A stretch of DNA of 64,000 bases, from positions 64,001 through 128,000 of IMG/VR virus record IMGVR_UViG_3300042484_002041; one strand, given 5' to 3'. This stretch comes from a virus. Shown piece by piece: positions 1-64,000 of this stretch. The number at the start of each line of letters is the position of its first letter. Positions within the stretch are counted from its first letter, which is position 1. Under the pieces are notes generated by a model. The model was not told the DNA's origin. It searched no databases and saw only the letters and a program-made list of their open reading frames with translations. A program made the translations under genes and the position numbers.

Positions 1-1
1 T

Positions 2-121
2 ATTCAGGAATGTGTTGGAGTTGTGGAAGGTGGAAGGTTCCTACACACTCAGGCACCAACTGCTATCTTTGCTAAAGAGTGTAGTGATGCGATCAAACGA
101 CATTTCGGAGTTTCAGAATGA
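2..121 (+). CDS. Partial member of the 'HFGVEE' cassette family (5' end outside window)
   Basis: Frame 2 reads IQECVGVVEGG...AIKRHFGVSE*; not in the ORF track. Confidence 0.75.
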   Translation: MQECVGVVEGGRFLHTQAPTAIFAKECSDAIKRHFGVSE

Positions 122-288
122 ACGAAAAATATATGGATTTACAACAAAAAGTGGTTTATGCAGTGCTAGAAATGCAGAAAGGCTCACCATTAACAGATTT
201 CCTGACAGATAGCGAAATTGAAGAAGCACTAAGTATGTTCGCAGATGTGTTAATTTCTTTAGGTATTCAACTCAAAGGCGAAGAATGA
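118..288 (+). CDS. Small hypothetical protein (56 aa)
   Basis: MNEKYMDLQQ...QLKGEE; GGAG RBS and ATGA overlaps at both ends. Confidence 0.65.
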   Translation: MNEKYMDLQQKVVYAVLEMQKGSPLTDFLTDSEIEEALSMFADVLISLGIQLKGEE

Positions 289-542
289 ACGACAGAATTC
301 GTGAACTATACCAACAAGCCCATAGCATACGTCATTATGACGGTGATCCTATGCGTGAGGGTAATCCTCCTACTGTTTATTGGCAAGGTGAAAAGAGTGC
401 TGAAAAGTTCGCCGAGCTGATTGTGCGGGAATGTGCCAATCATTGTGACCTACTGCTGGATCATAAGATTAGTTCAGAATGGTCAAGAGGAACACACGAT
501 TGTTCCAGAGCGATTAAGAAACATTTCGGAGTTGAAGAATGA
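285..542 (+). CDS. 'HFGVEE' cassette family protein
   Basis: MNDRIREL...AEKFAELIVREC...IKKHFGVEE. Confidence 0.8.
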   Translation: MNDRIRELYQQAHSIRHYDGDPMREGNPPTVYWQGEKSAEKFAELIVRECANHCDLLLDHKISSEWSRGTHDCSRAIKKHFGVEE

Positions 543-787
543 ACGAACGAATTAAAGAACTTGTTCAACATGCTGTCTTAGCCGTTGATATTGTCACGGG
601 AAATGAAGCACTAGATGATGAACTGGCTAAGATGTATATTCCTGATTGCTTTGCCGAAAAGTTCGCCGAGTTGATTGTGCGGGAATGCTTGAATCAATGC
701 TATAATCGTGGTATGAACGATGAATTGTATGCTGGGCAACTCAATGCCGCATGGTATATTGAACAACATTTCGGAGTTGAAGAATGA
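539..787 (+). CDS. 'HFGVEE' cassette family protein
   Basis: MNERIKEL...AEKFAELIVREC...IEQHFGVEE. Confidence 0.8.
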   Translation: MNERIKELVQHAVLAVDIVTGNEALDDELAKMYIPDCFAEKFAELIVRECLNQCYNRGMNDELYAGQLNAAWYIEQHFGVEE

Positions 788-1041
788 ACGAACGAATTCA
801 ACAACTTGCACTTGAGGCATTTGATCCGATAAACGCATTGGCATCTGAAGGTGTGGCAGATCGCCACACCTTTGACCAAGCATGGTTCCAACTGTATAAC
901 AAAAAGTTCGCCGAACTGATTGTTCAGGAATGTGGGACTGTAATCAATAGTGAAAATTATCGAGAACATTCTAAAGGTTGGAATAGCGCTATTGAATGGT
1001 CATTCGGTATGATTAAAGAACATTTCGGAGTTGAAGAATGA
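784..1041 (+). CDS. 'HFGVEE' cassette family protein
   Basis: MNERIQQL...KKFAELIVQEC...IKEHFGVEE. Confidence 0.8.
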   Translation: MNERIQQLALEAFDPINALASEGVADRHTFDQAWFQLYNKKFAELIVQECGTVINSENYREHSKGWNSAIEWSFGMIKEHFGVEE

Positions 1042-1355
1042 TAACAATTAATCTTGAAGAAATTCCACAAGGTGTATTGGATGACATCGCTGATTGTGTT
1101 GAAGTAGTTACCTTTGAAAATTATATGAAACCGGTAACTGCTGAATGTGAACTCAGACGATCAAACTATCGTAGGTTCGTTGCCAACAATGTTGAAGGCT
1201 GGGCGTTAGATAGTAAAACTTTTGAATCTAAATTAATTACGGGAACTAAAATGGAATGTTATCTTGTTCGGGGTATTTTTACTGCCGATACCGCAGATAT
1301 CTATTCTGTCCTATCTGCTGGAATTGGGGTATCAAATTTCGGAGTTGAAGAATGA
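1038..1355 (+). CDS. Hypothetical protein ending in the FGVEE junction
   Basis: Body unrelated to the family but ends NFGVEE; translationally coupled on both sides. Confidence 0.7.
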   Translation: MITINLEEIPQGVLDDIADCVEVVTFENYMKPVTAECELRRSNYRRFVANNVEGWALDSKTFESKLITGTKMECYLVRGIFTADTADIYSVLSAGIGVSNFGVEE

Positions 1356-1555
1356 AACCCTATGCAGAAATCAAAGTGTTAGATGTTTATCAGAATCCTG
1401 TGACAGGATCAGAGTGGGCAGTGGTGGAGAAATCTGATTCTGAAAAGATGGTGCAACTCACCATGATTGGCAGCAACAATGATAAGCAGTATACAATGTG
1501 GAAGCGAAACACTGATAGAATTTTTAATTTTCCACAAGTGCAATACGGAAACTAG
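1352..1555 (+). CDS. Hypothetical protein
   Basis: ATGA coupling, GGAG RBS. Confidence 0.65.
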   Translation: MKPYAEIKVLDVYQNPVTGSEWAVVEKSDSEKMVQLTMIGSNNDKQYTMWKRNTDRIFNFPQVQYGN

Positions 1556-1939
1556 ATGACGAGTTCAGAAATCAAAGGCTTCTTCTACTTTGGTAACGTA
1601 CGGTGGCTGCCATATAGGCTGAGCATCAAAGATAAACTTTGGTGGAGATTCGTGCCCGGAGTTGTGATCAATGTAAAGTGGCCCAGTGGTAAGATTGTAG
1701 CAGGACCGGGGCCAGGCGATCCATTCTGGTGTGATTTGGGTGGAGCAAACTATATAACTTTTGATTCGGCGGACCCGAATGACCACTATCGCCCGGAACT
1801 TACTAAACTTGTTGGCAAACAAGGAATCCATTGGAACTGGGGTATGTCCGATAGGGATGTTACTGATAATCGTGTAACCATAAAGATCATAAAAAGCAAA
1901 GCAAAATACGCTTCATACTTTGCCATTAAATGGAATTGA
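1556..1939 (+). CDS. Hypothetical protein (C-terminal F-x-[IL]-K-W family)
   Basis: Abuts the upstream stop; ends YASYFAIKWN. Confidence 0.65.
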   Translation: MTSSEIKGFFYFGNVRWLPYRLSIKDKLWWRFVPGVVINVKWPSGKIVAGPGPGDPFWCDLGGANYITFDSADPNDHYRPELTKLVGKQGIHWNWGMSDRDVTDNRVTIKIIKSKAKYASYFAIKWN

Positions 1940-1960
1940 ATGATGAGCGGGCGATTTCGA

Positions 1961-1989
1961 TTGACAATAAATCGCACCTGTGCTATAAT
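1961..1989 (+). promoter_or_regulatory. sigma70-type early promoter
   Basis: TTGACA-17 nt-TATAAT with extended TG. Confidence 0.85.
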
Positions 1990-2010
1990 AGCAGCTATAC
2001 AATGGAGTTG

Positions 2011-2253
2011 ATGATGATTGATACTGAACAGATTTATTCACAGTGTGTGTACGATGTTGACAACAGGTATGTTACCCTGCGTTTGAAAAATTGTGGAGTT
2101 AGTCAAAGTGGTTCGTTTTGGCTCATAATGTCCGACACGTCCAACGACACTAAATTGGATCAAGAAATCTCAATCTTCTTGACTCCGGGTGATTTAAGAG
2201 AAGTCATTGCTAGTTTGACAGAGGCGTTAGAGAAAAATGAAAGAAGAAATTAA
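2011..2253 (+). CDS. Hypothetical protein
   Basis: Start placed at the ATG after the GGAG RBS downstream of the promoter. Confidence 0.6.
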   Translation: MMIDTEQIYSQCVYDVDNRYVTLRLKNCGVSQSGSFWLIMSDTSNDTKLDQEISIFLTPGDLREVIASLTEALEKNERRN

Positions 2254-2440
2254 ACTAATGTGGTCTGATCCACGCTTTCAAGTCTTGATCAATGTGCTAC
2301 ATCTCCTTGAGGGAGATAGAATTTGGGGCGGTATGGATTGGGTGTATCATCCTATTCCTTCTTTTAAGTATCTGCCCGTCAGGGACCAGGTTCGCCAAGC
2401 ATTGGATGCTGTTAAAGCAGAGTACGGAGTAGTAGAATGA
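2237..2440 (+). CDS. Hypothetical protein ending in a degenerate junction (EYGVVE)
   Basis: Overlapping coupling; junction variant GTACGGAGTAGTAGAATGA. Confidence 0.65.
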   Translation: MKEEIKLMWSDPRFQVLINVLHLLEGDRIWGGMDWVYHPIPSFKYLPVRDQVRQALDAVKAEYGVVE

Positions 2441-2709
2441 ACAACCAAAGACTCAAAGCCTTGCTTGAGGAAGTTGGATTTGTTGGGTATCGCAATGCCG
2501 CTGGATTTGTTAACGTCCCGGTCCCTGCTTTTATTAGTCAGATGGATCGATTCGCTGAACTGATTATTCAGGAATGTGCAAGAGTTGCGGTTGCAACACC
2601 CTGTCCAATCACAGATGAAGTCAGCCTGCAGTCTCAGGGACACACCTGGGACATGGCCACTATCGAAGCCGCCAGATCCATCAGACAACATTTTAAGGAT
2701 CAGCAATGA
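2437..2709 (+). CDS. 'HFGVEE' cassette family protein (divergent)
   Basis: MNNQRLKAL...DRFAELIIQEC...IRQHF. Confidence 0.75.
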   Translation: MNNQRLKALLEEVGFVGYRNAAGFVNVPVPAFISQMDRFAELIIQECARVAVATPCPITDEVSLQSQGHTWDMATIEAARSIRQHFKDQQ

Positions 2710-2945
2710 AATATACACTGTTTCTCTTGTTAGGATTCCTAATAGGATGTGGGCCATATGCAAAAGAAACACGCTGGCCTGTCATGCCCGATGGCCTGCA
2801 AGATTGTAAAATCTATAATCTATCTGATGGTAATGGTCATGCGATCACAGTTGCTCGTTGCCCGCTGTCAGCTACAACAGTGAAGAATTCAAATAAAATT
2901 CCCGCCACATCTATCACCATTGACCGCACAGAGGCAGCAAAATGA
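2706..2945 (+). CDS. Putative small lipoprotein
   Basis: Hydrophobic N-terminus with lipobox-like LIGC. Confidence 0.55.
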   Translation: MKYTLFLLLGFLIGCGPYAKETRWPVMPDGLQDCKIYNLSDGNGHAITVARCPLSATTVKNSNKIPATSITIDRTEAAK

Positions 2946-3196
2946 TGAACAAACGAATTCGACAACTTGCCAACCAGTCTGGATTCAGTACTGAATTGTC
3001 AGAAGCAATGACCACACGTCATAATACAGCATCGGGACTTGAAAAGTTTGCCGAACAAATCGTTCTGGAATGCTGCCAGATGATGGTTGACTTGGAACGC
3101 AAGTATCCAGTCAACCTCACTGTGCGAGAGATTAAACAGCATTTTGGTATTACTGTTAAACAACATGCCGCCGCTGAGTGGCCAAAGGAACTATAA
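2942..3196 (+). CDS. 'HFGVEE' cassette family protein (divergent)
   Basis: MNKRIRQL...LEKFAEQIVLEC...IKQHFGI. Confidence 0.75.
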   Translation: MMNKRIRQLANQSGFSTELSEAMTTRHNTASGLEKFAEQIVLECCQMMVDLERKYPVNLTVREIKQHFGITVKQHAAAEWPKEL

Positions 3197-3387
3197 TGCA
3201 CCTAACTAGAACTGACGTTGCAAAGATGTACGAGATCATGAGCTACTTTCCGGATGTGAGCCGCTTTGAGATCAATCAGGACGGCACATCCGGGATTGGC
3301 ACCGTGACCACCATGACCATGTTTGCCATAGTGAATGGCTACGAAGGTAAGTTTACTGTTGAAATTTCAGGAACGGAGAATTGGTAA
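3196..3387 (+). CDS. Hypothetical protein
   Basis: TAATG coupling; MHLTRTD...ENW. Confidence 0.65.
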   Translation: MHLTRTDVAKMYEIMSYFPDVSRFEINQDGTSGIGTVTTMTMFAIVNGYEGKFTVEISGTENW

Positions 3388-3554
3388 TGAAGATTCAATT
3401 TGACAAGAAGACCATGCCCGATGCGCTGTACAATGCACTGCTGCAACACTTTGTCAACGAGGCAGTGGGCTTGGGTGTAGAAGTAAACAAGTTTACCCAA
3501 TTCAACAACTGGGTTGTAGAGTGTGAAGTTGATGCAAAGAAACCAGTGCACTGA
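3387..3554 (+). CDS. Small hypothetical protein (55 aa)
   Basis: MKIQFDKKTMPDALYN...KKPVH; TAATG coupling; not in the ORF track. Confidence 0.6.
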   Translation: MKIQFDKKTMPDALYNALLQHFVNEAVGLGVEVNKFTQFNNWVVECEVDAKKPVH

Positions 3555-3557
3555 TAA

Positions 3558-4598
3558 ATGAATCCATATCAAAGTCTGCCAGATTCTGCATTCTGGAAAC
3601 TAGCAGTATCAAGCAAAAGCATGTTTGATGTTGATAATTTATGGGACCCAAAGTTTGACATTCAATCAACTCAAGCCGTAGTAACTTTTGGATCTTGCTT
3701 TTCACAGCATATCGGTTCTGCATTGAAAGCTCGAGGATTTAACTGGCTGAGTACAGAGGCGGCCCCCTGGGGGCTAAGTAAAAAAAATTCTCGTTTGCTA
3801 AACTATGATATTTTCTCTGCGCGAACGGGTAACATCTATACAACATCTTTGTTAAGGCAATGGACCGAATGGGCACTGGGCATTTCTACTGTACCCGACG
3901 AAGTCTGGGTGAAAGATTCTCGCTACTACGACCCTTTTAGGCCGGTAATAGAACCCAATGGATTCGAATCCGAATCGGAAATGAGGCACTCGCAGGCCCA
4001 AGCCATACGGTCGTTTCGAGAAAGCATACTACAAGCCACATACTTTGTGTTTACGTTAGGCTTAACTGAAAGTTGGGTTAATCCACTGGGATATGAATAT
4101 CCCATGTGCCCGGGAACAGCAGCCGGAGAGTTTGATCCCGCTAAACACGAATTTAAGAACCAACAATTTTCGGAGATACTTCAAAATTTACAAAGTGTCA
4201 TATCAATGATGCAGCATGCAAATCCCAGTATCAAGTTTATCTTGACCGTATCACCAGTGCCGTTAACTGCTACTATGTCCAACCGACACGTGTTGGTTGC
4301 AACTACAGAAACAAAATCCATACTTCGCGCAGTTGCTGGCCAGTTAGCAACAAATAACGCACACATCGATTACTTCCCGGGCTACGAACTTGTTAATAGT
4401 CCGATCTTCAAGGGAATATTCTTTGAGCCAAATCAAAGAAATGTAAATCCATACGGAGTTAACTATGTCATGGATATTTTCCTTAAATGCTTAGAGAATA
4501 AATTTGGAAAGTGCCAAAATGCTTTAATCGACCTATTAGTCGAAGATACAGATGAAATATGCGAAGAAGAATTATTAGATGCATTTAAGGAAGGATGA
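3558..4598 (+). CDS. GSCFA-domain protein (SGNH-like)
   Basis: FGSCFSQHI, FTLGLTESW, LTVSPVPL, YFPGYE motifs typical of the GSCFA family. Confidence 0.85.
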   Translation: MNPYQSLPDSAFWKLAVSSKSMFDVDNLWDPKFDIQSTQAVVTFGSCFSQHIGSALKARGFNWLSTEAAPWGLSKKNSRLLNYDIFSARTGNIYTTSLLRQWTEWALGISTVPDEVWVKDSRYYDPFRPVIEPNGFESESEMRHSQAQAIRSFRESILQATYFVFTLGLTESWVNPLGYEYPMCPGTAAGEFDPAKHEFKNQQFSEILQNLQSVISMMQHANPSIKFILTVSPVPLTATMSNRHVLVATTETKSILRAVAGQLATNNAHIDYFPGYELVNSPIFKGIFFEPNQRNVNPYGVNYVMDIFLKCLENKFGKCQNALIDLLVEDTDEICEEELLDAFKEG

Positions 4599-5311
4599 TG
4601 AAGATTTGTGTTATAGGTAACAGTCATGTGGGATCATTAAAAAGAGGATGGGCCAACATTAATGGCAACTTTCCCGGAATAGAAGTTACATTCTTTGCCA
4701 ACCGAGGTCAGGGTCTTGATAGACTAGGTGTGTGCAATGGAAAACTTTCCCCGAGTGATGCTGTGATGACCCGAGCGCTTGAGGTAACGTCCGGGGGCAA
4801 GAATAATATTGATCCATCAGAGTATGATGTCATCCTTATTTACGGAGCAGGTACCACTGGTGTTAGAGTGGCCAATGATACCCAATTTTATTCAAGAGCA
4901 GTTATTGAAAGTATCTTAACTGACTCTATAATAACCACCACTGGTTTTAGAATCTTAAAAAAATTAAGGGCTATCACTGATAAAGTTATGTTTGTTGGAC
5001 ATGCACCGCTGCCGGCTGCTACTCAAATCTTATCCAACGTGCCGCCCAGTGATTTTATAGACAGAATAGAACGTATTAACAATCTGATTTATCGTCCACT
5101 CAATAGCAAACTAATAATGCAGCCGTTAAGCACTATCGTGAATGGAAATAGTACACATCCAGAGTTGTCAAAAGGATCTAAAAAATTATCAGTTGGCGAC
5201 AGCCAGGATGATCTAGATCATCCTGCAGATGATACTATACATATGAATGCTAGATTTGGCGAGATTTGGTTAACAGAATTTTTAAACAACTACTCCAAAG
5301 GGACCGACTGA
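4595..5311 (+). CDS. SGNH-like hypothetical protein
   Basis: IGNSH block I-like motif and C-terminal DTIHMN. Confidence 0.6.
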   Translation: MMKICVIGNSHVGSLKRGWANINGNFPGIEVTFFANRGQGLDRLGVCNGKLSPSDAVMTRALEVTSGGKNNIDPSEYDVILIYGAGTTGVRVANDTQFYSRAVIESILTDSIITTTGFRILKKLRAITDKVMFVGHAPLPAATQILSNVPPSDFIDRIERINNLIYRPLNSKLIMQPLSTIVNGNSTHPELSKGSKKLSVGDSQDDLDHPADDTIHMNARFGEIWLTEFLNNYSKGTD

Positions 5312-5393
5312 TGTAAAAGAACATAGCACTAAATATTGGTACTATGAAAAAATACTTGCCTAGATTCTCCTACTGGTCGGGCACAACTAACAC

Positions 5394-5422
5394 TTGACAC
5401 GCAATTAGATTGCTGCTATAAT
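5394..5422 (+). promoter_or_regulatory. sigma70-type early promoter
   Basis: TTGACA-17 nt-TATAAT; ATG 6 nt downstream. Confidence 0.85.
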
Positions 5423-5428
5423 ATATAA

Positions 5429-5662
5429 ATGACAACTACAGCAATCCCGGCCAATGGAGTCGATGGCGTGTTGATCTGGGTGCATGGCCTAGACAGATTT
5501 ATGTTTAGAGTTTACAACCCAGATCACACATTCAAAGATTATGACATTGACCACAGTGACCTCTGCGTGACCATCAAAGATCAAGACGCTTACTTCTACA
5601 AACATGATAACGGGTTGCTGACTCTGGATCACAGTCCCGAAACATTAGGAAAAACACTATGA
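5429..5662 (+). CDS. Hypothetical phage protein
   Basis: ORF directly after the promoter, coupled to the next gene. Confidence 0.65.
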   Translation: MTTTAIPANGVDGVLIWVHGLDRFMFRVYNPDHTFKDYDIDHSDLCVTIKDQDAYFYKHDNGLLTLDHSPETLGKTL

Positions 5663-5880
5663 ATGACAGAGTCAAGACTCTAGCCGAGCAGGCCGGATTT
5701 AGTTTTTGGGGAGATTGTTTCTTTGTAACCGATCCCAAAAGCACCGGGCTTGCTGAACTAGAAAAGTTCAGCGCACTACTTCTGGATCAGTGCGCAGAAC
5801 TAGTGGGCGGGTATTACGACGAGAGAACTCAGCAGTGGGCAGGTCCCGCTATCAAAGAATATTTTGGGGTCAAGGAATGA
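5659..5880 (+). CDS. 'HFGVEE' cassette family protein (divergent)
   Basis: MNDRVKTL...LEKFSALLLDQC...IKEYFGVKE. Confidence 0.75.
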   Translation: MNDRVKTLAEQAGFSFWGDCFFVTDPKSTGLAELEKFSALLLDQCAELVGGYYDERTQQWAGPAIKEYFGVKE

Positions 5881-6056
5881 CTGATCTTGAACTGATGTTA
5901 AAACAACATGATTGGGGCACTGGCGGATACACAGATAGGCCCATGTTAGATAAACTAATCAAGGAAAATCCCGATTCAGGGCCGGCATTGTGGGAGCAAT
6001 ATTGTCCGTGGTCTGATACCAATGGTGGTTACATCATATGGACAACTCGTAGTTGA
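5877..6056 (+). CDS. Hypothetical protein
   Basis: ATGA coupling; MTDLELMLKQHDW. Confidence 0.6.
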   Translation: MTDLELMLKQHDWGTGGYTDRPMLDKLIKENPDSGPALWEQYCPWSDTNGGYIIWTTRS

Positions 6057-6084
6057 ATCATGAACGCAAGGTTGGAGTCAAATC

Positions 6085-6273
6085 ATGCCAGTTATTAAGA
6101 CCAGTCTAGCAGAAGTAATGAACGATGATCCTAATAGCCCTTTTTGGCAAGCTATGACTTCTACTCCGGCATTCAAACTGTTTGAAAAAGAACTTGACAA
6201 CATCATTGCTGTCAGTTTAAAGTACAATAAGCCATACAACGATCTTACCGCAGAGGAATTGAAGAATGGATAA
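6085..6273 (+). CDS. Hypothetical protein
   Basis: GGAG RBS upstream. Confidence 0.6.
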   Translation: MPVIKTSLAEVMNDDPNSPFWQAMTSTPAFKLFEKELDNIIAVSLKYNKPYNDLTAEELKNG

Positions 6274-6598
6274 TCGTGCGTTAGTGTTTTCGATACTGGC
6301 AGGTCCAGCGCACTATGCTCACGAGACCGGTAAAGAGATGACCGCTATGATTCCAGGTGGGGTAGGTACACATCGTTGGCAACGTGTGCAGGAGAAAAAA
6401 ATGCTGCGAGCTGTTGATCAACATTTCGACATCATAATGCGGACGTTTACTATCGAGCAAGCGTCTCGTATTGCCAAGACTTGGTTAATACATTATCGAC
6501 TACCACTTGACCCATCTCGATTGAAAAATTTTGATTTGTTTCACGAAAGATGCGGGCCGTGGGTTTTAGAAAATGCCCAACACATCAAGGCTTATTAA
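6266..6598 (+). CDS. Hypothetical protein
   Basis: GAGG RBS, overlapping coupling. Confidence 0.6.
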   Translation: MDNRALVFSILAGPAHYAHETGKEMTAMIPGGVGTHRWQRVQEKKMLRAVDQHFDIIMRTFTIEQASRIAKTWLIHYRLPLDPSRLKNFDLFHERCGPWVLENAQHIKAY

Positions 6599-6807
6599 TG
6601 CGCGGACCACTACTGACATTTCGTGATTGCCCATTCTGTGGACATGACCTCAACGGTGATGACATTATGGACACTGTTTACCCCAGTAATCGTGAGCGCA
6701 CTGCCTGGCAGGTGGTGTGTCAAATATCAGCAACTGGATGTGGTGCTACTGTGTATGGTGAAACTGAAGAAGAAGCCATGGACAATTGGAACAAGAGAAC
6801 ACGATGA
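6598..6807 (+). CDS. Lar (restriction alleviation)-like zinc-finger protein
   Basis: CPFCG ... C-x5-C ... EEEAMDNWNKR; start placed at the TAATG. Confidence 0.7.
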   Translation: MRGPLLTFRDCPFCGHDLNGDDIMDTVYPSNRERTAWQVVCQISATGCGATVYGETEEEAMDNWNKRTR

Positions 6808-7058
6808 AAGACTTGATATATAGACTGCGTGAGCGAGCGCGGATTCGCCGACAGATCCCAACACGCAAGTCAGTCGAAGAAGGCAAGCCAGATCGAATCT
6901 CAGACTTGCTGGAAGAAGCAGCTGATGCAATCGAGCAACTGACTGCTGCTCGGGGCACACAGGGATGGGTGCAACAATGCTTGCCGCTGCACACCGAAGT
7001 ACAAAACGCTCTAGACAGTGCAGACTATAAACAATCTCTGGGCACTGGCCGTAACTAA
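6804..7058 (+). CDS. Hypothetical phage protein
   Basis: MKDLIYRLRERA...DLLEEAADAIEQL; ATGA coupling. Confidence 0.65.
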   Translation: MKDLIYRLRERARIRRQIPTRKSVEEGKPDRISDLLEEAADAIEQLTAARGTQGWVQQCLPLHTEVQNALDSADYKQSLGTGRN

Positions 7059-7074
7059 CCGGAATACATACACA

Positions 7075-7908
7075 ATGGCATCACACAATCACTATTGGTC
7101 CTGCACCACGTTTGCCGACTGGCTGCGCGGTACTCCAAAACCCGGCGCCGAGACCAGTTCAGGGTGGCGGGACTGGAGGAAGTCAGCACAGGCTGCACAT
7201 CCGTTTCGCTATTGGTTAGCCGACAAGTCCTTGGACAAGGTGCAGGACATTGTGTACTGGCCTGCGACTGTGCTGTACGATATCAAGCACTACATCAACA
7301 ACCGTTGGGTCACACGAACCCACGCACTTACCAGTTCAAGCCTGCCCCGGGGCAAATGGTGCGATCTTGACTGCCGTATTCTGCACTGTTTGTTTGACGA
7401 GTTGGTGAACCATGTTGAGATTGAACTGGCCTGGAGTAACATTGCTTGGAACAAAGAAGATCGTGTCAAATACAATGTACCATTTTATGCTGCAGGTTGG
7501 TTTAGGTGGCGTGTGTGGCGTTGCCCACAAGCAGGCCTGGACTATCTTGCATGGTCATCAGGGTTAAAACACAACGACGAATGGGACGACAAAGATGGTC
7601 CGGAATACAACAAACCTACCCGACAGGCCGTTGCTGCAACAGAAGTACTGGCGTTGTACGATTGGTGGAAGACCGTAAGACCGGTTCGCCCAGATCCGTA
7701 CGACGCTAGTGGGTGGAGTGAGATATGTGCTCGTCGGCGATCCGAAGACGAGGACTTCTTGGCAGGACTTGAGGATCGCACTGACGAGGAACGAGCCGAG
7801 AGCACCGCAGCCTTGGCCCGGTGTACTGAAATTGAACAGCAGCACGAAGACGAGGACACTGAGATGTTGACCCGTTTGATCCGTGTCCGAAAGAGCCTTT
7901 GGACTTAA
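7075..7908 (+). CDS. Hypothetical Trp-rich phage protein
   Basis: Long ORF; start placed at MASHNHYW. Confidence 0.7.
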   Translation: MASHNHYWSCTTFADWLRGTPKPGAETSSGWRDWRKSAQAAHPFRYWLADKSLDKVQDIVYWPATVLYDIKHYINNRWVTRTHALTSSSLPRGKWCDLDCRILHCLFDELVNHVEIELAWSNIAWNKEDRVKYNVPFYAAGWFRWRVWRCPQAGLDYLAWSSGLKHNDEWDDKDGPEYNKPTRQAVAATEVLALYDWWKTVRPVRPDPYDASGWSEICARRRSEDEDFLAGLEDRTDEERAESTAALARCTEIEQQHEDEDTEMLTRLIRVRKSLWT

Positions 7909-7979
7909 AGTAATACATAACTTTACGCCGCAACCCAGTAAATATTATTATAAAAATAATAATAGTAAGGGTAAGTGGC

Positions 7980-8420
7980 ATGAAATCAACAGAAATAAAT
8001 GCCGGGGCAAAGGCAGCAATAGGAACACTACGTGAGAGCATGGCAGTTGGCAAAGAAGGCGCCAAGATTGTCACGGACATGCAAGCAGAAATTCATGCAG
8101 TTGTTAATCAAGAACGACAGAAGAGAGCCCAGGCTCTCAAAGAAAAAGAACAGCTGGGTAGTCAACAAGAACAAACAGCGTATAGAAAATTCTTAGACCG
8201 CGCCAGGGCCGCTAAAGACACTGCAGACCTGAAGGATCATATAATCAAAACACATGGCCCAAAGAGTTGGGAAGAATTCTTAAAAGTCAAGGCCGAAGTA
8301 GAGAAGCATGACATCGAAGAAGCACGACTGGTCAAGAACGATAAGGACAAGATAAACGATTTGTTCTGGTGGTGCATGGCTGCTGCATTTGTTATAGTTT
8401 ATTTTATATCAGGAGGTTAA
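7980..8420 (+). CDS. Coiled-coil protein with C-terminal membrane anchor
   Basis: Charged helical body, terminal LFWWCMAAAFVIVYFI; TAAATA at 7939-7944. Confidence 0.65.
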   Translation: MKSTEINAGAKAAIGTLRESMAVGKEGAKIVTDMQAEIHAVVNQERQKRAQALKEKEQLGSQQEQTAYRKFLDRARAAKDTADLKDHIIKTHGPKSWEEFLKVKAEVEKHDIEEARLVKNDKDKINDLFWWCMAAAFVIVYFISGG

Positions 8421-8421
8421 C

Positions 8422-8535
8422 ATGGGACATGGACGACTGGTAGCTATAATTGTACTTGCATTAATAATGGGATCAGTTGTGCTAAAGCATCAGACCCCCG
8501 AAACGGCTGAACCTCATAAAAAATATCAAAAATAG
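8422..8535 (+). CDS. Small membrane peptide (37 aa)
   Basis: MGHGRLVAIIVLALIMGSVVLK...; strong AGGAGG RBS. Confidence 0.5.
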   Translation: MGHGRLVAIIVLALIMGSVVLKHQTPETAEPHKKYQK

Positions 8536-8542
8536 TCAGACA

Positions 8543-8576
8543 CTGTAATAAAATTGTAACAATTATATGCTATTAT
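8543..8576 (+). promoter_or_regulatory. Pho box (PhoB site) plus -10 element of pstS
   Basis: CTGTAAT-AAAA-TTGTAAC (8543-8560) resembles the CTGTCAT-N4-CTGTCAC consensus, 10 nt upstream of TATTAT (8571-8576). Confidence 0.8.
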
Positions 8577-8611
8577 TATTGTAAATAATGTAACACAAAG
8601 GAGAATACACA

Positions 8612-9607
8612 GTGAAGAAATTATTTGCAGTTTTGCTAGCAGCAGTGTCGATCGGATCAACCGCACAAGAAATTACAGGGGCAGGTGCAACATTCCCCGC
8701 ACCCATCTATGCCAAATGGGCAGCAGATTATAACAAAGCAACTGGTGCTAAGATAAACTACCAAAGTGTAGGATCTGGGGCAGGCATCAAACAAATTGAA
8801 GCCAAGACCGTAACATTTGGCGCAAGTGATATGCCGCTTACTGACGAAAAGTTAAAAGAAGCAGGCCTGTTTCAATTTCCCACAGTGATCGGCGGTGTTG
8901 TTCCGGTGGTCAACATCAAGGGCATTAAGCCGGGTGAACTAAAGTTAACTGGCCCACTGTTGGGCGACATCTACCTGGGCAAAGTTACCAAGTGGGATGA
9001 CCCTGCAATCAAACAACTGAACCCCACAGTGGCACTACCCAGTGATGCTATCATGGTGGTGCGGCGTGCTGACGGTAGTGGTACTACATTTATCTGGACC
9101 AACTACCTGAGCAAAGTGAGCCCCGAGTTCAAAGACAAAGTAGGAGAAGGCACCGCTGTTAATTGGCCCGTTGGCGCCGGCGGCAAAGGCAATGAGGGAG
9201 TTTCTGCATTTGTTTCTAGACTGCCCAACAGCATTGGCTATGTTGAATACGCATATGTCAAGCAGAACAAAATGACCTACGTTCAAGTACAAAACAGTGC
9301 AGGTACTTGGGTTACTCCCAGCGACACTGCATTCAAGGCCGCTGCTGCAGGTGCTACCTGGAGCAAGACATACTTTCAGGTGCTGACCAATCAAGCAGGC
9401 AAAGAATCTTGGCCCATCAGTGGTGCTACATTTATCCTGGTACACTTAAAACCACTCAAGCCAGAAGAGGTCAAGACAGCCCTGAAGTTCTTTGACTGGG
9501 CTTATACATCAGGTGATAAAGCAGCAGATGACCTAGACTATGTTGCACTGCCAGATTCTGTGAAGAATCAGGTTCGTGCTGATTGGAAGCGGTTAGGATT
9601 GAATTAA
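8612..9607 (+). CDS. pstS: Phosphate ABC transporter substrate-binding protein PstS
   Basis: Signal peptide; [33 protein letters not shown] motifs. Confidence 0.95.
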
Positions 9608-9620
9608 AACAAACAAACCG

Positions 9621-9702
9621 GGCACACGATTGACTGCCGATGGAACTCGTAACCATCACTTTTCTACAACTAAATATTCCTTTAAAATAAGGAGTTCCCA
9701 TG
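9621..9702 (+). promoter_or_regulatory. Candidate structured cis-regulatory RNA upstream of yhhQ
   Basis: Two adjacent hairpins with complementary loops (ACGA/UCGU); GGAACTC 9642-9648 is complementary to GAGTTCC 9692-9698 overlapping the RBS. Confidence 0.4.
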
Positions 9703-10314
9703 TTAAATCGATTGTTTCCCGGGCTTGATCGCTCATTGGCACTGAGGTTAGTGGCCTTCCACACATTCATTATTGCTCTGAGCAATTGGCTTGTGACTTA
9801 TAAATTTACTATCTTTGACCACACCTTGGCTTATGCTGCGTTTACTTTCCCACTGGTGGTTATTGCCACCGACCTTACTGTTCGCCTGATCGGTAAGGAA
9901 ATGGGACAGGCTGTGGTAAGACTCAGCTTTATCCCTGCCATTATTGTCAGCATCTCGGTAGTGGCAGCAGGTGGTGCACCAGAAAGTGTTGCCATCCGAA
10001 TCGGTCTGGGTAGTGGTATGGCCTACCTGGTTGCTACTATGCTAGACGTGTATGTGTTCCAGTACCTGCGCGAGCGATATGAGGCATGGTATGTGGCTCC
10101 TGCACTTAGCAGCGTGGTAACCACCATCATTGACACGTATACATTCTTTGGCACAGCGTTTGCTGGTGGTGCAGACAAGTTCATGGCAGACAACTGGCAT
10201 ATTGTGGCCACAAATCACATTGTGACTAAGATTGTGGTCAGCCTGCTGGTGATCCTGCCAGCGTATGGCATTTTACTAAACTTTTTACAAAAGCGGATAG
10301 CCGCTAAACTCTAA
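9700..10314 (+). CDS. yhhQ: Queuosine precursor (preQ0/preQ1) transporter YhhQ (VUT family)
   Basis: FHTFIIALSN, FTFPLVVIATDLTVR, LDVYVF, IDTYTFF, FMADNW resemble YhhQ; multiple TM helices. Confidence 0.85.
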   Translation: MLNRLFPGLDRSLALRLVAFHTFIIALSNWLVTYKFTIFDHTLAYAAFTFPLVVIATDLTVRLIGKEMGQAVVRLSFIPAIIVSISVVAAGGAPESVAIRIGLGSGMAYLVATMLDVYVFQYLRERYEAWYVAPALSSVVTTIIDTYTFFGTAFAGGADKFMADNWHIVATNHIVTKIVVSLLVILPAYGILLNFLQKRIAAKL

Positions 10315-10318
10315 TTAT

Positions 10319-10626
10319 GTCACACTTTATGTTCCGGTTCTGGAATGATCCACAACGTACTGGTCGGTCAAGCCTGCACAACCAAATCCGTTGGCGGCAC
10401 TCTGCACAGGTACCGGGATATCAAGGTGACTCAACTGATCGTGGGCAACCGTGCCGTTTTAGTCGTTGGTATCGGTTGCCCAAACGAGCTCATCAATTGT
10501 ATTGGCGCACACATCAAAATGGCTGACATTCCGTGGTATATGTGGTTGATAGGGGTTGCTAATGTCAGCACTTGGGTGTATACTCTAGTAGTAGCGTGTA
10601 AAGATAGTAGTTATCGGGACAACGCT
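10319..10626 (+). ncRNA. Candidate structured ncRNA (unknown class)
   Basis: Four successive stem-loop domains; only short, unconvincing ORFs. Confidence 0.5.
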
Positions 10627-10640
10627 GAATAAATAAAAAG

Positions 10641-10968
10641 ATTGTTGTAATTCCTCTGGATAGAAGGCATGTTGGACGGCGGATCATTCCCGCCCGGGTC
10701 CACCATAAAACATATTCCCATCGTGGAATCTGTGAAACCTAGATAGTATATAAGGCGGTTCCTGCAAGCCTTGAACTGAAAATGCTAGGTAAGGAGTATG
10801 TTTTATAATGGGCCCGAAGTGGTTTCGACAGCGTGAGATATTGAAGGCGGCAACACGGTAGGCGATGACCGTTAATCAAGCAAAACTCATAAATGCAAAT
10901 GATAGCGTTTATTCTTTAGCAGCCTAAACACTGCTTGGGGCGGCTGTGCCTCGCAACAGAAAATAGCA
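10641..10968 (+). ncRNA. ssrA: Circularly permuted two-piece tmRNA
   Basis: Acceptor piece ends CGGGTCC-ACCA (10695-10705) after T-arm GGCGG/CCGCC; coding piece starts GGGCCCG (10810) giving G3:U70; GTTTCGAC D-loop motif; resume context ATAAAT-GCA; tag ANDSVYSLAA* at 10895-10927; outer ends approximate. Confidence 0.92.
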
Positions 10969-10969
10969 G

Positions 10970-10995
10970 AGAGGCTCTTCGGGGCCTCTTTTTTT
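10970..10995 (+). terminator. Rho-independent terminator after tmRNA
   Basis: AGAGGCTC-TTCG-GGGCCTCT followed by a T run. Confidence 0.9.
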
Positions 10996-11011
10996 AACTC
11001 TTAGGAAACTT

Positions 11012-12163
11012 ATGCAATTGTTCCAGCAGCCGTCTGATCGGTATGGCTATTACACTGTGGGCAACGAGAAAATTTACAGCAAATTTGAAGCTGTCAAGCG
11101 ACACCAAAGTACCGGGCAATTCCCGCATTGGTACTTTCATGATGATGTGTTTGCCAGTTACGATTGGACACATGAACCCGAAGCGTCTCTCACTGACTTA
11201 TATCTTGCAAGGGCTCAACAACTACGAGAAAAATACGACTACGTTGTTATCTGCTTTAGTGGTGGTGCGGATAGTACCAACATGCTGCATGCGTTCTTAG
11301 ATAACGGTATACATGTAGATGAAGTTGTCACATGGCACACGTTCGAAGGCAATCATAACAGTAGCACTCACACTGATCAAGAAATAGCACAAGTAACGTT
11401 ACCGTACATGCAAAAGTTACAAGACGCCCATCCAGAAATCAAGTTTAGGGTCATTGATATGACTCGCCCTATATACGATTTCTTTCAAGATACAGACAAC
11501 ATTGATGACACAATAAATCAGTTGGCCCTGCCTAGTCCCAACAGCATGGCATGGACTAGGCCGTTTATGCTAGATAGATTCTATCTAGATTATATCCACA
11601 GCGGTAAAAAAATTGGGTTTGTCTTAGGCATGGAAAAACCACGGGTATGGCAAGTGGATGGCCGCTGGTGTGTTAGATTCTTAGATGTCAGCAATATTTT
11701 TTACATCGGGTCTAGTGCACCAACTGAAATGTTTTATTGGAGCCCAGAGCTGCCTCCCATGCTGATCAAGCAAGCGCATATAATCAAGCGGTATCTTGAA
11801 CATGCTACTGCTCAAACACCCTGGGTGCAGCACGAGTCTTCGGGACTGGCCTGTGTTGATCGTAATGGTCAAACATTATGGCTGCATCGTGACGGAGTTT
11901 CGTCTTTGATTTATCCAACGTGGGACCTTAGCACATTCCAAGTTGAAAAAACGCGAAGTCCGGTATTCATACCCAATACCACTTGGTTGTATGATAACGA
12001 AATAGATACTACTGCCAAACACTACCGCAATGGTATTCTACATTTTCGAGACTCGATTCCTGAGTATTGGAGAAATGATACCGATGATATCTTTCGTGGT
12101 ATTCGTGGTACTTGGAGTCGCCCTTACTACCTTGACAAACAAGTAGTCGATGCTCGGGCATGA
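11012..12163 (+). CDS. PP-loop (adenine nucleotide alpha hydrolase-like) protein
   Basis: CFSGGADS PP-loop motif. Confidence 0.7.
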   Translation: MQLFQQPSDRYGYYTVGNEKIYSKFEAVKRHQSTGQFPHWYFHDDVFASYDWTHEPEASLTDLYLARAQQLREKYDYVVICFSGGADSTNMLHAFLDNGIHVDEVVTWHTFEGNHNSSTHTDQEIAQVTLPYMQKLQDAHPEIKFRVIDMTRPIYDFFQDTDNIDDTINQLALPSPNSMAWTRPFMLDRFYLDYIHSGKKIGFVLGMEKPRVWQVDGRWCVRFLDVSNIFYIGSSAPTEMFYWSPELPPMLIKQAHIIKRYLEHATAQTPWVQHESSGLACVDRNGQTLWLHRDGVSSLIYPTWDLSTFQVEKTRSPVFIPNTTWLYDNEIDTTAKHYRNGILHFRDSIPEYWRNDTDDIFRGIRGTWSRPYYLDKQVVDARA

Positions 12164-12185
12164 CCCCGGTAAATATCTTTATCAT

Positions 12186-14354
12186 ATGTACGATATTGTT
12201 TTAATTTCAGTCCCATATACTATTGTAGAAAGTCCTCCACTAGGAATCGCTGTACTCAAAGGTGCTGTGGAATCATATGGATTCAAATGTTTGACCCTGG
12301 ACTTGGGTTTAGAATTATTAAAGGATTGCAATCACGATCGGTCGATATTTGATTCGTTGCAAGAATATTTTTCTACCCCAGACATGTCAATTGACCCCGA
12401 CGCTGAGTTTTTAACATCTGAGTTTATCGAAAAGTGGGCCGTGAAGTTGTCTGCACTAGACACTACTTGGATAGGCATCAGTGTGTTTTCGTACTATTCG
12501 CATCTGGCCACTTATATGTTATGCGAGAAAATTAAACAACTAAATCCCAAGATTAAAATTGTTATCGGTGGGCCTGCAGTCGGAGTGCAGATGGTCAAGT
12601 CCATGCATGCCAAATATCATATATCTTCTACTGAAAAACTATTAAAATTTGGCGATATCTTACTCCGACGAAAACTAATAGATGAAAACATACTAGGTGA
12701 TGGCGAGCAAGCCCTAGTTGATTTGCTTAATGGTTGTGTCGAGCCCGATGTGTTTCATATGGAAAAATACCAACACCAGGATCATCCATACGCCAACTTC
12801 GACGACTTTGAGTTAGGTCTCTACACCGGGCAACTCAACAGAGGACACACTCAACTACCTATATTCAGCAGCAAAGGATGTGTTCGTAGTTGTGACTTTT
12901 GTGATGTCACTGTGGTACAAAACAAATTTAGATTCCGCAGTGGTTTGAATATTGTCAAGGAGATGATTTATCTTGCAGAACGGCACGGCATTAGAGATTT
13001 TATATTTTTAGACAGCCTAGTTAACGGAAGTATGAAGAGTCTCCGTGAGTGGGTAACAGAATTAGCCAGATTCAACAGGGAAAATCCTGACAAAAAAATT
13101 ACATGGTCAGCTTCGGGATGGATATGTAGACCAATTGGGCAAATGCCACTGGACTTGTACCCACTGCTGGCCGAGTCAGGGTTGGCCAGTGCCACCATTG
13201 GTGTAGAGTCAGGCAGCAACAATGTTCTCCTGGCCATGAATAAAAAGACCACTGTTGAAGCATTGTACTTTGAAGCAGAGCAGTTTCAAAAAAATAACAT
13301 ACACTTTATCACCTTGCTCATGGTCGGGCACTGGAGCGAGACTTGGGAGGACTTCTTAAAAACTATATCAATGGTGTATAAAATTTCCAGTTATGCCCGT
13401 ACCGGACATCTAGTTGCTGTCAGCCCCGGTGGTACGTTTGAATTAGGGCCCGATACTCCTGCAGACTTGAACTATGAAAAAAATCAGTTGCAACGTAGCG
13501 CCGCCGGAAATTGGTGGACTGAGCTGAATCCCAACTTGACTGCCAAGGAGAGATTTTATAGATTGTTGTTGTTAGAAAAGTTTTTACATAGACTCAGAAT
13601 CCCATTGATGGAGCAAACTGCAGGGATAGCGCACACTAAATTGGCTAATAATTTTAGTGATTATCAAACGTTTTATCCTTTGAAGGTACACGGCAAAGAA
13701 CTTGCACAGTGTGCAGAGTATTACTACGAGAACTTTGACGAGTTTTTAAATCTAGTGCTATCAAAAGAAACAGCTAGTGTATTAAAATTAGAGTTTGAGC
13801 TAGAGTCTAGTGTCACACATGATAATCCTCCGGTTATAGAAATTAAGTTTAACCAACAAACAATTTACAAATCGGGGTTGTCCGAAGGAACCCATCAGAT
13901 ATCATTGTCTGCTACAGTAACAGATGCTCGTCGGCCCTGGGCAGATGTATGGAATAAATTAGAAATGCTGTTTTCAAATAAAAGCAGCAATGATACTATT
14001 GTCGATAACAACGGGCACATTGTTAAAGATAAGTTTGTACTGCTCAAAAAGTTCTCAATCAACGGCATTGACTTGTTTGCCGATCATGACTTTTTTTACA
14101 AAAAGTTAAAGTACCATACTAACGGTGTTGCTACCGATGTCCATCCAGGATTTTGGCACAACAACTCTGCTGTGAGTCTAGAATTTGATAATCCATTCTT
14201 ATTGTGGTACCATGCCAACACCAATCACTTTGCACAGTTTGATGGATTTATTGTCACAGAGTCAACCATGGCCAAAACCAAATCGTTAACCAAAGATGAC
14301 TATACTCGGTTCCGTGCTGAAGCTGTGAAACTGTTAAAGCAGCTCGAGCACTGA
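12186..14354 (+). CDS. Cobalamin-binding radical SAM protein with C-terminal extension
   Basis: PPLGIAVL/IGISVF/IVIGGP B12 domain, CVRSCDFC, IGVESGS; start placed at MYDIVLIS after TAAATA. Confidence 0.85.
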   Translation: MYDIVLISVPYTIVESPPLGIAVLKGAVESYGFKCLTLDLGLELLKDCNHDRSIFDSLQEYFSTPDMSIDPDAEFLTSEFIEKWAVKLSALDTTWIGISVFSYYSHLATYMLCEKIKQLNPKIKIVIGGPAVGVQMVKSMHAKYHISSTEKLLKFGDILLRRKLIDENILGDGEQALVDLLNGCVEPDVFHMEKYQHQDHPYANFDDFELGLYTGQLNRGHTQLPIFSSKGCVRSCDFCDVTVVQNKFRFRSGLNIVKEMIYLAERHGIRDFIFLDSLVNGSMKSLREWVTELARFNRENPDKKITWSASGWICRPIGQMPLDLYPLLAESGLASATIGVESGSNNVLLAMNKKTTVEALYFEAEQFQKNNIHFITLLMVGHWSETWEDFLKTISMVYKISSYARTGHLVAVSPGGTFELGPDTPADLNYEKNQLQRSAAGNWWTELNPNLTAKERFYRLLLLEKFLHRLRIPLMEQTAGIAHTKLANNFSDYQTFYPLKVHGKELAQCAEYYYENFDEFLNLVLSKETASVLKLEFELESSVTHDNPPVIEIKFNQQTIYKSGLSEGTHQISLSATVTDARRPWADVWNKLEMLFSNKSSNDTIVDNNGHIVKDKFVLLKKFSINGIDLFADHDFFYKKLKYHTNGVATDVHPGFWHNNSAVSLEFDNPFLLWYHANTNHFAQFDGFIVTESTMAKTKSLTKDDYTRFRAEAVKLLKQLEH

Positions 14355-14363
14355 TCCTGCTGG

Positions 14364-14392
14364 TTGACCAGAAATGGCTCCTGTGCTATAAT
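14364..14392 (+). promoter_or_regulatory. sigma70-type early promoter
   Basis: TTGACC-17-TATAAT with extended TG. Confidence 0.8.
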
Positions 14393-14422
14393 GGTTGTAT
14401 GGTTAGCAACAAGGAGTTGGGA

Positions 14423-14602
14423 ATGACTGAGTTTACGTTTGTTGTGGGCAACGACAAGTTCAAGTTCGCTGCGGAAACTGCGTTCAAGGCCATGGAACTG
14501 TGCAACCGGCAGGTGATCGACAAGAAGGATCTGCATCCCATGGCCTGGGCCGAAGCTGGAAAAAACACGTTCCAATGCTGCCCTGGCAATTACTTCGATT
14601 AA
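14423..14602 (+). CDS. Small hypothetical protein
   Basis: AAGGAG RBS after the promoter. Confidence 0.6.
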   Translation: MTEFTFVVGNDKFKFAAETAFKAMELCNRQVIDKKDLHPMAWAEAGKNTFQCCPGNYFD

Positions 14603-14607
14603 TCGAT

Positions 14608-14636
14608 TTGCCCAATAATTCATCTTGTGCTATAAT
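14608..14636 (+). promoter_or_regulatory. sigma70-type early promoter
   Basis: TTGCCC-17-TATAAT with extended TG; close copy at 18085. Confidence 0.75.
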
Positions 14637-14661
14637 GTAGGCATACAGTAAGGAGTTGGTT

Positions 14662-14889
14662 ATGAGTGATCAAGATAGCAGCAAGTATGATCAACGCCAT
14701 GGTGGGCCTTGGGATCGCGGTAGTGCCGATTCCTACTACGGACGAGGTTACGGGCCCCACTATTACGTGGGCGACACAGGCTCTAGCCAAGAAGTTGAGC
14801 TGGAGGGCATGACTGCTGAAGAGATCACAGCCTACACCGCAGGCTACAATGACAACGAACAGTTTGGCAACAAGAAGGAGTGGAACTAA
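14662..14889 (+). CDS. Hypothetical phage protein (RHGGPWDRGSADSYY)
   Basis: AAGGAG RBS after the promoter. Confidence 0.7.
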   Translation: MSDQDSSKYDQRHGGPWDRGSADSYYGRGYGPHYYVGDTGSSQEVELEGMTAEEITAYTAGYNDNEQFGNKKEWN

Positions 14890-15071
14890 TGAAAGATCGA
14901 TTCTCGGTGACTTGGATATTTCGTAACGACCACGAGTGGCACAAACGATTTCGAACCGCAGATGATCGCGACGTGTTTGTCATTACCACGGGCATCCTGA
15001 CTCATCCGGACATTACGCGGATTGCATTTCATGACGGCGATGTTAAGAAACACATCAAGCAAGCTGGTTGA
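14889..15071 (+). CDS. Hypothetical protein
   Basis: TAATG coupling. Confidence 0.55.
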   Translation: MKDRFSVTWIFRNDHEWHKRFRTADDRDVFVITTGILTHPDITRIAFHDGDVKKHIKQAG

Positions 15072-15096
15072 CACGAAATTCAACATAGCATATAAT
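15068..15096 (+). promoter_or_regulatory. sigma70-type early promoter
   Basis: TTGACA-17-TATAAT. Confidence 0.85.
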
Positions 15097-15137
15097 AGAG
15101 TCATAGTTTAATTTTAACCCTGAGAAGGAACTACATT

Positions 15138-16229
15138 ATGTCCGTTGAACATCGTACCGTTACCAGTGTCACTGCCCGCCGTGCTATTCACAAACTGATT
15201 GCCAAACAGCGCCCGGGCTTCCTGTGGGGCCCTCCGGGGATTGGCAAGAGCGAGGTTGTTGCTAGCATTGCCAAAGAGCTTGGTGGTCTCATGATCGACC
15301 TGCGCTTGGGCCAGATGGATCCCACAGACATCCGTGGTATCCCGTTCTATAACAAAGAAATCAACAAGATGGATTGGGCTGCGCCGGTTGACTTGCCCGA
15401 TGAGGAAATGGCTAGCCAGTATCCCATCATTATCTTGTTCCTGGACGAACTGAATGCTGCTCCTCCTGCAACCCAGGCGGCAGCGTATCAGTTGATCTTG
15501 AATCGTGCTTGCGGCAAGTATAAGTTGCCGGCCAATGTGGCAATGATCGCAGCCGGCAATCGTGAAAGCGACAAGGGCGTGACATACCGCATGCCTAGCC
15601 CGCTAGCAAATCGTTTCGTGCACCTGGAAATGCGAGCTGACTTTTCTGCTTGGTTAGAGTGGGCAGTTGAGAACCAAATCCACAAGGACGTGGTTGGCTA
15701 CTTGAGCTTTGCCAAGCAAGACCTGTACGACTACGACAGCAAGAGCTCAAGCCGTGCGTTCGCTACACCGCGTTCCTGGACCTTTGTGAGCGAGCTGCTG
15801 GAGGACGAGGATACCAGCAATGCCGACATCACTGACTTGATTGCAGGTACTGTGGGCGAGGGGCTTGCTGTCAAGTTCATGGCTCACCGCAAGATTGCAG
15901 GGCGCTTGCCCAAGCCGGAAGATGTGTTGTCGGGCAAGGAAAAAGAGCTGGCAATCAAAGAAGTCAGTGCCATGTACAGTCTGGTTATCAGCTTGTGCTA
16001 TGAGCTCAAGGATGCGCTGGAAGTCACAAAGGTGTCAGACAAGGAATTCCACAGCATGGCGGATAACTTCTTTGCTTACATGATGAAGAACTTTGAGACT
16101 GAGCTTGTGGTTATGGGTGCAAGGATTGCGTTGACTACGTACAACCTGCCGTTCCAGCCTACCAAGTTGAAGAACTTCGACGAGTTCCATCAGCGTTATG
16201 GCAAGTACATTCTCCAGGCCAATGCCTGA
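15138..16229 (+). CDS. MoxR-like AAA+ ATPase
   Basis: Walker A GPPGIGKS, Walker B LFLDE, AAGN sensor, LANRF arginine finger, TPRSW. Confidence 0.9.
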   Translation: MSVEHRTVTSVTARRAIHKLIAKQRPGFLWGPPGIGKSEVVASIAKELGGLMIDLRLGQMDPTDIRGIPFYNKEINKMDWAAPVDLPDEEMASQYPIIILFLDELNAAPPATQAAAYQLILNRACGKYKLPANVAMIAAGNRESDKGVTYRMPSPLANRFVHLEMRADFSAWLEWAVENQIHKDVVGYLSFAKQDLYDYDSKSSSRAFATPRSWTFVSELLEDEDTSNADITDLIAGTVGEGLAVKFMAHRKIAGRLPKPEDVLSGKEKELAIKEVSAMYSLVISLCYELKDALEVTKVSDKEFHSMADNFFAYMMKNFETELVVMGARIALTTYNLPFQPTKLKNFDEFHQRYGKYILQANA

Positions 16230-16236
16230 TGCGGAC

Positions 16237-16262
16237 GGGGGGTCAACTACACCCCCCATTTT
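16237..16262 (+). terminator. Probable terminator hairpin
   Basis: GGGGGGT-caactac-ACCCCCC then ATTTT. Confidence 0.55.
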
Positions 16263-16278
16263 AACCAGTGTAAGGGTT

Positions 16279-16497
16279 ATGTTCGACCCTTACACTTATC
16301 AGTCTGTACAGACGTTGTTGCGACATGTGCAGGCTGACTTTGGTCCCAACAGCAGCAGTCTAAGTAGAGGCACTGGTGGTACGGCACGATGGAATTGGAC
16401 CGCAGGAGACGACGGAGAACAAAACAGGTTTGCTATGATTTTCTATTTTACAGACCCACAAGATGCTATCATGTTCTCGCTCAAGTATTCAAGATAA
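16279..16497 (+). CDS. Hypothetical protein (C-terminal F-x-L-K-Y family)
   Basis: MFDPYTY...FTDPQDAIMFSLKYSR. Confidence 0.6.
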   Translation: MFDPYTYQSVQTLLRHVQADFGPNSSSLSRGTGGTARWNWTAGDDGEQNRFAMIFYFTDPQDAIMFSLKYSR

Positions 16498-17712
16498 GAA
16501 ATCTAACGCAGCAGGCACTTCAGACATGACACGGCTGTATACTTGATCATGCAACCGGTACCGTGCTAGTTCGTAGTTTGCTTGCAGGCGGGGTTGGCAT
16601 CGTTGCCAAGCAGAAATAGCAAAATCTCGATCTTCTAAAAGTCTGCGATTTCGATCAATGGCTGCTGTGAGTCTATCAATTGGCCTAGTGATTACATCAT
16701 AGGAATGGTCAACTACATCATCGAACATATCAAACCCCAACTTGCGACAGTATTCGACTATGCCGAGCTGCCCCAGGACAATTGGTAGATTCATCCCATA
16801 TACTGAATTGATAAACTTTTCTGTCATATGAATACCAAATTTAAACTCAAAGGTAGTCTCATTAACAATTTCTACAGCCGAGTTTTCATATATTGGTCGT
16901 AGTCTTAGATCAAGATTTTCGGCATTACCATTGACTGTGGTATAAATTTGACTTGGAGGCTTAATATTATGCTCTTTGCCTCGTTCGGTACCTATCTCAA
17001 AAATTGATCCATATCTACTATCATCATCTGGAAGAAATGACCAATGCTGCTGCCAACGTGTGCGCCAATTATCGTTTGGTATGTTTATGCTTAACCAACC
17101 AGTTGCGTCTAATCCAAGCCCTTTAAGGTAGAGTGCTGCGCCCCATCGAGCTAGTCTTGCAATGCGAGTTAGACTAATCCAATGGTAGTTAGCTGCAAAG
17201 GATTTTTCTATCATATTAATATTCTGGTATTCTTCTTTTTGAAGCAAATAATCACTCCCCCAATGTATAATATGAAGATTTTCCAAACTCGGCCAAGTAT
17301 CCGGGAGATAGTGAGTACTAAATACAACAACTTTCATCTCGGGGTGAGTTTGAACAAAGTCAAGGAACTCATCGGAATACATTAATGCCTGATCGCAATG
17401 AAATATTAGGTGATTTCTTCCTTCCCACTCGTCGCATGCCTCTTTCCAAAGTACTCCAAATGGCTGGTAATATGCAGAAAACTCTATGTTTCGATCTTGA
17501 GTCATACGCATTATATTATTAATCATGTCAACAAAATACTGATCATTATGACGTTTAATGCCTAATAATTTAATCGGATGGCACCACTCAATACGATCAC
17601 AATAAAAATTGTCCGATACAGATAGTTCAGCATATAAGTTTTTTTCCTTCTGGCGCCAGTATTTTGGGTTAGGGCGCCGGGCAAGTATTTTTCGTATATC
17701 GTCATGATTCAT
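16489..17712 (-). CDS. 'TEK' glycosyltransferase-like protein (GT10-like), stand-alone copy
   Basis: VNET...MTEKF...GFDMFDDVVDHSYD; start placed at MNHDDIRK. Confidence 0.7.
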   Translation of the reverse strand: MNHDDIRKILARRPNPKYWRQKEKNLYAELSVSDNFYCDRIEWCHPIKLLGIKRHNDQYFVDMINNIMRMTQDRNIEFSAYYQPFGVLWKEACDEWEGRNHLIFHCDQALMYSDEFLDFVQTHPEMKVVVFSTHYLPDTWPSLENLHIIHWGSDYLLQKEEYQNINMIEKSFAANYHWISLTRIARLARWGAALYLKGLGLDATGWLSINIPNDNWRTRWQQHWSFLPDDDSRYGSIFEIGTERGKEHNIKPPSQIYTTVNGNAENLDLRLRPIYENSAVEIVNETTFEFKFGIHMTEKFINSVYGMNLPIVLGQLGIVEYCRKLGFDMFDDVVDHSYDVITRPIDRLTAAIDRNRRLLEDRDFAISAWQRCQPRLQANYELARYRLHDQVYSRVMSEVPAALDFLS

Positions 17713-17732
17713 ATTAATATATATACCGCACA

Positions 17733-18077
17733 ATGAAATACAATGTAAAATCACTTGATGGTCGGTACAGTTACAATAACTTGTTTGACTACTGTATTGA
17801 GTTTCATCCCACAATGAGTGTCTGGCACGGCCCCGAGGCATTCACTCAAGCTCAACAATGGTTTGTCGAAACATACGGCTGGAGTGCCGAAGTACGGCTG
17901 TGGACCGAGTTAAGTAAGTGGCGTAGCTGGGGCGGGAAGATAACAACTCAACTTGATCTCTCCGAGTACTGTAACCCGCTGTGGAGCTATTCAATCGAAA
18001 ATGCCAACCTTCGAATTTATGTTGCATCCGAAAAAGAGCTGATGTTTTTCCAACTGTCCCACCCCTGCACGAACTAA
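17733..18077 (+). CDS. Hypothetical protein
   Basis: Ends RIYVASEKELMFFQL. Confidence 0.6.
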   Translation: MKYNVKSLDGRYSYNNLFDYCIEFHPTMSVWHGPEAFTQAQQWFVETYGWSAEVRLWTELSKWRSWGGKITTQLDLSEYCNPLWSYSIENANLRIYVASEKELMFFQLSHPCTN

Positions 18078-18084
18078 TCACGAT

Positions 18085-18113
18085 TTGACCATTAATTCAA
18101 CTTGTGCTATAAT
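18085..18113 (+). promoter_or_regulatory. sigma70-type early promoter
   Basis: TTGACC-17-TATAAT with extended TG. Confidence 0.8.
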
Positions 18114-18145
18114 GTAAGCATACGGTAAAGAACAAGGAGTTAGAA

Positions 18146-19456
18146 ATGACAAGTGTTTTGCACGCCACAGCAGGTACCACTGCTACCAAAGAAGATGCCA
18201 AGAAGTTTGCGGCCCTAATAGGCCCCACTGACCCCAAGGTAGATCGCGAAGTTCGCGAGATGTTGATCACTGCTCGAATTGGCATGTTGCTGCGCGCCAG
18301 CTTCTTTGGCAATCTTGCTACTCGTCTCAAGATGATCAATGCCGACGAGTGGTGTGCCACTGCTGCCACTGACGGACGGTGCTTCTATTACAATAGCCGC
18401 TTTATCAAGATGCTGCGGCCCAAGGAGATTGAGTTCCTGTTCGGGCACGAAGTCCTGCACTGTGTCTATGATCACTTTGGGCGACGTGGTGATCGGGATC
18501 CGCAGTTGTGGAATATTGCCAATGACTTCTGTGTTAACGCCGACCTTAAGAAACACAAGGTTGGTGAGCTGATCACTTCTGTGCCTTGCTTGTACGATCC
18601 CAAGTATGACGGCATGAGCTCTGAAGAAGTATACGACGAGCTGTTCAAGAACGTTAAGAAGATCAATATCATTCAGTTAATCGACAAGATGATCGACGAG
18701 CACATGGACGGCGACGAAGGCGAGGGCGAAGAAGGCGAGGACGGCAATCAGTCAAGCAAGGGCGGCGATAAATCAGGCAAGGGCCGTCCTAAACTCAGTG
18801 ACGAAGAGCGTGAAAAAGTACGCGACGAGATCAAAGAAGCCATGATGGCTGCTGCACAGACTTGTGATGCTGGCAACATACCGCTTGGGGTCAAGCGCCT
18901 GATACAGGACCTAACTGAACCCAAGATGAACTGGCGCGAGCTGTTGCGCATGCAAATAGAGTCGACTATCAAGTCGGACTATACTTGGATGAAGGCCAGT
19001 CGCAAGGGCTGGCACGTTGATGCAATCATGCCCGGGATGAAGACTGCAGAAACAATCGACATTGCTATAGCAATTGACACGTCGGGCTCAATCTCAAGTG
19101 AACAAGCTCGAGACTTCCTTAGCGAGATTCGTGGCATCATGGAAACGTTCGATAACTATCGTATCCATGTGTTTACGTTTGATACTGAGGTGTACAATCC
19201 GCAACAATACAATTCAGACACACTGGAGGACATCGAGGAATACGATATCCAGGGTGGTGGTGGTACTGCCTTTGAAGCAATCTTTGACTATCTCAAGGGT
19301 GCCGATCTTGAGCCCAAGCGCCTGTTAGTATTCACAGACGGCTACCCAGGCGGCACCTGGGGAGATGAAAACTACTGTGACACTGTTTGGATTATACACG
19401 GGGACAAGAATCCCGACCCGCCCTTTGGCACTTGGGCCTTGTACGAAGAAGACTAA
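18146..19456 (+). CDS. DUF2201-type metallopeptidase/vWA protein (MoxR partner)
   Basis: TAATDG, HEVLH (HExxH), acidic linker, MIDAS DTSGS, GGGGT, FTDG. Confidence 0.88.
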   Translation: MTSVLHATAGTTATKEDAKKFAALIGPTDPKVDREVREMLITARIGMLLRASFFGNLATRLKMINADEWCATAATDGRCFYYNSRFIKMLRPKEIEFLFGHEVLHCVYDHFGRRGDRDPQLWNIANDFCVNADLKKHKVGELITSVPCLYDPKYDGMSSEEVYDELFKNVKKINIIQLIDKMIDEHMDGDEGEGEEGEDGNQSSKGGDKSGKGRPKLSDEEREKVRDEIKEAMMAAAQTCDAGNIPLGVKRLIQDLTEPKMNWRELLRMQIESTIKSDYTWMKASRKGWHVDAIMPGMKTAETIDIAIAIDTSGSISSEQARDFLSEIRGIMETFDNYRIHVFTFDTEVYNPQQYNSDTLEDIEEYDIQGGGGTAFEAIFDYLKGADLEPKRLLVFTDGYPGGTWGDENYCDTVWIIHGDKNPDPPFGTWALYEED

Positions 19457-19457
19457 T

Positions 19458-19510
19458 TTGCCCAAAATCACTAAGTGAAATAAAATCACTTAGTGATTAC
19501 TACTTAAATA
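19458..19510 (+). promoter_or_regulatory. Promoter with tandem palindromic operator-like sites
   Basis: TTGCCC-17-TAAAAT; TCACTAAGTGA (19468-19478) and TCACTTAGTGA (19486-19496); TAAATA 19505-19510. Confidence 0.6.
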
Positions 19511-19515
19511 TCATT

Positions 19516-19722
19516 ATGACAACCGACATCGAACTGACCATTAAAGACATTGCAGCGGTCAAAGACATCATCGAACTTGCATCTCGCCGCGGAGCATTCC
19601 AGGCCGACGAACTAACTTCGGTAGGTACCACTTACGATCGCATTGTTCAATTTATTAACCACATTGTTGCTCGTGCCCAAGCAGCCGAGCAAGCCCAACT
19701 AGGAGTCCCCGCTAATGATTAA
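19516..19722 (+). CDS. Hypothetical phage protein
   Basis: MTTDIELTIKD...ASRRGAFQADEL. Confidence 0.7.
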   Translation: MTTDIELTIKDIAAVKDIIELASRRGAFQADELTSVGTTYDRIVQFINHIVARAQAAEQAQLGVPAND

Positions 19723-20401
19723 ACATATTGGAAAACACAGTGACCGCAAGGTAGCTATTGTATTTCGTGAAGTGCCAGGTGAAGAGCATATGGCTCTTGT
19801 CATCTACCCCGACGTGATGCCTATTAGCATGCACGACACGATCATGAAAGTGATCGAAAGCCCGGTAGGGCAAGCTGCTGATAACTTGGGCGATGCACTG
19901 TTCCGTAGCCTGTTGTCCGATGGGCGTCCTATCCTGCAAACCTTGCATGCCGAAAACATGATCAAGAAGGTGCAAGCCAAACAGATCGTAGTAACGCCCA
20001 ATGCCACTAGCCATGTGAACCTTGCAGAGATGAACGAGATCCTTCGTAAGATGTCCTTGGGTAAACAAGCTATTAGAGAAATGGCCGAGCTTGATTCTAA
20101 CCGTGGCATGACCGGTAAGGTCAAGCAACGTGATGATTTCGGACGCGAAGTCGGTGCTGGCAGCAACCTAGGGCGCGGCTCCAATGTAGCAGGGTCAGAT
20201 GCTGCACTAGCAATTGACGACGCTGGACTTGCTGCGGATCTTCAAACTCAGGCTCAACGCATGGCAGCAGAAGCCCGCGGACTCTTAGCTGAAAGTGATC
20301 GTTTGATGAGAGAATCGGCTCAACTTTCCGGAACAGCAACTGTCACCGAAAAAGCAACACGTGGTCGCCCCAAGAAGGCCAAGTCCACCGATGCAGCCTA
20401 A
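19715..20401 (+). CDS. Hypothetical phage protein with C-terminal RGRPKK basic motif
   Basis: AGGAG RBS; AT-hook-like terminus. Confidence 0.7.
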   Translation: MIKHIGKHSDRKVAIVFREVPGEEHMALVIYPDVMPISMHDTIMKVIESPVGQAADNLGDALFRSLLSDGRPILQTLHAENMIKKVQAKQIVVTPNATSHVNLAEMNEILRKMSLGKQAIREMAELDSNRGMTGKVKQRDDFGREVGAGSNLGRGSNVAGSDAALAIDDAGLAADLQTQAQRMAAEARGLLAESDRLMRESAQLSGTATVTEKATRGRPKKAKSTDAA

Positions 20402-20693
20402 CCCGGATTTTTTAGACCAGTGGGGCAGGATCGTCAATGATGTTGAAAAAGATCATGTCCCTATCGAGTGTGTCAAGAAAGTAATATTCCGACACAACGA
20501 TCGTCGTCAGAAAACTTTAAATCTAACAAATCTTCGACGGCAGAATCTTGTCAGTGATGAGATTTCAGCAATCGTCGAACGTTACATACAAGAGAACGAA
20601 GACGAAATTAATAGCATGGAATTTGTTCTTGATGTCGAAGCTGTAGCTGCGATACTTCAACCTGAAACTGATAAGTTACTTAAAGATATTTGA
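20391..20693 (+). CDS. Hypothetical phage protein
   Basis: MQPNPDFLDQW...; overlapping coupling. Confidence 0.65.
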   Translation: MQPNPDFLDQWGRIVNDVEKDHVPIECVKKVIFRHNDRRQKTLNLTNLRRQNLVSDEISAIVERYIQENEDEINSMEFVLDVEAVAAILQPETDKLLKDI

Positions 20694-21400
20694 TGATTGC
20701 GATTGCGGGAGACAGCTGGGGATGCGGGTTGTGGGGAGCCGATGTTGAAACTATAAACGTCAGTCGGCCCAATGGATCGAATCAAGATTCCATTAATCAG
20801 CTCGCAGCTCTATTAGATAATAGTCCGCATCTTAAAATTGATCAAGCTGTGGTCTTCCAGACCGAGTATATTCGAGATCTGCATAACGGACCAAAGGTAA
20901 CTGATAACTATCAAGTCACAGTCAATAACACAATATCTAACTTTTACTACCGTCTAAGTGATCTTGCCACAAAACACAATGTACAGATTCAACTGGTAGG
21001 CGGATTTAGTGATACTATTTGGCTTGATAAATTTGCCCAAGAATACCCTGGTGTCAATCTTGCTTGCCAAAGCGTGACTAATTTATTGTTAAGCAGCAAG
21101 TCTAAAATTAATACAGATTACCGATATCTAATTCATGATGATTCAGTTATCGATACGCCAGTCTTCTCTACATACAGTAATAAACTCGATGCGCCGGTAA
21201 TCGAGCAAATGAAACAGAACTGTGGCCCTGGCGAAGTGGACCAACTAACGGATGCTATTGCAGCTGGTCGGCACCGAGCTACATTATGGCAAGCTCATCC
21301 AGAATGGTTTAGTGATGACGGACTTTATCTTAGTGCTCGCAGTTGTGCTACAATAGCAGATTACTTAATTTCCAACCAACACATTAGAAAGACAATATGA
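20690..21400 (+). CDS. SGNH-like protein, possibly degenerate
   Basis: GDSWG motif; paralog of 46165-46902 but lacks the C-terminal His. Confidence 0.55.
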   Translation: MMIAIAGDSWGCGLWGADVETINVSRPNGSNQDSINQLAALLDNSPHLKIDQAVVFQTEYIRDLHNGPKVTDNYQVTVNNTISNFYYRLSDLATKHNVQIQLVGGFSDTIWLDKFAQEYPGVNLACQSVTNLLLSSKSKINTDYRYLIHDDSVIDTPVFSTYSNKLDAPVIEQMKQNCGPGEVDQLTDAIAAGRHRATLWQAHPEWFSDDGLYLSARSCATIADYLISNQHIRKTI

Positions 21401-22083
21401 ATGTTCGCCTGCTCAGCTACAGTCAACCCACAGCTGAATTTAAAGAACTTGGTATCGCCGATGCGCAAGAACTCATTGCCTATTGCGCCCGTGTGTCCAA
21501 TCCCAGCAATCAACTTAATACAGAAACAAGCGAAAAACTCATCCGATACTTGGTCAAGCACCAGCACTGGAGCCCACTCGAAATGGTCAGTGCCTGTATC
21601 GAAATTACCACAACAAGAGATATTGCCCGACAGATCCTGCGCCACCGTAGCTTCAGTTTCCAAGAATTCAGCCAACGATATGCTGACCCTACTAAAGACC
21701 TCTCGTTCGTACTTAGGGATGCCAGACTGCAAGACACAAAGAATCGACAGAATTCAGTCGACCTTGACCTCGGTAATGCCAGCCAACGAGAACTTAGCCG
21801 CTTGTGGATTGAAAAACAACAGGAAGTTATACGAACAGCAACCGATGCCTACACCTGGGCTGTCACTAACGGCATAGCCAAGGAACAGGCTCGTGCTGTT
21901 CTGCCCGAAGGTATTACTGAAAGTAGGCTTTACATGAATGGCACCTTGCGCAGCTGGATTCACTTTCTTGAGCTGCGCAGTGCAAATGGCACACAAAAGG
22001 AACACCAAGAAGTGGCTGTTGCTTGTGCCAAGGTAATTGCTACAGTGTTCCCAATAGCTGCGGATCTAGTTGCTGCAACATAA
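21397..22083 (+). CDS. thyX: FAD-dependent thymidylate synthase ThyX
   Basis: HWSPLE, RHRSFSFQEFSQRY, EQARAVLP motifs. Confidence 0.95.
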   Translation: MNVRLLSYSQPTAEFKELGIADAQELIAYCARVSNPSNQLNTETSEKLIRYLVKHQHWSPLEMVSACIEITTTRDIARQILRHRSFSFQEFSQRYADPTKDLSFVLRDARLQDTKNRQNSVDLDLGNASQRELSRLWIEKQQEVIRTATDAYTWAVTNGIAKEQARAVLPEGITESRLYMNGTLRSWIHFLELRSANGTQKEHQEVAVACAKVIATVFPIAADLVAAT

Positions 22084-22085
22084 CT

Positions 22086-22370
22086 GTGGCAGATTACCAA
22101 GTCCGTATAGTCGATGGTGTTCCTGTAGCCAGCAGCACCGTTAGTGTACACGAATTCCATGTAGGCGATGTTGAGGAGCCTACTGTATTAGCTGGATTTT
22201 TAATTGGCGAATGGGAAAGTACCGTGATCGGAAAGTGGGTTAAGGAAAATTCCATTGGGCCATTGCATTGGCAGAGCATGCACGACATGTCATACATGGG
22301 ATATCGATACTGCATAATTGCTCGTATGACTGAAGCTAATCAAGTTTTTTTCAAACTAAAATTTAAATGA
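22086..22370 (+). CDS. Hypothetical protein (C-terminal F-x-L-K-F family)
   Basis: GTG start after the thyX stop; ends VFFKLKFK. Confidence 0.6.
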   Translation: MADYQVRIVDGVPVASSTVSVHEFHVGDVEEPTVLAGFLIGEWESTVIGKWVKENSIGPLHWQSMHDMSYMGYRYCIIARMTEANQVFFKLKFK

Positions 22371-23332
22371 ACATTCTAGTCACAGGTGGATATGGCTTGA
22401 TCGGGCACAATGTTGTCCAACGCCTGGTTGCGCAGGGACAGCATACGGTGTCCATCCTTGATAACAAGACCAACTACGGCATTATCCCGCAAGCAGAACT
22501 AAAGTACTTGATGGCCGAACGCCGGGCCAAGATCAACAATCATCCTTGCTGGCTCAGATCAATCGAAAATGCCAACAGTGTCGACCGTGTGATCATAACA
22601 CAACGGCCTGAAGTGATAGTTCACATGGCATCGTTTCCCCGGCAAAAAGTAGTCAACGCCGACCCGGCAGCCGGTGCCGATGTCATGATGCGTGGGTTGA
22701 TCAACCTGCTCGAGAGTGCCAAATCACACGGCGTTCGACGGTTTGTGTACATTAGTTCAAGCATGGTTTATGGGAACTTCACAGATCAAGTACGCGAAGA
22801 TGCTCCGTGTGAGCCTCAAGGGCAGTACGGCATTATGAAGCTAGCAGGCGAGTGGCTGGTCAAAGACTATGCGCGTCGCACCGGCATGGAGTATGTGATC
22901 ATTCGTCCCAGCGCAGTATACGGCCCACTAGATGTAGAAGACCGTGTAGTGGCCAAGTTCATGCTGACAGCAATGCGTGGCGGGACACTTAAGGTAAACG
23001 GGTCTGGGGAGACTCTGGACTTTACCTATGTTGACGATGCTGCAGATGGTATTGTTGCTGCTACACTGACTGTGGCCAAGAATCGAACGTACAACATTAC
23101 CAAAAGTCATTCCGTAAGCCTGCTGCAAGCCGCAGAGATGATAGTCAAGATTGTAGGCAAAGGTAGGATCGAAGTACGTGATCGTGATGCCGACTTCCCG
23201 AGTCGCGGTTCCCTTGACATTACTGCAGCCAGGCAGTATCTTGGTTTTGATCCACAAGTTGATGTCGAAGAAGGGTTCCAACGTTACTATCAGTGGCTAT
23301 CAACATCTTCGTACTGGAATCAACTTATATAA
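22367..23332 (+). CDS. NAD-dependent nucleotide-sugar epimerase/dehydratase
   Basis: TGGYGLIG, SSSMVYG, YGIMK (YxxxK), DFTYVDD. Confidence 0.92.
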   Translation: MNILVTGGYGLIGHNVVQRLVAQGQHTVSILDNKTNYGIIPQAELKYLMAERRAKINNHPCWLRSIENANSVDRVIITQRPEVIVHMASFPRQKVVNADPAAGADVMMRGLINLLESAKSHGVRRFVYISSSMVYGNFTDQVREDAPCEPQGQYGIMKLAGEWLVKDYARRTGMEYVIIRPSAVYGPLDVEDRVVAKFMLTAMRGGTLKVNGSGETLDFTYVDDAADGIVAATLTVAKNRTYNITKSHSVSLLQAAEMIVKIVGKGRIEVRDRDADFPSRGSLDITAARQYLGFDPQVDVEEGFQRYYQWLSTSSYWNQLI

Positions 23333-24078
23333 TGCGATTATTTACAAACGGTTGTAGTTTTACTGAAGGATACGATCTGCCAGATCCGTCAATGGCCTGG
23401 CCGTCAGTTCTATCAAATAGTATTAAATGCGACGTAAATAATATTGCATTAGGCGGATGTAGTAATGACCGTATATTTCGTACAACTATCGAATATTTTA
23501 ATATTCATACTGCACCCGACATTGTAATTATCGGTTGGACATTTAATGATCGTGCTGAGTTAAGTCATCATTCAGGGGTTAGATTAAGATTAACGTCGAA
23601 TGCTTGCTTGCCAGACACAACCGAAATGACCGAAGATCTAACCCTTGTGCATAAATTTTGGACTACACAGTTACACAATCGATACTTAAACTATCATGCA
23701 TGGGTTCATTCTATGTTACATTTACAAGAGTATTTTAAATCTAAAAAGATTCAATATCTGTTTTTTACAGCAATAGGCAATGATTACATACACGAATTTA
23801 TCAACAATACAGACCTTGCACTAGAGCTTGCAGATCAGTCCTGGCAATGGAGAGATCGGGCTCGATATGCCCCATTCCGAAACATACATCGAGAATATCA
23901 GGATCTTAGATTGTGTATTGCCAAGATTGATCTCACCCATTGGGTAAGTCAGGCAAATTATACCATGGGTCAATATTTACTAAATCAAGGATTTAAATCT
24001 GACTGCACTGGGCACTATCACAGCGATGGACACCTGGCCTGGGCCGATCATCTTCGGGAATATATTAAAGGTGTCTAA
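23332..24078 (+). CDS. SGNH-family protein
   Basis: NGCSFT, GCSN, GWT, C-terminal GHY..DGH. Confidence 0.7.
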   Translation: MRLFTNGCSFTEGYDLPDPSMAWPSVLSNSIKCDVNNIALGGCSNDRIFRTTIEYFNIHTAPDIVIIGWTFNDRAELSHHSGVRLRLTSNACLPDTTEMTEDLTLVHKFWTTQLHNRYLNYHAWVHSMLHLQEYFKSKKIQYLFFTAIGNDYIHEFINNTDLALELADQSWQWRDRARYAPFRNIHREYQDLRLCIAKIDLTHWVSQANYTMGQYLLNQGFKSDCTGHYHSDGHLAWADHLREYIKGV

Positions 24079-25201
24079 TTTGTCAATCCCATTCTTTGGT
24101 CTTGACCGGCAATACCGCAATTTGCGCAAAGAGATCCTGGATGTTACGGATCAGGTATACAGCAGCGGCCAAGTACTAGACGGTTACTATACCAGGGTCT
24201 TCGAGGATGCCATCGCTCAAAGATGCAACCGAGAGTATGCAGTATCAGTCAACAGTGCCACTACAGGCCTGTTCTTTGCCATGCAGTGTGCGCCTGCTGT
24301 TGATATAGATAATGAAGTACTGATCCCAAGTCTAAGCTTCCCTGCCACATTAAACGCTGCCAACACCCGCGAGCACTTGGTCCGTATGTGTGATGTCAGT
24401 CCCGATGGATTGATCGACTTCGGAAGTCTTCCTACTACCTTGAGCCAGAGTCGTGTTGCTGTAATCATGTACGTTAACTTATTCGGCAACACAGTGGACT
24501 GGGAGAGATTTAACTTAGAGACCAAGTTCTTTGGCGGTGATAACTTCTTTGTAATCGAGGATGCTGCACAAAGCTTCGGTGCAAGTTCGCGTGGGGTGCC
24601 GTCGGGCAAGATGGGCGATGTTAGTGTACTAAGCTTTGACCCTACCAAGAACTTGCCCAACTATGGCTCTGGTGGCATGGTGTTGACTGACGATCCCACA
24701 ACCTTTAACCTACTACTCAATCTTAGAAACAACTGCAAAGAAGACGAACATGCTTATGTGGGGTATAACAGCAAGATGAGTGAGGCAGATTGCGCACAAA
24801 TGATGGTCAAGCTGGCGCACTTTGACAGCTGGCAAAAACGTCGTACTGCTATTGCTGAATACTATAACGAGAGGCTGGCCGCGTATGTTGACCTTCCGGG
24901 CATTACAGCAGGCACTACACATGCTTGGCACAAGTATGTGATTCGAACTCCAGCACGGGATCGTTTGCAACTAGACTTGGCTGCAAGGCAAACAATGACC
25001 CGTATACATTACGAAAAATCATTGCCCGAATATGATCTCGGTAGTCTAGCACTGGGAACCGATAACATGCTAGATGACATCAATCATTGGGAAGTCACGG
25101 CGTTCTGCCATGAGTGCCTGAGCTTGCCGATATACCCTGAGCTAACTGATGCCGAGGTCGAAACTGTGGTTAGTCAGGTAAGAGGTTTCTTCTCAGCATA
25201 G
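24071..25201 (+). CDS. DegT/DnrJ/EryC1/StrS PLP-dependent sugar aminotransferase
   Basis: EDAAQS, SFDPTKNL (PLP Lys), GGMV, LSLPIYP; start approximate (GTG). Confidence 0.92.
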   Translation: MSNLSIPFFGLDRQYRNLRKEILDVTDQVYSSGQVLDGYYTRVFEDAIAQRCNREYAVSVNSATTGLFFAMQCAPAVDIDNEVLIPSLSFPATLNAANTREHLVRMCDVSPDGLIDFGSLPTTLSQSRVAVIMYVNLFGNTVDWERFNLETKFFGGDNFFVIEDAAQSFGASSRGVPSGKMGDVSVLSFDPTKNLPNYGSGGMVLTDDPTTFNLLLNLRNNCKEDEHAYVGYNSKMSEADCAQMMVKLAHFDSWQKRRTAIAEYYNERLAAYVDLPGITAGTTHAWHKYVIRTPARDRLQLDLAARQTMTRIHYEKSLPEYDLGSLALGTDNMLDDINHWEVTAFCHECLSLPIYPELTDAEVETVVSQVRGFFSA

Positions 25202-27200
25202 CATAGCTGGCCAACCAGGCCCACTCATAGCTCTTGCGCAACTCAGTAAAGTTGCCCTGGACTGCATCGTAGTACTCTATTGCGTCCTGTGCGCCACAAC
25301 GACTCCACTTCTCGTTGACTATGTGCTGGTTAGTGTTGTCAAAGTTAAGCCAACGATCAAGTCTGTATTCGCTTTCCACATCTGGTAAGCTGGCGCGTAG
25401 TTTAATCGCCTCTCTAAATGCTGTACGCCAGGCCGACCAAGGTGTCTGGGCGTAATACGCGGTGCCCGACAGTATAGGAACAACTTCGTGTGCTTGATCT
25501 AAGGTAAAGTCCAGGCCTGTTCCGGAGTTTGATAATACCAGTTTCTTGTTGTACGCAATCATGGCTTGGTGTCCGTATTCTAAACCGTTAACGGGATTCT
25601 TTGCGTTGAAAATATAATGCTTGGCGGCCTGCAAGCGGTCTGGTTGCCAGTCCCACGGGAATCCAACATCTATCCGAAGCTTGGCAAACACACACAAGGC
25701 CCAAGGTGTTGTGCTTGCTTCTAACGCAGCGTGGTATGCAGCAACCCGGCCGTTAATACCATCAACACGGTGTAACCGATTAGGCTGTTCCTGTAGGCAC
25801 ATGGCAAGATGATTGTAGTGAAACTCTGCATTTCTTTCGCCGTTGCTGATAAACACCACATCCAGTGGGGCAGCACACAACATATGGTCACGTTCAATGT
25901 ACGGGTAGTCGTAAATCTGTGTGCGGACGTAAGGCACAGCAGTCTTGGGTATGATCACCGTTGCGCCACCGGAGTCCAATGCAACCACAGTCTTGGTCTG
26001 TTCTCGCCACAAGGACACAATGGCGAGATCACTAGACACATACTCCGTTGTGGTAAACACTGCAAATGGGCCTGACCAGTCTTGTGTCTTAACCGCATCA
26101 ACATGTGTGTCTTGCGCATGCCGCACAACCGGCATGGGCCGTCGGGGCACATCAGTATCTGTAATAAAATTTAAATCATACCACTCCAACAGTTGACAAC
26201 GTGCACTGCGTTCCTTAAAGGTAGGAACATGCATAAAGAATGTGTCGCCAAACTTTTGCCCCGAGCTTGGGAATACATGCAGCATGGTGCTTTGCCAGCG
26301 TTCTGGATGCCAAGAGAAGTCAAACCCAGTATAGTCACATAAAGAACTAACGATCCAGATCCACTCTTGATCATCTGGCGCAGAGTTGGCAATGCGCTTT
26401 AACGTGTCCAAGTAGTTGTCAAAGTAACGTACACGTTTAAGCACCTGGGTGTGCTGCTCAACTTGCTGCGTTGTCCTGTCCACGGCACCGTCCAGGTGAT
26501 CAATTACATATGCACCCGACGTATATGTGCTGCGGATGCGCAAATTCTCGGCAAACTTTGTATCAACTGCACCCGGAACCACGTACTTGGGGCCGCCGGT
26601 ACGCTGATGTTGTGTACCAAACTCATAAATGTAAGGCTGTTCTGTGGTGTCTGGATGCCAAGTCCAATCAAAGCTGTTGACATCAACTCCGGGAGGAACA
26701 AGCCAACAATCATCACGACTGGTAACAGTAGCCCGTGGAGCGGCCACATATTTAATATCCTGTCCGCCCGGCACTGTGTATACTGGGCCGCCTGACTTTT
26801 GATGCTGTGTGCCAAATTGATACACCATAGGCGGCTCTGTAGGATCTGGGTGCCAACTAGTATCCCATGATTCGATGCTACGATGTGGCATTGTCCAGTT
26901 GTCCGCAGCAGGCAGCCGTGTGATGATGGGTGCAGCATGATAGTTAACATCTGCACCACCGTGCTTGGGAATCAGATACGTTCCTGAATCCTTTTGCCAC
27001 TGGCTTGCCCAAGCATGCTGTTGATGACTTTGCCAAGGCACAGGTTCCCAAAGCCAATCCCACCCCGAGTAGTTCGCTAAGTATGTTACGATCCAGCAGT
27101 ACCGTGTGCGACTTAATGCCTGTGCATGGCGGATTGATTCACACTCTTGCTCGTGCGCAAACAGATCTGGTTTGTTGCCAATATAAAAAACGTCAAACAT
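25170..27200 (-). CDS. Multidomain glycosyltransferase-like protein with internal repeats
   Basis: Repeated W[DT]xxWHP...Y[QE]FGTQHQ..GGP units; C-terminal domain homologous to 51952-52875 (DVVFIS..RVDG..AWR.AFRE). Confidence 0.6.
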   Translation of the reverse strand: MFDVFYIGNKPDLFAHEQECESIRHAQALSRTRYCWIVTYLANYSGWDWLWEPVPWQSHQQHAWASQWQKDSGTYLIPKHGGADVNYHAAPIITRLPAADNWTMPHRSIESWDTSWHPDPTEPPMVYQFGTQHQKSGGPVYTVPGGQDIKYVAAPRATVTSRDDCWLVPPGVDVNSFDWTWHPDTTEQPYIYEFGTQHQRTGGPKYVVPGAVDTKFAENLRIRSTYTSGAYVIDHLDGAVDRTTQQVEQHTQVLKRVRYFDNYLDTLKRIANSAPDDQEWIWIVSSLCDYTGFDFSWHPERWQSTMLHVFPSSGQKFGDTFFMHVPTFKERSARCQLLEWYDLNFITDTDVPRRPMPVVRHAQDTHVDAVKTQDWSGPFAVFTTTEYVSSDLAIVSLWREQTKTVVALDSGGATVIIPKTAVPYVRTQIYDYPYIERDHMLCAAPLDVVFISNGERNAEFHYNHLAMCLQEQPNRLHRVDGINGRVAAYHAALEASTTPWALCVFAKLRIDVGFPWDWQPDRLQAAKHYIFNAKNPVNGLEYGHQAMIAYNKKLVLSNSGTGLDFTLDQAHEVVPILSGTAYYAQTPWSAWRTAFREAIKLRASLPDVESEYRLDRWLNFDNTNQHIVNEKWSRCGAQDAIEYYDAVQGNFTELRKSYEWAWLASYAMLRRNLLPD

Positions 27201-28311
27201 GATTCGTATAGATGAGATTTACAATAATACTTTTTGGCCATTCTTAAAGAAGAACGCACCACAAACAAGAATGTTCTTTTGCGATCCACCCGGTCGCAGC
27301 GATCCCGAAAGCTTGTTTAATTTTGGAATTAATGATGTTGAATGCAATTATATACTATTCCACGATCAAGAACCAATACATATGGACATCCATTGCGCTC
27401 TATTTGATGATGTAGTACGGCGAAATGATGATATTGATAATCAACAACCAATTAAAAATCGAGCCGTAGTCACAAGCGAATACAATAGCGAATTTGTTGA
27501 ACAAGTATGTAGTCAATATAATTGGCAGCACTACTATTACTTCTATCACGGGTGGGCAGCACTGGATTGGTATCGCGGCTATCATCGTACCTGGCTCATT
27601 ACACCTCCCGAACAACGCAAAATAACTAGAAGCTTTATTGCCCCTAATCGTATTGTGGGGGGCAAGCGCGATCACCGTGTATTACTGCTGTATCACATGT
27701 TCCGCAATCAAGTTAGTAATGCCTGGATCAGTTGCCCAAGGGTGTGCCCTGCCGAAAATGTCGCCATTGATCAAATAGCTGCAAAATTTAGTACACGTTA
27801 TCCTGATATCGGTGCAGTATTCAAACAAGCACCAATCCCCATGAACTTTCCTGGTGAGACTGATCACCCCATGCATAGCTGCTGGTTAAGCTTGTTTGAC
27901 GAAAGTGCAGAAAGTCTTGCTTATGTAGTAACAGAAACTGTGTTCCAGGGACGCAGACAGCACTTGACTGAAAAGACTTTTAAGCCCATATGCTTGCAAA
28001 TGCCATTTGTTTTGGCCGGCGCTGCAGGCAGTCTTGAGTACTTGCGTAGTTATGGATTCCGTACATTCAGTGGCATATGGGACGAGAGTTACGATACGGA
28101 AACGGACGACTTTGTTCGCCTGGAAAAAATAGGACAGTTGCTTAAAGACCTAGACAACATGAGCCAACGCGAGCTCAACCAATTGTATCAAGCTGCGCGA
28201 CCTGCTGTAGAACATAACTATAAACATTTCTATGGGGGCACGTTTGAAGCCCTGTTATGGAACGAGTTGCAACAAATGTTAACACAAATTAAAAATGATT
28301 TTCGAGTTTGA
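27199..28311 (+). CDS. 'TEK' glycosyltransferase-like protein (GT10-like)
   Basis: VVTET...HLTEKTFKPI...GFRTF..IWDESYD. Confidence 0.75.
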   Translation: MIRIDEIYNNTFWPFLKKNAPQTRMFFCDPPGRSDPESLFNFGINDVECNYILFHDQEPIHMDIHCALFDDVVRRNDDIDNQQPIKNRAVVTSEYNSEFVEQVCSQYNWQHYYYFYHGWAALDWYRGYHRTWLITPPEQRKITRSFIAPNRIVGGKRDHRVLLLYHMFRNQVSNAWISCPRVCPAENVAIDQIAAKFSTRYPDIGAVFKQAPIPMNFPGETDHPMHSCWLSLFDESAESLAYVVTETVFQGRRQHLTEKTFKPICLQMPFVLAGAAGSLEYLRSYGFRTFSGIWDESYDTETDDFVRLEKIGQLLKDLDNMSQRELNQLYQAARPAVEHNYKHFYGGTFEALLWNELQQMLTQIKNDFRV

Positions 28312-29458
28312 TCAATACGTTCAAGGCCGTCCGTGCCCTAACTTGGCACGACATCAAGCTGTGCCTTACACTCCCGGGTGGAGACAGTTTAACGGACACT
28401 GGCCCTGGGTACAACCTGCAATACTACCTGACTACTTGCAGCATGAGGGAGTTGATACTACACAAGGTGCCCGCTATTATGTTGTGGCATTAAGTTGGTT
28501 TGACTTTGGGATACAGTGGTTCAACTTGATCCCTGCAGAGAGAATTAAACAAATGCAGCAAGGGCAGCTAAAGCTGCTGTTCTATTACAACGAAGGCGAC
28601 AATCCCAAGCGACTTCGCGACCATTTACTAGCGCAGTGTAGGAGCGCAGGAGTAGCCGAGGATCAGTTAATAATCATTAGTGGCAACTCTGCTGCTGACC
28701 TGTTACCTAACTCAGCCTGGTTCCCTGATCATGAATTATTATATGCAAAAAGAAATCGACGTGTAGAGCCTATTGCTTATCACGAGCAGCCCCGCAGTAA
28801 ACTGTTTACTGCACTGGTAAGGACACACAAGTTTTGGCGTGCAACCACCATGGCCGAACTATGGAGGCGGGGGTGGCATCAACATGCCTACTTCTCTTAT
28901 AACACACGCTTGGCAGTAGAGGAGACTCCGTCTGACAATCCCATTGAGATCCATAAATTTGACGGACTCAATGTCAGTATGTTTGACTTCTTGCGCTACC
29001 AATTCAAAGCTGATACCCTGACGTCTGATCAACATAATGATCATCATTTAATTGTAGCCGAGCACCATAATGACAGTTACTTGAACGTGGTACTCGAAAC
29101 ACACATGGATGCAGATCAAAGTAATGGCGTATTCTTAACAGAAAAGACATTCAAGCCCATTAAACATGCGCAGCCATTTGTTATTTTTGGAGCAGCACAT
29201 AGCCTTGCACGGCTGCGGGACATGGGGTACCGAACATTCGACCACGTGTTAGACAATAGATACGACAGTATAGAAAACACCACAGATAGGTGGCAATGCT
29301 TGGTCACTATGTTGCACACAATGTTCGGGGGTGGTGTGCCGCACATGCATCAGTTATATTGTGCGTGCCGAGATGATATGCTGCACAATCAACAGCATTT
29401 TTTAGCCTCGCGCAGGGACCGCTTAAATAATCTACTTAGGAAAATCAATTGCGAGTAA
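28295..29458 (+). CDS. 'TEK' glycosyltransferase-like protein (GT10-like)
   Basis: VVLET...FLTEKTFKPI...GYRTF..VLDNRYD. Confidence 0.75.
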   Translation: MIFEFDQYVQGRPCPNLARHQAVPYTPGWRQFNGHWPWVQPAILPDYLQHEGVDTTQGARYYVVALSWFDFGIQWFNLIPAERIKQMQQGQLKLLFYYNEGDNPKRLRDHLLAQCRSAGVAEDQLIIISGNSAADLLPNSAWFPDHELLYAKRNRRVEPIAYHEQPRSKLFTALVRTHKFWRATTMAELWRRGWHQHAYFSYNTRLAVEETPSDNPIEIHKFDGLNVSMFDFLRYQFKADTLTSDQHNDHHLIVAEHHNDSYLNVVLETHMDADQSNGVFLTEKTFKPIKHAQPFVIFGAAHSLARLRDMGYRTFDHVLDNRYDSIENTTDRWQCLVTMLHTMFGGGVPHMHQLYCACRDDMLHNQQHFLASRRDRLNNLLRKINCE

Positions 29459-30471
29459 ACTCATACACCAGCTGGCAACCGCTTGAAGAAGTTATTGTGG
29501 GACGAACCTACACCACGGACTACTTTGACTTTATCGATAATGCGCAAGTACGTGGCCAACTACAGCAAATTCTTTTTGAAACACAAGAAGATCTTAGCAA
29601 CTTGGCACGTACCATTGAATTGTTTGGGGCTAAAGTTCAACGTCCAGACTTGCCCGATAAGAAAGATTTTGAGCAGTGGCAAATTCAAGGTCAAGGTGCA
29701 CCACTTCCTCCTCTTACTCCAAGAGACTGGCAAATTACCCTAGGTAACAAGCTGTTACGGGTGTTGCCCATGCCTGAACTGGATCGTATTTGTTCCGAGT
29801 ATGGAGATTCTGTACTTAATCCGCACGGAGACAATTGGGATCCTGACTGCATCTTAAATGGTGCCAGTGCCAGTTGCATTGTACGGGTAGGCCGGGATGT
29901 GTTCTTTGATAATTCAGACTTCTTGCGCCCTGATCAAAGCGCCTGGATCCAGGACAATTGTTTAGATTCCAACTATCGCATCCACGAGGCTGTCACCGAC
30001 GGGCACGGCGATGCTGTGTTTGCTATCCTCAAGCCCGGTGTTATCCTGAGTAGCAAACACGATGTCAATCTCAACTTGGCAAAGGACTTTCCTGGATGGG
30101 ATGTTTGCAAGATTTGGGACAGTAGTATCTGGGCAGCAATGGAAGTAGGCAAGTTCAAGTACGAGCAAAGTCCTGGCGCTTGGTATGTGCAAGGACAAAC
30201 CCCTACTCCTGCATTTACAGAGTTTGTTAATACTTACTTGACCAAGTGGACTGGCTTTGTTGCCGAGACTGTGTTTGATGTCAACTGCTTGGTACTAGAC
30301 GAGTCGCACGTGATCTTTAGTGCATACAATAAAGAAGTGTTTACGTTTTGTCACAAACACGGCATTGAGCCTATTATCAGTGAGCTACGGCATAGTTACT
30401 TTTGGGACGGCGGCATTAGCTGCTGCACACAAGACATTCGGCGCTGCGGCGGGTTAGAAACATACTTGTGA
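29449..30471 (+). CDS. Amidinotransferase (glycine/inosamine-phosphate amidinotransferase family)
   Basis: SWQPLEEVIVG, PRD, GHGD, WDGGISC catalytic Cys. Confidence 0.85.
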   Translation: MRVNSYTSWQPLEEVIVGRTYTTDYFDFIDNAQVRGQLQQILFETQEDLSNLARTIELFGAKVQRPDLPDKKDFEQWQIQGQGAPLPPLTPRDWQITLGNKLLRVLPMPELDRICSEYGDSVLNPHGDNWDPDCILNGASASCIVRVGRDVFFDNSDFLRPDQSAWIQDNCLDSNYRIHEAVTDGHGDAVFAILKPGVILSSKHDVNLNLAKDFPGWDVCKIWDSSIWAAMEVGKFKYEQSPGAWYVQGQTPTPAFTEFVNTYLTKWTGFVAETVFDVNCLVLDESHVIFSAYNKEVFTFCHKHGIEPIISELRHSYFWDGGISCCTQDIRRCGGLETYL

Positions 30472-31760
30472 ATGACCTTGACAACATCTATAAAGAACTA
30501 GGCAAAGACATATGTTTAATGCCTTTCCTGGCGGCCTTCTATCAAACACATAATGTAGCGCAAGTACAAGACGGCGAACTACCAAATTCTGTTCGCCCGT
30601 GTAGTTTAATCACAAAAGATACACCTAGAAGATGGGCAATTACCAATCAAAGTGTGTATGAGGCCAGAAATTCGCCTGCCTGGAGAGAGATTCGGGAACA
30701 GTTTGTCCAAGGCCAATTTAAATCAATAGATGATTGTAGCATTTGTATTCATAATGAATTAGTAAACGGTACTAGTCCCAGAAAGGAAAGCAATCGAGCG
30801 TTAGCACATCAACTAGATATCAACATTGTTGATACTGTAAAACAAATCATTGCAGACGATTACTATGCTCACAATATCTATGCACTAGATTACTATCCTA
30901 GCAACTATTGTAATCTAGAATGCGTAATGTGCGGCAGTGGCTCCAGTAGTCGTAGACAAGTGTTTGAGGTTAAATTTTTAAATCAACCAAGCCGGATTAC
31001 ATTTAACGAGGCTGATCCAGACTTCCTGGACGCATTACATAGAGTACAAGTAATAAACTTTGCCGGTGGCGAAACAATGATGCAACCACAATTTCACAAA
31101 GTGCTGGATTACCAGATTGATAATGATCTAGCCCATAATGTTATTGTTGGCTTCTTGACCAATGCCACTAGCAATACTAGCAAAGTTGATAGTAAATTTC
31201 AACACTTCCGTCAAGTTGTGTGTAGTGTGAGTATAGACGGAGTCGGAGAAGTAATTGAATATCAGCGCCGCGGCTGCAACTGGGCTGAAGTATCAGAGAA
31301 TGCACTTACGCTAATGCATCATACTGATGTCGGTGCTGTGGTTAACTATGTGCTTACCAATATAAATGTATTCAGCTTTATGGACTTTGTTGACTGGTGT
31401 TACACTAACGACTATGGTCCCAAGTATAAAGAAGAGCAACGGAACTTTATCACGATCACACCTGTGTTCAGGGCCGATCATTTAAGCGTCACAGCACTGC
31501 CCCCGGAGTTAAAACACACAGCACTGAGTAGATTACATGCCGGGTTGGTCCGTTATCGTGCGATCAACACTGTGATGTCCAGGTACTACAGTCGTATAAT
31601 CCTGCAGGCAATTGATATTGTGACAGCTGCCAAGCATGATGAATCACACTTGATGCAGTTTGTTCAGTTAATTCAAAAAGAAAATCTTGCAAGTGCCCGG
31701 TCTTTACAGCAAGTGGTGCCTGAATGGGCACCATACTTACAGCCTAACTACAAACCTTAA
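30468..31760 (+). CDS. Radical SAM protein with N-terminal SPASM/Twitch-like domain
   Basis: CLMPF...PC...CSIC; CNLECVMC; GGE; SIDG. Confidence 0.85.
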   Translation: MNDLDNIYKELGKDICLMPFLAAFYQTHNVAQVQDGELPNSVRPCSLITKDTPRRWAITNQSVYEARNSPAWREIREQFVQGQFKSIDDCSICIHNELVNGTSPRKESNRALAHQLDINIVDTVKQIIADDYYAHNIYALDYYPSNYCNLECVMCGSGSSSRRQVFEVKFLNQPSRITFNEADPDFLDALHRVQVINFAGGETMMQPQFHKVLDYQIDNDLAHNVIVGFLTNATSNTSKVDSKFQHFRQVVCSVSIDGVGEVIEYQRRGCNWAEVSENALTLMHHTDVGAVVNYVLTNINVFSFMDFVDWCYTNDYGPKYKEEQRNFITITPVFRADHLSVTALPPELKHTALSRLHAGLVRYRAINTVMSRYYSRIILQAIDIVTAAKHDESHLMQFVQLIQKENLASARSLQQVVPEWAPYLQPNYKP

Positions 31761-33225
31761 CACCGTACTGTTGTTCAAAACGGTCTGCATCAGCGCGATC
31801 ATTAACAATCGGCTCGCCCCTAATGTTAAGGCTAGTGTTAAGCAGCATGGGGCAGCCTGTAAGCATGTGCCAGTCTTCAAGTAGTTGTCTAATCCCGGAA
31901 CCATCCGCAGGCACAGTTTGCACCCGTGCAGTGTTGTCCACATGGCAAATGGCCGGGAACTGCTCCGGATGTCGACATGGGGCAACAATCTGCATGTAGT
32001 GACTAGACTGCCAGTTGTGTGGCATATCAAAGTGTGCACCAGCAAACTCAGCCAACACAACAGGGGCAAAGGGCCGAAACTGCTGCCTACGCTTGATCAA
32101 GTTGACACGGTCTTTGATGTCTGGTCCACGTGGGTCAGCCAGTAAGCTACGGTTACCCAAGGCGCGCGGACCAAACTCTGCACGGCCACTTGCTACACCC
32201 ACAATCTTGTTGGCCAATAGTTCATCAATCACTGCTCGTACTGGGTATGCGCCCGGGATCATATGGCCCAAGAATGCAGTTTTCCAATTCAATCTACGTC
32301 CAAATGCCAGTGCTGCTGCACCCAAGCTGCTACCAGCATCACCCGGGTTGGGCATGATCCATATGTGATCAAACATGCTACCTAGTTTACTGTTGGCAAC
32401 ACAGTTCAGTGCTACTCCGCCCATGTACACTAAGTTGCTCTCGCCTGTGAGCGCACGGGCATGCTGCATGATGTTCCGGACCAGTGCTTCAGTCAATGTC
32501 TGTGCAGCCGCTGCAATGTCTTCTTTACGTAGAAATGGCAGCTCATAAGGATCCAAGCCTATGTGTAGATTCTTTTTAAAACGGGCAGTTTTAATATCAT
32601 CAATGAACTGATCGCGCATCCAGGCCGCGCCCAGATCAGATCCATACGCAGCCATGCCCATGGTGATGTATTCTTCTTCCATGGGCTTCAAGCCTACTGC
32701 CTTGGTAATGGCCGAATAGAAAAGACCAATACTGTGTGGATACCCTTGCCGCCATAACAGTTGGTATTGCGCACGGCCATCTGCTGCGGAATATCCTGCA
32801 CGGTAAATGCTTATAGTATCAAGCTCGCCAATGGCATCAATTACCACAACGGCTGCAGTTTCAAATGGGCTGGTCTGAAAACCCGCTGCGGCATGACTCA
32901 AGTGGTGGCCGGCACAGGTAACACTGGCAGACTCCGGATACCAGCGGCCCAGGTGTTGCTTTAACGCAGTTCGCAAGCGCCAAGGGCCATACAAGTGCTG
33001 CCCGCTGCGCCACTGTTGTATGTTATGCATCCAGGGGCGCTCGTAGTACGCTACTGTAGACCAGTCCCATTGGCTAGCATCCTGTAACAAGGTAGTGTGC
33101 AGGAGTTTATCGTTTTTCTTTTTACTGTACCGCTCGCTATGCCCAGCAAATAGAATCTCGCCGTCGATGCTAATCACAGAGGCTGCAGCGTCATGATAGC
33201 CGGCCGAAATCCCTAATATGTTCAT
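31744..33225 (-). CDS. O-carbamoyltransferase (NodU/CmcH/TobZ family)
   Basis: HDAAA, HHLSHAA, GRAEFGPRALGNRS, FRPFAP, LLNTSLN. Confidence 0.93.
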   Translation of the reverse strand: MNILGISAGYHDAAASVISIDGEILFAGHSERYSKKKNDKLLHTTLLQDASQWDWSTVAYYERPWMHNIQQWRSGQHLYGPWRLRTALKQHLGRWYPESASVTCAGHHLSHAAAGFQTSPFETAAVVVIDAIGELDTISIYRAGYSAADGRAQYQLLWRQGYPHSIGLFYSAITKAVGLKPMEEEYITMGMAAYGSDLGAAWMRDQFIDDIKTARFKKNLHIGLDPYELPFLRKEDIAAAAQTLTEALVRNIMQHARALTGESNLVYMGGVALNCVANSKLGSMFDHIWIMPNPGDAGSSLGAAALAFGRRLNWKTAFLGHMIPGAYPVRAVIDELLANKIVGVASGRAEFGPRALGNRSLLADPRGPDIKDRVNLIKRRQQFRPFAPVVLAEFAGAHFDMPHNWQSSHYMQIVAPCRHPEQFPAICHVDNTARVQTVPADGSGIRQLLEDWHMLTGCPMLLNTSLNIRGEPIVNDRADADRFEQQYGVKVCS

Positions 33226-33869
33226 TAAATTATTTTGTTACTCTGAATAAAATCATAAACCTTGTCTGCTACAAGGCGGTGCCCATCTTCTAAAAAGTGG
33301 TGTTCAGGGCCAAACTTGCATCCGGCGGCATGTGCCCATTCAACCATTCCAGTATTTTCATTGGCTGCAATAAAAAGAGATCGATCTACCAAGTCGGTAG
33401 AGTAATAGTATTCTGGAAGATTGATAACTTGGCTACGCAACATCACATATGGTATTTTCCTCATTTTTAAAAAACTCGTTACGAGAATGACATTGTGATA
33501 CCAGGTTGTTTTCTCCAGGAATTCTTCATTATGATTTCTATCTATGTAGTTCAACAAAGGCAATCGTTCTTTCCGAACGCTACAAAATGCTGCATAGCCT
33601 GGCCATAAATTAAATGTTCCGACCTCATCAGAAAATTCCTGGCGTCGTGATACTGTCCACCCAATTATTACCAAGTCCGGCGCCAGGCGGGTAGGGTGGG
33701 TGCAATAGTCCAGCAACTGCCTGCATATTCCAGGGTTGCTGTTGCCCCGGTGGGCTAGGTTAGTCAAGTCGGCTAAAAGCCGACTTGACACCAGGGCCGG
33801 CCATGCATTGTCCAGGTTTGATAGCTCTTGACCGTACGTAAAACTATCACCTAAGGTTAGTAGGTTCAT
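33225..33869 (-). CDS. SGNH-family protein
   Basis: LGDSFT, GNSN, GWT, HHF..DGH. Confidence 0.7.
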   Translation of the reverse strand: MNLLTLGDSFTYGQELSNLDNAWPALVSSRLLADLTNLAHRGNSNPGICRQLLDYCTHPTRLAPDLVIIGWTVSRRQEFSDEVGTFNLWPGYAAFCSVRKERLPLLNYIDRNHNEEFLEKTTWYHNVILVTSFLKMRKIPYVMLRSQVINLPEYYYSTDLVDRSLFIAANENTGMVEWAHAAGCKFGPEHHFLEDGHRLVADKVYDFIQSNKII

Positions 33870-33970
33870 TAACGATAGATAAAAGGATCCCGTTTCCTTA
33901 ACTCTTTGAGTTTTTTACGGTATCGAATTTCTAATCGAATTCGATTGTATAGGTTTTTAATCCAGTTCAT
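33869..33970 (-). CDS. 33-aa micropeptide ending RDPFIYR (SxtK/DUF5989-like)
   Basis: MNWIKNLYNRIRLEIRYRKKLKELRKRDPFIYR; TAATG overlaps at both ends; absent from the ORF track. Confidence 0.75.
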   Translation of the reverse strand: MNWIKNLYNRIRLEIRYRKKLKELRKRDPFIYR

Positions 33971-35067
33971 TATGAGTTTCCTTGTCTAATGATTGCAACT
34001 TGTCGAGCCATAAAGTCACCGTCACTCCAACGATAATCATAATGAGCTGCACTGCTACTTGTTTTTACACTGTAAACATCAAGGTGCTGTACTAATTTAG
34101 TCCATATGTCTTGATACTGTATAGAACCAAATGTGCGCAGTAAATCAACCTGTGCAACTTGCGGATGTCCAATAGTCAAGCTTTTGTCGCTGGGGTCAAA
34201 TCCATTATGGATTAGCCAATCTCGGAACTGAGCAATCTTTTTTTGCTGCCAGGGAAAGGTGCCGGGGTTGTTGGCCCACTCGATGTCAAAGTCTCCGGCT
34301 GCTTCAGTTTGACTTTTTAGTGTCGTCGTAATTAGTTCACTAACGTCCCGGCCCTCATCACAAAACACCTCCCAGTGGTGCTTGCCCACTGCTTTGTTTA
34401 CGCCCACAAACACACCACCTAGGGGCCGGTTAATAGTGTCAACCCCAAACAGTTCGTAGTCTTCTTGATCTAAGGCAAACCTTGGCGCTTGCAGCCAACA
34501 CATCAACTGACTGGGGCGCTGCCATTCAGGTGCTGCTAGTTGCATGCGGAAACTAAGGGCCCAGCTTTCGAACTCATGACAAAGTAGGTTAAGCTGTCTA
34601 ATATGCCACCTTGTTTCGGCGTTGGCCTGGAGGAAGAATGGGCTCATGTTCCCACTTGTGCCTTGCAGGTCTTCAAAGTAACGGTGTAACCAGTTCAAGC
34701 GATTGTGTATAAGATTACGCTTTAATGTAATTCCTGTACGTGCAGATAGCGCATCGTCGCGGTCTGCAATGCAGTTGTCCATTGTGAAGAAGTCATTAAT
34801 TTGATACCCCAAGTCAGCTGCATTAATTGCAGCAATGGATCTGTTTACTTGTTCAAGAATCAACTGCCCATTACGTTTATGCTCTACTATGCCAAAAAAG
34901 CAATAGTTCTTTTCAAGATGATAATTGTTTGTTAGTAATTGATTCAGTGCAGCCAGCCATTTACGCGACAAGCTGCTGTCGTATACATCAACGTATACGG
35001 TCAACGGTTGATTGTCTTGACCGCGTAACCCAATTTCAATCTGATCTAATACTGTTCCACCACTCAT
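33970..35067 (-). CDS. Hypothetical protein in the modification cluster
   Basis: 365-aa ORF coupled to neighbours; LNWLHRYFE / LNLLCHEFE helices. Confidence 0.7.
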   Translation of the reverse strand: MSGGTVLDQIEIGLRGQDNQPLTVYVDVYDSSLSRKWLAALNQLLTNNYHLEKNYCFFGIVEHKRNGQLILEQVNRSIAAINAADLGYQINDFFTMDNCIADRDDALSARTGITLKRNLIHNRLNWLHRYFEDLQGTSGNMSPFFLQANAETRWHIRQLNLLCHEFESWALSFRMQLAAPEWQRPSQLMCWLQAPRFALDQEDYELFGVDTINRPLGGVFVGVNKAVGKHHWEVFCDEGRDVSELITTTLKSQTEAAGDFDIEWANNPGTFPWQQKKIAQFRDWLIHNGFDPSDKSLTIGHPQVAQVDLLRTFGSIQYQDIWTKLVQHLDVYSVKTSSSAAHYDYRWSDGDFMARQVAIIRQGNS

Positions 35068-36334
35068 ATATTTCTTTGTCCTGTTGTAGTATATCTAGCA
35101 TTGTGTAGGTGTCGCTGCGAATTTCTTCCAGCTTTAGAATTCTACGCTTGCCTTTGATCAGACCAGCTTGCCAAGTGTCCGGCCATTGTTGTTCAAACGT
35201 GGGACGATTCTTTAACTGTAACAACACATCACGCAAGGCACCGTCGGGTAGCTGTGCTGCCAGCTGGTCTACCCGACAGTCCAATAACTCCCTGGGCAGT
35301 GCTAAGGGACTAAGCACAATGTCTGGACTGAAGCTGAACACTACCTTGGCCAGCACGCCTACACCATACTCCTGTGCCAGCTGCTGTATGTTCTCTATTT
35401 CAAACAAGCCGGGCAGTGTCAGTGTAAAGTCTATACGCATCTGACGTGGATGTCGTTGCCGTTCTACCCCACGTGCAAAGTTATCCCGCCACTGCGCATA
35501 CTTTAGCCCAGTACGGATGTACTCCCCTGTGGCTCCTGTGCCATCCAGGCTAGCACAGATTTGCCAGTCGCGTATGTTATCAAGAATATCTCGATAAAGA
35601 TTATTGCCTCTGTAATCCACCCTGCTGAGGTTGGTGTTGTATCTAGCGTAAACACGTGGTCCATCTCCTAGTTCAATAATTCTGCGCATGTAGCGCCAGT
35701 GCTGTTCGTACATCAAGGGCTCGCCGCCTACCCAGTATATTTCTTCTACCCGGTGCTGTTCAACTGCTTGTGAGAACTCGGCCTCTACCTGTTGGTCTTG
35801 GAACTGCGTGATCTCTTTACGTACAGCAGGCAGCATCCAGTTGTTCCGGGCATTGCCCCAGTCAATCATGTTGTGCTGTTGCTGCTCTGACTCCCACTGG
35901 CTACTTAACATGTCGCCGCACATGCGACATTTGAAGTTGCACAGATTACTGAAACGGTAGTCCCAGCTGACAGGTTGCATTGTGGTGTAACCAGCGGCAT
36001 CTGTACTGTTAGCCAACTCATCGTATTTGTGCTTGAACAAGTGCCAAAAATAACTACGGTAAACATCTGTATTCAGCAGGCGGTCATTACAGACTTCGCA
36101 CTCGGGCAAGGTCTCCCCGGCCAGCATCCTACGCCGTACACTGCGCATGTGTTCTCCATTCCAGTGCTGCTCTAGAGTGATGGGAATATATCGCCCTGTG
36201 CCTGCTGCGGTGTCAATGTACTGTTGGAAGTTCTGTGCCGGTTCCCTGCTTGCACAGCACATGCGGCGTTCGGTCTGCGGGCTCAGGTAAGTGTGCGTCC
36301 AAGGCGCCAGGCACAGGGTGTCAGGTTTCTGCAT
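35036..36334 (-). CDS. Radical SAM protein with N-terminal SPASM/Twitch-like domain
   Basis: CLAPW...CC...CEVC; CNFKCRMC; GGEP; SLDG. Confidence 0.88.
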   Translation of the reverse strand: MQKPDTLCLAPWTHTYLSPQTERRMCCASREPAQNFQQYIDTAAGTGRYIPITLEQHWNGEHMRSVRRRMLAGETLPECEVCNDRLLNTDVYRSYFWHLFKHKYDELANSTDAAGYTTMQPVSWDYRFSNLCNFKCRMCGDMLSSQWESEQQQHNMIDWGNARNNWMLPAVRKEITQFQDQQVEAEFSQAVEQHRVEEIYWVGGEPLMYEQHWRYMRRIIELGDGPRVYARYNTNLSRVDYRGNNLYRDILDNIRDWQICASLDGTGATGEYIRTGLKYAQWRDNFARGVERQRHPRQMRIDFTLTLPGLFEIENIQQLAQEYGVGVLAKVVFSFSPDIVLSPLALPRELLDCRVDQLAAQLPDGALRDVLLQLKNRPTFEQQWPDTWQAGLIKGKRRILKLEEIRSDTYTMLDILQQDKEIYEWWNSIRSD

Positions 36335-37232
36335 AGTTCAGTAAAGGATAAATTATTTCTTCTATTATGTGTTTGGTCACCAGTTGTGTATCAAAAAATA
36401 ATGCATGATTATGTCTAAGTTTCTGTTCAGTGAGTGTGTCATAGGGTTGTTTATTAAATTGCTGTACAATGTTTACCAAGATATCTAATCGGTTGAGCCA
36501 GTCGGGCTCAGTGTCGTAGCTTTCATCAAACATGTTTTCGAATGTTTCAAACCCTAAACTCTTTAATAATTTTAAACTACCAGGTTGTCCCATTATAATA
36601 AAAGGGTGGCGAAAAGCAATAGGCTTGTAAGTTTTTTCTGTTATAAAAACTGTATTATTAACCGGCGGGTCAACTATAGACTCTAACACCATACTAAAAC
36701 ATGTTTGATCATACCAACTTGCGTTGAAGAATCTTTGCGAATCAATTGACGTCATGTCGTCGTCGGGTAGGCGGCGGCCTTTGCTAACATAACTCCAAAC
36801 GAAATCATCTAGCCAGGGCTGCAACTTTCTTTCAGCTAGATCCCTGTGTACTTTTCTCCTACCAATGGGCATTAGTGCCAGATGTTTATAGTTCTTACTG
36901 GGCCGATATGTGTTGTATCCAAGATATGTGTACCATAAACACTCGTAATACCTAAACCAATTTGGGTCCTGTAAAATATACTTTGAGTTGTCATCGGACA
37001 TAACCTCCCATAAATTATCATACACAATTTTATATCCGCCATCAATAAAATGCTGCCGAATACTAGTAGTAGGTGCGTAATAGTTGGCACAAAAAATACT
37101 GCATTTCTTGTCGTAAGTTTTGCTTGAATCGTACTGCTCAACCGACAGGTACGGCTCAATGATTGTACGGAACCAGGGTTGTATTAACGGTTTTGATTTT
37201 TCTAGTATTAGAGTTGGTTTAGCCCTTAGCAT
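36321..37232 (-). CDS. 'TEK' glycosyltransferase-like protein (GT10-like)
   Basis: FITEKTYKPI...GFETF..MFDESYD. Confidence 0.75.
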   Translation of the reverse strand: MLRAKPTLILEKSKPLIQPWFRTIIEPYLSVEQYDSSKTYDKKCSIFCANYYAPTTSIRQHFIDGGYKIVYDNLWEVMSDDNSKYILQDPNWFRYYECLWYTYLGYNTYRPSKNYKHLALMPIGRRKVHRDLAERKLQPWLDDFVWSYVSKGRRLPDDDMTSIDSQRFFNASWYDQTCFSMVLESIVDPPVNNTVFITEKTYKPIAFRHPFIIMGQPGSLKLLKSLGFETFENMFDESYDTEPDWLNRLDILVNIVQQFNKQPYDTLTEQKLRHNHALFFDTQLVTKHIIEEIIYPLLNYAET

Positions 37233-37236
37233 AAAC

Positions 37237-38454
37237 TTATCGATTAGGACCTGTATATCCGATAGCTGTTGCTAGTTCTGGATGATCGGTGCGAAGATCC
37301 TGTTTGCGCTTCCAGTCTAGGTCTTCGACCTTCATACGCAACACGTTACCATCTAGGCTTACTCCACGTTGCATAAACTCAATTATGTTATTGAACTCTA
37401 GTCTATTACGCTCCGACACTTGTGCTGTTTGTAAGCGCAGGGCAATAGTGTCCTTAGCCGCCTGTGGCAAGGTTGAGATACTAAAGTAGTATGCTTCGTG
37501 CATCATGTTCCAGTACACAAAGTCAAACGCCTGTTGGTCAATCCAGTTGGCCACACCTTCAAGGTACGCTACATTAAACACATTGACTGTGGTGCATACT
37601 TGCAGCTGAATATTAGTGTGACTGCTACGGAGTTCGCGGAAACGTTGTATGTTCTCCTGCACTTCGGTCCAGACAGCATTGGTGCGCTGGTATTCAAAAC
37701 GTGCGCCTGTATCATCAATGCTGAGTGCAATCTCCACGGTTTTAAAATGGCGCCAGATGTCCGGGCCTCTTTCCGGGAAGTTGGTTCCATTTGTGTTGTA
37801 ATGGATCTCAACTTGATGGGCAATGCCAAGATCCACTATGCCTTGCAGCATGTCAAAATGCTGCTGGATCATAAATGGTTCCCCACCTGTGAATTCAATA
37901 TAACGTATCTGATCCAGCACTCGGGCAATCTCTCCCCAGAACTGTTGATTCTCCCGGGGCCAGGCACCAGCACGAAGCATTTGATAATGGAAGCTTTCTT
38001 TTTTCTTCTCCGGGGTCAGGAACTGTAGCTCCTCTGTAGCAAACGAGCTAGAACTCCAAGAACCACAAATACGGCATTTGAGATTACAGATGTTGCCTAG
38101 TTTAAGATCAAGAAACACCAATGGTCGTGCATCCGCAGTCCACTCGGATTCCGGGATCATGTGTTTGAGACGATTTAGCGTGTGCATACGCTTGCTGGTG
38201 CGACCAGACCTCTCTTCATTCCAACACTTACGGCACGTTGCAGGCTGTTTTTTATCTAAAAAATCCTGCCGTAGTCGTTGCATGTATTGACTTGACTGTA
38301 CTACAGAAAGATCTGCCGAGACAAGATCAAACTTTATACCGGCATCATCTACAATCTCTTCCTCTGCTAGGCAACAAGGGCGTACAGTGCCAATGGGACT
38401 AGCTTCTAAGCTGACCCAAGGCAGTACGCAAAACTTATCGTGTGGTATTTTCAT
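37237..38454 (-). CDS. Radical SAM protein with N-terminal SPASM/Twitch-like domain
   Basis: CVLPW...PCC...CRKC; CNLKCRIC; GGEP. Confidence 0.88.
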   Translation of the reverse strand: MKIPHDKFCVLPWVSLEASPIGTVRPCCLAEEEIVDDAGIKFDLVSADLSVVQSSQYMQRLRQDFLDKKQPATCRKCWNEERSGRTSKRMHTLNRLKHMIPESEWTADARPLVFLDLKLGNICNLKCRICGSWSSSSFATEELQFLTPEKKKESFHYQMLRAGAWPRENQQFWGEIARVLDQIRYIEFTGGEPFMIQQHFDMLQGIVDLGIAHQVEIHYNTNGTNFPERGPDIWRHFKTVEIALSIDDTGARFEYQRTNAVWTEVQENIQRFRELRSSHTNIQLQVCTTVNVFNVAYLEGVANWIDQQAFDFVYWNMMHEAYYFSISTLPQAAKDTIALRLQTAQVSERNRLEFNNIIEFMQRGVSLDGNVLRMKVEDLDWKRKQDLRTDHPELATAIGYTGPNR

Positions 38455-39176
38455 ACTATAGGGTAAATGCCAAATTCATTACTAATGATTCCGGTTAGCC
38501 GCTCGGCCCATAATTTGTGACAGCGTGCGCTATGATGGCTGCCATCAGAAGAAGCATTATCAAATATCCAACTGCGGCCTTCCTTTTTTTCATCTATATG
38601 CACTGTGATGTTAAACTTGCTTAATAGCTCCCGGTATTCCGGGACACAGTCCTCTAGCACTATATTTACTATAGGGATGTTTAGGGATGCAACCAGTTGA
38701 TTTAAAGTAATTATACTATCTAACCAGGGGATATCAAAGTTTATTTCTGTACGACGCAACATTTCGTGCAGTATCGAATCATCTTGCGATACACTTACCC
38801 GTTGGCCCCGGTTCTTGCTATCCCATGTTGTACTTCGAACAACACCTGGCCACTGTGCTAGTATTAGCCCTGTGTCGGGATGCATACGCAACCATAATTG
38901 AATATTCGTCCGGGTAATCTGATGATTACCCATACCTATTGCCAGATTATGAATGGTTTTTCCGTAACTGCGACTGAGTTGGTTGCAATAGTTATCAATT
39001 CTGGCTACTCCCGACCCAACTGTGTGGCTACACCCGGCTGCTACCCAGTCTCCGGGGGTGACTGAAAAGTCTGATTCATTACTGTAATGTATTTTAGCCA
39101 GGTAGTTGATATGGTCAAAGAATCCGATTCCATTCGTGTAGGGATCCGGCGTCATTGGTTGGTCGTAATGTTTCAT
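38451..39176 (-). CDS. SGNH-family protein
   Basis: GCSHT, GMGN, DGSHH. Confidence 0.65.
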   Translation of the reverse strand: MKHYDQPMTPDPYTNGIGFFDHINYLAKIHYSNESDFSVTPGDWVAAGCSHTVGSGVARIDNYCNQLSRSYGKTIHNLAIGMGNHQITRTNIQLWLRMHPDTGLILAQWPGVVRSTTWDSKNRGQRVSVSQDDSILHEMLRRTEINFDIPWLDSIITLNQLVASLNIPIVNIVLEDCVPEYRELLSKFNITVHIDEKKEGRSWIFDNASSDGSHHSARCHKLWAERLTGIISNEFGIYPIV

Positions 39177-39177
39177 T

Positions 39178-40434
39178 TTAGAAATACACCTTTGGGCCCG
39201 GCCCAGTTGTTTGCTGTAGCAAGTTGATTACTTGTTCGTACTCGGGATGAGCCGGGTTATAGACGTTAAGTTTTACAAATTCATCCTCGGGCCAGGTGTA
39301 CCAATTCCACATTTTTTGAAAGTTGATTTGCTGGATGCCGAGGTCTGTGCAAAGCTGTTTAAATAACACTATCTCTTTATAGTTATCGCGCTGTACCACG
39401 AAGTCTGCAGTAATTAGCAAGGGTAACTGTTGTTCTTTGACCAGATTAATAATCCAGCGAGTATTCTCCAACAGCGTGTCCCATTGACCATTGACACGCA
39501 CACGGTGATATGTGTCTGCGGTGGCTGCATCAAAGCTGATCCTAAGTTCAGAAACATACGGTAGTAACCGTTCAACCAGTTCAGATTTTGATTTTAAATA
39601 GCTGCCATTGGTTTGTATGATGTGACGGATGTTGCTTTTTTTCTGTCCGATAATGTAGTCAATCAACTCGACATAAACTTGACTGATAAACAATTCTCCG
39701 CCGGCCCATCGAATCTCTACAGGTTGATCTTTAATCTCATCAATAACTAGACGCTTGATCTTTTCAACAATGCCATTGTTAATTTTTCGTATGTACAAGT
39801 GTTTGTTGTTGTTGATCAAGGCAGGTCTACAACTGGGACACTTGAAGTTGCAGGTATGATCAAAATCAAATATCAAGTTACTGGGTACTTGTGAAAGCAT
39901 TATGCTGCGACTGTCGACCGACTCCAGTGGTGCTGTATCGTCAGACGCTGCTACTGCTATTGGGTTAATGCTAAAGAACCTGCATAGATTATTGTTGCAA
40001 TACAGATACCTACCGGCTAGTATTTCCTGACGTATGTCTTTGGCAGTCTGAGAATTTAAAATATCATAAATTGAATCAACTGCATTTATATTGCCGGCGA
40101 ACTTTGGCAGCCAGGCAGGACTCTGACAGATGAATACGTCCCCGTATGAATTAATGCCCAGGGTTTCCCATGGTGCACGGCAGTGGGCAACGGTAGCAGG
40201 TACTTTTTTATTAAAAAACACCTGTCCTTGCATGCGTCTGTTACCGTCGGCAATTTGGTTACCTTTGTTTAGCTGTTGATATTCTTTGTATCTGCTGTCT
40301 ACCGCAGTGCTAATACGTTGTTGTACAGCAGGATCAGAGGATCCTTTCCCATGTACTACTTCCCAAAATTCCGGCCAGCCTGGCTCGGCTAGGGCTTGAT
40401 ATTCAGCTTCGTTTATGAAGTCATTTAATTTCAT
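39178..40434 (-). CDS. Radical SAM protein with N-terminal SPASM/Twitch-like domain
   Basis: CRAPW...FIC...AWLP; CNFKCPSC; GGE; SFDA. Confidence 0.88.
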   Translation of the reverse strand: MKLNDFINEAEYQALAEPGWPEFWEVVHGKGSSDPAVQQRISTAVDSRYKEYQQLNKGNQIADGNRRMQGQVFFNKKVPATVAHCRAPWETLGINSYGDVFICQSPAWLPKFAGNINAVDSIYDILNSQTAKDIRQEILAGRYLYCNNNLCRFFSINPIAVAASDDTAPLESVDSRSIMLSQVPSNLIFDFDHTCNFKCPSCRPALINNNKHLYIRKINNGIVEKIKRLVIDEIKDQPVEIRWAGGELFISQVYVELIDYIIGQKKSNIRHIIQTNGSYLKSKSELVERLLPYVSELRISFDAATADTYHRVRVNGQWDTLLENTRWIINLVKEQQLPLLITADFVVQRDNYKEIVLFKQLCTDLGIQQINFQKMWNWYTWPEDEFVKLNVYNPAHPEYEQVINLLQQTTGPGPKVYF

Positions 40435-41132
40435 AATGATGTCAAAAAAGACTGTTGGGTGTAATTTATAAAATCAGCATTTTTATCGGCTAGCCAGACT
40501 TTAGCTAATTCAAATTCGTCAGCAAAGGTAAATGGCACGCGCCACTTTTTTATTAAACAAATTGCATGGCACCAGGCCAGCCAGGGTACATTATTTGATA
40601 GGTCTAAGTCTACTAGTGCCCAGGACGTATTCTTAAAATTTTCTATAGCTGCAGAAACAAACACTGTGTTTGGTTGATACTGTACATGATGATGATCTAA
40701 AAAATTAAACACTTGCTGGGAAAAAAGCTCTTGATTCAGAAACATCTGATCTGCGTCAATAACTTGGTAATCATAATATTCGCGCTGTATCAACTTGTCT
40801 TTGTTCATTCTCCAACAGGCATTATCAGATAACAAAAAAAATACTTCAAGCTCTGATGAACTGTTATGCTGTGGCGTTCTACTATACCATTTATAATAGG
40901 AGTTTAAGTATGCAATAAATTGGGATTTGATTCCAACAAAAGATCCAGCAATATCAGTATCAGAAAAAACATTAGCATGTCCGACACGAAAATTACCGGT
41001 CCTTGGGTGTAGATTAAATTCGTTGTGTGGCGGCTGCTGGATTTCAAATTGACCAGTTTCAAGTCCGTAGAACAAATTGGCTAACCAATGACCGCCTTGG
41101 CCATTGGGGTAAATCACCGCTGGCTTTGTCAT
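40431..41132 (-). CDS. Hypothetical protein (possible sulfotransferase/P-loop-like)
   Basis: N-terminal YPNGQGGHWL loop; function uncertain. Confidence 0.5.
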   Translation of the reverse strand: MTKPAVIYPNGQGGHWLANLFYGLETGQFEIQQPPHNEFNLHPRTGNFRVGHANVFSDTDIAGSFVGIKSQFIAYLNSYYKWYSRTPQHNSSSELEVFFLLSDNACWRMNKDKLIQREYYDYQVIDADQMFLNQELFSQQVFNFLDHHHVQYQPNTVFVSAAIENFKNTSWALVDLDLSNNVPWLAWCHAICLIKKWRVPFTFADEFELAKVWLADKNADFINYTQQSFLTSL

Positions 41133-42388
41133 TTTAATTCTACTAACTCTGGAATTATATCTAACATATTTTCATTCCTTATGCTGTCGAGTTCATGTGT
41201 TTTGCGCCAGAATGTATCTATTAGATGCGTGTTGTCAGTGGCCATCATGAATGTGATTGCAGATTCAAATCCCTGGGTAGCTCGTTGCAATGGGTCTTGA
41301 TCACGTAGCCAAACCAAATGCTCACGATACCGGGACTCAATTCGCTGTTTGTATTCCGTAGTAGCAATATCGATTCGATAGTGTTCTGGATCCTGTAGAA
41401 TATTTACATTTAAATCCTGCGCTTTTAATAGACCTTTTGCAACCCAATCACGGTGAAAATCTGGCAAGTGCAAGGCATTCATTATGCTTACAGTAGGACT
41501 AATATAGAAATCCACCTCAGGGCACATGTTGAGCATGTCTTTGCGATTTTGCTCTACTTGGGCCCACACAGTGCCCTTGCGTATATATTCACCATACCTG
41601 TACATGCCGTCTAAGCTGGCACCTACTGACACTGATTTGAACTGTTTCCAGTATTCAAATACTGACTTGCCCTTTAAATCCGTATGCGTAAAGTTTGTAT
41701 TATAAATCAACCGCACATCAAAACGGCCGCGCTTGACAAGTTCATTTAGAATGTTATAGTGCTCTTCCATGAGCAAGGGCTCGCCTCCGGCAAAGTAAAT
41801 CTGCTCTACATAGTCCAAGTGCGGTTCTAACTGCGTCCACATGTCTGTGGGCGTACGGCCTGCAATATTCAGCACTGTGTTGTGTTTTTTCCAGTCTCCT
41901 CCAGCAAGCTTGGCTTGATCCTGGTACCACTGACTAGAGAAGATGTGCCCGCAACTACGACAACGCAGGTTACATAGGTTGCTGAATCGAATATCCCAGT
42001 AGGTCAGTTCAAAAGGATTTGATTCCAGTTTTTTGATCTGATGCCCGTGATGTTTATTAGCTGACCGCCGGCCTGAAAAGAAGCCGGCTGCTTCTTGTTC
42101 GTAGCAGCGTGTACAGGCTGAATTCTTGCGCTCGTTTAGCATGTCATCTCGCAGGAGTTGCAGAGGTTCGCCTTGCCAGATTTCTTCAAGTGTTTGAGTG
42201 CGGCAATTGCCCACAACTCCGGGTTTCATCTCAGCATGGCAACAAGGATAAGCTTCGCCAGTGGGATAGGCATGTAAGTGCACCCAAGGATAGATACAAA
42301 AAGTTTTAGATTCTTTGAGTAAGAATTCTTCGCGGCTTGTTAATTCAGTGGGCCGTACTAAATCACTGCTACTATAGTTGTATGACAT
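41129..42388 (-). CDS. Radical SAM protein with N-terminal SPASM/Twitch-like domain
   Basis: CIYPW...PCC...GN...EIW...CTRC; CNLRCRSC; GGEP. Confidence 0.9.
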   Translation of the reverse strand: MSYNYSSSDLVRPTELTSREEFLLKESKTFCIYPWVHLHAYPTGEAYPCCHAEMKPGVVGNCRTQTLEEIWQGEPLQLLRDDMLNERKNSACTRCYEQEAAGFFSGRRSANKHHGHQIKKLESNPFELTYWDIRFSNLCNLRCRSCGHIFSSQWYQDQAKLAGGDWKKHNTVLNIAGRTPTDMWTQLEPHLDYVEQIYFAGGEPLLMEEHYNILNELVKRGRFDVRLIYNTNFTHTDLKGKSVFEYWKQFKSVSVGASLDGMYRYGEYIRKGTVWAQVEQNRKDMLNMCPEVDFYISPTVSIMNALHLPDFHRDWVAKGLLKAQDLNVNILQDPEHYRIDIATTEYKQRIESRYREHLVWLRDQDPLQRATQGFESAITFMMATDNTHLIDTFWRKTHELDSIRNENMLDIIPELVELK

Positions 42389-43095
42389 TATGTTCTAGGT
42401 TGATAAAGTTTAAGCCAGTGGCTTGATATGACATTTTGCAGATTAGAATTGACATCATGATCAAACACGCCCGGAGACAAAAATACAAATTCTGGAAATT
42501 GTATAAGATATTGAGTTATATCACTGTGCAATTGGTTTTCTTCATGGGGATCAGCTCTAAACATAATAAACTGACTGCTAGTGCTTCTACACTTCCATAC
42601 TATTTGATTAACCCAGTTAGTAAATAAATCAAAATCATCTACCCACCCCAATTGCAGCACTAGGTTTATATTTCTAGTGTCAATGGTCATAACTTTTTGA
42701 TACAGTTGTTTATTACTTTTTACATTGTACACAGTGTGCAGTCCTGTGGGTTCGAAATGTTTAACAACATAACACCAGGCTTGCTGCGATTGTATGATCA
42801 CGGGTTGATAGTTTTTTGCATGGCTGCACAGTGCATAGCTCTGATCATAGGATTCTGAATGTTGGTAAGTATCAATACTTTGATCTAATAGTATTATCAA
42901 ATCAAAACAATGTTCTACTGATCTTACAAAATCCACAGACACTGTTCCAACATCAGTATAATAACATCCATTTTTTATTTCAGTATCTTCTGTCAACAGT
43001 CCATTCAGAGTAACTGCATACTTCTGTGCAATCAAGGCGCTGCGGTCAGCTGTATCCTCGGTACTGTTACCTATACAAAGAATTAATGATGCCAT
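42388..43095 (-). CDS. Hypothetical protein
   Basis: Coupled, AT-rich ORF. Confidence 0.6.
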   Translation of the reverse strand: MASLILCIGNSTEDTADRSALIAQKYAVTLNGLLTEDTEIKNGCYYTDVGTVSVDFVRSVEHCFDLIILLDQSIDTYQHSESYDQSYALCSHAKNYQPVIIQSQQAWCYVVKHFEPTGLHTVYNVKSNKQLYQKVMTIDTRNINLVLQLGWVDDFDLFTNWVNQIVWKCRSTSSQFIMFRADPHEENQLHSDITQYLIQFPEFVFLSPGVFDHDVNSNLQNVISSHWLKLYQPRT

Positions 43096-43715
43096 ACAAG
43101 ATTACTTTCTCGGGCCCACGACTGCCATAACTGTTCAACAAGAGTCATGTCCAGGTGCAGGTTCAACTGTTGATTTAACTTTTCAATCTCTTGCATATAG
43201 CTATCTTGTTTTAAAAAAGTTAAAAATGGAATAGTGCATGATATATCCCTAAACTGATGTTGTAGTTGTCTTAACTGGGCAAGCTCACTAACAAAATTCA
43301 GAGTGTATTTTTTAGTTTCTTGATTATTAGATAAAAATTCCTGCTGTGTAGAGTCAACATCTATAAAAATAACATGCTGATAAAATGTATCCCCCCATAG
43401 TGCGTTGGATTCCAATAACTGTGCAAATTCCACTGGGTGCCACCAGTCTATCAGCCAAAGATCGCTTTGTTCATAATGAAGAAAGTCTACTTTTCCTAGT
43501 TTATAACTCAAATAATCTTTTGCTTCTTCTTTTTTCCAATTATTAGCGTCCCATACAACATAACGATTGAATTTTTCGTGTGCTGATAATTTTTTTTTAT
43601 ATTCTTCTAGATCTACACAATTTGTACCAGTGATTGTTTTTTCAGAGAGGGTTAAAGTTTTGTATAACATACTACCGCCAGAACCTGGTAAAAATACAAT
43701 TGTAGCTTTCAACAT
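43083..43715 (-). CDS. Hypothetical protein (possible sulfotransferase/P-loop-like)
   Basis: FLPGSGGSML N-terminal loop; function uncertain. Confidence 0.5.
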   Translation of the reverse strand: MLKATIVFLPGSGGSMLYKTLTLSEKTITGTNCVDLEEYKKKLSAHEKFNRYVVWDANNWKKEEAKDYLSYKLGKVDFLHYEQSDLWLIDWWHPVEFAQLLESNALWGDTFYQHVIFIDVDSTQQEFLSNNQETKKYTLNFVSELAQLRQLQHQFRDISCTIPFLTFLKQDSYMQEIEKLNQQLNLHLDMTLVEQLWQSWARESNLVWHH

Positions 43716-45052
43716 TATAGTGTGTTATACCAGTCTGCTAGGGCAGGAAACGTGCCGACAAAGTCTTTGCCGCGACGTTGATCGTATTGTGTGTAAAACT
43801 GTTTGAAGTCATTTAATAGTTTGGGACTATCAAACGCTTCACTGTGCGGTGTCTCTACAACCTCTAAGTAATCAATTAGCCGCTGTACTTGATTGATCTC
43901 GTGCTCGTGCAGCCAGGGGTTGCTGCGGTGGCGATACATCCAGTCCTGTAGCCGAACACAGTAACGGTCACGCAGCTCATCACTTAGTACCAAAGGACTT
44001 TGAAAGCTGGGGAAGCGCAGTATGTTCACGCTAAAGTTCACACGGCTGCGTCCGTATATCTGCTTGAACTCTAGTAGCTGGTGCAACAGGTCTGTAAAGC
44101 TGTCCAAGCAAAGTGCATTAATAGTGCACATGACATGCACGGCCTTGACAGTGTTGGACTCTAGTAGGGCACACACATTCTCGCGCCATTCTTCATAGTC
44201 CAGGCCATCACGTATGTACTCGGCCTGCGCGGCCACGGCTTCTATGCTGGTGTACAACTCCACGTGCGGCAAAGGACAAATGGCTTCGATAAATTCTTTC
44301 ACCTTGGCCAGCGGGAATCCCAGGTTGCTGTTGATTGCTAGCTTGGTAGTGGACTTGCCTTGATTCTCTTTGAACCATTCAATCAGCTTCCAGGTGTAGC
44401 CAGACATCAGGGGCTCGCCGCCTGTGATCCTTAGTTCTTGTAGGGTGGCGTGTAGGTCTGTTTCCCACCACTTGAAGAACGCATCCACATACGGATTGAC
44501 TTGATTAAACGTGTAAAGTTGAGCGCTATCGTGAGCGTGAGTAAAGTGGTTACGCCCATCAGACACCAGGTCGGTATAAGGGCCATGCTTTTTAATGTCA
44601 TTAACCCATGTACTACTGAAAGCAGGGTTGCAATAACTACAAGCGAACTGACAAGTTCGATCAAACGCAATCTCCAGGGTCTTGAGGTTAACGTCTTCGG
44701 TATATGGGATGGCAGTGGCAGCATGTAGATCCTTAATGGGGTAGATTTTTGATTTGTACACACGGTCGCTGATGGCATCGCGGCCCATGTCTTCAATCTT
44801 CCAGCAGTACTCACACCCGGTGGGGCGCTCTCCTGCTAGCATTTTTTTGCGATCGTCCTTTTTCTGGGGCGTGTTGTGCAAGGCACTGGGGCGGGCAGTG
44901 ACTTCCTCCGGACTCACTCCATGTGCAGGCGGGTGGTGACAGCTGGTTGTTTGGCCGCTGCCTAACCATATGGTGGCATTGTACCACTTGGCTGCACAGA
45001 AACTGCTACTGATGGGGTCAAGGACTTCTTGACGAAAGGTTAAATCATTCAC
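43715..45052 (-). CDS. Radical SAM protein with N-terminal SPASM/Twitch-like domain
   Basis: CAAKW...SCHHPP...CEYC; CQFACSYC; GGEP; start placed at GTG. Confidence 0.88.
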   Translation of the reverse strand: MNDLTFRQEVLDPISSSFCAAKWYNATIWLGSGQTTSCHHPPAHGVSPEEVTARPSALHNTPQKKDDRKKMLAGERPTGCEYCWKIEDMGRDAISDRVYKSKIYPIKDLHAATAIPYTEDVNLKTLEIAFDRTCQFACSYCNPAFSSTWVNDIKKHGPYTDLVSDGRNHFTHAHDSAQLYTFNQVNPYVDAFFKWWETDLHATLQELRITGGEPLMSGYTWKLIEWFKENQGKSTTKLAINSNLGFPLAKVKEFIEAICPLPHVELYTSIEAVAAQAEYIRDGLDYEEWRENVCALLESNTVKAVHVMCTINALCLDSFTDLLHQLLEFKQIYGRSRVNFSVNILRFPSFQSPLVLSDELRDRYCVRLQDWMYRHRSNPWLHEHEINQVQRLIDYLEVVETPHSEAFDSPKLLNDFKQFYTQYDQRRGKDFVGTFPALADWYNTL

Positions 45053-46181
45053 GATGTTGGTTGATAAAGTTGAAAAACTTAGTAGGGAATTCAGATCGAA
45101 TTCCTGGCACCATTTCAATCAAGTGCTGCTGGTTGTATTTACAAACTTCCCGTGCAGCAGCTAAGAAACTAGACAAGCTATTATTACATAAATCTCCCAC
45201 AATGTCAATGATTCTATCCATACGGTCCTGATGATTAGCTATACTATCAAAGCTTTCATCAATCAAATGGCCAAATGTTTTAAACCCTAGGTTTCGAATA
45301 TCACGATAAAATCCCGGGCTAGTGGCACAGATCCAAGGGTGACCCATGACCAACTCCTTGGCTATCTTCTCTGTGCGAAAGCTGTAAGGATAATCAAACA
45401 CTGTTTCTGTTACCAAACTAAAGTATGTGTCACGGTATACTTCAGGAACAAGATAAATCTCGCCCCAAAGTCCATTAAATAGTGCATTCTTAACAAATGG
45501 CTGTTCTGAATTAGGCTGAATCTTGTTACCTCGGAATTGGGCAACTTCATACTCAGTCGGCAGGCATTGTATAGGTGTAGAAGTAGTCATTAGATCAATG
45601 CCAGACTGGGTCAATCTAAAATGTCGACTGGCTGTAGGTCTGCTATCTAGTATAGTCCATAAGCTGCGATCTAGTAATCCCCGGCGGTTAAGCTGTTCCC
45701 AGATGTATTTTCTATGAGGTCTGGCTCGGCCATTTAAGAAAAGGAAATCATAAGGCTTGTCCACGTGAGTGTAGATTTCCTCACTGCGTTTCATTGCTGC
45801 CACATTCTCGTCGTAGTCTAGGATCTTTTCTAAAAAATGATCATGCAGTATATAAGGATACTTAGAGTCTAAGTCGCTGCCGCTGATCAGTAGTACCTTA
45901 TGGTCAAGTATGAGCTGTTCTAATCCGATTCCTCGCAGCTGACTAACTAGCGGTTCTGAGCCTTCGGCAGAGTTACCAAATATCATTATGTACTGCGGGT
46001 CCTGGGCCATTGCACAGAACTTTTCTCGATTGTCTAAGTACTGCCGTCGGCCTAGTACGTAGATGGAATCGGGGACCGGAGTATGGCTAGCAAAGTCCCA
46101 AAACTCGTGTGTGCGCCAGGGCAGTAAAATATTGTAGACTTCACTGAATGTGTCGATTACTAAGTTACGTCTGTTGAGCAT
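45045..46181 (-). CDS. 'TEK' glycosyltransferase-like protein (GT10-like)
   Basis: LVTET...FRTEKIAK...GFKTF..LIDESFD. Confidence 0.75.
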   Translation of the reverse strand: MLNRRNLVIDTFSEVYNILLPWRTHEFWDFASHTPVPDSIYVLGRRQYLDNREKFCAMAQDPQYIMIFGNSAEGSEPLVSQLRGIGLEQLILDHKVLLISGSDLDSKYPYILHDHFLEKILDYDENVAAMKRSEEIYTHVDKPYDFLFLNGRARPHRKYIWEQLNRRGLLDRSLWTILDSRPTASRHFRLTQSGIDLMTTSTPIQCLPTEYEVAQFRGNKIQPNSEQPFVKNALFNGLWGEIYLVPEVYRDTYFSLVTETVFDYPYSFRTEKIAKELVMGHPWICATSPGFYRDIRNLGFKTFGHLIDESFDSIANHQDRMDRIIDIVGDLCNNSLSSFLAAAREVCKYNQQHLIEMVPGIRSEFPTKFFNFINQHRE

Positions 46182-46902
46182 GGCGTTCTACTATCCCTAG
46201 AATTCTTTTAGCTAGCAACTGAAAACAATGCCTGGCTGGATGACAGTTGTCAGGAAAGTTTGCGCTGCGTTTGGCAAAGTCTTCGATTCGTATCTGTTGA
46301 TCCAGTTGGTCCAAGTGATCAATAATGTATTGTCTTTGACTCAGTTGGTAGTGATCTAAGATACGCTGTATTTTTTCAAAAGAAAAAAATGTATTAATTG
46401 GAGTGTTAATTCCTCCCAGTAGCTCACTGAGCCAATTTGGGATTACATGCCTGGCAAAGGAAAAATTTACAATACTGGATCCAACTGGACTTTGCCCGCC
46501 AACTACAACAAACGGAATGTTGTATTCTTCACTAATCATCTGTGCGTATTTGTAGTTTTGATGATTAATATATGCTAAACTAGAATCAAACTTAGTTATA
46601 TCAAACTCAGGAAACTGTATGGCTGCTTCCTCAGGATCATCGATGATGATTTCTTGAATGTCTCTAAAGGATTCTGTATGGAACCAGACAGCATAATCGT
46701 ACTGATGATCTTGTTTTAGTGTCCAATACGCATGTCTTAATTGCCCAAAGTTTCCGGCGCTGCCAGCTGATATGTTGGTGACACTGTGCCCAAACTCTCT
46801 GAGATAATGATCTAGGCCTGTGCCGGGAACAGGCTCAAAGAAATGAGTCTTGTTGGTCCATTCTCCCACACCCCAGCTGTCACCTAATATAAAAAATCGC
46901 AT
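46165..46902 (-). CDS. SGNH-family protein
   Basis: LGDSWG, AGN, C-terminal DNCHP. Confidence 0.7.
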   Translation of the reverse strand: MRFFILGDSWGVGEWTNKTHFFEPVPGTGLDHYLREFGHSVTNISAGSAGNFGQLRHAYWTLKQDHQYDYAVWFHTESFRDIQEIIIDDPEEAAIQFPEFDITKFDSSLAYINHQNYKYAQMISEEYNIPFVVVGGQSPVGSSIVNFSFARHVIPNWLSELLGGINTPINTFFSFEKIQRILDHYQLSQRQYIIDHLDQLDQQIRIEDFAKRSANFPDNCHPARHCFQLLAKRILGIVERHAQQT

Positions 46903-46904
46903 TA

Positions 46905-47975
46905 CTACCCAAATACATTATTAATTTTATATTGTTGCTCTTGCGCAAATTCCCAAAACCGTTGTTCGTTGTGCTTGAGGTCTGGCAACATATCGGTATA
47001 CATCTGTTTGATTTGCTGTTTGGAAAGCCTGGTTAAAAACTTTATCACAGATACGATTGAATCGTGTATTTGGTGTTCTGGAATATCCTCTAGTTCGATA
47101 CCATCAAACCAGTGCGTAAATGTTCGGAATCCATTGTCTCTTAGATACCGATAAATCTTTGTTTGGCCGTTTAGTATAAAAGGTCTCAATCCTAGTATGG
47201 GCTTCCATGTTTTCTCAGTGACAAACATATTGTCCCAGGGAAAGAATTCAGATTCGCAGACTATATTTAAAAAATGTGTTTGCCAGATATCCAGACGCCC
47301 TAGACTCAGTAAGTCGTACGGGATCCCTCCAAAATTGTTATGCACCAGGAATCTATTATTATAACTGTAGTCCTGGGCATTTTCTTCTACTGTCAAATAC
47401 AAGTCTGTTTTTAGTCCCTGGCTAACATCGTAATCAACATCATTCTTGCCCAGGGTTACAATGCCAAACTGTTCTAGCTTATTAGAGTATATTTTTTCAA
47501 CCAACTCAATTCGGTGCGGCTTTGGTTTTCTATTATAGCAAAGGTAGTAGTTATCTACTTCAGTAAGTAGGATCTGATCCTGGCTGTATCTGATAAAATC
47601 TTCTGCCGTTATAGTCGATGAAAAATTAAATGCAAACTCCGACTGCTCAAAGCCCCCAATATAATAGGCTTGTTTTACTTGTAGATTCTTTTCAATCTCT
47701 GTTATTTGAGCAGGCAGTAGGAATATTGGTTCAGTAGATGCCATCCAAAATAAATTATCAAATTGTACTTTATCTTTGATCAATTTGATAACATTATTGT
47801 ATATACTGTTGTTATTTCCAAACTGTGGCCCGAACCAGGTCAGGTTGATCAGTAGGTTCGATTCGTCTTTGAATCTAGAACTAATTTGATCTTGTATATT
47901 TTTAACTAACATGTGTTCTTGCGGTCCCCATTGCTCTTGTGGAGAAACCGCAGTGCCTATATAAGTTACAGTCAT
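46905..47975 (-). CDS. 'TEK' glycosyltransferase-like protein (GT10-like)
   Basis: IVCES...FVTEKTWKPI...GFRTF. Confidence 0.75.
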   Translation of the reverse strand: MTVTYIGTAVSPQEQWGPQEHMLVKNIQDQISSRFKDESNLLINLTWFGPQFGNNNSIYNNVIKLIKDKVQFDNLFWMASTEPIFLLPAQITEIEKNLQVKQAYYIGGFEQSEFAFNFSSTITAEDFIRYSQDQILLTEVDNYYLCYNRKPKPHRIELVEKIYSNKLEQFGIVTLGKNDVDYDVSQGLKTDLYLTVEENAQDYSYNNRFLVHNNFGGIPYDLLSLGRLDIWQTHFLNIVCESEFFPWDNMFVTEKTWKPILGLRPFILNGQTKIYRYLRDNGFRTFTHWFDGIELEDIPEHQIHDSIVSVIKFLTRLSKQQIKQMYTDMLPDLKHNEQRFWEFAQEQQYKINNVFG

Positions 47976-48763
47976 TGTCGCATGCCTTGAAAAACTGTTG
48001 TTTTAATTTTTTGGTTATCGTTGTCGATTGCTCGGAGCAACTCAAAGTCCAGTTTGTTTTCTTTAAGATAGTTAATTAACACTTTTACATCCTTGGGCAA
48101 ACACATCCCTCCATAACCACGTAGAGTTTCGCTGCAATCCATATAGTTGTCAGACGCAACGTCCCTAAGTAGGTATGCTTCTTTTATTAGATTGTAGTTA
48201 GCATTGGCAGCCTGACATACCTCATACATAACATTTGAAAATGCTACTCTGACAGCATTGAACACATTATTATAATATTTCAATATTTCAGCTTCGGTAG
48301 GGGAGAGTTTTTTGATATTGTCCGGGAGGGTTCCGTGACTTTCTACAACCAACTGATATGCTCGATCGCTTGCTGTTCCAATGGCCAATAACTTGTGGTT
48401 TGTAACGAAGTCTTCAACTGCACATCTTTCACGCAAAAACTCCGGCACAAAACATATATCTAACGTTGTTTGTTTGCTTAACATTTCGGTAGTGCCTGGC
48501 GTCACAGTGCTTTTTATAGCAACTACACCTGTGTATTGATAGTCATTTAATAAATTAACAACATCAATGACATTAGACTGGTCAATTGCTCCATCATTCG
48601 ATAACGATGTTGATACACATATATAAACAATATCTGTATCAAGTACATCATTGATGGTAGTGCGTAATGCTAAATCGTGTATGCTTACTTGATGTTTCTG
48701 TAATAAAAATCCTTGTCTACATGCTTCGCCAACTACACCGACTCCAACGATTCCGACTTTCAC
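47972..48763 (-). CDS. UDP-glucose/GDP-mannose dehydrogenase family protein (short form)
   Basis: GVGVVG, KSTV.PG, PEFLRE, GYGGMCLPKD. Confidence 0.88.
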   Translation of the reverse strand: MKVGIVGVGVVGEACRQGFLLQKHQVSIHDLALRTTINDVLDTDIVYICVSTSLSNDGAIDQSNVIDVVNLLNDYQYTGVVAIKSTVTPGTTEMLSKQTTLDICFVPEFLRERCAVEDFVTNHKLLAIGTASDRAYQLVVESHGTLPDNIKKLSPTEAEILKYYNNVFNAVRVAFSNVMYEVCQAANANYNLIKEAYLLRDVASDNYMDCSETLRGYGGMCLPKDVKVLINYLKENKLDFELLRAIDNDNQKIKTTVFQGMRQ

Positions 48764-49635
48764 GGCAATGACTCCAGGGTTAATTTAATCCCTGTATTTA
48801 AGTTAACATTTTGCGTATACTCTATTTTTGATTTTAACAAGGATATATCTGGACATCGTCTGCTAACAGAACCTAGCGGTGCCGGATGTAACACCAGCCG
48901 GCCACTGACATTAAGATATGTTTTAATTAGATTTGCTACTGCCAGGATTGATATTTCTTCGTCAGAGCCAACATTGATTGGACCATTGATCGGAGCGTCT
49001 AGTAACTTGATAGTTGCATCAATTGCATCAGTAATATAAAAAAACGATCTAGTGTTACTGTGTCCATGTAAATCTGTGTTACCCTGGCGCAATCTATTAG
49101 CAAACTCTGGAATAAAATGATCCACTTGCCCGGGACCATAAATGTTATGATATCTAATTATTGTAAAGGGTTGGCCGAACTGTTGATGGGCAGCAGCACA
49201 CAACAGCTCAGATGCAATTTTAGATCCTCCATAACTCCACCGTGGATTTAATATGTCATTGACTGTCAGTGGCACTTGTTCATCAGTCGGTACCAAATAT
49301 CCAAATGTATCAACACTGCCAGCATAAGATTCACAAGTACCGGTGAAGATAAAATGGTTACACTGATTCAGATACCGGTCCAGTAAGTACTGTGTCGGTA
49401 AAATATTGTTTGTAGCAACGTCCCAGGGGTTGGTATAAAAATACTTTGTACCATTGAACGCTGCGGCGTGAAATACGATATCAACATCGGGTAGATTTTT
49501 AACAGTGGTTTGATCACATAAATCAATGCCAATTTTCTTATCAGCGCAATACACTGTATATCCATTCTTTTCAAGTGCTGTTACCAAATAAGAACCAATA
49601 AATCCGCTGCTGCCCGTGACTAGTATTTTTTTCAC
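48760..49635 (-). CDS. NAD-dependent nucleotide-sugar epimerase/dehydratase
   Basis: TGSSGFIG, YGGSK, RYHNIYGP. Confidence 0.9.
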   Translation of the reverse strand: MKKILVTGSSGFIGSYLVTALEKNGYTVYCADKKIGIDLCDQTTVKNLPDVDIVFHAAAFNGTKYFYTNPWDVATNNILPTQYLLDRYLNQCNHFIFTGTCESYAGSVDTFGYLVPTDEQVPLTVNDILNPRWSYGGSKIASELLCAAAHQQFGQPFTIIRYHNIYGPGQVDHFIPEFANRLRQGNTDLHGHSNTRSFFYITDAIDATIKLLDAPINGPINVGSDEEISILAVANLIKTYLNVSGRLVLHPAPLGSVSRRCPDISLLKSKIEYTQNVNLNTGIKLTLESLP

Positions 49636-51014
49636 TGTTTACTCCAGTACTCACATTCGGCCCACCAGGTGCGCATCTCGGGAAATGTCTTCAAGAAATC
49701 TGTTCCTCTTCTGCGATCGTGCTCACTAAAGAATCGATAAAAGTCTGCACGAGCCTGAGAATGATTTTGCCCTAATCCACTACGCATCCAGGCAAGATCT
49801 CGATCTAGTCGAGCAACTTCGTAGTCCTTGAAACCTTTAAAAGGTAAGCTAGCGTTTTCTTTATTCTCTGACATCCAGGTATGCACTTGATCTAATCTAG
49901 TAACATAGCTTTCGGGCAAGATCTGCAAGCTTTGCCAAGCAGGTTCGCGCAGCACAGGCGTGTCAAACCACACCCGTTGATAAGTTTCAGAATAACGATT
50001 GCGTAATTCTAATATGCCAGCAAACAAGGTTTCTAGACTAGGTATACTCAGGTTGTTCATTGTTATGATGAACGTTAAGCTGTTATAGCTAGGGATTTCT
50101 GTGAGGAATTGATTTACCCTATCCCATAACAGATCAAAGTCTAGTCCGTGTCTGATGTATTCAGCCTGTGCACCCCATGCGTCCAAGCTCACGTACTGCA
50201 TAAAGTGTTCGATACGACCGTCGCACAGTTGCTTAACGGATGACAAGTATTTCTGCCACAGCTTTTCTTCCACACTAAAGTTGCTAGTAACATTCAGGTG
50301 CAGTTTAGGGCTGGGGTTAGCAATCACATAGTCAAACACACGGTATGTGTTCTTGTCCATGAGTGGCTCGCCACCGGTCATTCTAAAGTGTTCCAGCTGC
50401 GGGTATAACTCGGGCCACCAGGCCCAGAACGCATCCACATACGGATTGTCTTCACGGACAGGGATAACACGCCTTGACCCTGTAAAGTGGTCAGGTGCAT
50501 TGTGTGGTGTTTTAGTAGGATAGGCACCGTGCTGGTCAACTTCGGCTTGCCAACTACTACTGAATTGCGGGCTACAGTAGCTGCATTTCAAGTTGCAAGC
50601 ATGATTAAAGTTGACTTCTACATAGCTAGGAATCACATCATCCTCGTTGCCGGTGCTGTTCTTTATCTTATCAAAGTCCAGGGAAGCCCAGGGTTCTCCA
50701 CTACGGTAGTGTCTATCACTGAGCTTGCCTTGATCTTCCATGTTCCAACAGTACTGACATTCAACTGGTTTCTCCCCGCGCAGCATCATCTGTCTCTGTG
50801 TTTTTTTGTGCGTGGTGTTATGCAGTGCAGACGGATTAAGTTTTATTTCAGCTGGGTCAATTTGATGCAACGGAGGGTGGTAACAGCTATTATTCAATCC
50901 AGTGGGCAAGTGTAAACTGACTTGTTTCCATTTAGCTAGACATAGTGCAGGTCCAAGATCCTGTTTCATTTGTTCGGCTGAATTTAAAAATATGCTTTTG
51001 TTTGCTGCGGTCAT
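49632..51014 (-). CDS. Radical SAM protein with N-terminal SPASM/Twitch-like domain
   Basis: CLAKW...SCYHPP...CQYC; CNLKCSYC; GGEP; paralog of 43715-45052. Confidence 0.88.
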   Translation of the reverse strand: MTAANKSIFLNSAEQMKQDLGPALCLAKWKQVSLHLPTGLNNSCYHPPLHQIDPAEIKLNPSALHNTTHKKTQRQMMLRGEKPVECQYCWNMEDQGKLSDRHYRSGEPWASLDFDKIKNSTGNEDDVIPSYVEVNFNHACNLKCSYCSPQFSSSWQAEVDQHGAYPTKTPHNAPDHFTGSRRVIPVREDNPYVDAFWAWWPELYPQLEHFRMTGGEPLMDKNTYRVFDYVIANPSPKLHLNVTSNFSVEEKLWQKYLSSVKQLCDGRIEHFMQYVSLDAWGAQAEYIRHGLDFDLLWDRVNQFLTEIPSYNSLTFIITMNNLSIPSLETLFAGILELRNRYSETYQRVWFDTPVLREPAWQSLQILPESYVTRLDQVHTWMSENKENASLPFKGFKDYEVARLDRDLAWMRSGLGQNHSQARADFYRFFSEHDRRRGTDFLKTFPEMRTWWAECEYWSKQ

Positions 51015-51958
51015 AATTGTGTTATTGTTGTTTGATAAGTGTGTTGTTGGAGCAAATTATAGTTGTGATCCAACGAGTACTGCATATCCCAATACATTGC
51101 TTCTAGCTCAACTGTTGTTTTTTGTGATAGCATATCTATTAGATTGAAAATCTTTTTCAATCTGTCTCCGCTGGAGAATCCATCATACTCTTCGTCCCAA
51201 AAATCATTGAACGTCCTAAATCCCATTTGTCGCAAGTATGCCAGGTAATCTTTAGATCCAAATATAATAAATGGTTTCTTTAATAACATAGGTCTTACTG
51301 TTTTTTCTGTAGGGAAAAAAGTCCGGCCTGCGATATGAGATTCTACTACTATATCTACTAGCGTATGCTTATACATGCTAGTTAATGGATCATCGTAGTG
51401 GTATCCTGCTGTGGCTGTATATCCCGCAGAACTATTTTGTAGCAGTGGTAAACGCGGTATCATCTCGCCGGCTGCCGAGGCTTGCTGTACATCATAGGTT
51501 AACAGCTTGTCTAATTCGAACTGTATTAAATTATTAGGATCAATCGTGGCAGAAAAATGTACTAGCGACTGATCGAAATAGTTTTTCCATACATAGCCAG
51601 CTAATCCTAGTCGCCCGGCCGTAGGTCTATGATAGAAACAAAGAAATCTCTTGCTTAAATCCCATGTGTGCAACTCTGGGTTTATTTCATACGTATTTCG
51701 AATCCAAAAGTTAGGACCATTAAACTGTATATTATATTTCTGATGTTGTTCTAATGGATTCCATGTCTTAATACAAACAGACTCAAACTTAAACGCATCT
51801 AACAGTGTGTATACGCCTAGGTTTTCCAAACAAATTGCCTCGGGATCTAACTCTAACTCAATTGCTTGCCCCTGATGTTTCGTCAGAAACTGAATAAACT
51901 CAGTAAGGTTCCAGAAACGATCACTTGTAGCACTGATTACAAAACTAGGTGTTACCAT
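51011..51958 (-). CDS. 'TEK' glycosyltransferase-like protein (GT10-like)
   Basis: IVVES...FPTEKTVRP...GFRTF..FWDEEYD. Confidence 0.75.
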   Translation of the reverse strand: MVTPSFVISATSDRFWNLTEFIQFLTKHQGQAIELELDPEAICLENLGVYTLLDAFKFESVCIKTWNPLEQHQKYNIQFNGPNFWIRNTYEINPELHTWDLSKRFLCFYHRPTAGRLGLAGYVWKNYFDQSLVHFSATIDPNNLIQFELDKLLTYDVQQASAAGEMIPRLPLLQNSSAGYTATAGYHYDDPLTSMYKHTLVDIVVESHIAGRTFFPTEKTVRPMLLKKPFIIFGSKDYLAYLRQMGFRTFNDFWDEEYDGFSSGDRLKKIFNLIDMLSQKTTVELEAMYWDMQYSLDHNYNLLQQHTYQTTITQL

Positions 51959-52875
51959 CCCTCTTGCTGCCGTATAACATCAATCTCTCGTACCATGACA
52001 CCACGGCTGTGCCAGTTGCTGCGGTAGTGGTGCTTGAAGAATTTACTTTGATCCGCATCAAATAAATTGACCGGGAGTCCCAGTTGTGTATTAAGTGCTA
52101 CAGCAGTGGAGGTGATCATGTGGTAGGCGCTTTGTTCCGAAACTTCATTCCAAATCTGTTCAAGGGCATCAAACGACTGTACTTCAGTATGGTCCCACTC
52201 ACTTAGCATGGTCTTGAATGTACCTAATCTGGCGCCAGCAATGGCCCAGTTGCCGTGTTCAATATCCTGCCCGACGTTTTGCCATACAGTAAGGTTGTCA
52301 AGGTTACGTTGGTGTACACGATCTCTGAACTCGCTTAGTGTGGGCTTGCGTCCTTTGTCCAGGCACATCTTAACACCTTCTCTAAACCCGGCGCGCCAGG
52401 CGTGCTGTGCTGATCCATTAGGGTATGTAGTAGAGAAGCAGTCATGCATGGACCAGTACAAGGGGTCAAAGCAAAACTCCACTTGTGTCTCTGTGCGCCC
52501 ATCTGTAGCCTCATGGGTACGCATGTTTTGCACAAAGGTACGGGTCCAAGAACTCATGCCTCCATTGCCGTACATAAGGCCATTGACGTGATTTCGGGCG
52601 CGCCAACGGAACACTGCGTTTTGGTAATCCTCTGTGGGCAAGTCTAGAGTTTGATTAAAGAACGCAGGATCAGGCATGTTGTCGCCGTCGATCAGGATGA
52701 ATCGTTCGGTATCACTTGCCTCTGCTGCTGCCTTGTGTGCTGCATCACTGCCCTTGACTCCGTCAACGCGGCGTGCCCAGGGTACCATATTCCGAATCTT
52801 GATCCAGAACTCTTCCTTTTGTGGTTCATCATAGCTTAGATAAACTACATCTAACTCTGCTACATCAACTTTCAT
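51952..52875 (-). CDS. GT-A-fold glycosyltransferase-like protein
   Basis: DVVYLSYDEP, RVDGVKG, DxD motif IDGDN, AWRAGFREG. Confidence 0.65.
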   Translation of the reverse strand: MKVDVAELDVVYLSYDEPQKEEFWIKIRNMVPWARRVDGVKGSDAAHKAAAEASDTERFILIDGDNMPDPAFFNQTLDLPTEDYQNAVFRWRARNHVNGLMYGNGGMSSWTRTFVQNMRTHEATDGRTETQVEFCFDPLYWSMHDCFSTTYPNGSAQHAWRAGFREGVKMCLDKGRKPTLSEFRDRVHQRNLDNLTVWQNVGQDIEHGNWAIAGARLGTFKTMLSEWDHTEVQSFDALEQIWNEVSEQSAYHMITSTAVALNTQLGLPVNLFDADQSKFFKHHYRSNWHSRGVMVREIDVIRQQEGW

Positions 52876-53218
52876 ATTTCTTTGTCCATTTGATATGCGG
52901 CGATAGGGCCGATACTACAATGCTAACATCACTAGGCGCACAAGGTGTGCCGTTCTCGGCGCCAGGAGTTAACTTAGCAAGTGCTGCGGTGCGAGCCGCT
53001 ACTGTTACTAACTGTTGATCCACAACCCGCACATGATAAGATTGTGTTGCATAGGTAGCATGATCAATCTCAATATAGTTACCTGGCAAATCCTCCATGC
53101 TGTACACAATTGGCATGCCTGAATCATCATGATACAGTCTATAAAACACCGGAGGCGGTGCAGCACGATCCCAAGCTGCCCAAGCTGCCCAGAAGTTGTC
53201 TGTGGTTTCGTTACTCAT
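52865..53218 (-). CDS. Hypothetical protein
   Basis: Coupled ORF MSNETT... Confidence 0.6.
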   Translation of the reverse strand: MSNETTDNFWAAWAAWDRAAPPPVFYRLYHDDSGMPIVYSMEDLPGNYIEIDHATYATQSYHVRVVDQQLVTVAARTAALAKLTPGAENGTPCAPSDVSIVVSALSPHIKWTKKYES

Positions 53219-53985
53219 AACCAATTCTTAACATGATAGTGAAACATGCCCCATTGCGCAACTGTGTTAATTCGCACGCCAGGGTCGGTGTGTTCCCAGA
53301 CCAGTTCCCGTGTCCAGTTGTCAGTCTGAATAGGATTTATATATCGTTTCATGTGCACAATCTGTGGGCCAACACCAGTAGGTAAAGTTACACGCTCGGG
53401 GCCCATGATTTGTGCAGCCATTGCGTATACAACGTCAGTTGTAGCAGCCTCGTCGGGGAACTTGAGTAAGGTACGATACTGAGCCCAGTTTTCAAATATT
53501 CGACGCACCCACTCAAAAAACTCTTGCGCGGTTGTGCTCAATCGCCAATAGGTTATGGCGTTGTATACATCAGGCAGGTTGTTGTCATCAAACAGCTTGC
53601 GGTAGCGGCGACTCGTAGCAGGCTGATCATAAAAATCTCTTGCGCCTTGACTAACAACAACATCACGATGTTCAAACAGTGTCCACCAATGGTCGATAGG
53701 AGAAGCTGCGATCATGTCAGCTTCCAACTTGATAGTCTGACGGAATGGGCTGGCTCTAAACACTTGCCAGTCGTTGGCAAACCCGCCTAGATTACCAGAC
53801 GGCAGTGTCCTCACAATGTCAAAGTCAGATTCCTCAACTGCTGAATCAGTTAACAAGCACACCCGAGCCTCGGGGTGCAGTTGGTGTATGCTACGGGCCA
53901 AGTGTCTAGCGCAATTTACATAGTCAACTGTGTCTGTATTGACTGCAGGGATTAAGTATCCACGTTCTTCAAGCATGGGCGACAA
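53215..53985 (-). CDS. GT8-like glycosyltransferase
   Basis: SPFRQTIKLEADM; C-terminal FHYH. Confidence 0.6.
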   Translation of the reverse strand: MSPMLEERGYLIPAVNTDTVDYVNCARHLARSIHQLHPEARVCLLTDSAVEESDFDIVRTLPSGNLGGFANDWQVFRASPFRQTIKLEADMIAASPIDHWWTLFEHRDVVVSQGARDFYDQPATSRRYRKLFDDNNLPDVYNAITYWRLSTTAQEFFEWVRRIFENWAQYRTLLKFPDEAATTDVVYAMAAQIMGPERVTLPTGVGPQIVHMKRYINPIQTDNWTRELVWEHTDPGVRINTVAQWGMFHYHVKNWL

Positions 53986-54766
53986 TGTTCATTAGAGTGC
54001 GCTTGCCCATGGCATGGAAGTCTTGGCCATTGAACTCTATCCACTTTCTCTGCGATTGCGCAGTCAGATAGTTGACCCTAAAATGGTCGGTATCAGTCTG
54101 TACTAGTTCATGTTCAGGGGTCAAGCTAGCCAAGGGCCAGGCAATGTTGGGTTGGTGCAGTACATGCCCATTAACTATGTTAAGTGCTATGCTCAGTGCA
54201 TGGTCGTTGCGGTAGGTGCTGCGCGGGTTTCCGTACAGGTTGCAGTAATGTTTCCAATTTTCTCGAACCATTTGCATACTTCCAAAAATTAACTCGGCTG
54301 TGGTGCTGCGTCTAAACATCATGACTGTAGCCCAATACATTGGCATACGATTGCGACCAAAGTAGTTTAGATCATTGAATGTTTGTAATCCTGTAACATC
54401 ATATGCCAGTCGGTGACAGAGAAAATCTTGCTGCGTCTGCAATGTGTTCTCAAGTTGCGTGCTTGCAACTACATAGTCGGCATCTAGGACTAAGGTTTGA
54501 TCCCAGGGTGTTATCTCGTATGCTGTGGTGCGGTTAGAGTTGTGCCATACAACATTGGTACCAAAATCAGTAAAGTGCCGTGTGCTTGATCCTTCTGGCA
54601 CGGCGCGAATTACTTTGTCAAATGCATCTACGCGCTCTGTGCTGTCAGTTACTACTGCAACAGGAATATTCAAGTGACGGCGAATCCGATTGGCAGACCA
54701 AGCAGCCATGGCCAAATAGTCAATTTCTGAATTGTTAAATGCAAAAATTAATGCACCAGTTGTCAT
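53969..54766 (-). CDS. GT8-like glycosyltransferase
   Basis: TPWDQTLVLDADY (DxD), RND, HAMGK. Confidence 0.65.
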   Translation of the reverse strand: MTTGALIFAFNNSEIDYLAMAAWSANRIRRHLNIPVAVVTDSTERVDAFDKVIRAVPEGSSTRHFTDFGTNVVWHNSNRTTAYEITPWDQTLVLDADYVVASTQLENTLQTQQDFLCHRLAYDVTGLQTFNDLNYFGRNRMPMYWATVMMFRRSTTAELIFGSMQMVRENWKHYCNLYGNPRSTYRNDHALSIALNIVNGHVLHQPNIAWPLASLTPEHELVQTDTDHFRVNYLTAQSQRKWIEFNGQDFHAMGKRTLMNIVAHA

Positions 54767-55068
54767 CTCTGTTTGCTAACTTGTTCAAACTCCACTAACC
54801 ATGCGTTCATTTGTTCTTGCCAGCGGCTGTAGGCCAGCAGTTGCAGATCTAAAGTGTTTACTCTTATTGGTGTGTTATACAGATCTAGCAATACTACATC
54901 TTGTTCAGGGCAAGCCTGCAACAATGTTAGCAACTCTGGGCCAGCACGCCACATACCGCCGGCATGAGCAAACAGCATTTTGGCTGTGTACTTTTCGTTA
55001 AGTAACCGACGAGCAGACTCGTGGTCAAATCGTGCCCGTGAATGAGCGATAAGTTGATCTGTATCCAT
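54763..55068 (-). CDS. Hypothetical protein
   Basis: First gene after a minus-strand promoter. Confidence 0.65.
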   Translation of the reverse strand: MDTDQLIAHSRARFDHESARRLLNEKYTAKMLFAHAGGMWRAGPELLTLLQACPEQDVVLLDLYNTPIRVNTLDLQLLAYSRWQEQMNAWLVEFEQVSKQR

Positions 55069-55077
55069 ATAGCAACT

Positions 55078-55106
55078 ATTATACAGAAATGCTAGACAAA
55101 AGTAAA
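55078..55106 (-). promoter_or_regulatory. sigma70-type promoter heading the minus-strand modification operon
   Basis: TTTACT-17-TATAAT on the minus strand. Confidence 0.6.
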
Positions 55107-55121
55107 GTACTAAATTGTCCG

Positions 55122-56156
55122 TTACCCTTGGATTGCTTGTACTAGACCCACACCAAAACTTATTCGATTTTTAAATTCGTTATATGTTTTCGTAAGGCAT
55201 TCCATAGCAGCATTGTGCTCCAAATGCTCAACATTGCCAATAACATCATGATCGGCATAATTATCCCAAGAACCCCAATCTTCGAGTTTTGTGATCCCCC
55301 CAAAAAATCCGTAATCGACACATACTTGACAAAAATTTTGTATATCAAAGTAATTGTCGCGTTGGATTACAAGAGTTAAGGCAACTGATATTTTGTTAGT
55401 CTGGGTTTGCTCTTTAAGGTAATCAAAGTTATCAAGTAATTGTTCCCATTTACCGCCGAGTCTAACTTTTTCATATACTTCTTTGCTACCGGCATCGATG
55501 CTGATTAGATATTCGGTGATACGATCACGTATGCTGCTGTCTGCAATTTGTTTTCTTATCAAGAGCCCGTTAGTAAACAGTTTTATATGTTGATCTTTTT
55601 TAGGCTTAAATCGATGTATCAACGGACGTAGTATAGAACTAGCCAGAGGGTCGCCATTACCGCTCATGATAATTCTGCACGGATGGTCAAAGTTTTCTAA
55701 TAGTGTTACTAAATGATTAACCTGTACTAGTTTTATATCATAGTCAGGTCCACTTGTGATCATTTTTGCATCGCGTCTGCAACTAGGGCAACGAAGATTG
55801 CAGCTTTCATCTATGTTAATTGATATAGTGTAAATGGGCCGACTAATATTGCCATTGGTTATGCCGCAGCGCGAAACAGCACAGTGTGAGAATTTTTTAC
55901 TTGCTATATCTTGCTGCAATTCTAACGCAGTAGGACTAGTCCATACTTGCTCTAATGTTGTAAAGTCTGTAATTTTACCCACACTTATCGGTAACCATGC
56001 TTCGCACTCACAAATAAAACAATCACCTTTCCAATCCACTAGTAATGTTTTGTTAGGTATGTCACAGGAATGTGGTATGTCTAACTGCAATTGTTTGTTT
56101 CGTGGGATTGCAGTATATGAAAATTGATTAGCAATTGGTATAACAAGAGTGGCCAT
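55122..56156 (-). CDS. Radical SAM protein with N-terminal SPASM/Twitch-like domain
   Basis: CDIP...FICEC.AWLP; CNLRCPSC; GNGDP; paralog of 39178-40434. Confidence 0.85.
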   Translation of the reverse strand: MATLVIPIANQFSYTAIPRNKQLQLDIPHSCDIPNKTLLVDWKGDCFICECEAWLPISVGKITDFTTLEQVWTSPTALELQQDIASKKFSHCAVSRCGITNGNISRPIYTISINIDESCNLRCPSCRRDAKMITSGPDYDIKLVQVNHLVTLLENFDHPCRIIMSGNGDPLASSILRPLIHRFKPKKDQHIKLFTNGLLIRKQIADSSIRDRITEYLISIDAGSKEVYEKVRLGGKWEQLLDNFDYLKEQTQTNKISVALTLVIQRDNYFDIQNFCQVCVDYGFFGGITKLEDWGSWDNYADHDVIGNVEHLEHNAAMECLTKTYNEFKNRISFGVGLVQAIQG

Positions 56157-56161
56157 TTATA

Positions 56162-56189
56162 AGAAAGTAAAGGGCCAATAAGGCCCTTT
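56162..56189 (-). terminator. Probable terminator of the tail operon
   Basis: AAAGGGCC/GGCCCTTT hairpin followed by a T-rich tract on the minus strand. Confidence 0.65.
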
Positions 56190-56209
56190 GACTATGTTAG
56201 TTTTTTACG

Positions 56210-57205
56210 TTATACCACAGTAGCAGCAATCGTAGGTGTGCCCCAACTTGCTGTAGTAAGGTAAGTGGAACTCGGCGGGAAATATGTAACCAGTGTCGTT
56301 GGTGCTGTTGCTGCACCGAACGATGTGGCTGGGCTCGACAAGCCTGTGCCGCCAGAGATATTGTCTGACGATCCTGCACCTGAACCGCCCGGGTCGGTCC
56401 AGACAGTTGTTAATACCAACTGTGTGCCGGTTCCTGCTGTTTTGGCATTTATCTGAATGAATGAACCTGTATAAGGGGCAGTATCAGCAAATTGCTTGTA
56501 AATGAGTGTATCGGAAGTAAGTAGCTGGTACCAGCCAGTTGCAGTTAATAATGTATTCGGAGTTCCTGTTCCGCCAACTTTGGTGGTACCTGTATAGTTT
56601 GTACCAGCAATACTTGCTGTGCCGCCACCTGTGATATTAATATTACCAACTAGCGTGTTTGCCAGGTCATTCCATTCAGTATCAGCTGCTGTAGTATCAG
56701 CAGTCTTTTGTGTCTGCCATCTAACTATGCCACCGGCATTAAAGAAATACCGTGCAGCATCGGCACTGGCCCAGGTAATTGTGTGAGTAAATGTAATAGT
56801 CCAGGCGGCAGCGCCCGATCCTGTTGCAGTAGTTTTACTTATGTTACCAGTAAATGTACCGTACTGAGTGCCACTTGCTGCTGCGTTAGCACGATTTGCT
56901 GTTATTGTGGTAAGATCGGTGTTTACTGCTGCCAATACCGCAATAGTGTTGCCGGCCACTGGTGCTGTTCTTGCAGTAGTTGTGGCGCCGGTATGACTGG
57001 CCATTGATTGGATATTATTAACAAGGCCAGCCCATTGTGTAGCTGTTACAGTACCTGCAGCAGACACTGTAGTCAATTCAGATTGCCCATATCCACTGGT
57101 AGTGGAACCAGTTGCCCAAACGTTGTTAACGTTGGCGCCAACGTTTGTGCTAATAAAGCCATTATAATCCGCTGCTTGAATTAAGCTGCCGCTGGTGTAA
57201 GTCAT
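56210..57205 (-). CDS. Thr/Gly/Ala-rich virion structural (tail-fibre-like) protein
   Basis: Composition, ARYFFNAGG motif, position next to the tail fibre. Confidence 0.65.
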   Translation of the reverse strand: MTYTSGSLIQAADYNGFISTNVGANVNNVWATGSTTSGYGQSELTTVSAAGTVTATQWAGLVNNIQSMASHTGATTTARTAPVAGNTIAVLAAVNTDLTTITANRANAAASGTQYGTFTGNISKTTATGSGAAAWTITFTHTITWASADAARYFFNAGGIVRWQTQKTADTTAADTEWNDLANTLVGNINITGGGTASIAGTNYTGTTKVGGTGTPNTLLTATGWYQLLTSDTLIYKQFADTAPYTGSFIQINAKTAGTGTQLVLTTVWTDPGGSGAGSSDNISGGTGLSSPATSFGAATAPTTLVTYFPPSSTYLTTASWGTPTIAATVV

Positions 57206-57214
57206 GTTTGATCC

Positions 57215-58585
57215 TTATTTTGATGCAACAATGGCTTCGACAACGCCTTCTGCATCTGTTAATTTATCTTCTAGCGCACGACCCAGTACATTAAAATGCG
57301 TCGCTTCACCAGGTTTTGCTGATCTAGCAAGTCCATTTCCAGCCGAAACTAAACGGTCTCCTTTGAATACCTTACCAACTGCGCGAACCGGAACACGTCC
57401 AGTCATTGCAACCGGTGGGTGAGTTGCGTCGTCGCCGGCTGCTGAATTCATCAAATAAGCTGCTTGTGTGCTTATCACTCCAAACACATTTTCGCTTAGT
57501 TCAAGCAAGGAGGTTGTGATTTCGGCGGTTCCGCCTAGTTCAACTACTGTGCCTGGAGCAATAAACTGATCAGCAGCAAATCTCTCAGCAACGTCAGCAT
57601 ACTGTGCCGATGTAGACTTGGCGAATATAGTGTTAAAGTACCCAGCCGAAGAACCGATGTTACCGACTCCGTTACCATTGCCGTTGATCAAGCTAACGAC
57701 ACTTAGCACAGTCGGCGAGCTAACTACGCCAGTTGCGCCAGCAACATCAAGCACTGTGGTGTTAACTCCAGCAACATTAACTTGCAATAGCAAGTTGCCG
57801 GTTTGTGTTTGATTACGAAAGAACACATCATTGCCACTGACCAGGACACGAGCATCACTATTAACACCAACAGCTAGGCCACTATTGTTAAGTATGCCCA
57901 GCGTTCCTGTGGTAGTGTCGTTGCTGGTTGCACTCAAGAAGCCGGTACTATCAATACCATCAAGTAGTTGCGAATCAGTCGCAGTGCCACGGAACAGGTT
58001 ATTGCTAACCGAAGTGCTTAGTTGCATACCAGGACTAATTGTAGCAAACCCAGTAATTAAAGTTTGTGGAGTAAACGTAGCATCCTTTGACAGGATTGCA
58101 ACAATATCGTTCTCAACATAAAACATAACAACCACGTGGTCTGCAGACAGATTGTCAGTGACAGTCATAACAACTGCCCCCGAAGTGCCTTGACCAGCTG
58201 TGCTAGCCGGGCCAACTAAGATGAAGGCAGCTCCAGACCAGACTTTGAGCTGTGCATTGGTGCTATCATACCAAAGATCACCCTGCACATTACTAGTCGG
58301 TGCTGTGGCACTAGCTGTTGCTGCGCTAACAACCTTAAAGACGCTACCATTGTAGACCTTCAATAAATTATTAGCTTTGTCCCACCACAGCTGACCCACT
58401 AGCGGTGCGCCGGGTTGAACTGTGTTTGATCCACTCTCTAGCAAGTGAATAAAGTTCTCGTCGAGGAACTCACCGTAACCGGCATAGTTTTTACCAACTA
58501 GAGTCATGCTCGAGCTAGTGTTAATGGTACCATCTGCTACTGTTGCAAAAATAGTTCCATCTGTTAAGTTAATGGTATAGGCCAT
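57215..58585 (-). CDS. Tail fibre-like protein with C-terminal peptidase G2-type intramolecular chaperone domain
   Basis: GQLWWD/GDLWYD repeats; YADVAE...PGTVV...GVIST...TGRVPV...KGDRLVS. Confidence 0.75.
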   Translation of the reverse strand: MAYTINLTDGTIFATVADGTINTSSSMTLVGKNYAGYGEFLDENFIHLLESGSNTVQPGAPLVGQLWWDKANNLLKVYNGSVFKVVSAATASATAPTSNVQGDLWYDSTNAQLKVWSGAAFILVGPASTAGQGTSGAVVMTVTDNLSADHVVVMFYVENDIVAILSKDATFTPQTLITGFATISPGMQLSTSVSNNLFRGTATDSQLLDGIDSTGFLSATSNDTTTGTLGILNNSGLAVGVNSDARVLVSGNDVFFRNQTQTGNLLLQVNVAGVNTTVLDVAGATGVVSSPTVLSVVSLINGNGNGVGNIGSSAGYFNTIFAKSTSAQYADVAERFAADQFIAPGTVVELGGTAEITTSLLELSENVFGVISTQAAYLMNSAAGDDATHPPVAMTGRVPVRAVGKVFKGDRLVSAGNGLARSAKPGEATHFNVLGRALEDKLTDAEGVVEAIVASK

Positions 58586-58610
58586 CTTGTCGTTTACTCC
58601 GTCTTATTAC

Positions 58611-58618
58611 TATTTATA
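58611..58618 (-). promoter_or_regulatory. T4-like late promoter TATAAATA
   Basis: Exact TATAAATA upstream of GGAG RBS and the tail-fibre gene. Confidence 0.7.
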
Positions 58619-58637
58619 GGACAATAATACATCATAT

Positions 58638-59243
58638 TTATGTTGCGCTCAAGTTTGTCAGAGTCTGAATTCGAACCGTGTAATCAATTTGAATTTGACG
58701 ATTTAGACTCTTCTGAACTGGATGGAATATCACATGAGTGATCAACATAAGATTAGCTGAACTACCTTCCCAAGATTTAAGTCCTAATTCGTCAAAAACG
58801 AATTCACCGTTAAAATTTGTGCTGTTGTCAAACGCTTGCTGCCCGGGTGGCTCGCCGTAATCCAACAGGCAAGTTACTAACACATCAGTGTACACTTTAC
58901 CCGAAGTGTGTAGCACTGTAAGATTATTGCGAGTAGGGTCTGTGTTGGCTGCGCTACCATCTTCGACTACTTTGATATAGGTTTGATTGTAGAGGTCTGC
59001 ATTTTGCCCAGTGGTATTTGGGGGCAAATATGTGATCACACCGGTAGGATCTACCGAGCTGCCGCCGTTGCCAAACGCCATTGCATAGATGAACCCTAGA
59101 TTTTTGTTAGCTAGTGTTTGTGCCAATGCCACACTCATATTTTCATAATGGATGGCATTGTATTTGTCCACAAATACTTCTTGTGTAACGGGATCATAAA
59201 TCTTTAAAAATCCCTCGATTTTAGCAGGGCCCAGGTCCATCAT
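58638..59243 (-). CDS. Putative baseplate/tail structural protein
   Basis: FDELGL...THVIFHPVQKS..R.IQIDY; structural operon context. Confidence 0.65.
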   Translation of the reverse strand: MMDLGPAKIEGFLKIYDPVTQEVFVDKYNAIHYENMSVALAQTLANKNLGFIYAMAFGNGGSSVDPTGVITYLPPNTTGQNADLYNQTYIKVVEDGSAANTDPTRNNLTVLHTSGKVYTDVLVTCLLDYGEPPGQQAFDNSTNFNGEFVFDELGLKSWEGSSANLMLITHVIFHPVQKSLNRQIQIDYTVRIQTLTNLSAT

Positions 59244-59392
59244 GATCGTATCTCCACGAAAACTTCTTTTGTGGATGGGTCAAATATCTTTACAACTCCA
59301 TCCACACTAAACCCTGCCACTTCATTAGGGACAGGGCCAGGTCTGGCGGACTGTGGCTTGGGTGTAGGGGTGTTTTGTTGCTTTTGGTCCAT
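59240..59392 (-). CDS. Small protein (50 aa)
   Basis: MDQKQQ...VDGVVKIFDPSTKEVFVEIRS; ATGA coupling; TAAATA 4 nt upstream; absent from the ORF track. Confidence 0.65.
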   Translation of the reverse strand: MDQKQQNTPTPKPQSARPGPVPNEVAGFSVDGVVKIFDPSTKEVFVEIRS

Positions 59393-59408
59393 ACGTTATT
59401 TACCTGCT

Positions 59409-62400
59409 TTAATTACCACGGATAAACCTAGCTGCCAAAGTATTTGTATCTTGTAGGCTAATCCCGTCACTTGGGGTACTAATGCCCGGGTGATACCAGC
59501 TTAGGCCTTGCCGAATTCGAATACTTACTTGATAACCTGCTGCAGGCGCTGTTGTAAACGCAATTGCAACCGGGGAATCGGTAATTATAATGTACCCGCC
59601 CATTTGTTTAATCCCGCCCACATACACCTCGACTGCTTCAACTAGTTCAGTGCTGTCGAGACTAGAAATTGAGATCTCAGTTGCAGTGAATACAGTTTCT
59701 GTACCATCCCCCAGGAAGTTTTGCGCAATTATTCTATCTTGGTATTCTACTGGTAACAAATTACCAATACCAATGTCATATACCGCCGAACCAACCGCAT
59801 GATCGGCTGCTGCTGTACCGGCAGTTCCACGACGTAACCCACTGAGTGTGTTGGTTATAAGGTCCCGGGTACGGTATGTAATCCTCTCGCCATTGATTGT
59901 AATCAAGCCAAATAATCCTGCAGTTAGATTAGGTTCAGACAGTTGGCCCGCATCATCAACATAGATTACCGCGTCGTCGCTATTCAATACAGACACAAGT
60001 TGTGTAGTAGTACTGGTTGTGATTCTGTAAGTGCTTTGTTGTCCGCGCATGTCTTGAAATATACGGAAAGCAATACCACCAGGCAATACGCTTTGGGTAA
60101 AGCTAGTAATAGCCACCACCTCATTAACAGCAATTGGAGGCCCAGAGATTACGATAGCAGTCCCATCAACTACATAATTTAAACCTTCGTATAAGTAAAG
60201 TCCATCTAAGGATACCATGATACGATTAGGATTAGATATAATACGTCCAGTATCAAATCTATTGGTTTGAATAATTGTACCTTGGCTGTAATCGTATGAC
60301 CCGGGATCACCTGTTATTGCGCCTGCGTCGTACAGAGTTGAGTCATATGATTCAGATACTAAAGTGCCAATTGTTTCTGGACCCACAAACACCTGTGTTA
60401 AAATGTTTTGTTGTGCTGTGTCATTCCAGGTGGTTACTGAAACAACATCGTTCACAATAGGTATAAACCCGCTTCCAGATTTAAATGTTAACACGTTGCC
60501 AACAATAGTATAAACAGATGCAGTGCTTACAGTGATTACAACTTCTGTTCCGATAAGAGGGAGTTCGGCTAGAACAACAGTTCTCGGGTCTCCGGTATAC
60601 GGTGTTACTGTAAACTGTGATCCCAGGGTCAATCGAACGTTATTTACAAACACCGAAACCTCGTTGTCTGCGATTAAAGCCTGACTATACCCACCACGGA
60701 CAGGCAAGTAATATTCAAGACTTGATCCATCTCCAATATATTCTACGCCCTCGACTGGCCGAGCACGAACCCCATTTTTCTCAACAATCACATTGGCCGG
60801 ATTTGTCCCGCCTAAGTAGTTGGTTAAAGTATATACAAGTTCACCTGCACTAACAAAGTACTCAGTTACTGGTAGACTCCAGCTATATGTTGTTGGGAGT
60901 TCTGATCCTAGTATTGTAACCACAACATCGTCAGTACTGGTCCAGGCGGCATCAAACACAATTTCAGTGTCTGAAATGTTGATTGTGTTATAGGTGTAAT
61001 CAGTAACAAATATTCCATTCACAAACACCACAACTTCTGAGATGAGACTGTATGCAACAGGAACTACAACAGTGTCGCCAATGTCTGCACCATTGTAACG
61101 ATTACGGTAGAATTGATTTCCTCCGCCTAATTCGTACACATCAATTAATAAAGTATTACCTGTAACAACGCCCGAATTAACGGTCACTGTTTGATTAACC
61201 CAATCAATTACATAATCAACTGATGGCACTAACTCGTTACCCACGGTCTTGTTAAACAGTCGAATTGCGCTTGGGAATTCGAGCAAATCAGCAAAACTAT
61301 AGCTGGTCCCGGCTAAAGTGAATTGATAACCAATCGAGATTAACGGGAATCCATGACCGTCACTTTGCCAGTCGGCGCCCGGTGTAGTATATACTCGCAG
61401 ATCTAATGTGTCAAATATTGCTCCGGGCACCAGTTCTTCTGGTGCATGACTTGAGTATGTGTCAACAAACGCACCACCATCCACATCAATTGCAGACGGG
61501 CCTACACCCAGGTACGGATCGACAAAGTTGCTTTCGTAGATAGCGTCTAGAATTGCCGGATCATAGGTTGGCAGTCCCTCTGGTCCGTATGCAATATTAT
61601 CATATGGGTTAATGTCGAAGTTTCCAACATCGAAACCAGTATCTTGGTCAAAGTCCGGACCATACACTTGTACACCTGGATAATCAACACCAGAAATTAA
61701 CAGAGCAAGATCAAGACCGGGCTCATTAGGAGTTGCAACATAGTAGCCCATGGTACGGTCAACACCGTTGAGATCACCGGCAGGGACAACGGTCCATTGC
61801 TGTGGATCAAAAGTTTCGCTTTGTACACCAGTACTGTCATCGCTAGTGGCTTCCCACACACGGTTGATATAACGTACTAGCGTGCCGTTGTCGTAGTTTT
61901 CATTAGGTACCCACTCTTGCACATCAGTTTGATACTGGTAACGGTCGTACTTGATGGTGGTTTTAATATTACGCACCAATGCGTTAGACAGGTTAGCATA
62001 TGCTCTTGCTCCGACTCCGTCACCGACAATGGTAATGACCGGTGTTTCGCTGTACCCTGAACCAGCAGAGATAATTTCAATTCCGATTACTCGGCCTGCA
62101 CTGTTGATTTTTGCAACCAATTCAGCAGCAACCGCACTGTCTCCGGTGATCACTACTGCGGGTTCAAAGGTGTAGCCCGAGCCGTTGTCAATCATGACAA
62201 CTGAATCAACTGTTAGCAAGTAGTTTTGATACCACTGGTTCCAGGGGAAAGTTTGCCATACGGTAGATGTAGACGGAACACTTGATGTTGTACTTAATGT
62301 GCCCGAGTTATCAAGCACTGGACTTACAAACAATCCTTGTGTGGGATCCCAATAAGCCGGAAGGTCAAAGTCAGTGAGCGATCCCAGGAACTGGTCAAAG

Positions 62401-64000
62401 CCGTTGTATATTAGATTAAACTGTCGAATCTGCACATGATACGGTTTAACCTCCTGTATGTAATTCAATACAAAGTCTTGATTGTCTTCCCGATAGATCT
62501 GGTACGGCAGTAACTGACGAATTGTATGGTCAACATCAATCAGGCTGGTCTTGGTCAACCACAACGGTGCTTGTTGTTCGCTAAGAATAAAGTTAAACAT
62601 CAAGGTCAGTAGATTATTACGTTCGATCGCTAAATCGTCAATGAATAATTCCTGATTGATAGCCTGGATTATTTTTCGTGTTTCTATAGTAGGCTCTTGA
62701 TCATAATACTGGGCATCAAACACTTCAACATCAAATCCAAATCGTCCGGCACTATAATCCCAAAGAAAATTGGAGAATTTGATTGTTCCAGTTTGCAATC
62801 CTACACGAACCCATGTTGCATTAGTATATCGATAAATTTCCCACTTGCCTTGTGCATTAGCAGTAACCTTCACTGAACTACCTTCGGCCACAGTCAAAGT
62901 CAACAATGCAGAGGCGTTAGACACTTCAGTTACCGGACGTGTTAGTGGATTGTATCCGGCTAAGTACCAATTTTGATAGCTCCAATACCTCTTTGTATCA
63001 TATGTCTGCACTCGGATCAGCACAAGATATCGAAGTTGTTGCGGGCCTGTTTCGGCAAGTTGGTAAATTGTCCACAATCCGTTGAATTCGCTATCACTAG
63101 CAACGAGATATCGGTATCCGATCGGAACCTCTGCTAGATTTTGATACGCCAATTCTTCCTGATTTGCTAGACGTTTATCCCAGGCTCCGGATGTAGCCGA
63201 CGGTTCTGGTTCTGAGCTGTTCAACAGATTAAACTTGCGCATTTCTGTGATTGGAAGCTCGGCTAACACAGTGTTGGCTTCGCCAAGGTAATTTTGCAAT
63301 GCCAGGAAACGATTACGGAACATGCTCTGACGCGGCCTTGTGGTTACGCCATACTTTTCGCTGGGGCTTAAGAATGGATCAGGTACCGCAGCGCCTTGAA
63401 GATCTTCTCCACTGAAACTGTCTTGAAACTTTTGATACAAGCCATCATTTAAGAACCCATCAGATCGATTAGATATCAGTTGGTATTCCGAATGCACTAC
63501 ACTATCGTTAAACTGTTGATCAAACTCAACATGCAATACAGTATCGCTGGCAACAATATATTCAAGCCCGTTGTATACTGCAACGGTGCTAGAATTAACA
63601 GGCGCAATATACGGAATACCACTTGCACGCGGATTTGCAATGTACTGAGCAATTGTGTTGGTGCTTAGTGTTTTCTTGGCTTGTTGGTTCACTGTTACTA
63701 GCCCGGCAACCCAGAAGTAGTAAGTGACAATAAACAAACCTTGCTCATTCACCGACGATGTTGCAGTGTAACTGTTAAAGGCGTAAGGGATCCCAGGGCC
63801 TGTGTAGTTGATTGGAGGAGTTGAACTTGAGATCCACTGGAATACTTCAATGATACTGCCCGGGAACACTTGTCCCCATCGACGGCTGGCATACACTATA
63901 TCATTTTGGTTAGGATCAATGAATCGTGTATTTGTAGTATTCCACCAGATGTGTCCAACTCGAACCTCGTCCCAGTGCACTCCGTAATTGTTAACAGTTC
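59409..64000 (-). CDS. Very large virion structural protein (baseplate-wedge-like), 5' end outside window
   Basis: >1500 aa; YIQEVKPYH motif, GSGY...P.(V/I).I.G repeats, beta-rich repeats. Confidence 0.7.
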   Translation of the reverse strand, partial: TVNNYGVHWDEVRVGHIWWNTTNTRFIDPNQNDIVYASRRWGQVFPGSIIEVFQWISSSTPPINYTGPGIPYAFNSYTATSSVNEQGLFIVTYYFWVAGLVTVNQQAKKTLSTNTIAQYIANPRASGIPYIAPVNSSTVAVYNGLEYIVASDTVLHVEFDQQFNDSVVHSEYQLISNRSDGFLNDGLYQKFQDSFSGEDLQGAAVPDPFLSPSEKYGVTTRPRQSMFRNRFLALQNYLGEANTVLAELPITEMRKFNLLNSSEPEPSATSGAWDKRLANQEELAYQNLAEVPIGYRYLVASDSEFNGLWTIYQLAETGPQQLRYLVLIRVQTYDTKRYWSYQNWYLAGYNPLTRPVTEVSNASALLTLTVAEGSSVKVTANAQGKWEIYRYTNATWVRVGLQTGTIKFSNFLWDYSAGRFGFDVEVFDAQYYDQEPTIETRKIIQAINQELFIDDLAIERNNLLTLMFNFILSEQQAPLWLTKTSLIDVDHTIRQLLPYQIYREDNQDFVLNYIQEVKPYHVQIRQFNLIYNGFDQFLGSLTDFDLPAYWDPTQGLFVSPVLDNSGTLSTTSSVPSTSTVWQTFPWNQWYQNYLLTVDSVVMIDNGSGYTFEPAVVITGDSAVAAELVAKINSAGRVIGIEIISAGSGYSETPVITIVGDGVGARAYANLSNALVRNIKTTIKYDRYQYQTDVQEWVPNENYDNGTLVRYINRVWEATSDDSTGVQSETFDPQQWTVVPAGDLNGVDRTMGYYVATPNEPGLDLALLISGVDYPGVQVYGPDFDQDTGFDVGNFDINPYDNIAYGPEGLPTYDPAILDAIYESNFVDPYLGVGPSAIDVDGGAFVDTYSSHAPEELVPGAIFDTLDLRVYTTPGADWQSDGHGFPLISIGYQFTLAGTSYSFADLLEFPSAIRLFNKTVGNELVPSVDYVIDWVNQTVTVNSGVVTGNTLLIDVYELGGGNQFYRNRYNGADIGDTVVVPVAYSLISEVVVFVNGIFVTDYTYNTINISDTEIVFDAAWTSTDDVVVTILGSELPTTYSWSLPVTEYFVSAGELVYTLTNYLGGTNPANVIVEKNGVRARPVEGVEYIGDGSSLEYYLPVRGGYSQALIADNEVSVFVNNVRLTLGSQFTVTPYTGDPRTVVLAELPLIGTEVVITVSTASVYTIVGNVLTFKSGSGFIPIVNDVVSVTTWNDTAQQNILTQVFVGPETIGTLVSESYDSTLYDAGAITGDPGSYDYSQGTIIQTNRFDTGRIISNPNRIMVSLDGLYLYEGLNYVVDGTAIVISGPPIAVNEVVAITSFTQSVLPGGIAFRIFQDMRGQQSTYRITTSTTTQLVSVLNSDDAVIYVDDAGQLSEPNLTAGLFGLITINGERITYRTRDLITNTLSGLRRGTAGTAAADHAVGSAVYDIGIGNLLPVEYQDRIIAQNFLGDGTETVFTATEISISSLDSTELVEAVEVYVGGIKQMGGYIIITDSPVAIAFTTAPAAGYQVSIRIRQGLSWYHPGISTPSDGISLQDTNTLAARFIRGN

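Follow-up and report, generated by a model that had tools for sequence, protein, structure and literature searches.

What does a virus make with enzymes that transfer amino, amidino and carbamoyl groups, all encoded within 9 kb of its DNA? The genes in question belong to an uncultured, T4-like freshwater jumbo phage from a lake, and we analyzed them within a window of 64,000 nt (positions 64,001 to 128,000 of IMG/VR record IMGVR_UViG_3300042484_002041; all coordinates below are those of the window). They lie in an island of ~34 kb (about 22.4–56.2 kb) whose enzymes are all soluble and which contains six glycosyltransferase-like (GT-like) paralogs and eight radical SAM genes; a fiber-like gene and the gene for a 4825-aa structural protein adjoin it. 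A first-pass annotation had likened the three enzymes to those of aminoglycoside synthesis and proposed a sugar with guanidino and carbamoyl groups as their product, serving as a decoration or possibly as a diffusible small molecule. We find that the trio is part of a large set of soluble enzymes for sugar building and radical chemistry, and that this set most likely decorates a sugar chain made by the phage rather than forming a streptomycin-like antibiotic pathway.

Identities and catalytic motifs of the three transferases

We compared the locus with 54 related jumbo-phage loci, each having at least 9 kb of sequence on either side. The first gene of the trio (24026..25201, + strand; probable start an in-frame GTG at 24071) encodes a DegT/DnrJ/EryC1/StrS PLP aminotransferase, which matches Pfam PF01041 over the entire profile (E = 8e-65; 219.8 bits, cut-off 19.8). 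Its PLP-lysine motif SFDPTKNL aligns with SFYPTKNL of 7b0d, EDAAQ likewise aligns to solved DegT enzymes, and its nearest solved relatives are 7b0d, DesV (2oga) and QdtB. None of the NCBIfam equivalogs (PseC, DesI, WecE, ArnB and others) reached its cut-off, the best being PseC with 149 bits against a required 423.5. The DegT gene is preceded by an NDP-hexose 4,6-dehydratase-like SDR gene (22367..23332, + strand; Pfam Epimerase, E = 2.6e-45), present at 52 of the 54 loci, whose top NCBIfam match is dTDP-glucose 4,6-dehydratase (E = 5.9e-39, under the equivalog cut-off).

The carbamoyltransferase (31744..33225, − strand) is of the NodU/CmcH/TobZ O-carbamoyltransferase type, with both Pfam domains, Carbam_trans_N and Carbam_trans_C, over their cut-offs (PF02543, 125 bits; PF16861, 167 bits) and a full-length match to PHROG 1601 (E = 2e-94). 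It joins a Kae1-like N-domain to a YrdC-like C-domain and has motifs for binding metal and nucleotide; its motifs HDAAA, HHLSHA, GGVALN, DAGSSLGAA, GPRALGNRS and LLNTSLN align with NovN (E = 7e-53), GdmN and TobZ. The gene occurs at 54/54 related loci with a median identity of 62%, at a median of 720 nt from the amidinotransferase.

Profile and fold matches place the amidinotransferase (29449..30471, + strand; 340 aa) in the AGAT/StrB1 family, within a clade of phage and Bdellovibrionia proteins. A Pfam search returned no match even at E ≤ 10, and the sole family match is PHROG 25854, annotated as ‘unknown function’. A phmmer search of the PDB matched only AGAT, StrB1, SxtG and HsvA (E = 1e-13 to 3e-9), and a family profile matched the same four enzymes at E = 1e-34 to 4e-32. 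When its AlphaFold model (pLDDT 90.4) was searched with Foldseek, StrB1, AGAT, HsvA and SxtG were found at E = 1e-18 to 2e-17, and ADI, DDAH and agmatine deiminase more weakly, at about 1e-9 (3e-9 or worse). The modeled structure has the pentein (beta/alpha propeller) fold and is closer to amidinotransferases than to deiminases or DDAH. By family profile the enzyme lies outside the StrB1 branch, being equidistant from StrB1 (115 bits) and from AGAT, SxtG and HsvA (120–123 bits). Its clade has motifs of its own, FWDGG-x-[HS]-C and E-T-V-F-D-V-N, and escapes detection by Pfam.

Conserved active-site residues include R92-D93 (AGAT D170), H186 (H303), D188 (D305), C325 (C407) and R332. C325 lies in WDGGISCCTQDIRR, which aligns to GGGFHCWTCDVRR, within the context G-G-x-x-C-x-T-x-D-x-R-R, and is invariant both in the 54 aligned family sequences and across 74 lineage loci; in the same alignment D188 is found in 54/54 sequences, H186 in 53/54 and D93, as part of PRD, in 52/54. 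The active-site motifs are unchanged at 73 of the 74 lineage loci, and the median identity across the 54 related loci is 81%. In three alignments, the position of the AGAT triad residue Asp254 is occupied by Ser140, in a column that holds S, N, D, A or E across the family and in which Ser is fixed within the phage lineage. E273, which is near-invariant, is a candidate for another acid that would contact His186.

The trio reported in the first-pass annotation is therefore borne out by Pfam cut-offs for the DegT enzyme and the carbamoyltransferase and by profile and fold matches for the amidinotransferase. Its description of the catalytic motifs as intact holds for the first two enzymes and for the Cys, His and two Asp residues of the third, with a caveat at the triad Asp position. 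The amidinotransferase is expected to take arginine’s amidino group for an amine acceptor.

Gene neighborhood and its conservation

The amidinotransferase is translationally coupled, through overlapping start and stop codons, with two GT-B-fold genes. The first (27199..28311, + strand; 54/54 related loci) encodes a GT10-like protein with an invariant T-E-K-x-F-K motif (AlphaFold model, pLDDT 90.6). Structural alignment with VIA-align gave Z scores of 8–11.4 to >30 GT-B enzymes over residues 1–370, led by T4 beta-glucosyltransferase (11.4), a PBCV glycosyltransferase (10.1), T4 alpha-glucosyltransferase (10.0) and alpha1,3-fucosyltransferase (9.5); nearly all of the top 50 matches are GT-B, as are all top Foldseek matches, at weak E-values of about 1e-3. 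Pfam gave no match at E ≤ 10, the family profile matched no PDB sequence, and no sequence-level membership in a curated glycosyltransferase family (e.g. PF00852) was found beyond a protein atlas lead (0.79) and the T-E-K-x-F-K motif. The second gene (28295..29458, + strand) overlaps the amidinotransferase start at 29449; its product is 24% identical to the first, has the same C-terminal TEK domain, and the GT-like paralogs cross-match reciprocally.

On its other side, the amidinotransferase overlaps by 4 nt an N-terminal-twitch radical SAM gene (30468..31760, + strand; NCBIfam NF033640, 218.5 bits, cut-off 170). This slot is variable, with likely orthologs (38–51% identity, same strand and position) at few loci. 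A second such gene (35036..36334, − strand; 284.3 bits, same cut-off) is the first of a conserved array that extends to 56156, and occurs at 54/54 loci with a median identity of 73%. In both proteins, NF033640 (N_Twi_rSAM) describes a twitch/SPASM domain located N-terminal to the radical SAM core.

The remaining neighbors range from universal to genome-specific. Two conserved proteins, both of unknown function, occur at all 54 loci: a 676-aa protein (rep676; 25170..27200, − strand) with W-x-PDP...FG-Q repeats, for which Pfam, PHROG and PDB searches found no relative and the protein atlas pointed weakly to Glycos_transf_2 (at a score of 0.84), and a 365-aa protein (u365; 33970..35067, − strand; median identity 61%) without a match in Pfam, PHROG or NCBIfam. 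The conserved left neighbor of the island is a ThyX thymidylate synthase (21397..22083, + strand; Pfam Thy1, E = 1.4e-45; 44/54 loci, median identity 73%). Two DUF6071 (SGNH/GDSL-like) genes are sporadic: 23293..24078 (+ strand; E = 3.3e-9) is a genome-specific insertion with at most one weak match (24% identity) among the 54 loci, and 33225..33869 (− strand; E = 1.2e-6) is found at four. An ATAAATA late-promoter-like motif has its single occurrence in the window at the head of the minus-strand gene string that ends at the carbamoyltransferase.

Synteny is fixed across the 54 related loci, every one of which has the carbamoyltransferase, rep676, u365, GT-like genes and N-twitch radical SAM genes alongside the amidinotransferase. 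The trio is not co-located by chance, nor is it conserved as a unit. The DegT position is a swappable slot: the gene is found at 49/54 loci (absent within 10 kb in the other five), with a median identity of 37% and ≥10 sequence types, each of them <50% identical to this phage’s. In the wider amidinotransferase family, which extends to other phages and to Bdellovibrionia chromosomes, N-twitch radical SAM genes are the constant neighbors, joined in phages by GT-like genes; DegT and carbamoyltransferase genes are not. Among 80 diverse phage loci, 27 have GT-like neighbors and 12 have SDR genes. Diverse family members show no enrichment of large structural genes in their surroundings. Amidinotransferase relatives of other phage lineages have half-size DegT-like genes, and some full-size ones, as neighbors, several of them immediately adjacent. 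Linkage to sugar genes in relatives, whose absence the first-pass annotation had named as part of a refutation, is what we observe.

A proposed pathway for glycan tailoring

The sugar context seen by the first-pass annotation is upheld by the SDR gene before DegT, the coupling to GT-B-fold genes and the DegT-like genes that abut amidinotransferase relatives elsewhere; it therefore makes a sugar bearing guanidino and carbamoyl groups a reasonable product. Starting from the observed enzyme families, folds, conserved residues, synteny and co-occurrence, we infer the chemical steps and the final target as follows. The 4,6-dehydratase-like SDR and the DegT enzyme would turn a host NDP-hexose into an NDP-amino-dideoxyhexose, by a module that differs between phages; no nucleotidyltransferase was found in the phage fragment. 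The GT-B-fold, GT10-like transferases, six in the island, would add sugars to an acceptor. On its Cys325, the amidinotransferase would accept an amidino group from L-arginine, releasing ornithine; transfer of that group to a primary amine in the product would yield a guanidino group. The carbamoyltransferase would O-carbamoylate a hydroxyl through a carbamoyl-adenylate, and the N-twitch radical SAM enzymes would tailor the product further.

On balance, we think it somewhat probable that the island carries out such cytoplasmic building and tailoring of a glycan or glycoconjugate with guanidino and carbamoyl groups. In its favor we count the GT-B fold of the coupled genes, the invariant active-site motifs, the fixed synteny, an independent recurrence in the cultured cyanophage S-SCSM2R, the DegT-like neighbors in other phage lineages, the lack of membrane segments and of a Bac_transf transferase, the ATAAATA motif and the position beside fiber-like and structural genes. 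The favored target is a virion component, for example the adjacent giant fiber protein, and the tailored glycan may possibly sit on virion fibers. Counted against this explanation were that no product or target was seen, that the Bdellovibrionia homolog has no recognizable sugar genes around it, that a Ser replaces the triad Asp, that structural genes are not enriched, and that the GT-like proteins have no glycosyltransferase family match at the sequence level.

Whether the DegT-installed sugar amine is the amine that becomes guanidinylated is a narrower matter, and we lean somewhat against it. Since DegT is much less conserved than the amidinotransferase (37% versus 81%), falls into many types and was not found at some loci, the amidinotransferase may use an invariant amine that is not DegT-made. 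A broader proposition is more tentative still: the amidinotransferase clade, the N-twitch radical SAM enzymes and the GT10-like GT-B proteins might constitute an uncharacterized system that puts guanidino groups, and here also carbamoyl groups, on a virion-displayed glycan. Each of the three gene types is found in many jumbo and T4-like phages of aquatic habitats, and the first two also in predatory Bdellovibrionia.

Alternative acceptors and products

The strongest competing explanation, which we consider unlikely, is that the amidinotransferase and radical SAM enzymes, with 2OG hydroxylases in other genomes, modify a free amine, a peptide or a protein side chain (for instance by converting lysine to homoarginine or ornithine to arginine), while the sugar genes act in parallel. 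Radical SAM proteins with SPASM/twitch domains are the strongest family-wide partner; among 86 ORFs neighboring the Bdellovibrionia homologs, 31 are radical SAM, six are Asp_Arg_Hydrox and none is a recognizable sugar gene. The amidinotransferase stays invariant beside a swappable DegT slot, its second paralog lies beside baseplate genes outside the island, and HsvA (PDB 5wpi, by its title) is a family member that uses non-sugar amines. In the cultured Synechococcus phage S-SCSM2R, a homolog with 2OG oxygenases nearby, ORF266, was detected in the virion proteome (PMC12801897). Against a non-sugar acceptor, the gene shares an operon with two GT-B-fold genes in the phage lineage, GT-like and SDR genes recur at the diverse phage loci, DegT or mini-DegT genes frequently abut family members, and no precursor-peptide gene was identified.

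Less probable again is hypermodification of the phage’s DNA, in which GT-B enzymes would attach a sugar to a modified base; this sugar would then be made cationic by a guanidino group and carbamoylated, aiding packaging and restriction evasion. The best structural neighbors of the GT-like protein do include the T4 DNA beta- and alpha-glucosyltransferases, although their Z scores are barely above those of dozens of other GT-B enzymes. ThyX flanks the island, and its gene shows translational coupling with that of a carbamoyltransferase in other phages (loci L161 and L106), and soluble enzymes would suit this role; however, no ThyA-type hydroxymethylase was found in the fragment or in five near-complete relatives, and the island lies next to fiber genes. 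A Tet_JBP search gave no match, with an uninformative control. To our knowledge, DNA-glycosylation modules are far smaller than a 34-kb island with so many radical SAM and GT-like paralogs.

We regard as quite improbable a reading in which the island alters the envelope of the infected host (its LPS or capsule), perhaps as a barrier to superinfection, instead of decorating the virion. Such a role would agree with PHROGs, where similar sugar-nucleotide enzymes and carbamoyltransferases are classed as auxiliary ‘moron’ genes, with the KdsA/KdsB genes that adjoin ORF266 of S-SCSM2R, and with a Kdo hydroxylase at one Bdellovibrionia locus. The phage is, however, a lytic T4-like one whose island directly follows its fiber genes, and no Bac_transf lipid-carrier initiating transferase was found in the fragment or in four relatives with complete genomes. 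Membrane segments and transporter-like hydrophobic segments are absent from all 36 island proteins; therefore, the island contains no exporter, and no membrane-spanning flippase, polymerase or ligase.

Least probable of all is the free aminoglycoside-, streptidine- or saxitoxin-like molecule of the first-pass annotation: the trio does resemble StsC, StrB1 and TobZ, or SxtG and SxtI, the nearest solved DegT relative is labeled glutamine--scyllo-inositol transaminase, and homologs in S-SCSM2R were called ‘antibiotic synthesis genes’ by its authors, as a putative role not tested there (PMC12801897), but the aminoglycoside analogy and diffusibility are not supported, a judgment based on the missing exporter, on an amidinotransferase outside the StrB1 branch and equidistant from all characterized ones, on the absence of 2-deoxy-scyllo-inosose synthase/DHQ-synthase-like (PF01761) and myo-inositol-1-phosphate synthase (PF07994) genes from the fragment and five relatives 93–100% complete (controls positive), and on the absence of polyketide or AONS-type enzymes and of export or self-resistance Pfam matches among the ORFs scanned, while multiple GT-like paralogs would better fit a polymer or glycoconjugate.

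Comparison with known systems

The preferred reading, tailoring of a phage-made glycan, can be compared with several characterized systems. The T4 alpha- and beta-glucosyltransferases (1y6f, 1c3j) are soluble phage GT-B enzymes like the GT-like protein two genes upstream of the amidinotransferase; they differ from it in sequence (6–8% identity over aligned residues) and in context, the phage lineage having no hydroxymethylase, and the TEK motif of the GT-like proteins resembles GT10 fucosyltransferases instead.

Mimivirus uses its own 4,6-dehydratase and DegT-type aminotransferase to make viosamine for its virion fibers, and Freeman et al. reportedly described mycobacteriophage virion glycosylation in 2023. 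As in these viruses, a virus-borne dehydratase, a DegT-type aminotransferase and glycosyltransferases would here decorate the virus’s own structural proteins in the cytoplasm, although the virion target is only putative in our phage. We know of no amidinotransferase, carbamoyltransferase or radical SAM array reported for either system.

In the established streptidine branch, the DegT-type aminotransferase StsC acts before the amidinotransferase StrB1; TobZ, and SxtG with SxtI, likewise belong to established pathways. The streptidine branch (StrB1, PDB 1bwd) has the same oxidize-transaminate-amidinate logic and shares both enzyme superfamilies with the phage, whose amidinotransferase has StrB1 as its top Foldseek match and retains the Cys, the His and the two guanidinium-binding Asp residues. 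In contrast, the phage has neither a cyclitol synthase nor an island exporter, carries Ser for the triad Asp, and encodes an enzyme no nearer to StrB1 than to AGAT, SxtG or HsvA, amid GT-B-like and radical SAM paralogs.

S-SCSM2R (PQ898602), also T4-like, has two amidinotransferases, as does the present phage with its island and baseplate-side copies. One, ORF309, belongs to an operon (ORF305–309) with about five annotated glycosyltransferase genes and short DegT-like, radical SAM and 2OG oxygenase genes; the other, ORF266, lies apart from it. The likeness is distant: identities are 21–31%, ORF309 branches as a distant outgroup in the tree of the family, and the ~16-kb stretches around ORF309 or ORF266 contain no carbamoyltransferase.

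Finally, HsvA of Erwinia amylovora (5wpi), AGAT (1jdw) and SxtG (6u1r) share the fold of the phage enzyme, in which their covalent Cys-amidine chemistry is expected, and score equally against its family profile. Their acceptors are free small amines, namely a polyamine, glycine and a saxitoxin intermediate, respectively. If the broader proposition of an uncharacterized tailoring system is true, its product would be the first known guanidinylated glycan on a virus, and amidinotransferases would gain a new class of acceptor.

Identity of the three island enzymes

The first-pass annotation placed three enzyme genes within 9 kb, and our searches confirm the identity of each. They lie in the island, the run of soluble sugar-building and radical SAM enzymes at about 22.4–56.2 kb of the window. 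The ORF at 24026–25201 (+) encodes a full-length DegT/DnrJ/EryC1/StrS aminotransferase (Pfam E = 8e-65), with a PLP-lysine motif that aligns with those of solved enzymes. Among solved enzymes it is closest to 7b0d, DesV and QdtB, and it reaches the cut-off of none of the NCBIfam equivalogs. The ORF at 31744–33225 (−) exceeds the cut-off for both carbamoyltransferase Pfam domains and aligns lengthwise with NovN (E = 7e-53), GdmN and TobZ; the motifs for metal and nucleotide binding lie within these alignments. In two contigs of other phages (L161:1675–4774, −; L106:5474–7558, +), a ThyX gene overlaps a carbamoyltransferase start, an arrangement of translational coupling, and an amidinotransferase lies 2–4 kb away.

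The amidinotransferase (29449–30471, +; 340 aa) has no Pfam match even at E ≤ 10, and its sole family match is the unannotated PHROG 25854. Searched against all PDB sequences, it matches AGAT, StrB1, SxtG and HsvA only (E = 1e-13 to 3e-9); a 54-sequence family profile finds the same four at E = 1e-34 to 4e-32 and no other match. Its AlphaFold model (pLDDT 90.4) matches these four amidinotransferases at a Foldseek E of about 1e-18, nine orders of magnitude ahead of arginine deiminases, DDAH and agmatine deiminases. Residues D93, H186, D188 and C325 correspond to AGAT Asp170, His303, Asp305 and Cys407, and are invariant or nearly so. Of 74 loci, 73 carry the motifs PPLTPRD, GHGDAVF, ASASCIVRVGRD and FWDGG[IV]SCCTQD unchanged. 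The earlier statement that all catalytic motifs are intact holds for the DegT aminotransferase and the carbamoyltransferase, and for most of the amidinotransferase; the exception is the position of the AGAT triad residue Asp254, which is occupied by Ser140 in three independent alignments. This column is variable across the family and fixed in this lineage.

By bit score, the amidinotransferase is equidistant from StrB1, AGAT, SxtG and HsvA. These equal scores do not place it beside StrB1, AGAT or SxtG, so the proposed phylogeny cannot assign its acceptor. There are more than 1600 homologs in a set of 5.8 billion proteins, and identity does not fall below 81% among the best 120. Clustering at 50% yields essentially one cluster, with the next relatives at most 42% identical. 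Judged by these sequence comparisons, the protein is assigned to a distinct, undescribed clade of a known superfamily.

Genome, island layout and promoter-like motifs

PHROG and Pfam matches to a T4 baseplate protein, a baseplate hub, PstS and ThyX mark the predicted source as a T4-like jumbo phage. The window covers bases 64001–128000 of the record, which is 167.6 kb long with a CheckV completeness estimate of 48%, and relatives with the same gene order span 320–350 kb, several with terminal repeats. Related contigs originate from JGI and ENA metagenomes, and a megablast search of a 9.9-kb region against GenBank phages returned no match. One 148-kb contig, NZ_JBBAKG01, has full island synteny and an amidinotransferase 81% identical; it is binned in a MAG labelled Haliscomenobacter sp. 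(Bacteroidota), which may point to the host or reflect a binning artefact.

Upstream of the DegT gene are ThyX, a small ORF, an NDP-hexose 4,6-dehydratase-like SDR (best match dTDP-glucose 4,6-dehydratase, below the cut-off) and a DUF6071/SGNH-like gene. Between the DegT and amidinotransferase genes, the opposite strand encodes a 676-aa repeat protein (25170–27200, −) and the plus strand two paralogs of 370 and 387 aa (27199–28311 and 28295–29458, +). Downstream of the amidinotransferase gene, and overlapping it, is an N-twitch radical SAM gene (NF033640; 30468–31760, +). The four plus-strand genes in 27199–31760 mutually overlap at their start and stop codons. The start codons of the repeat protein and the 370-aa protein diverge with a 2-nt overlap (27199–27200), leaving zero intergenic promoter space, and 3′ ends converge with overlaps of 32 nt between the DegT and repeat protein genes (25170–25201) and 17 nt between the radical SAM and carbamoyltransferase genes (31744–31760).

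The 676-, 370- and 387-aa proteins and a 365-aa protein (33970–35067, −) gave nothing usable against Pfam, NCBIfam and PHROGs, and PDB profile searches with the 370-aa family and the repeat protein found no match. The structural model of the 370-aa protein (pLDDT 90.6) has a GT-B glycosyltransferase fold, and its best matches are nearly all GT-B enzymes: T4 beta-glucosyltransferase scores Z = 11.4, a chlorovirus glycosyltransferase 10.1, T4 alpha-glucosyltransferase 10.0 and an alpha1,3-fucosyltransferase 9.5. Donor binding of the GT10 kind is suggested by an invariant T-E-K-x-F-K motif, which we take to resemble that of GT10, together with a weak atlas lead. The C-terminal TEK domain is common to six genes of the island. 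Two further ORFs carry related profiles: a 450-aa ORF outside the island (16489–17841, −) matches the TEK glycosyltransferase-like profile at E = 4e-14, and a 307-aa ORF (51952–52875, −) weakly matches that of the repeat protein at E = 1.4e-10. The stretch just before the island encodes an ATPase (PHROG 1297) and, close by, a DUF2201 metallopeptidase/VWA protein (15138–16229, +, and 18146–19456, +); the two look like a MoxR-VWA-type pair.

The minus-strand gene string begins with a fibre-like gene (57215–58585) and ends at the carbamoyltransferase; between them are eight radical SAM paralogs, glycosyltransferase-like genes, a UDP-sugar dehydrogenase and a second SDR. The T4 late-promoter-like motif ATAAATA occurs 18 times in the 168-kb record, 12 of them no more than 60 nt ahead of a start codon, and within the window it is found only ahead of this fibre-like gene, twice (58611–58641, −). 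The sequence TATAAATA occurs once in the window, more rarely than expected by chance. A scan of 21–36 kb of the window for sigma-70 promoters and terminators found nothing informative. Directly after the island, a single 4825-aa ORF (59409–64000 of the window and beyond; 123412–137886, −, of the record) matches PHROG 10938, a virion structural or fibre-like family. Its composition is free of collagen-like and Lys/Ser-rich acceptor repeats, and its lysine content is low, at 1.8%. We rejected the proposal that amidinotransferase genes generally adjoin giant structural genes: ORFs of at least 800 aa number 0.18 per 20 kb beside diverse family members, versus 0.72 genome-wide here.

A constant core and a swappable sugar cassette

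We compared 54 IMG/VR loci in which the amidinotransferase is flanked by 9 kb or more in both directions, taking identity as the median to this genome's protein. The amidinotransferase, the query, is 81% identical, and the carbamoyltransferase is present in 54 of 54 loci (62%), at a median of 720 nt from it. Also found in all 54 are two radical SAM genes (35036–36334, 73%; 37237–38454, 67%), the 365-aa protein (61%), the 370-aa glycosyltransferase-like protein (55%) and the repeat protein (52%). The SDR is present in 52 loci (68%) and DegT in 49, at 37% and never at 50% or above. The DegT slot holds at least 10 sequence types, and this genome's DegT is a singleton. From locus presence and identity, the DegT types and the invariant amidinotransferase motifs, the amidinotransferase and carbamoyltransferase belong to a constant core, and the SDR and DegT genes behave like a swappable sugar cassette.

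Each complete relative carries two to four amidinotransferase-family genes. A genome search located a second copy outside the window (159086–160078, −, of the record; L005:11069–12088) at 33% identity; its neighbours are a baseplate gene of T4 type and a protein of 1382 aa, and the family tree puts it in a different phage clade. Among 80 diverse phage loci with distant family members, the 10-kb neighbourhood contains TEK glycosyltransferase-like genes at 27 loci, N-twitch radical SAM genes at 26, SDRs at 12, UDP-sugar dehydrogenases at 6, full DegT genes at 2 and carbamoyltransferases at 2. With an improved DegT profile, a further eight DegT-like genes came to light, half-size at about 200 aa and with the lysine motif SF-x-x-x-K retained. 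In several other phage lineages these abut the amidinotransferase gene or lie within about 150 nt of it (L109, L111, L112 and L135, ~9333–10001; L116, 1840–2472; L170 and L182, ~10800–11540). This genome's own half-size copy (22458–23057 of the record) follows an SDR and belongs to a second sugar cluster, spanning about 21.5–31.6 kb of the record, that contains no amidinotransferase. Single distant homologs are mostly on short contigs whose gene context is uninformative.

Two amidinotransferases, ORF309 and ORF266, occur in the cultured cyanophage S-SCSM2R. ORF309 shares its operon with some five genes annotated as glycosyltransferases, one short DegT-like gene, one radical SAM gene and 2OG oxygenases, and ORF266 adjoins KdsA/KdsB. 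Cellular homologs (about 30% identity) form one clade and are nearly all on Bdellovibrionia MAG chromosomes, in contigs up to 917 kb.

Predicted product, acceptor and target

All 36 island proteins are free of membrane-type hydrophobic segments, and searches of this fragment and four complete relatives found no initiating transferase of the Bac_transf family. This gene content is consistent with a glycan or glycoconjugate being built and tailored in the cytoplasm, independently of a lipid carrier. Because this fragment has no PF00483 nucleotidyltransferase, host NDP-sugars are the likely input. The amidinotransferase would create a guanidino group, and O-carbamoylation would fall to the carbamoyltransferase. 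Whether the amidinotransferase acts on the DegT-made amine is a tentative proposal, to which we give somewhat under half of our confidence: it is strengthened by the recurrence of full or half-size DegT adjacency in independent lineages, and weakened by the swappable DegT slot and the DegT-free context in Bdellovibrionia.

We favour a virion component as the target, because fibre genes and the 4825-aa structural gene adjoin the island, because the only late-promoter-like motif in the window heads the minus-strand string, and because ORF266 is present in the S-SCSM2R virion proteome (PMC12801897). The strongest rival is a non-sugar acceptor, such as a protein, peptide or free amine, modified together with radical SAM enzymes. 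Among 86 neighbouring ORFs in six Bdellovibrionia loci are 31 radical SAM genes, 13 ORFs with SPASM domains, 6 Asp/Arg-hydroxylase-family oxygenases and 1 Kdo hydroxylase, and no recognisable glycosyltransferase, DegT or carbamoyltransferase; up to about 11 N-twitch radical SAM paralogs are arrayed around the homolog (L095–L104). DNA modification by the island, to which the T4 DNA glucosyltransferases as best structural matches and the ThyX linkage lend support, has a low probability; the ThyA-type hydroxymethylase PF00303 is absent from this fragment and five relatives 93–100% complete, and Tet_JBP gave no match with its control likewise silent, hence no evidence of absence. The first-pass reading of a guanidino- and carbamoyl-substituted sugar decoration remains plausible, and its aminoglycoside-like or diffusible molecule is not, as the cyclitol synthases PF01761 (DHQ-synthase-like 2-deoxy-scyllo-inosose synthase) and PF07994 (myo-inositol-1-phosphate synthase) are absent from this fragment and the same five relatives, with positive controls.

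Comparison with known systems

We found no paper testing the function of any phage amidinotransferase. The S-SCSM2R authors' label, 'antibiotic synthesis genes', was given without a functional test, and no gene-content test here backs it, which corrects the published label for such phage clusters (PMC12801897). An amidinotransferase clade that Pfam misses, with an invariant active site, is fixed in a widespread lineage of 320–350-kb phages, where a carbamoyltransferase, glycosyltransferase-like proteins and members of an uncharacterised radical SAM family invariably accompany it. This family, N_Twi_rSAM, gains a biochemical handle in arginine-dependent ornithine release with defined acceptors. 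The trio enzymes each belong to a known superfamily. Characterised amidinotransferases serve small molecules: creatine precursors, streptomycin, saxitoxin, cylindrospermopsin and amidinated polyamines. If a virion glycan is guanidinylated here, both the sugar chemistry and the type of charge on the virion surface would be new, and adsorption, host range or recognition by defences could be altered.

Follow-up and report, generated by a model that had tools for sequence, protein, structure and literature searches.

The window, a 64,000-nt stretch of a viral genome fragment, contains eight radical SAM open reading frames (ORFs) that adjoin tail and virion genes within an island of sugar-building genes (Table 1). 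An earlier note on this DNA had listed all eight; we confirm each of them as intact, and the same fragment holds two further NF033640 copies outside the window. The carrier of the eight-paralog set is a large uncultured lake phage. A megablast search of deposited phages with 10 kb of the island returns no match. The genes form one tightly packed, late-type unit: neighbouring ORFs between 33970 and 55068 mostly overlap start to stop by 1-17 nt, and the only intergenic gaps across 33970-58585 are of 53, 53 and 9 nt. The glycosyltransferase-fold gene 36321 shares 14 nt with the start of 35036 and, at its other side, is separated from 37237 by 4 nt, and the start of 30468 overlaps the end of the amidinotransferase gene 29449.

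Table 1. Radical SAM genes and their neighbours in the window, named in the text by their first coordinate
Feature	Position	Strand	Evidence
SDR epimerase/4,6-dehydratase 22367, SGNH/DUF6071 23293, DegT sugar aminotransferase 24026	22367-25201	+	Pfam
Two TEK GT-B paralogs (27199-28311 and 28295-29458), at the head of the plus-strand arm	27199-29458	+	paralogy
Amidinotransferase (ends ...GGISCCTQDIRRRG)	29449-30471	+	profile against PDB sequences
N-twitch radical SAM, divergent accessory copy	30468-31760	+	NF033640 218.5 bits
O-carbamoyltransferase, NodU/CmcH/TobZ type	31744-33225	-	Pfam Carbam_trans_N and Carbam_trans_C
Conserved core protein, directly downstream of radical SAM 35036	33970-35067	-	50/50 loci, median 61% identity
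N-twitch radical SAM, core paralog	35036-36334	-	NF033640 284.3 bits
TEK GT-B paralog between radical SAM 37237 and 35036	36321-37232	-	paralogy
N-twitch radical SAM, core paralog	37237-38454	-	NF033640 320.2 bits; SPASM at 9-78
Sister-family accessory radical SAM	39178-40434	-	NF033640 85.5 bits; SPASM 85-138, Radical_SAM 194-331
N-twitch radical SAM, core paralog	41129-42388	-	NF033640 393.3 bits; SPASM 31-96, Radical_SAM 134-278
N-twitch radical SAM, core paralog, SC.H subtype	43715-45118	-	NF033640 308.4 bits
TEK GT-B paralog, GT10-like motif, modelled	45045-46181	-	paralogy; AF2 pLDDT 95.8
TEK GT-B paralog	46905-47975	-	paralogy
Truncated UDP-glucose dehydrogenase-like 47972 and SDR epimerase 48760, accessory	47972-49635	-	Pfam
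N-twitch radical SAM, core paralog, SC.H subtype	49632-51014	-	NF033640 326.3 bits
TEK GT-B paralog	51011-51958	-	paralogy; overlaps radical SAM 49632 by 4 nt
Conserved core genes 51952 (307 aa, ...ILIDGDN...), 52865 (119 aa), 53215, 53969	51952-54766	-	47-49/50 loci
Sister-family accessory radical SAM, 344 aa	55122-56156	-	NF033640 37.7 bits; SPASM 31-97, Radical_SAM 117-276

The sugar and small-molecule context comprises six GT-B fold paralogs, an amidinotransferase, an O-carbamoyltransferase, a DegT aminotransferase and two SDR epimerase/dehydratases. By profile homology 29449 is an AGAT/StrB1-type amidinotransferase, matching AGAT (2.8e-19), HsvA (4.1e-14), StrB1 (5.6e-14) and SxtG (1.1e-13) among PDB sequences, and in its C-terminal catalytic-Cys block ...GGiSCCTQDIRRRG aligns with ...GGFHCWTCDVRRRG; single-sequence scans of Pfam and NCBIfam with this ORF give no match. 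The carbamoyltransferase 31744 matches decarbamoylnovobiocin carbamoyltransferase (7e-53), GdmN (8e-50) and TobZ (3e-37) in the same database. Most of the other island ORFs are without a match in Pfam, NCBIfam or PHROGs, and 33970 finds none in Pfam, NCBIfam, PHROGs, Atlas or PDB sequences, as a single sequence or as a profile. Alignments reveal 53215 and 53969 to be paralogs with an LVLDADxVI DxD-like motif, and a DxD-type motif is the basis on which these two and 51952 may be read as GT-A proteins; profiles of 53215/53969 and of 51952 detect no relatives among PDB sequences. No cyclitol synthase is found among the annotatable island genes.

The TEK family has six paralogs in the window, 27199 and 28295 on the plus strand and 36321, 45045, 46905 and 51011 on the minus strand. 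The AlphaFold (AF2) model of 45045 confirms their GT-B fold at the level of prediction, all top structural matches being GT-B glycosyltransferases (8xsg, Z 12.9), and 268 of its residues align with the Helicobacter pylori alpha1,3-fucosyltransferase 2nzx at Z 12.5. The paralogs give no Pfam GT10 match at the thresholds used, the family profile finds no relatives among PDB sequences, and the Atlas link of 36321 to GT10 is weak (score 0.80).

An N-terminal twitch-like domain

Every radical SAM ORF carries a single CxxxCxxC motif, at residues 119-195, and ahead of it the Cys-rich segment that the earlier note had described, with four aligned Cys in all eight ORFs in the overall pattern C-x17-29-C ... 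C-x2/4-C. The usual spacing is C-x17/18-C ... C-x2-C; the first gap is x28 in 30468, and C-x4-C replaces C-x2-C in 39178 and 55122. All eight share G201 and G202 of the GGE motif. In an alignment of 58 phage and bacterial sequences, which leaves out 39178 and 55122, C31, C92, C95, the CxxxCxxC triad and GGE (including E203) are invariant and C49 nearly so, and the N-terminal Cys pattern is kept in 528 of the 541 ORFs of the family that 160 phage and bacterial loci supplied.

Six of the ORFs match NF033640 (N_Twi_rSAM, "twitch domain-containing radical SAM protein") end to end at 218-393 bits, above its curated cut-off of 170 bits; E-values reach 1e-117, so the matches are not due to chance, and profile scores place all six in this catalogued family. 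The match in 43715 begins at residue 37 and the ORF overlaps its upstream gene by 74 nt; its true start probably lies downstream of the TTG at 45118. 39178 and 55122 fall short of the cut-off (Table 1) and belong, by their sequences, to a shorter sister family with Pfam SPASM N-terminal to the core. The former has an 84-residue N-terminal extension and a SPASM match of 30.9 bits; the latter is without the C-terminal helical bundle and has 750 metagenome relatives, in most of which SPASM precedes Radical_SAM.

Pfam Radical_SAM (PF04055) matches all eight ORFs, four of them above the gathering score of 29.5, with 29.3 bits in 35036 and 20-25 bits in 41129, 43715 and 49632. SPASM (PF13186) exceeds its gathering cut-off in 37237, 39178, 41129 and 55122 and is slightly under it in 35036; in 41129 positions 1-67 of its 67 align (E 1.7e-12). 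The N-terminal segment is thus homologous to SPASM/twitch on profile evidence, and the relative positions of the two Pfam matches, which the earlier note had proposed as a check, place SPASM N-terminal to Radical_SAM.

In the AF2 model of 41129 (pLDDT 94.9) an N-domain of twitch-like form precedes the radical SAM barrel, and a helical bundle (344-418) follows at the C-terminus. In the predicted N-domain C31 is followed by a hairpin (37-47), C49, helices and C92xxC95 at a helix start, so that the Cys segment models with the expected twitch order of Cys, beta-hairpin, Cys, helices and CxxC. Both marks of a twitch domain, a SPASM-homologous segment and four Cys, are therefore present at the level of sequence and model. 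SPASM/twitch domains have been described as C-terminal extensions (PMC9012708), a placement seen in none of the eight ORFs; the inverted order put forward earlier thus holds throughout, but is not a new permutation, as NCBIfam already curates N_Twi_rSAM.

Sequential structure aligners covered the barrel alone, model residues about 111-390, for which the closest folds are BlsE (Z 13.1; rmsd 3.5 over 222 residues), anSME (12.9), CteB (12.6) and SkfB (12.1). As these lie within 1 Z unit of one another, the search does not separate sugar-acting BlsE from the peptide- or protein-acting anSME, CteB and SkfB. A phmmer search of PDB sequences with 41129 returns no match.

Distribution of the family and conservation of the paralogs

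All-vs-all BLASTP upholds the proposed subfamilies: 43715 and 49632 are 33% identical (E 1e-76), 39178 and 55122 are 26% identical (E 3e-31), 35036, 37237 and 41129 are pairwise 25-29% identical (E 1e-27 to 6e-41), and 30468 stands apart, closest to 37237 (26%, E 2e-24). We compared 50 full-flank related phage loci and find five paralogs as a fixed set in all 50, beside the carbamoyltransferase, which is likewise in every one. Median identities of the orthologs are 80% for 41129, 73% for 35036 and 49632, 68% for 43715 and 67% for 37237. In the tree each of the three core paralogs displayed (35036, 37237 and 41129, the last assigned by identity) clusters with its own phage orthologs, and 30468 is a long branch. 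The joint retention of these five long-diverged paralogs suggests that each performs a different step.

The remaining genes are less constant. No ortholog of 30468 at 50% identity or more occurs in the 50 loci, 39178 is found in two of them, and the amidinotransferase is present in 40 (median 82% identity). The nucleotide-sugar genes of the window are variable among these phages and lie outside the conserved core: neither 47972 nor 48760 has a relative above 50% identity in the 50 loci, 47972 having no match at all and 48760 distant relatives (26% identity) in 14.

The NF033640 profile collects 7,822 representative clusters at E<=1e-30, and one paralog has more than 7,700 matches in freshwater phage metagenomes, the 120 matches listed all being at least 80% identical. 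The family had been proposed to be phage-expanded; this is right in part, as bacterial-assigned MAG contigs also carry tandem arrays, with as many as 8 copies in 17 kb. Related loci were sought with an alignment of three paralogs, which biases the bacterial loci to 41129-like sequences, and bacterial neighbours were called by an ORF script and tallied by Pfam. PhyH dioxygenases are the commonest neighbours other than radical SAM genes; GT2 genes lie nearby and TPR genes recur. A Eubacterium homolog adjoins a PIG-L (GlcNAc-type) deacetylase, and Paenibacillus and Eubacterium homologs lie amid ACP, ketosynthase and acyltransferase genes, not glycan genes. TPR, Sel1 or ankyrin repeats, which are usually protein-binding, are fused to 5 of 10 relatives examined, and in one relative the fusion partner is a GT2 glycosyltransferase. 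Cultured Vibrio phages carry four distant copies. Literature searches found no paper or solved structure for NF033640 or the sister family, and no description of NF033640 in work on N-terminal twitch/SPASM domains, on glycan clusters with radical SAM genes in phages, or on polysaccharide pathways that involve radical SAM enzymes.

Proposed role and comparison with known systems

The analysis shows to which families the ORFs belong, their motifs and fold, how they are conserved and which genes surround them; from this we infer cluster binding, type of chemistry, substrate and biological target as follows. Judged from sequence and model, every one of the proteins would most likely hold two [4Fe-4S] clusters: a SAM-cleaving cluster on CxxxCxxC and, on the twitch-like domain at the N-terminus, an auxiliary cluster ligated entirely by Cys. 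The auxiliary cluster of BtrN has four Cys ligands and a proposed electron-acceptor role (PMC9012708); that of the phage enzymes may likewise take an electron from the substrate radical, and the chemistry would therefore probably be a two-electron oxidation, or else a radical rearrangement of related type. Together with the GT-B proteins, the amidinotransferase, the carbamoyltransferase and the amino-sugar enzymes, the radical SAM set would most likely help to build and tailor a glycan or glycoconjugate of unusual kind, one that contains amino sugars, carries guanidino and carbamoyl groups and is destined for the virion or the infected cell surface. We give about an even chance to this best explanation, that N-terminal-twitch radical SAM enzymes help to tailor such a product; sugar tailoring is preferred as the reading for the enzymes themselves, with similar confidence, because their context is one of sugar and small-molecule chemistry, with which action on individual sugar residues, as put forward in the earlier note, would also agree. 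A more specific proposal, possible but clearly more tentative, is that the five enzymes catalyse different oxygen-independent radical steps on an amidinated, carbamoylated amino-sugar glycan with which giant lake phages decorate the virion or rewrite the host surface; these steps may include oxidation, epimerisation, deoxygenation or C-C bond formation.

The first alternative, which we regard as unlikely, is that the target is a protein or peptide, such as a tail-fibre or another virion protein or a RiPP-like product, in whose amino-acid residues the enzymes would introduce cross-links, epimerisations or oxidations, with the glycosyltransferases then acting on the same protein. In its favour, relatives carry fused TPR, Sel1 or ankyrin repeats; TPR genes near the bacterial homologs point the same way, as do the barrel's neighbours anSME, CteB, SkfB, SuiB and ChlB, all peptide- or protein-acting. 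On the same strand, the island also comes straight after tail-fibre-like and virion genes, and the GT-B matches of the TEK model include the protein O-glycosyltransferases GtfC, Gtf3 and SdgB. Some peptide- or protein-acting radical SAM enzymes have neither an RRE nor an adjacent precursor gene. Cross-linking of a whole protein by a SPASM radical SAM enzyme has been reported (PMC13692751). Against these points, none of the eight ORFs has a PqqD/RRE-type match in Pfam or NCBIfam, the additional C-terminal domain of the model is all-helical without an RRE-like sheet, and the three short gaps across 33970-58585 are too small for a hidden precursor gene. Neither of the two small conserved ORFs (101 and 119 aa) has a Cys-rich or repeated core, and the relatives of the amidinotransferase, carbamoyltransferase and DegT protein are small-molecule enzymes.

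A second alternative, which we hold to be improbable, is that the cassette yields a free or carrier-bound small molecule, with an aminocyclitol-, aminoglycoside- or polyamine-like scaffold as the radical SAM substrate, or a nucleic-acid hypermodification, and not a surface glycan. AGAT, HsvA, StrB1, SxtG, the novobiocin enzyme, GdmN and TobZ all act on small molecules, Firmicutes homologs lie within ACP/ketosynthase/acyltransferase clusters, and PhyH dioxygenases lead the non-radical-SAM neighbours in bacteria; the TEK GT-B matches include T4 DNA glucosyltransferases. The six GT-B paralogs and the DxD-motif proteins suggest instead an oligo- or polysaccharide, and the cassette lies in the tail/host-recognition region, where radical SAM cassettes have also been reported in pelagimyophages (PMC7029224). 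That the copies are redundant or decaying duplicates without distinct roles, as their common architecture and tandem arrangement might suggest, is very improbable and we reject it, since the paralogs are 20-33% identical to one another as against 67-80% between a core copy and its own ortholog (50 of 50 loci), their cluster and SAM motifs are all intact, and, as far as the tree shows, the window copies form separate clades with phage orthologs.

The N-terminal-twitch family is catalogued, large and very common in freshwater phage metagenomes, and if its chemistry were assigned, radical SAM enzymology would gain a new branch and it would become clear what large aquatic phages make in the variable region beside their tail genes, with a bearing on host recognition, superinfection exclusion and virion glycosylation. 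Together with the amidinotransferase and the carbamoyltransferase, the five conserved enzymes make up a defined cassette, and the cultured Vibrio phages offer a possible genetic system. If true, the five-step glycan proposal would give a family of thousands of proteins its first assigned set of reactions, and would be an instance of aminoglycoside-style chemistry used by giant lake phages.

NF033640 and the six ORFs are alike in having an N-terminal four-Cys domain, a radical SAM barrel and a helical C-terminus. Among characterised enzymes, BtrN, the butirosin 2-deoxy-scyllo-inosamine dehydrogenase and founding twitch enzyme, has a single four-Cys auxiliary domain (PMC9012708), as is predicted here, and a small-molecule/sugar context like that of the island, and the barrel finds its best structural match in BlsE. 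In both, however, the twitch domain follows the barrel, whereas it precedes it in the phage ORFs; neither gives a significant sequence match to these ORFs, and the C-terminal helical bundle of the phage model is extra to both. The SPASM maturases anSME, CteB, SkfB and SuiB are tied with BlsE in barrel similarity (Z 12.1-12.9), and the phage N-terminal domain matches the Pfam SPASM profile; unlike these maturases, the phage ORFs have four auxiliary Cys, which would therefore hold one cluster rather than two, and a reversed domain order, and no RRE or precursor gene is found. The TEK paralogs have the GT-B fold in common, over their full length, with the GT10 alpha1,3-fucosyltransferases (H. pylori FucT, 2NZW/2NZX). 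The TEK paralogs carry an '...E-S...F-TEK...' block, and among the structure matches this FucT has the highest identity to them (16%), but the 2nzx Z-score is tied with those of many other GT-B families. Finally, the island combines relatives of StrB1, TobZ, the novobiocin carbamoyltransferase and DegT tailoring enzymes with twitch-type radical SAM proteins and, in contrast to aminoglycoside and aminocoumarin tailoring systems, is phage-borne, lies beside tail genes and includes many glycosyltransferase-fold genes.

A predicted auxiliary-cluster domain ahead of the radical SAM barrel

The window spans bases 64001-128000 of a 167.6-kb IMG/VR phage fragment (CheckV completeness 48%), and all eight radical SAM ORFs named in the earlier note, designated here by window start coordinate, exist. 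Each carries a single CxxxCxxC motif preceded by four aligned cysteines, bearing out the Cys-rich N-terminal segment described there, with a spacing of C-x17/18-C (x28 in 30468) followed by C-x2-C (C-x4-C in 39178 and 55122). Pfam places the SPASM match (PF13186) N-terminal to the Radical_SAM match (PF04055); four ORFs exceed the SPASM gathering cut-off and a fifth scores slightly under it, and in 41129 the match covers the whole profile (positions 1-67 of 67, E 1.7e-12). The NCBIfam family NF033640 (N_Twi_rSAM, "twitch domain-containing radical SAM protein") has a cut-off of 170 bits, and six of the eight match it over its full length with 218-393 bits; 39178 (85.5 bits) and 55122 (37.7 bits), which belong to a shorter sister family, fall below the cut-off. 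Two further NF033640 genes lie elsewhere on the fragment, and the four subfamilies proposed previously are recovered by all-versus-all BLASTP. ORF 39178, an accessory radical SAM gene, has an 84-residue extension ahead of its first auxiliary cysteine, with no family match.

We find that C31, C92 and C95 (41129 numbering), the CxxxCxxC triad and a GGE motif are invariant in an alignment of 58 phage and bacterial sequences, with C49 nearly so, and that the N-terminal cysteine pattern is present in 528 of 541 family ORFs from the fetched loci. In an AlphaFold model of 41129 (pLDDT 94.9, pTM 0.91), the N-terminal domain runs from C31 through a β-hairpin (37-47), C49 and helices to C92xxC95 at a helix start, and is followed by the barrel (~127-340) and a helical bundle (344-418). 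The permuted order, with the predicted auxiliary-cluster domain first, is real at the level of sequence and model. It is unusual but not a new discovery, since NCBI curators had already named the family for its N-terminal twitch, and the architecture is catalogued as NF033640; our literature searches found no paper describing the N-terminal-twitch family, and no solved structure related to it by sequence was found.

A packed island of glycosyltransferase-fold and small-molecule genes

Most of the radical SAM genes lie in one packed minus-strand unit, in which start/stop overlaps are 1-17 nt across most of its length and the gaps are just 53, 53 and 9 nt. A 74-nt overlap at 45045-45118 is an exception and probably reflects a mis-called start: 43715, as listed, begins at a TTG and overlaps its upstream gene, and its family match starts at residue 37, so that the actual start is probably further downstream. 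GC content dips to 0.39-0.40 at about 42000-44000 and 46000-50000, versus 0.44-0.49 nearby. Most genes in these low-GC stretches are missing from related phages or uncommon in them (42388, 43083, 46165, 46905, 47972 and 48760), although the core radical SAM genes 43715 and 49632 lie there too; the pattern suggests cassettes inserted within a conserved core. Radical SAM cassettes are mentioned in the host-recognition cluster of pelagimyophages (PMC7029224).

Features of the island and its surroundings, in window coordinates
Feature	Coordinates	Strand	Remarks
ORF 25170	25170-27200		676 aa
Six TEK paralogs	27199-29458 (two), 36321-37232, 45045-46181, 46905-47975, 51011-51958		GT-B fold model
Amidinotransferase 29449	29449-30471	+	profile match; 3' end overlaps start of radical SAM ORF 30468
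O-carbamoyltransferase 31744			nearest novobiocin enzyme, GdmN, TobZ; 50/50 loci
Packed gene unit	58585 to 33970	-
Radical SAM 39178	39178-40434	-	accessory
Radical SAM 43715	43715-45118	-	as listed
UDP-glucose dehydrogenase-like 47972	47972-48763	-	263 aa only
ORF 51952	51952-52875		ILIDGDN motif
ORFs 53215 and 53969	within 53215-54766		paralogs; LVLDADxVI motif
Virion and tail-type genes	57215-63980
Variable nucleotide-sugar genes			DegT aminotransferase, two SDR epimerase/dehydratases, UGDH-like fragment, two SGNH-like proteins

The island also contains the TEK paralogs, which have no Pfam, NCBIfam or PHROG match and share a C-terminal block, V-E-S...F-TEKT-KP...GFRTF...DESYD. A TEK model (pLDDT 95.8) aligns along its entire length with GT-B glycosyltransferases, scoring Z 12.9 to 8xsg and Z 12.5 to the H. 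pylori α1,3-fucosyltransferase 2nzx, the latter at the top sequence identity of 16%, and TEK looks like an uncatalogued phage glycosyltransferase family. The amidinotransferase 29449 was missed in single-sequence Pfam and NCBIfam scans; a profile of 21 sequences matches AGAT (2.8e-19) as well as HsvA, StrB1 and SxtG, the C-terminal catalytic-Cys block is aligned in the comparison, and the gene is kept in 40 of 50 phage loci at about 82% identity. In ORF 47972 the NAD-binding domain is short of its initial ~64 profile positions and the entire C-terminal UDP-binding domain is missing, so this could be a gene remnant or a gene that has been split. The searches assigned no identity to the conserved core proteins 33970, 51952, 53215/53969, 52865, 54763 and 56210. 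The DxD-type motifs of 53215/53969 and 51952 hint, from sequence, at GT-A transferases, a reading for which no confirming profile or PDB match was obtained; the C-terminal part of ORF 25170 is related to 51952.

Distribution across phages and bacteria

For a single paralog there are more than 7,700 metagenome matches, with all of the 120 matches listed at least 80% identical, and at E<=1e-30 the family profile retrieves 7,822 representative clusters. The 55122 sister family has 750 relatives, with SPASM listed before Radical_SAM in most. When related phage loci with full flanks are compared, 35036, 37237, 41129, 43715 and 49632 are present in 50 of 50, mutually adjacent and at 67-80% identity, while 30468, 39178 and 55122 are accessory. 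The FastTree phylogeny, as listed, includes four window copies out of eight: 35036 and 37237 group with good support in clades composed largely of their respective phage orthologs, and 30468 and 39178 sit on long branches. The earlier description of the clade as phage-expanded is only partly right: arrays also occur outside this phage lineage, on contigs of MAGs classified as Bdellovibrionota, Elusimicrobiota and other groups, where as many as 8 copies lie within 17 kb.

Some of these array-bearing contigs may themselves be viral. Contigs L001, L002 (Haliscomenobacter MAG), L003 (Legionellales MAG) and L004 are filed as bacterial MAGs. The first three carry five or six radical SAM genes together with the phage-type carbamoyltransferase and 33970 homolog, at 36-63% identity, L001 and L002 carry TEK genes as well, and L004 (4.6 kb) carries three radical SAM copies only; L001-L003 at least are probably of phage origin and were binned with bacterial sequence. 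Two cultured Vibrio phages, K566 and K567, carry four distant N-twitch copies. In the 255-kb K566 (L161, OZ196521.1) the four radical SAM genes of this pattern form one block at 8977-15713, three annotated as radical SAM and one (14451-15713) as hypothetical, with no TEK-family neighbours detected.

Candidate substrates and comparison with known enzymes

The phage context is dominated by relatives of enzymes that act on sugars, small amines or alcohols, together with many glycosyltransferase-fold genes, and neither an RRE in the eight ORFs (Pfam, NCBIfam) nor a precursor candidate in the island is visible. For these reasons we favour an amino-sugar glycan or glycoconjugate as the target of tailoring, a reading to which we give about an even chance; the sugar reading is plausible.

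That the substrate is instead a protein seems unlikely; this alternative is kept on account of the repeat-domain fusions, the peptide-acting structural neighbours and the tail-fibre genes beside the island, a choice that the fusions and cultured-isolate contexts support. Ten fused relatives were examined: TPR, Sel1 or ankyrin repeats occur in five, a GT2 domain in one, and in the remaining four the additional regions match nothing in Pfam. Fused double N-twitch proteins of about 800-1100 aa, with two profile matches each, also occur (fused or double members: P0243-P0260, P0262, P0269, P0280, P0391 and P0386). Around 17 bacterial loci, the commonest of 100 neighbours are further radical SAM genes (11), PhyH dioxygenases (6), GT2 glycosyltransferases (5) and TPR proteins. 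In cultured Firmicutes the partners differ: the Paenibacillus homolog neighbours an ACP, two ketosynthases and a ketoreductase; that of Eubacterium neighbours a PIG-L deacetylase, an acyltransferase, an ordinary C-terminal-SPASM radical SAM enzyme and one protein combining PP-binding, Peptidase_C39_2 and DUF4872 domains. A non-glycan metabolite as product, which these ACP and PKS-type contexts and the small-molecule activities of the tailoring-enzyme relatives would fit, we consider about as unlikely as a protein substrate.

Amino-sugar glycan tailoring and a peptide activity are not separated by the predicted fold. The closest folds to the 41129 barrel are those of BlsE (Z 13.1, rmsd 3.5, 222 residues aligned), anSME (Z 12.9), CteB (12.6), SkfB (12.1) and viperin (11.7); Foldseek agrees, the scores from BlsE to viperin are tied, and sequential structure aligners confine the match to the barrel. 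The fold places the enzymes in the SPASM/twitch branch and does not discriminate sugar from peptide substrates. A review describes SPASM/twitch domains as C-terminal extensions and argues that their auxiliary clusters serve as electron acceptors when substrates undergo two-electron oxidation (PMC9012708). The conserved cysteines of the N-twitch enzymes imply one predicted auxiliary cluster, fully ligated by four Cys, and in this they match BtrN, whose auxiliary cluster the same review describes as having four-Cys, full ligation (PMC9012708).
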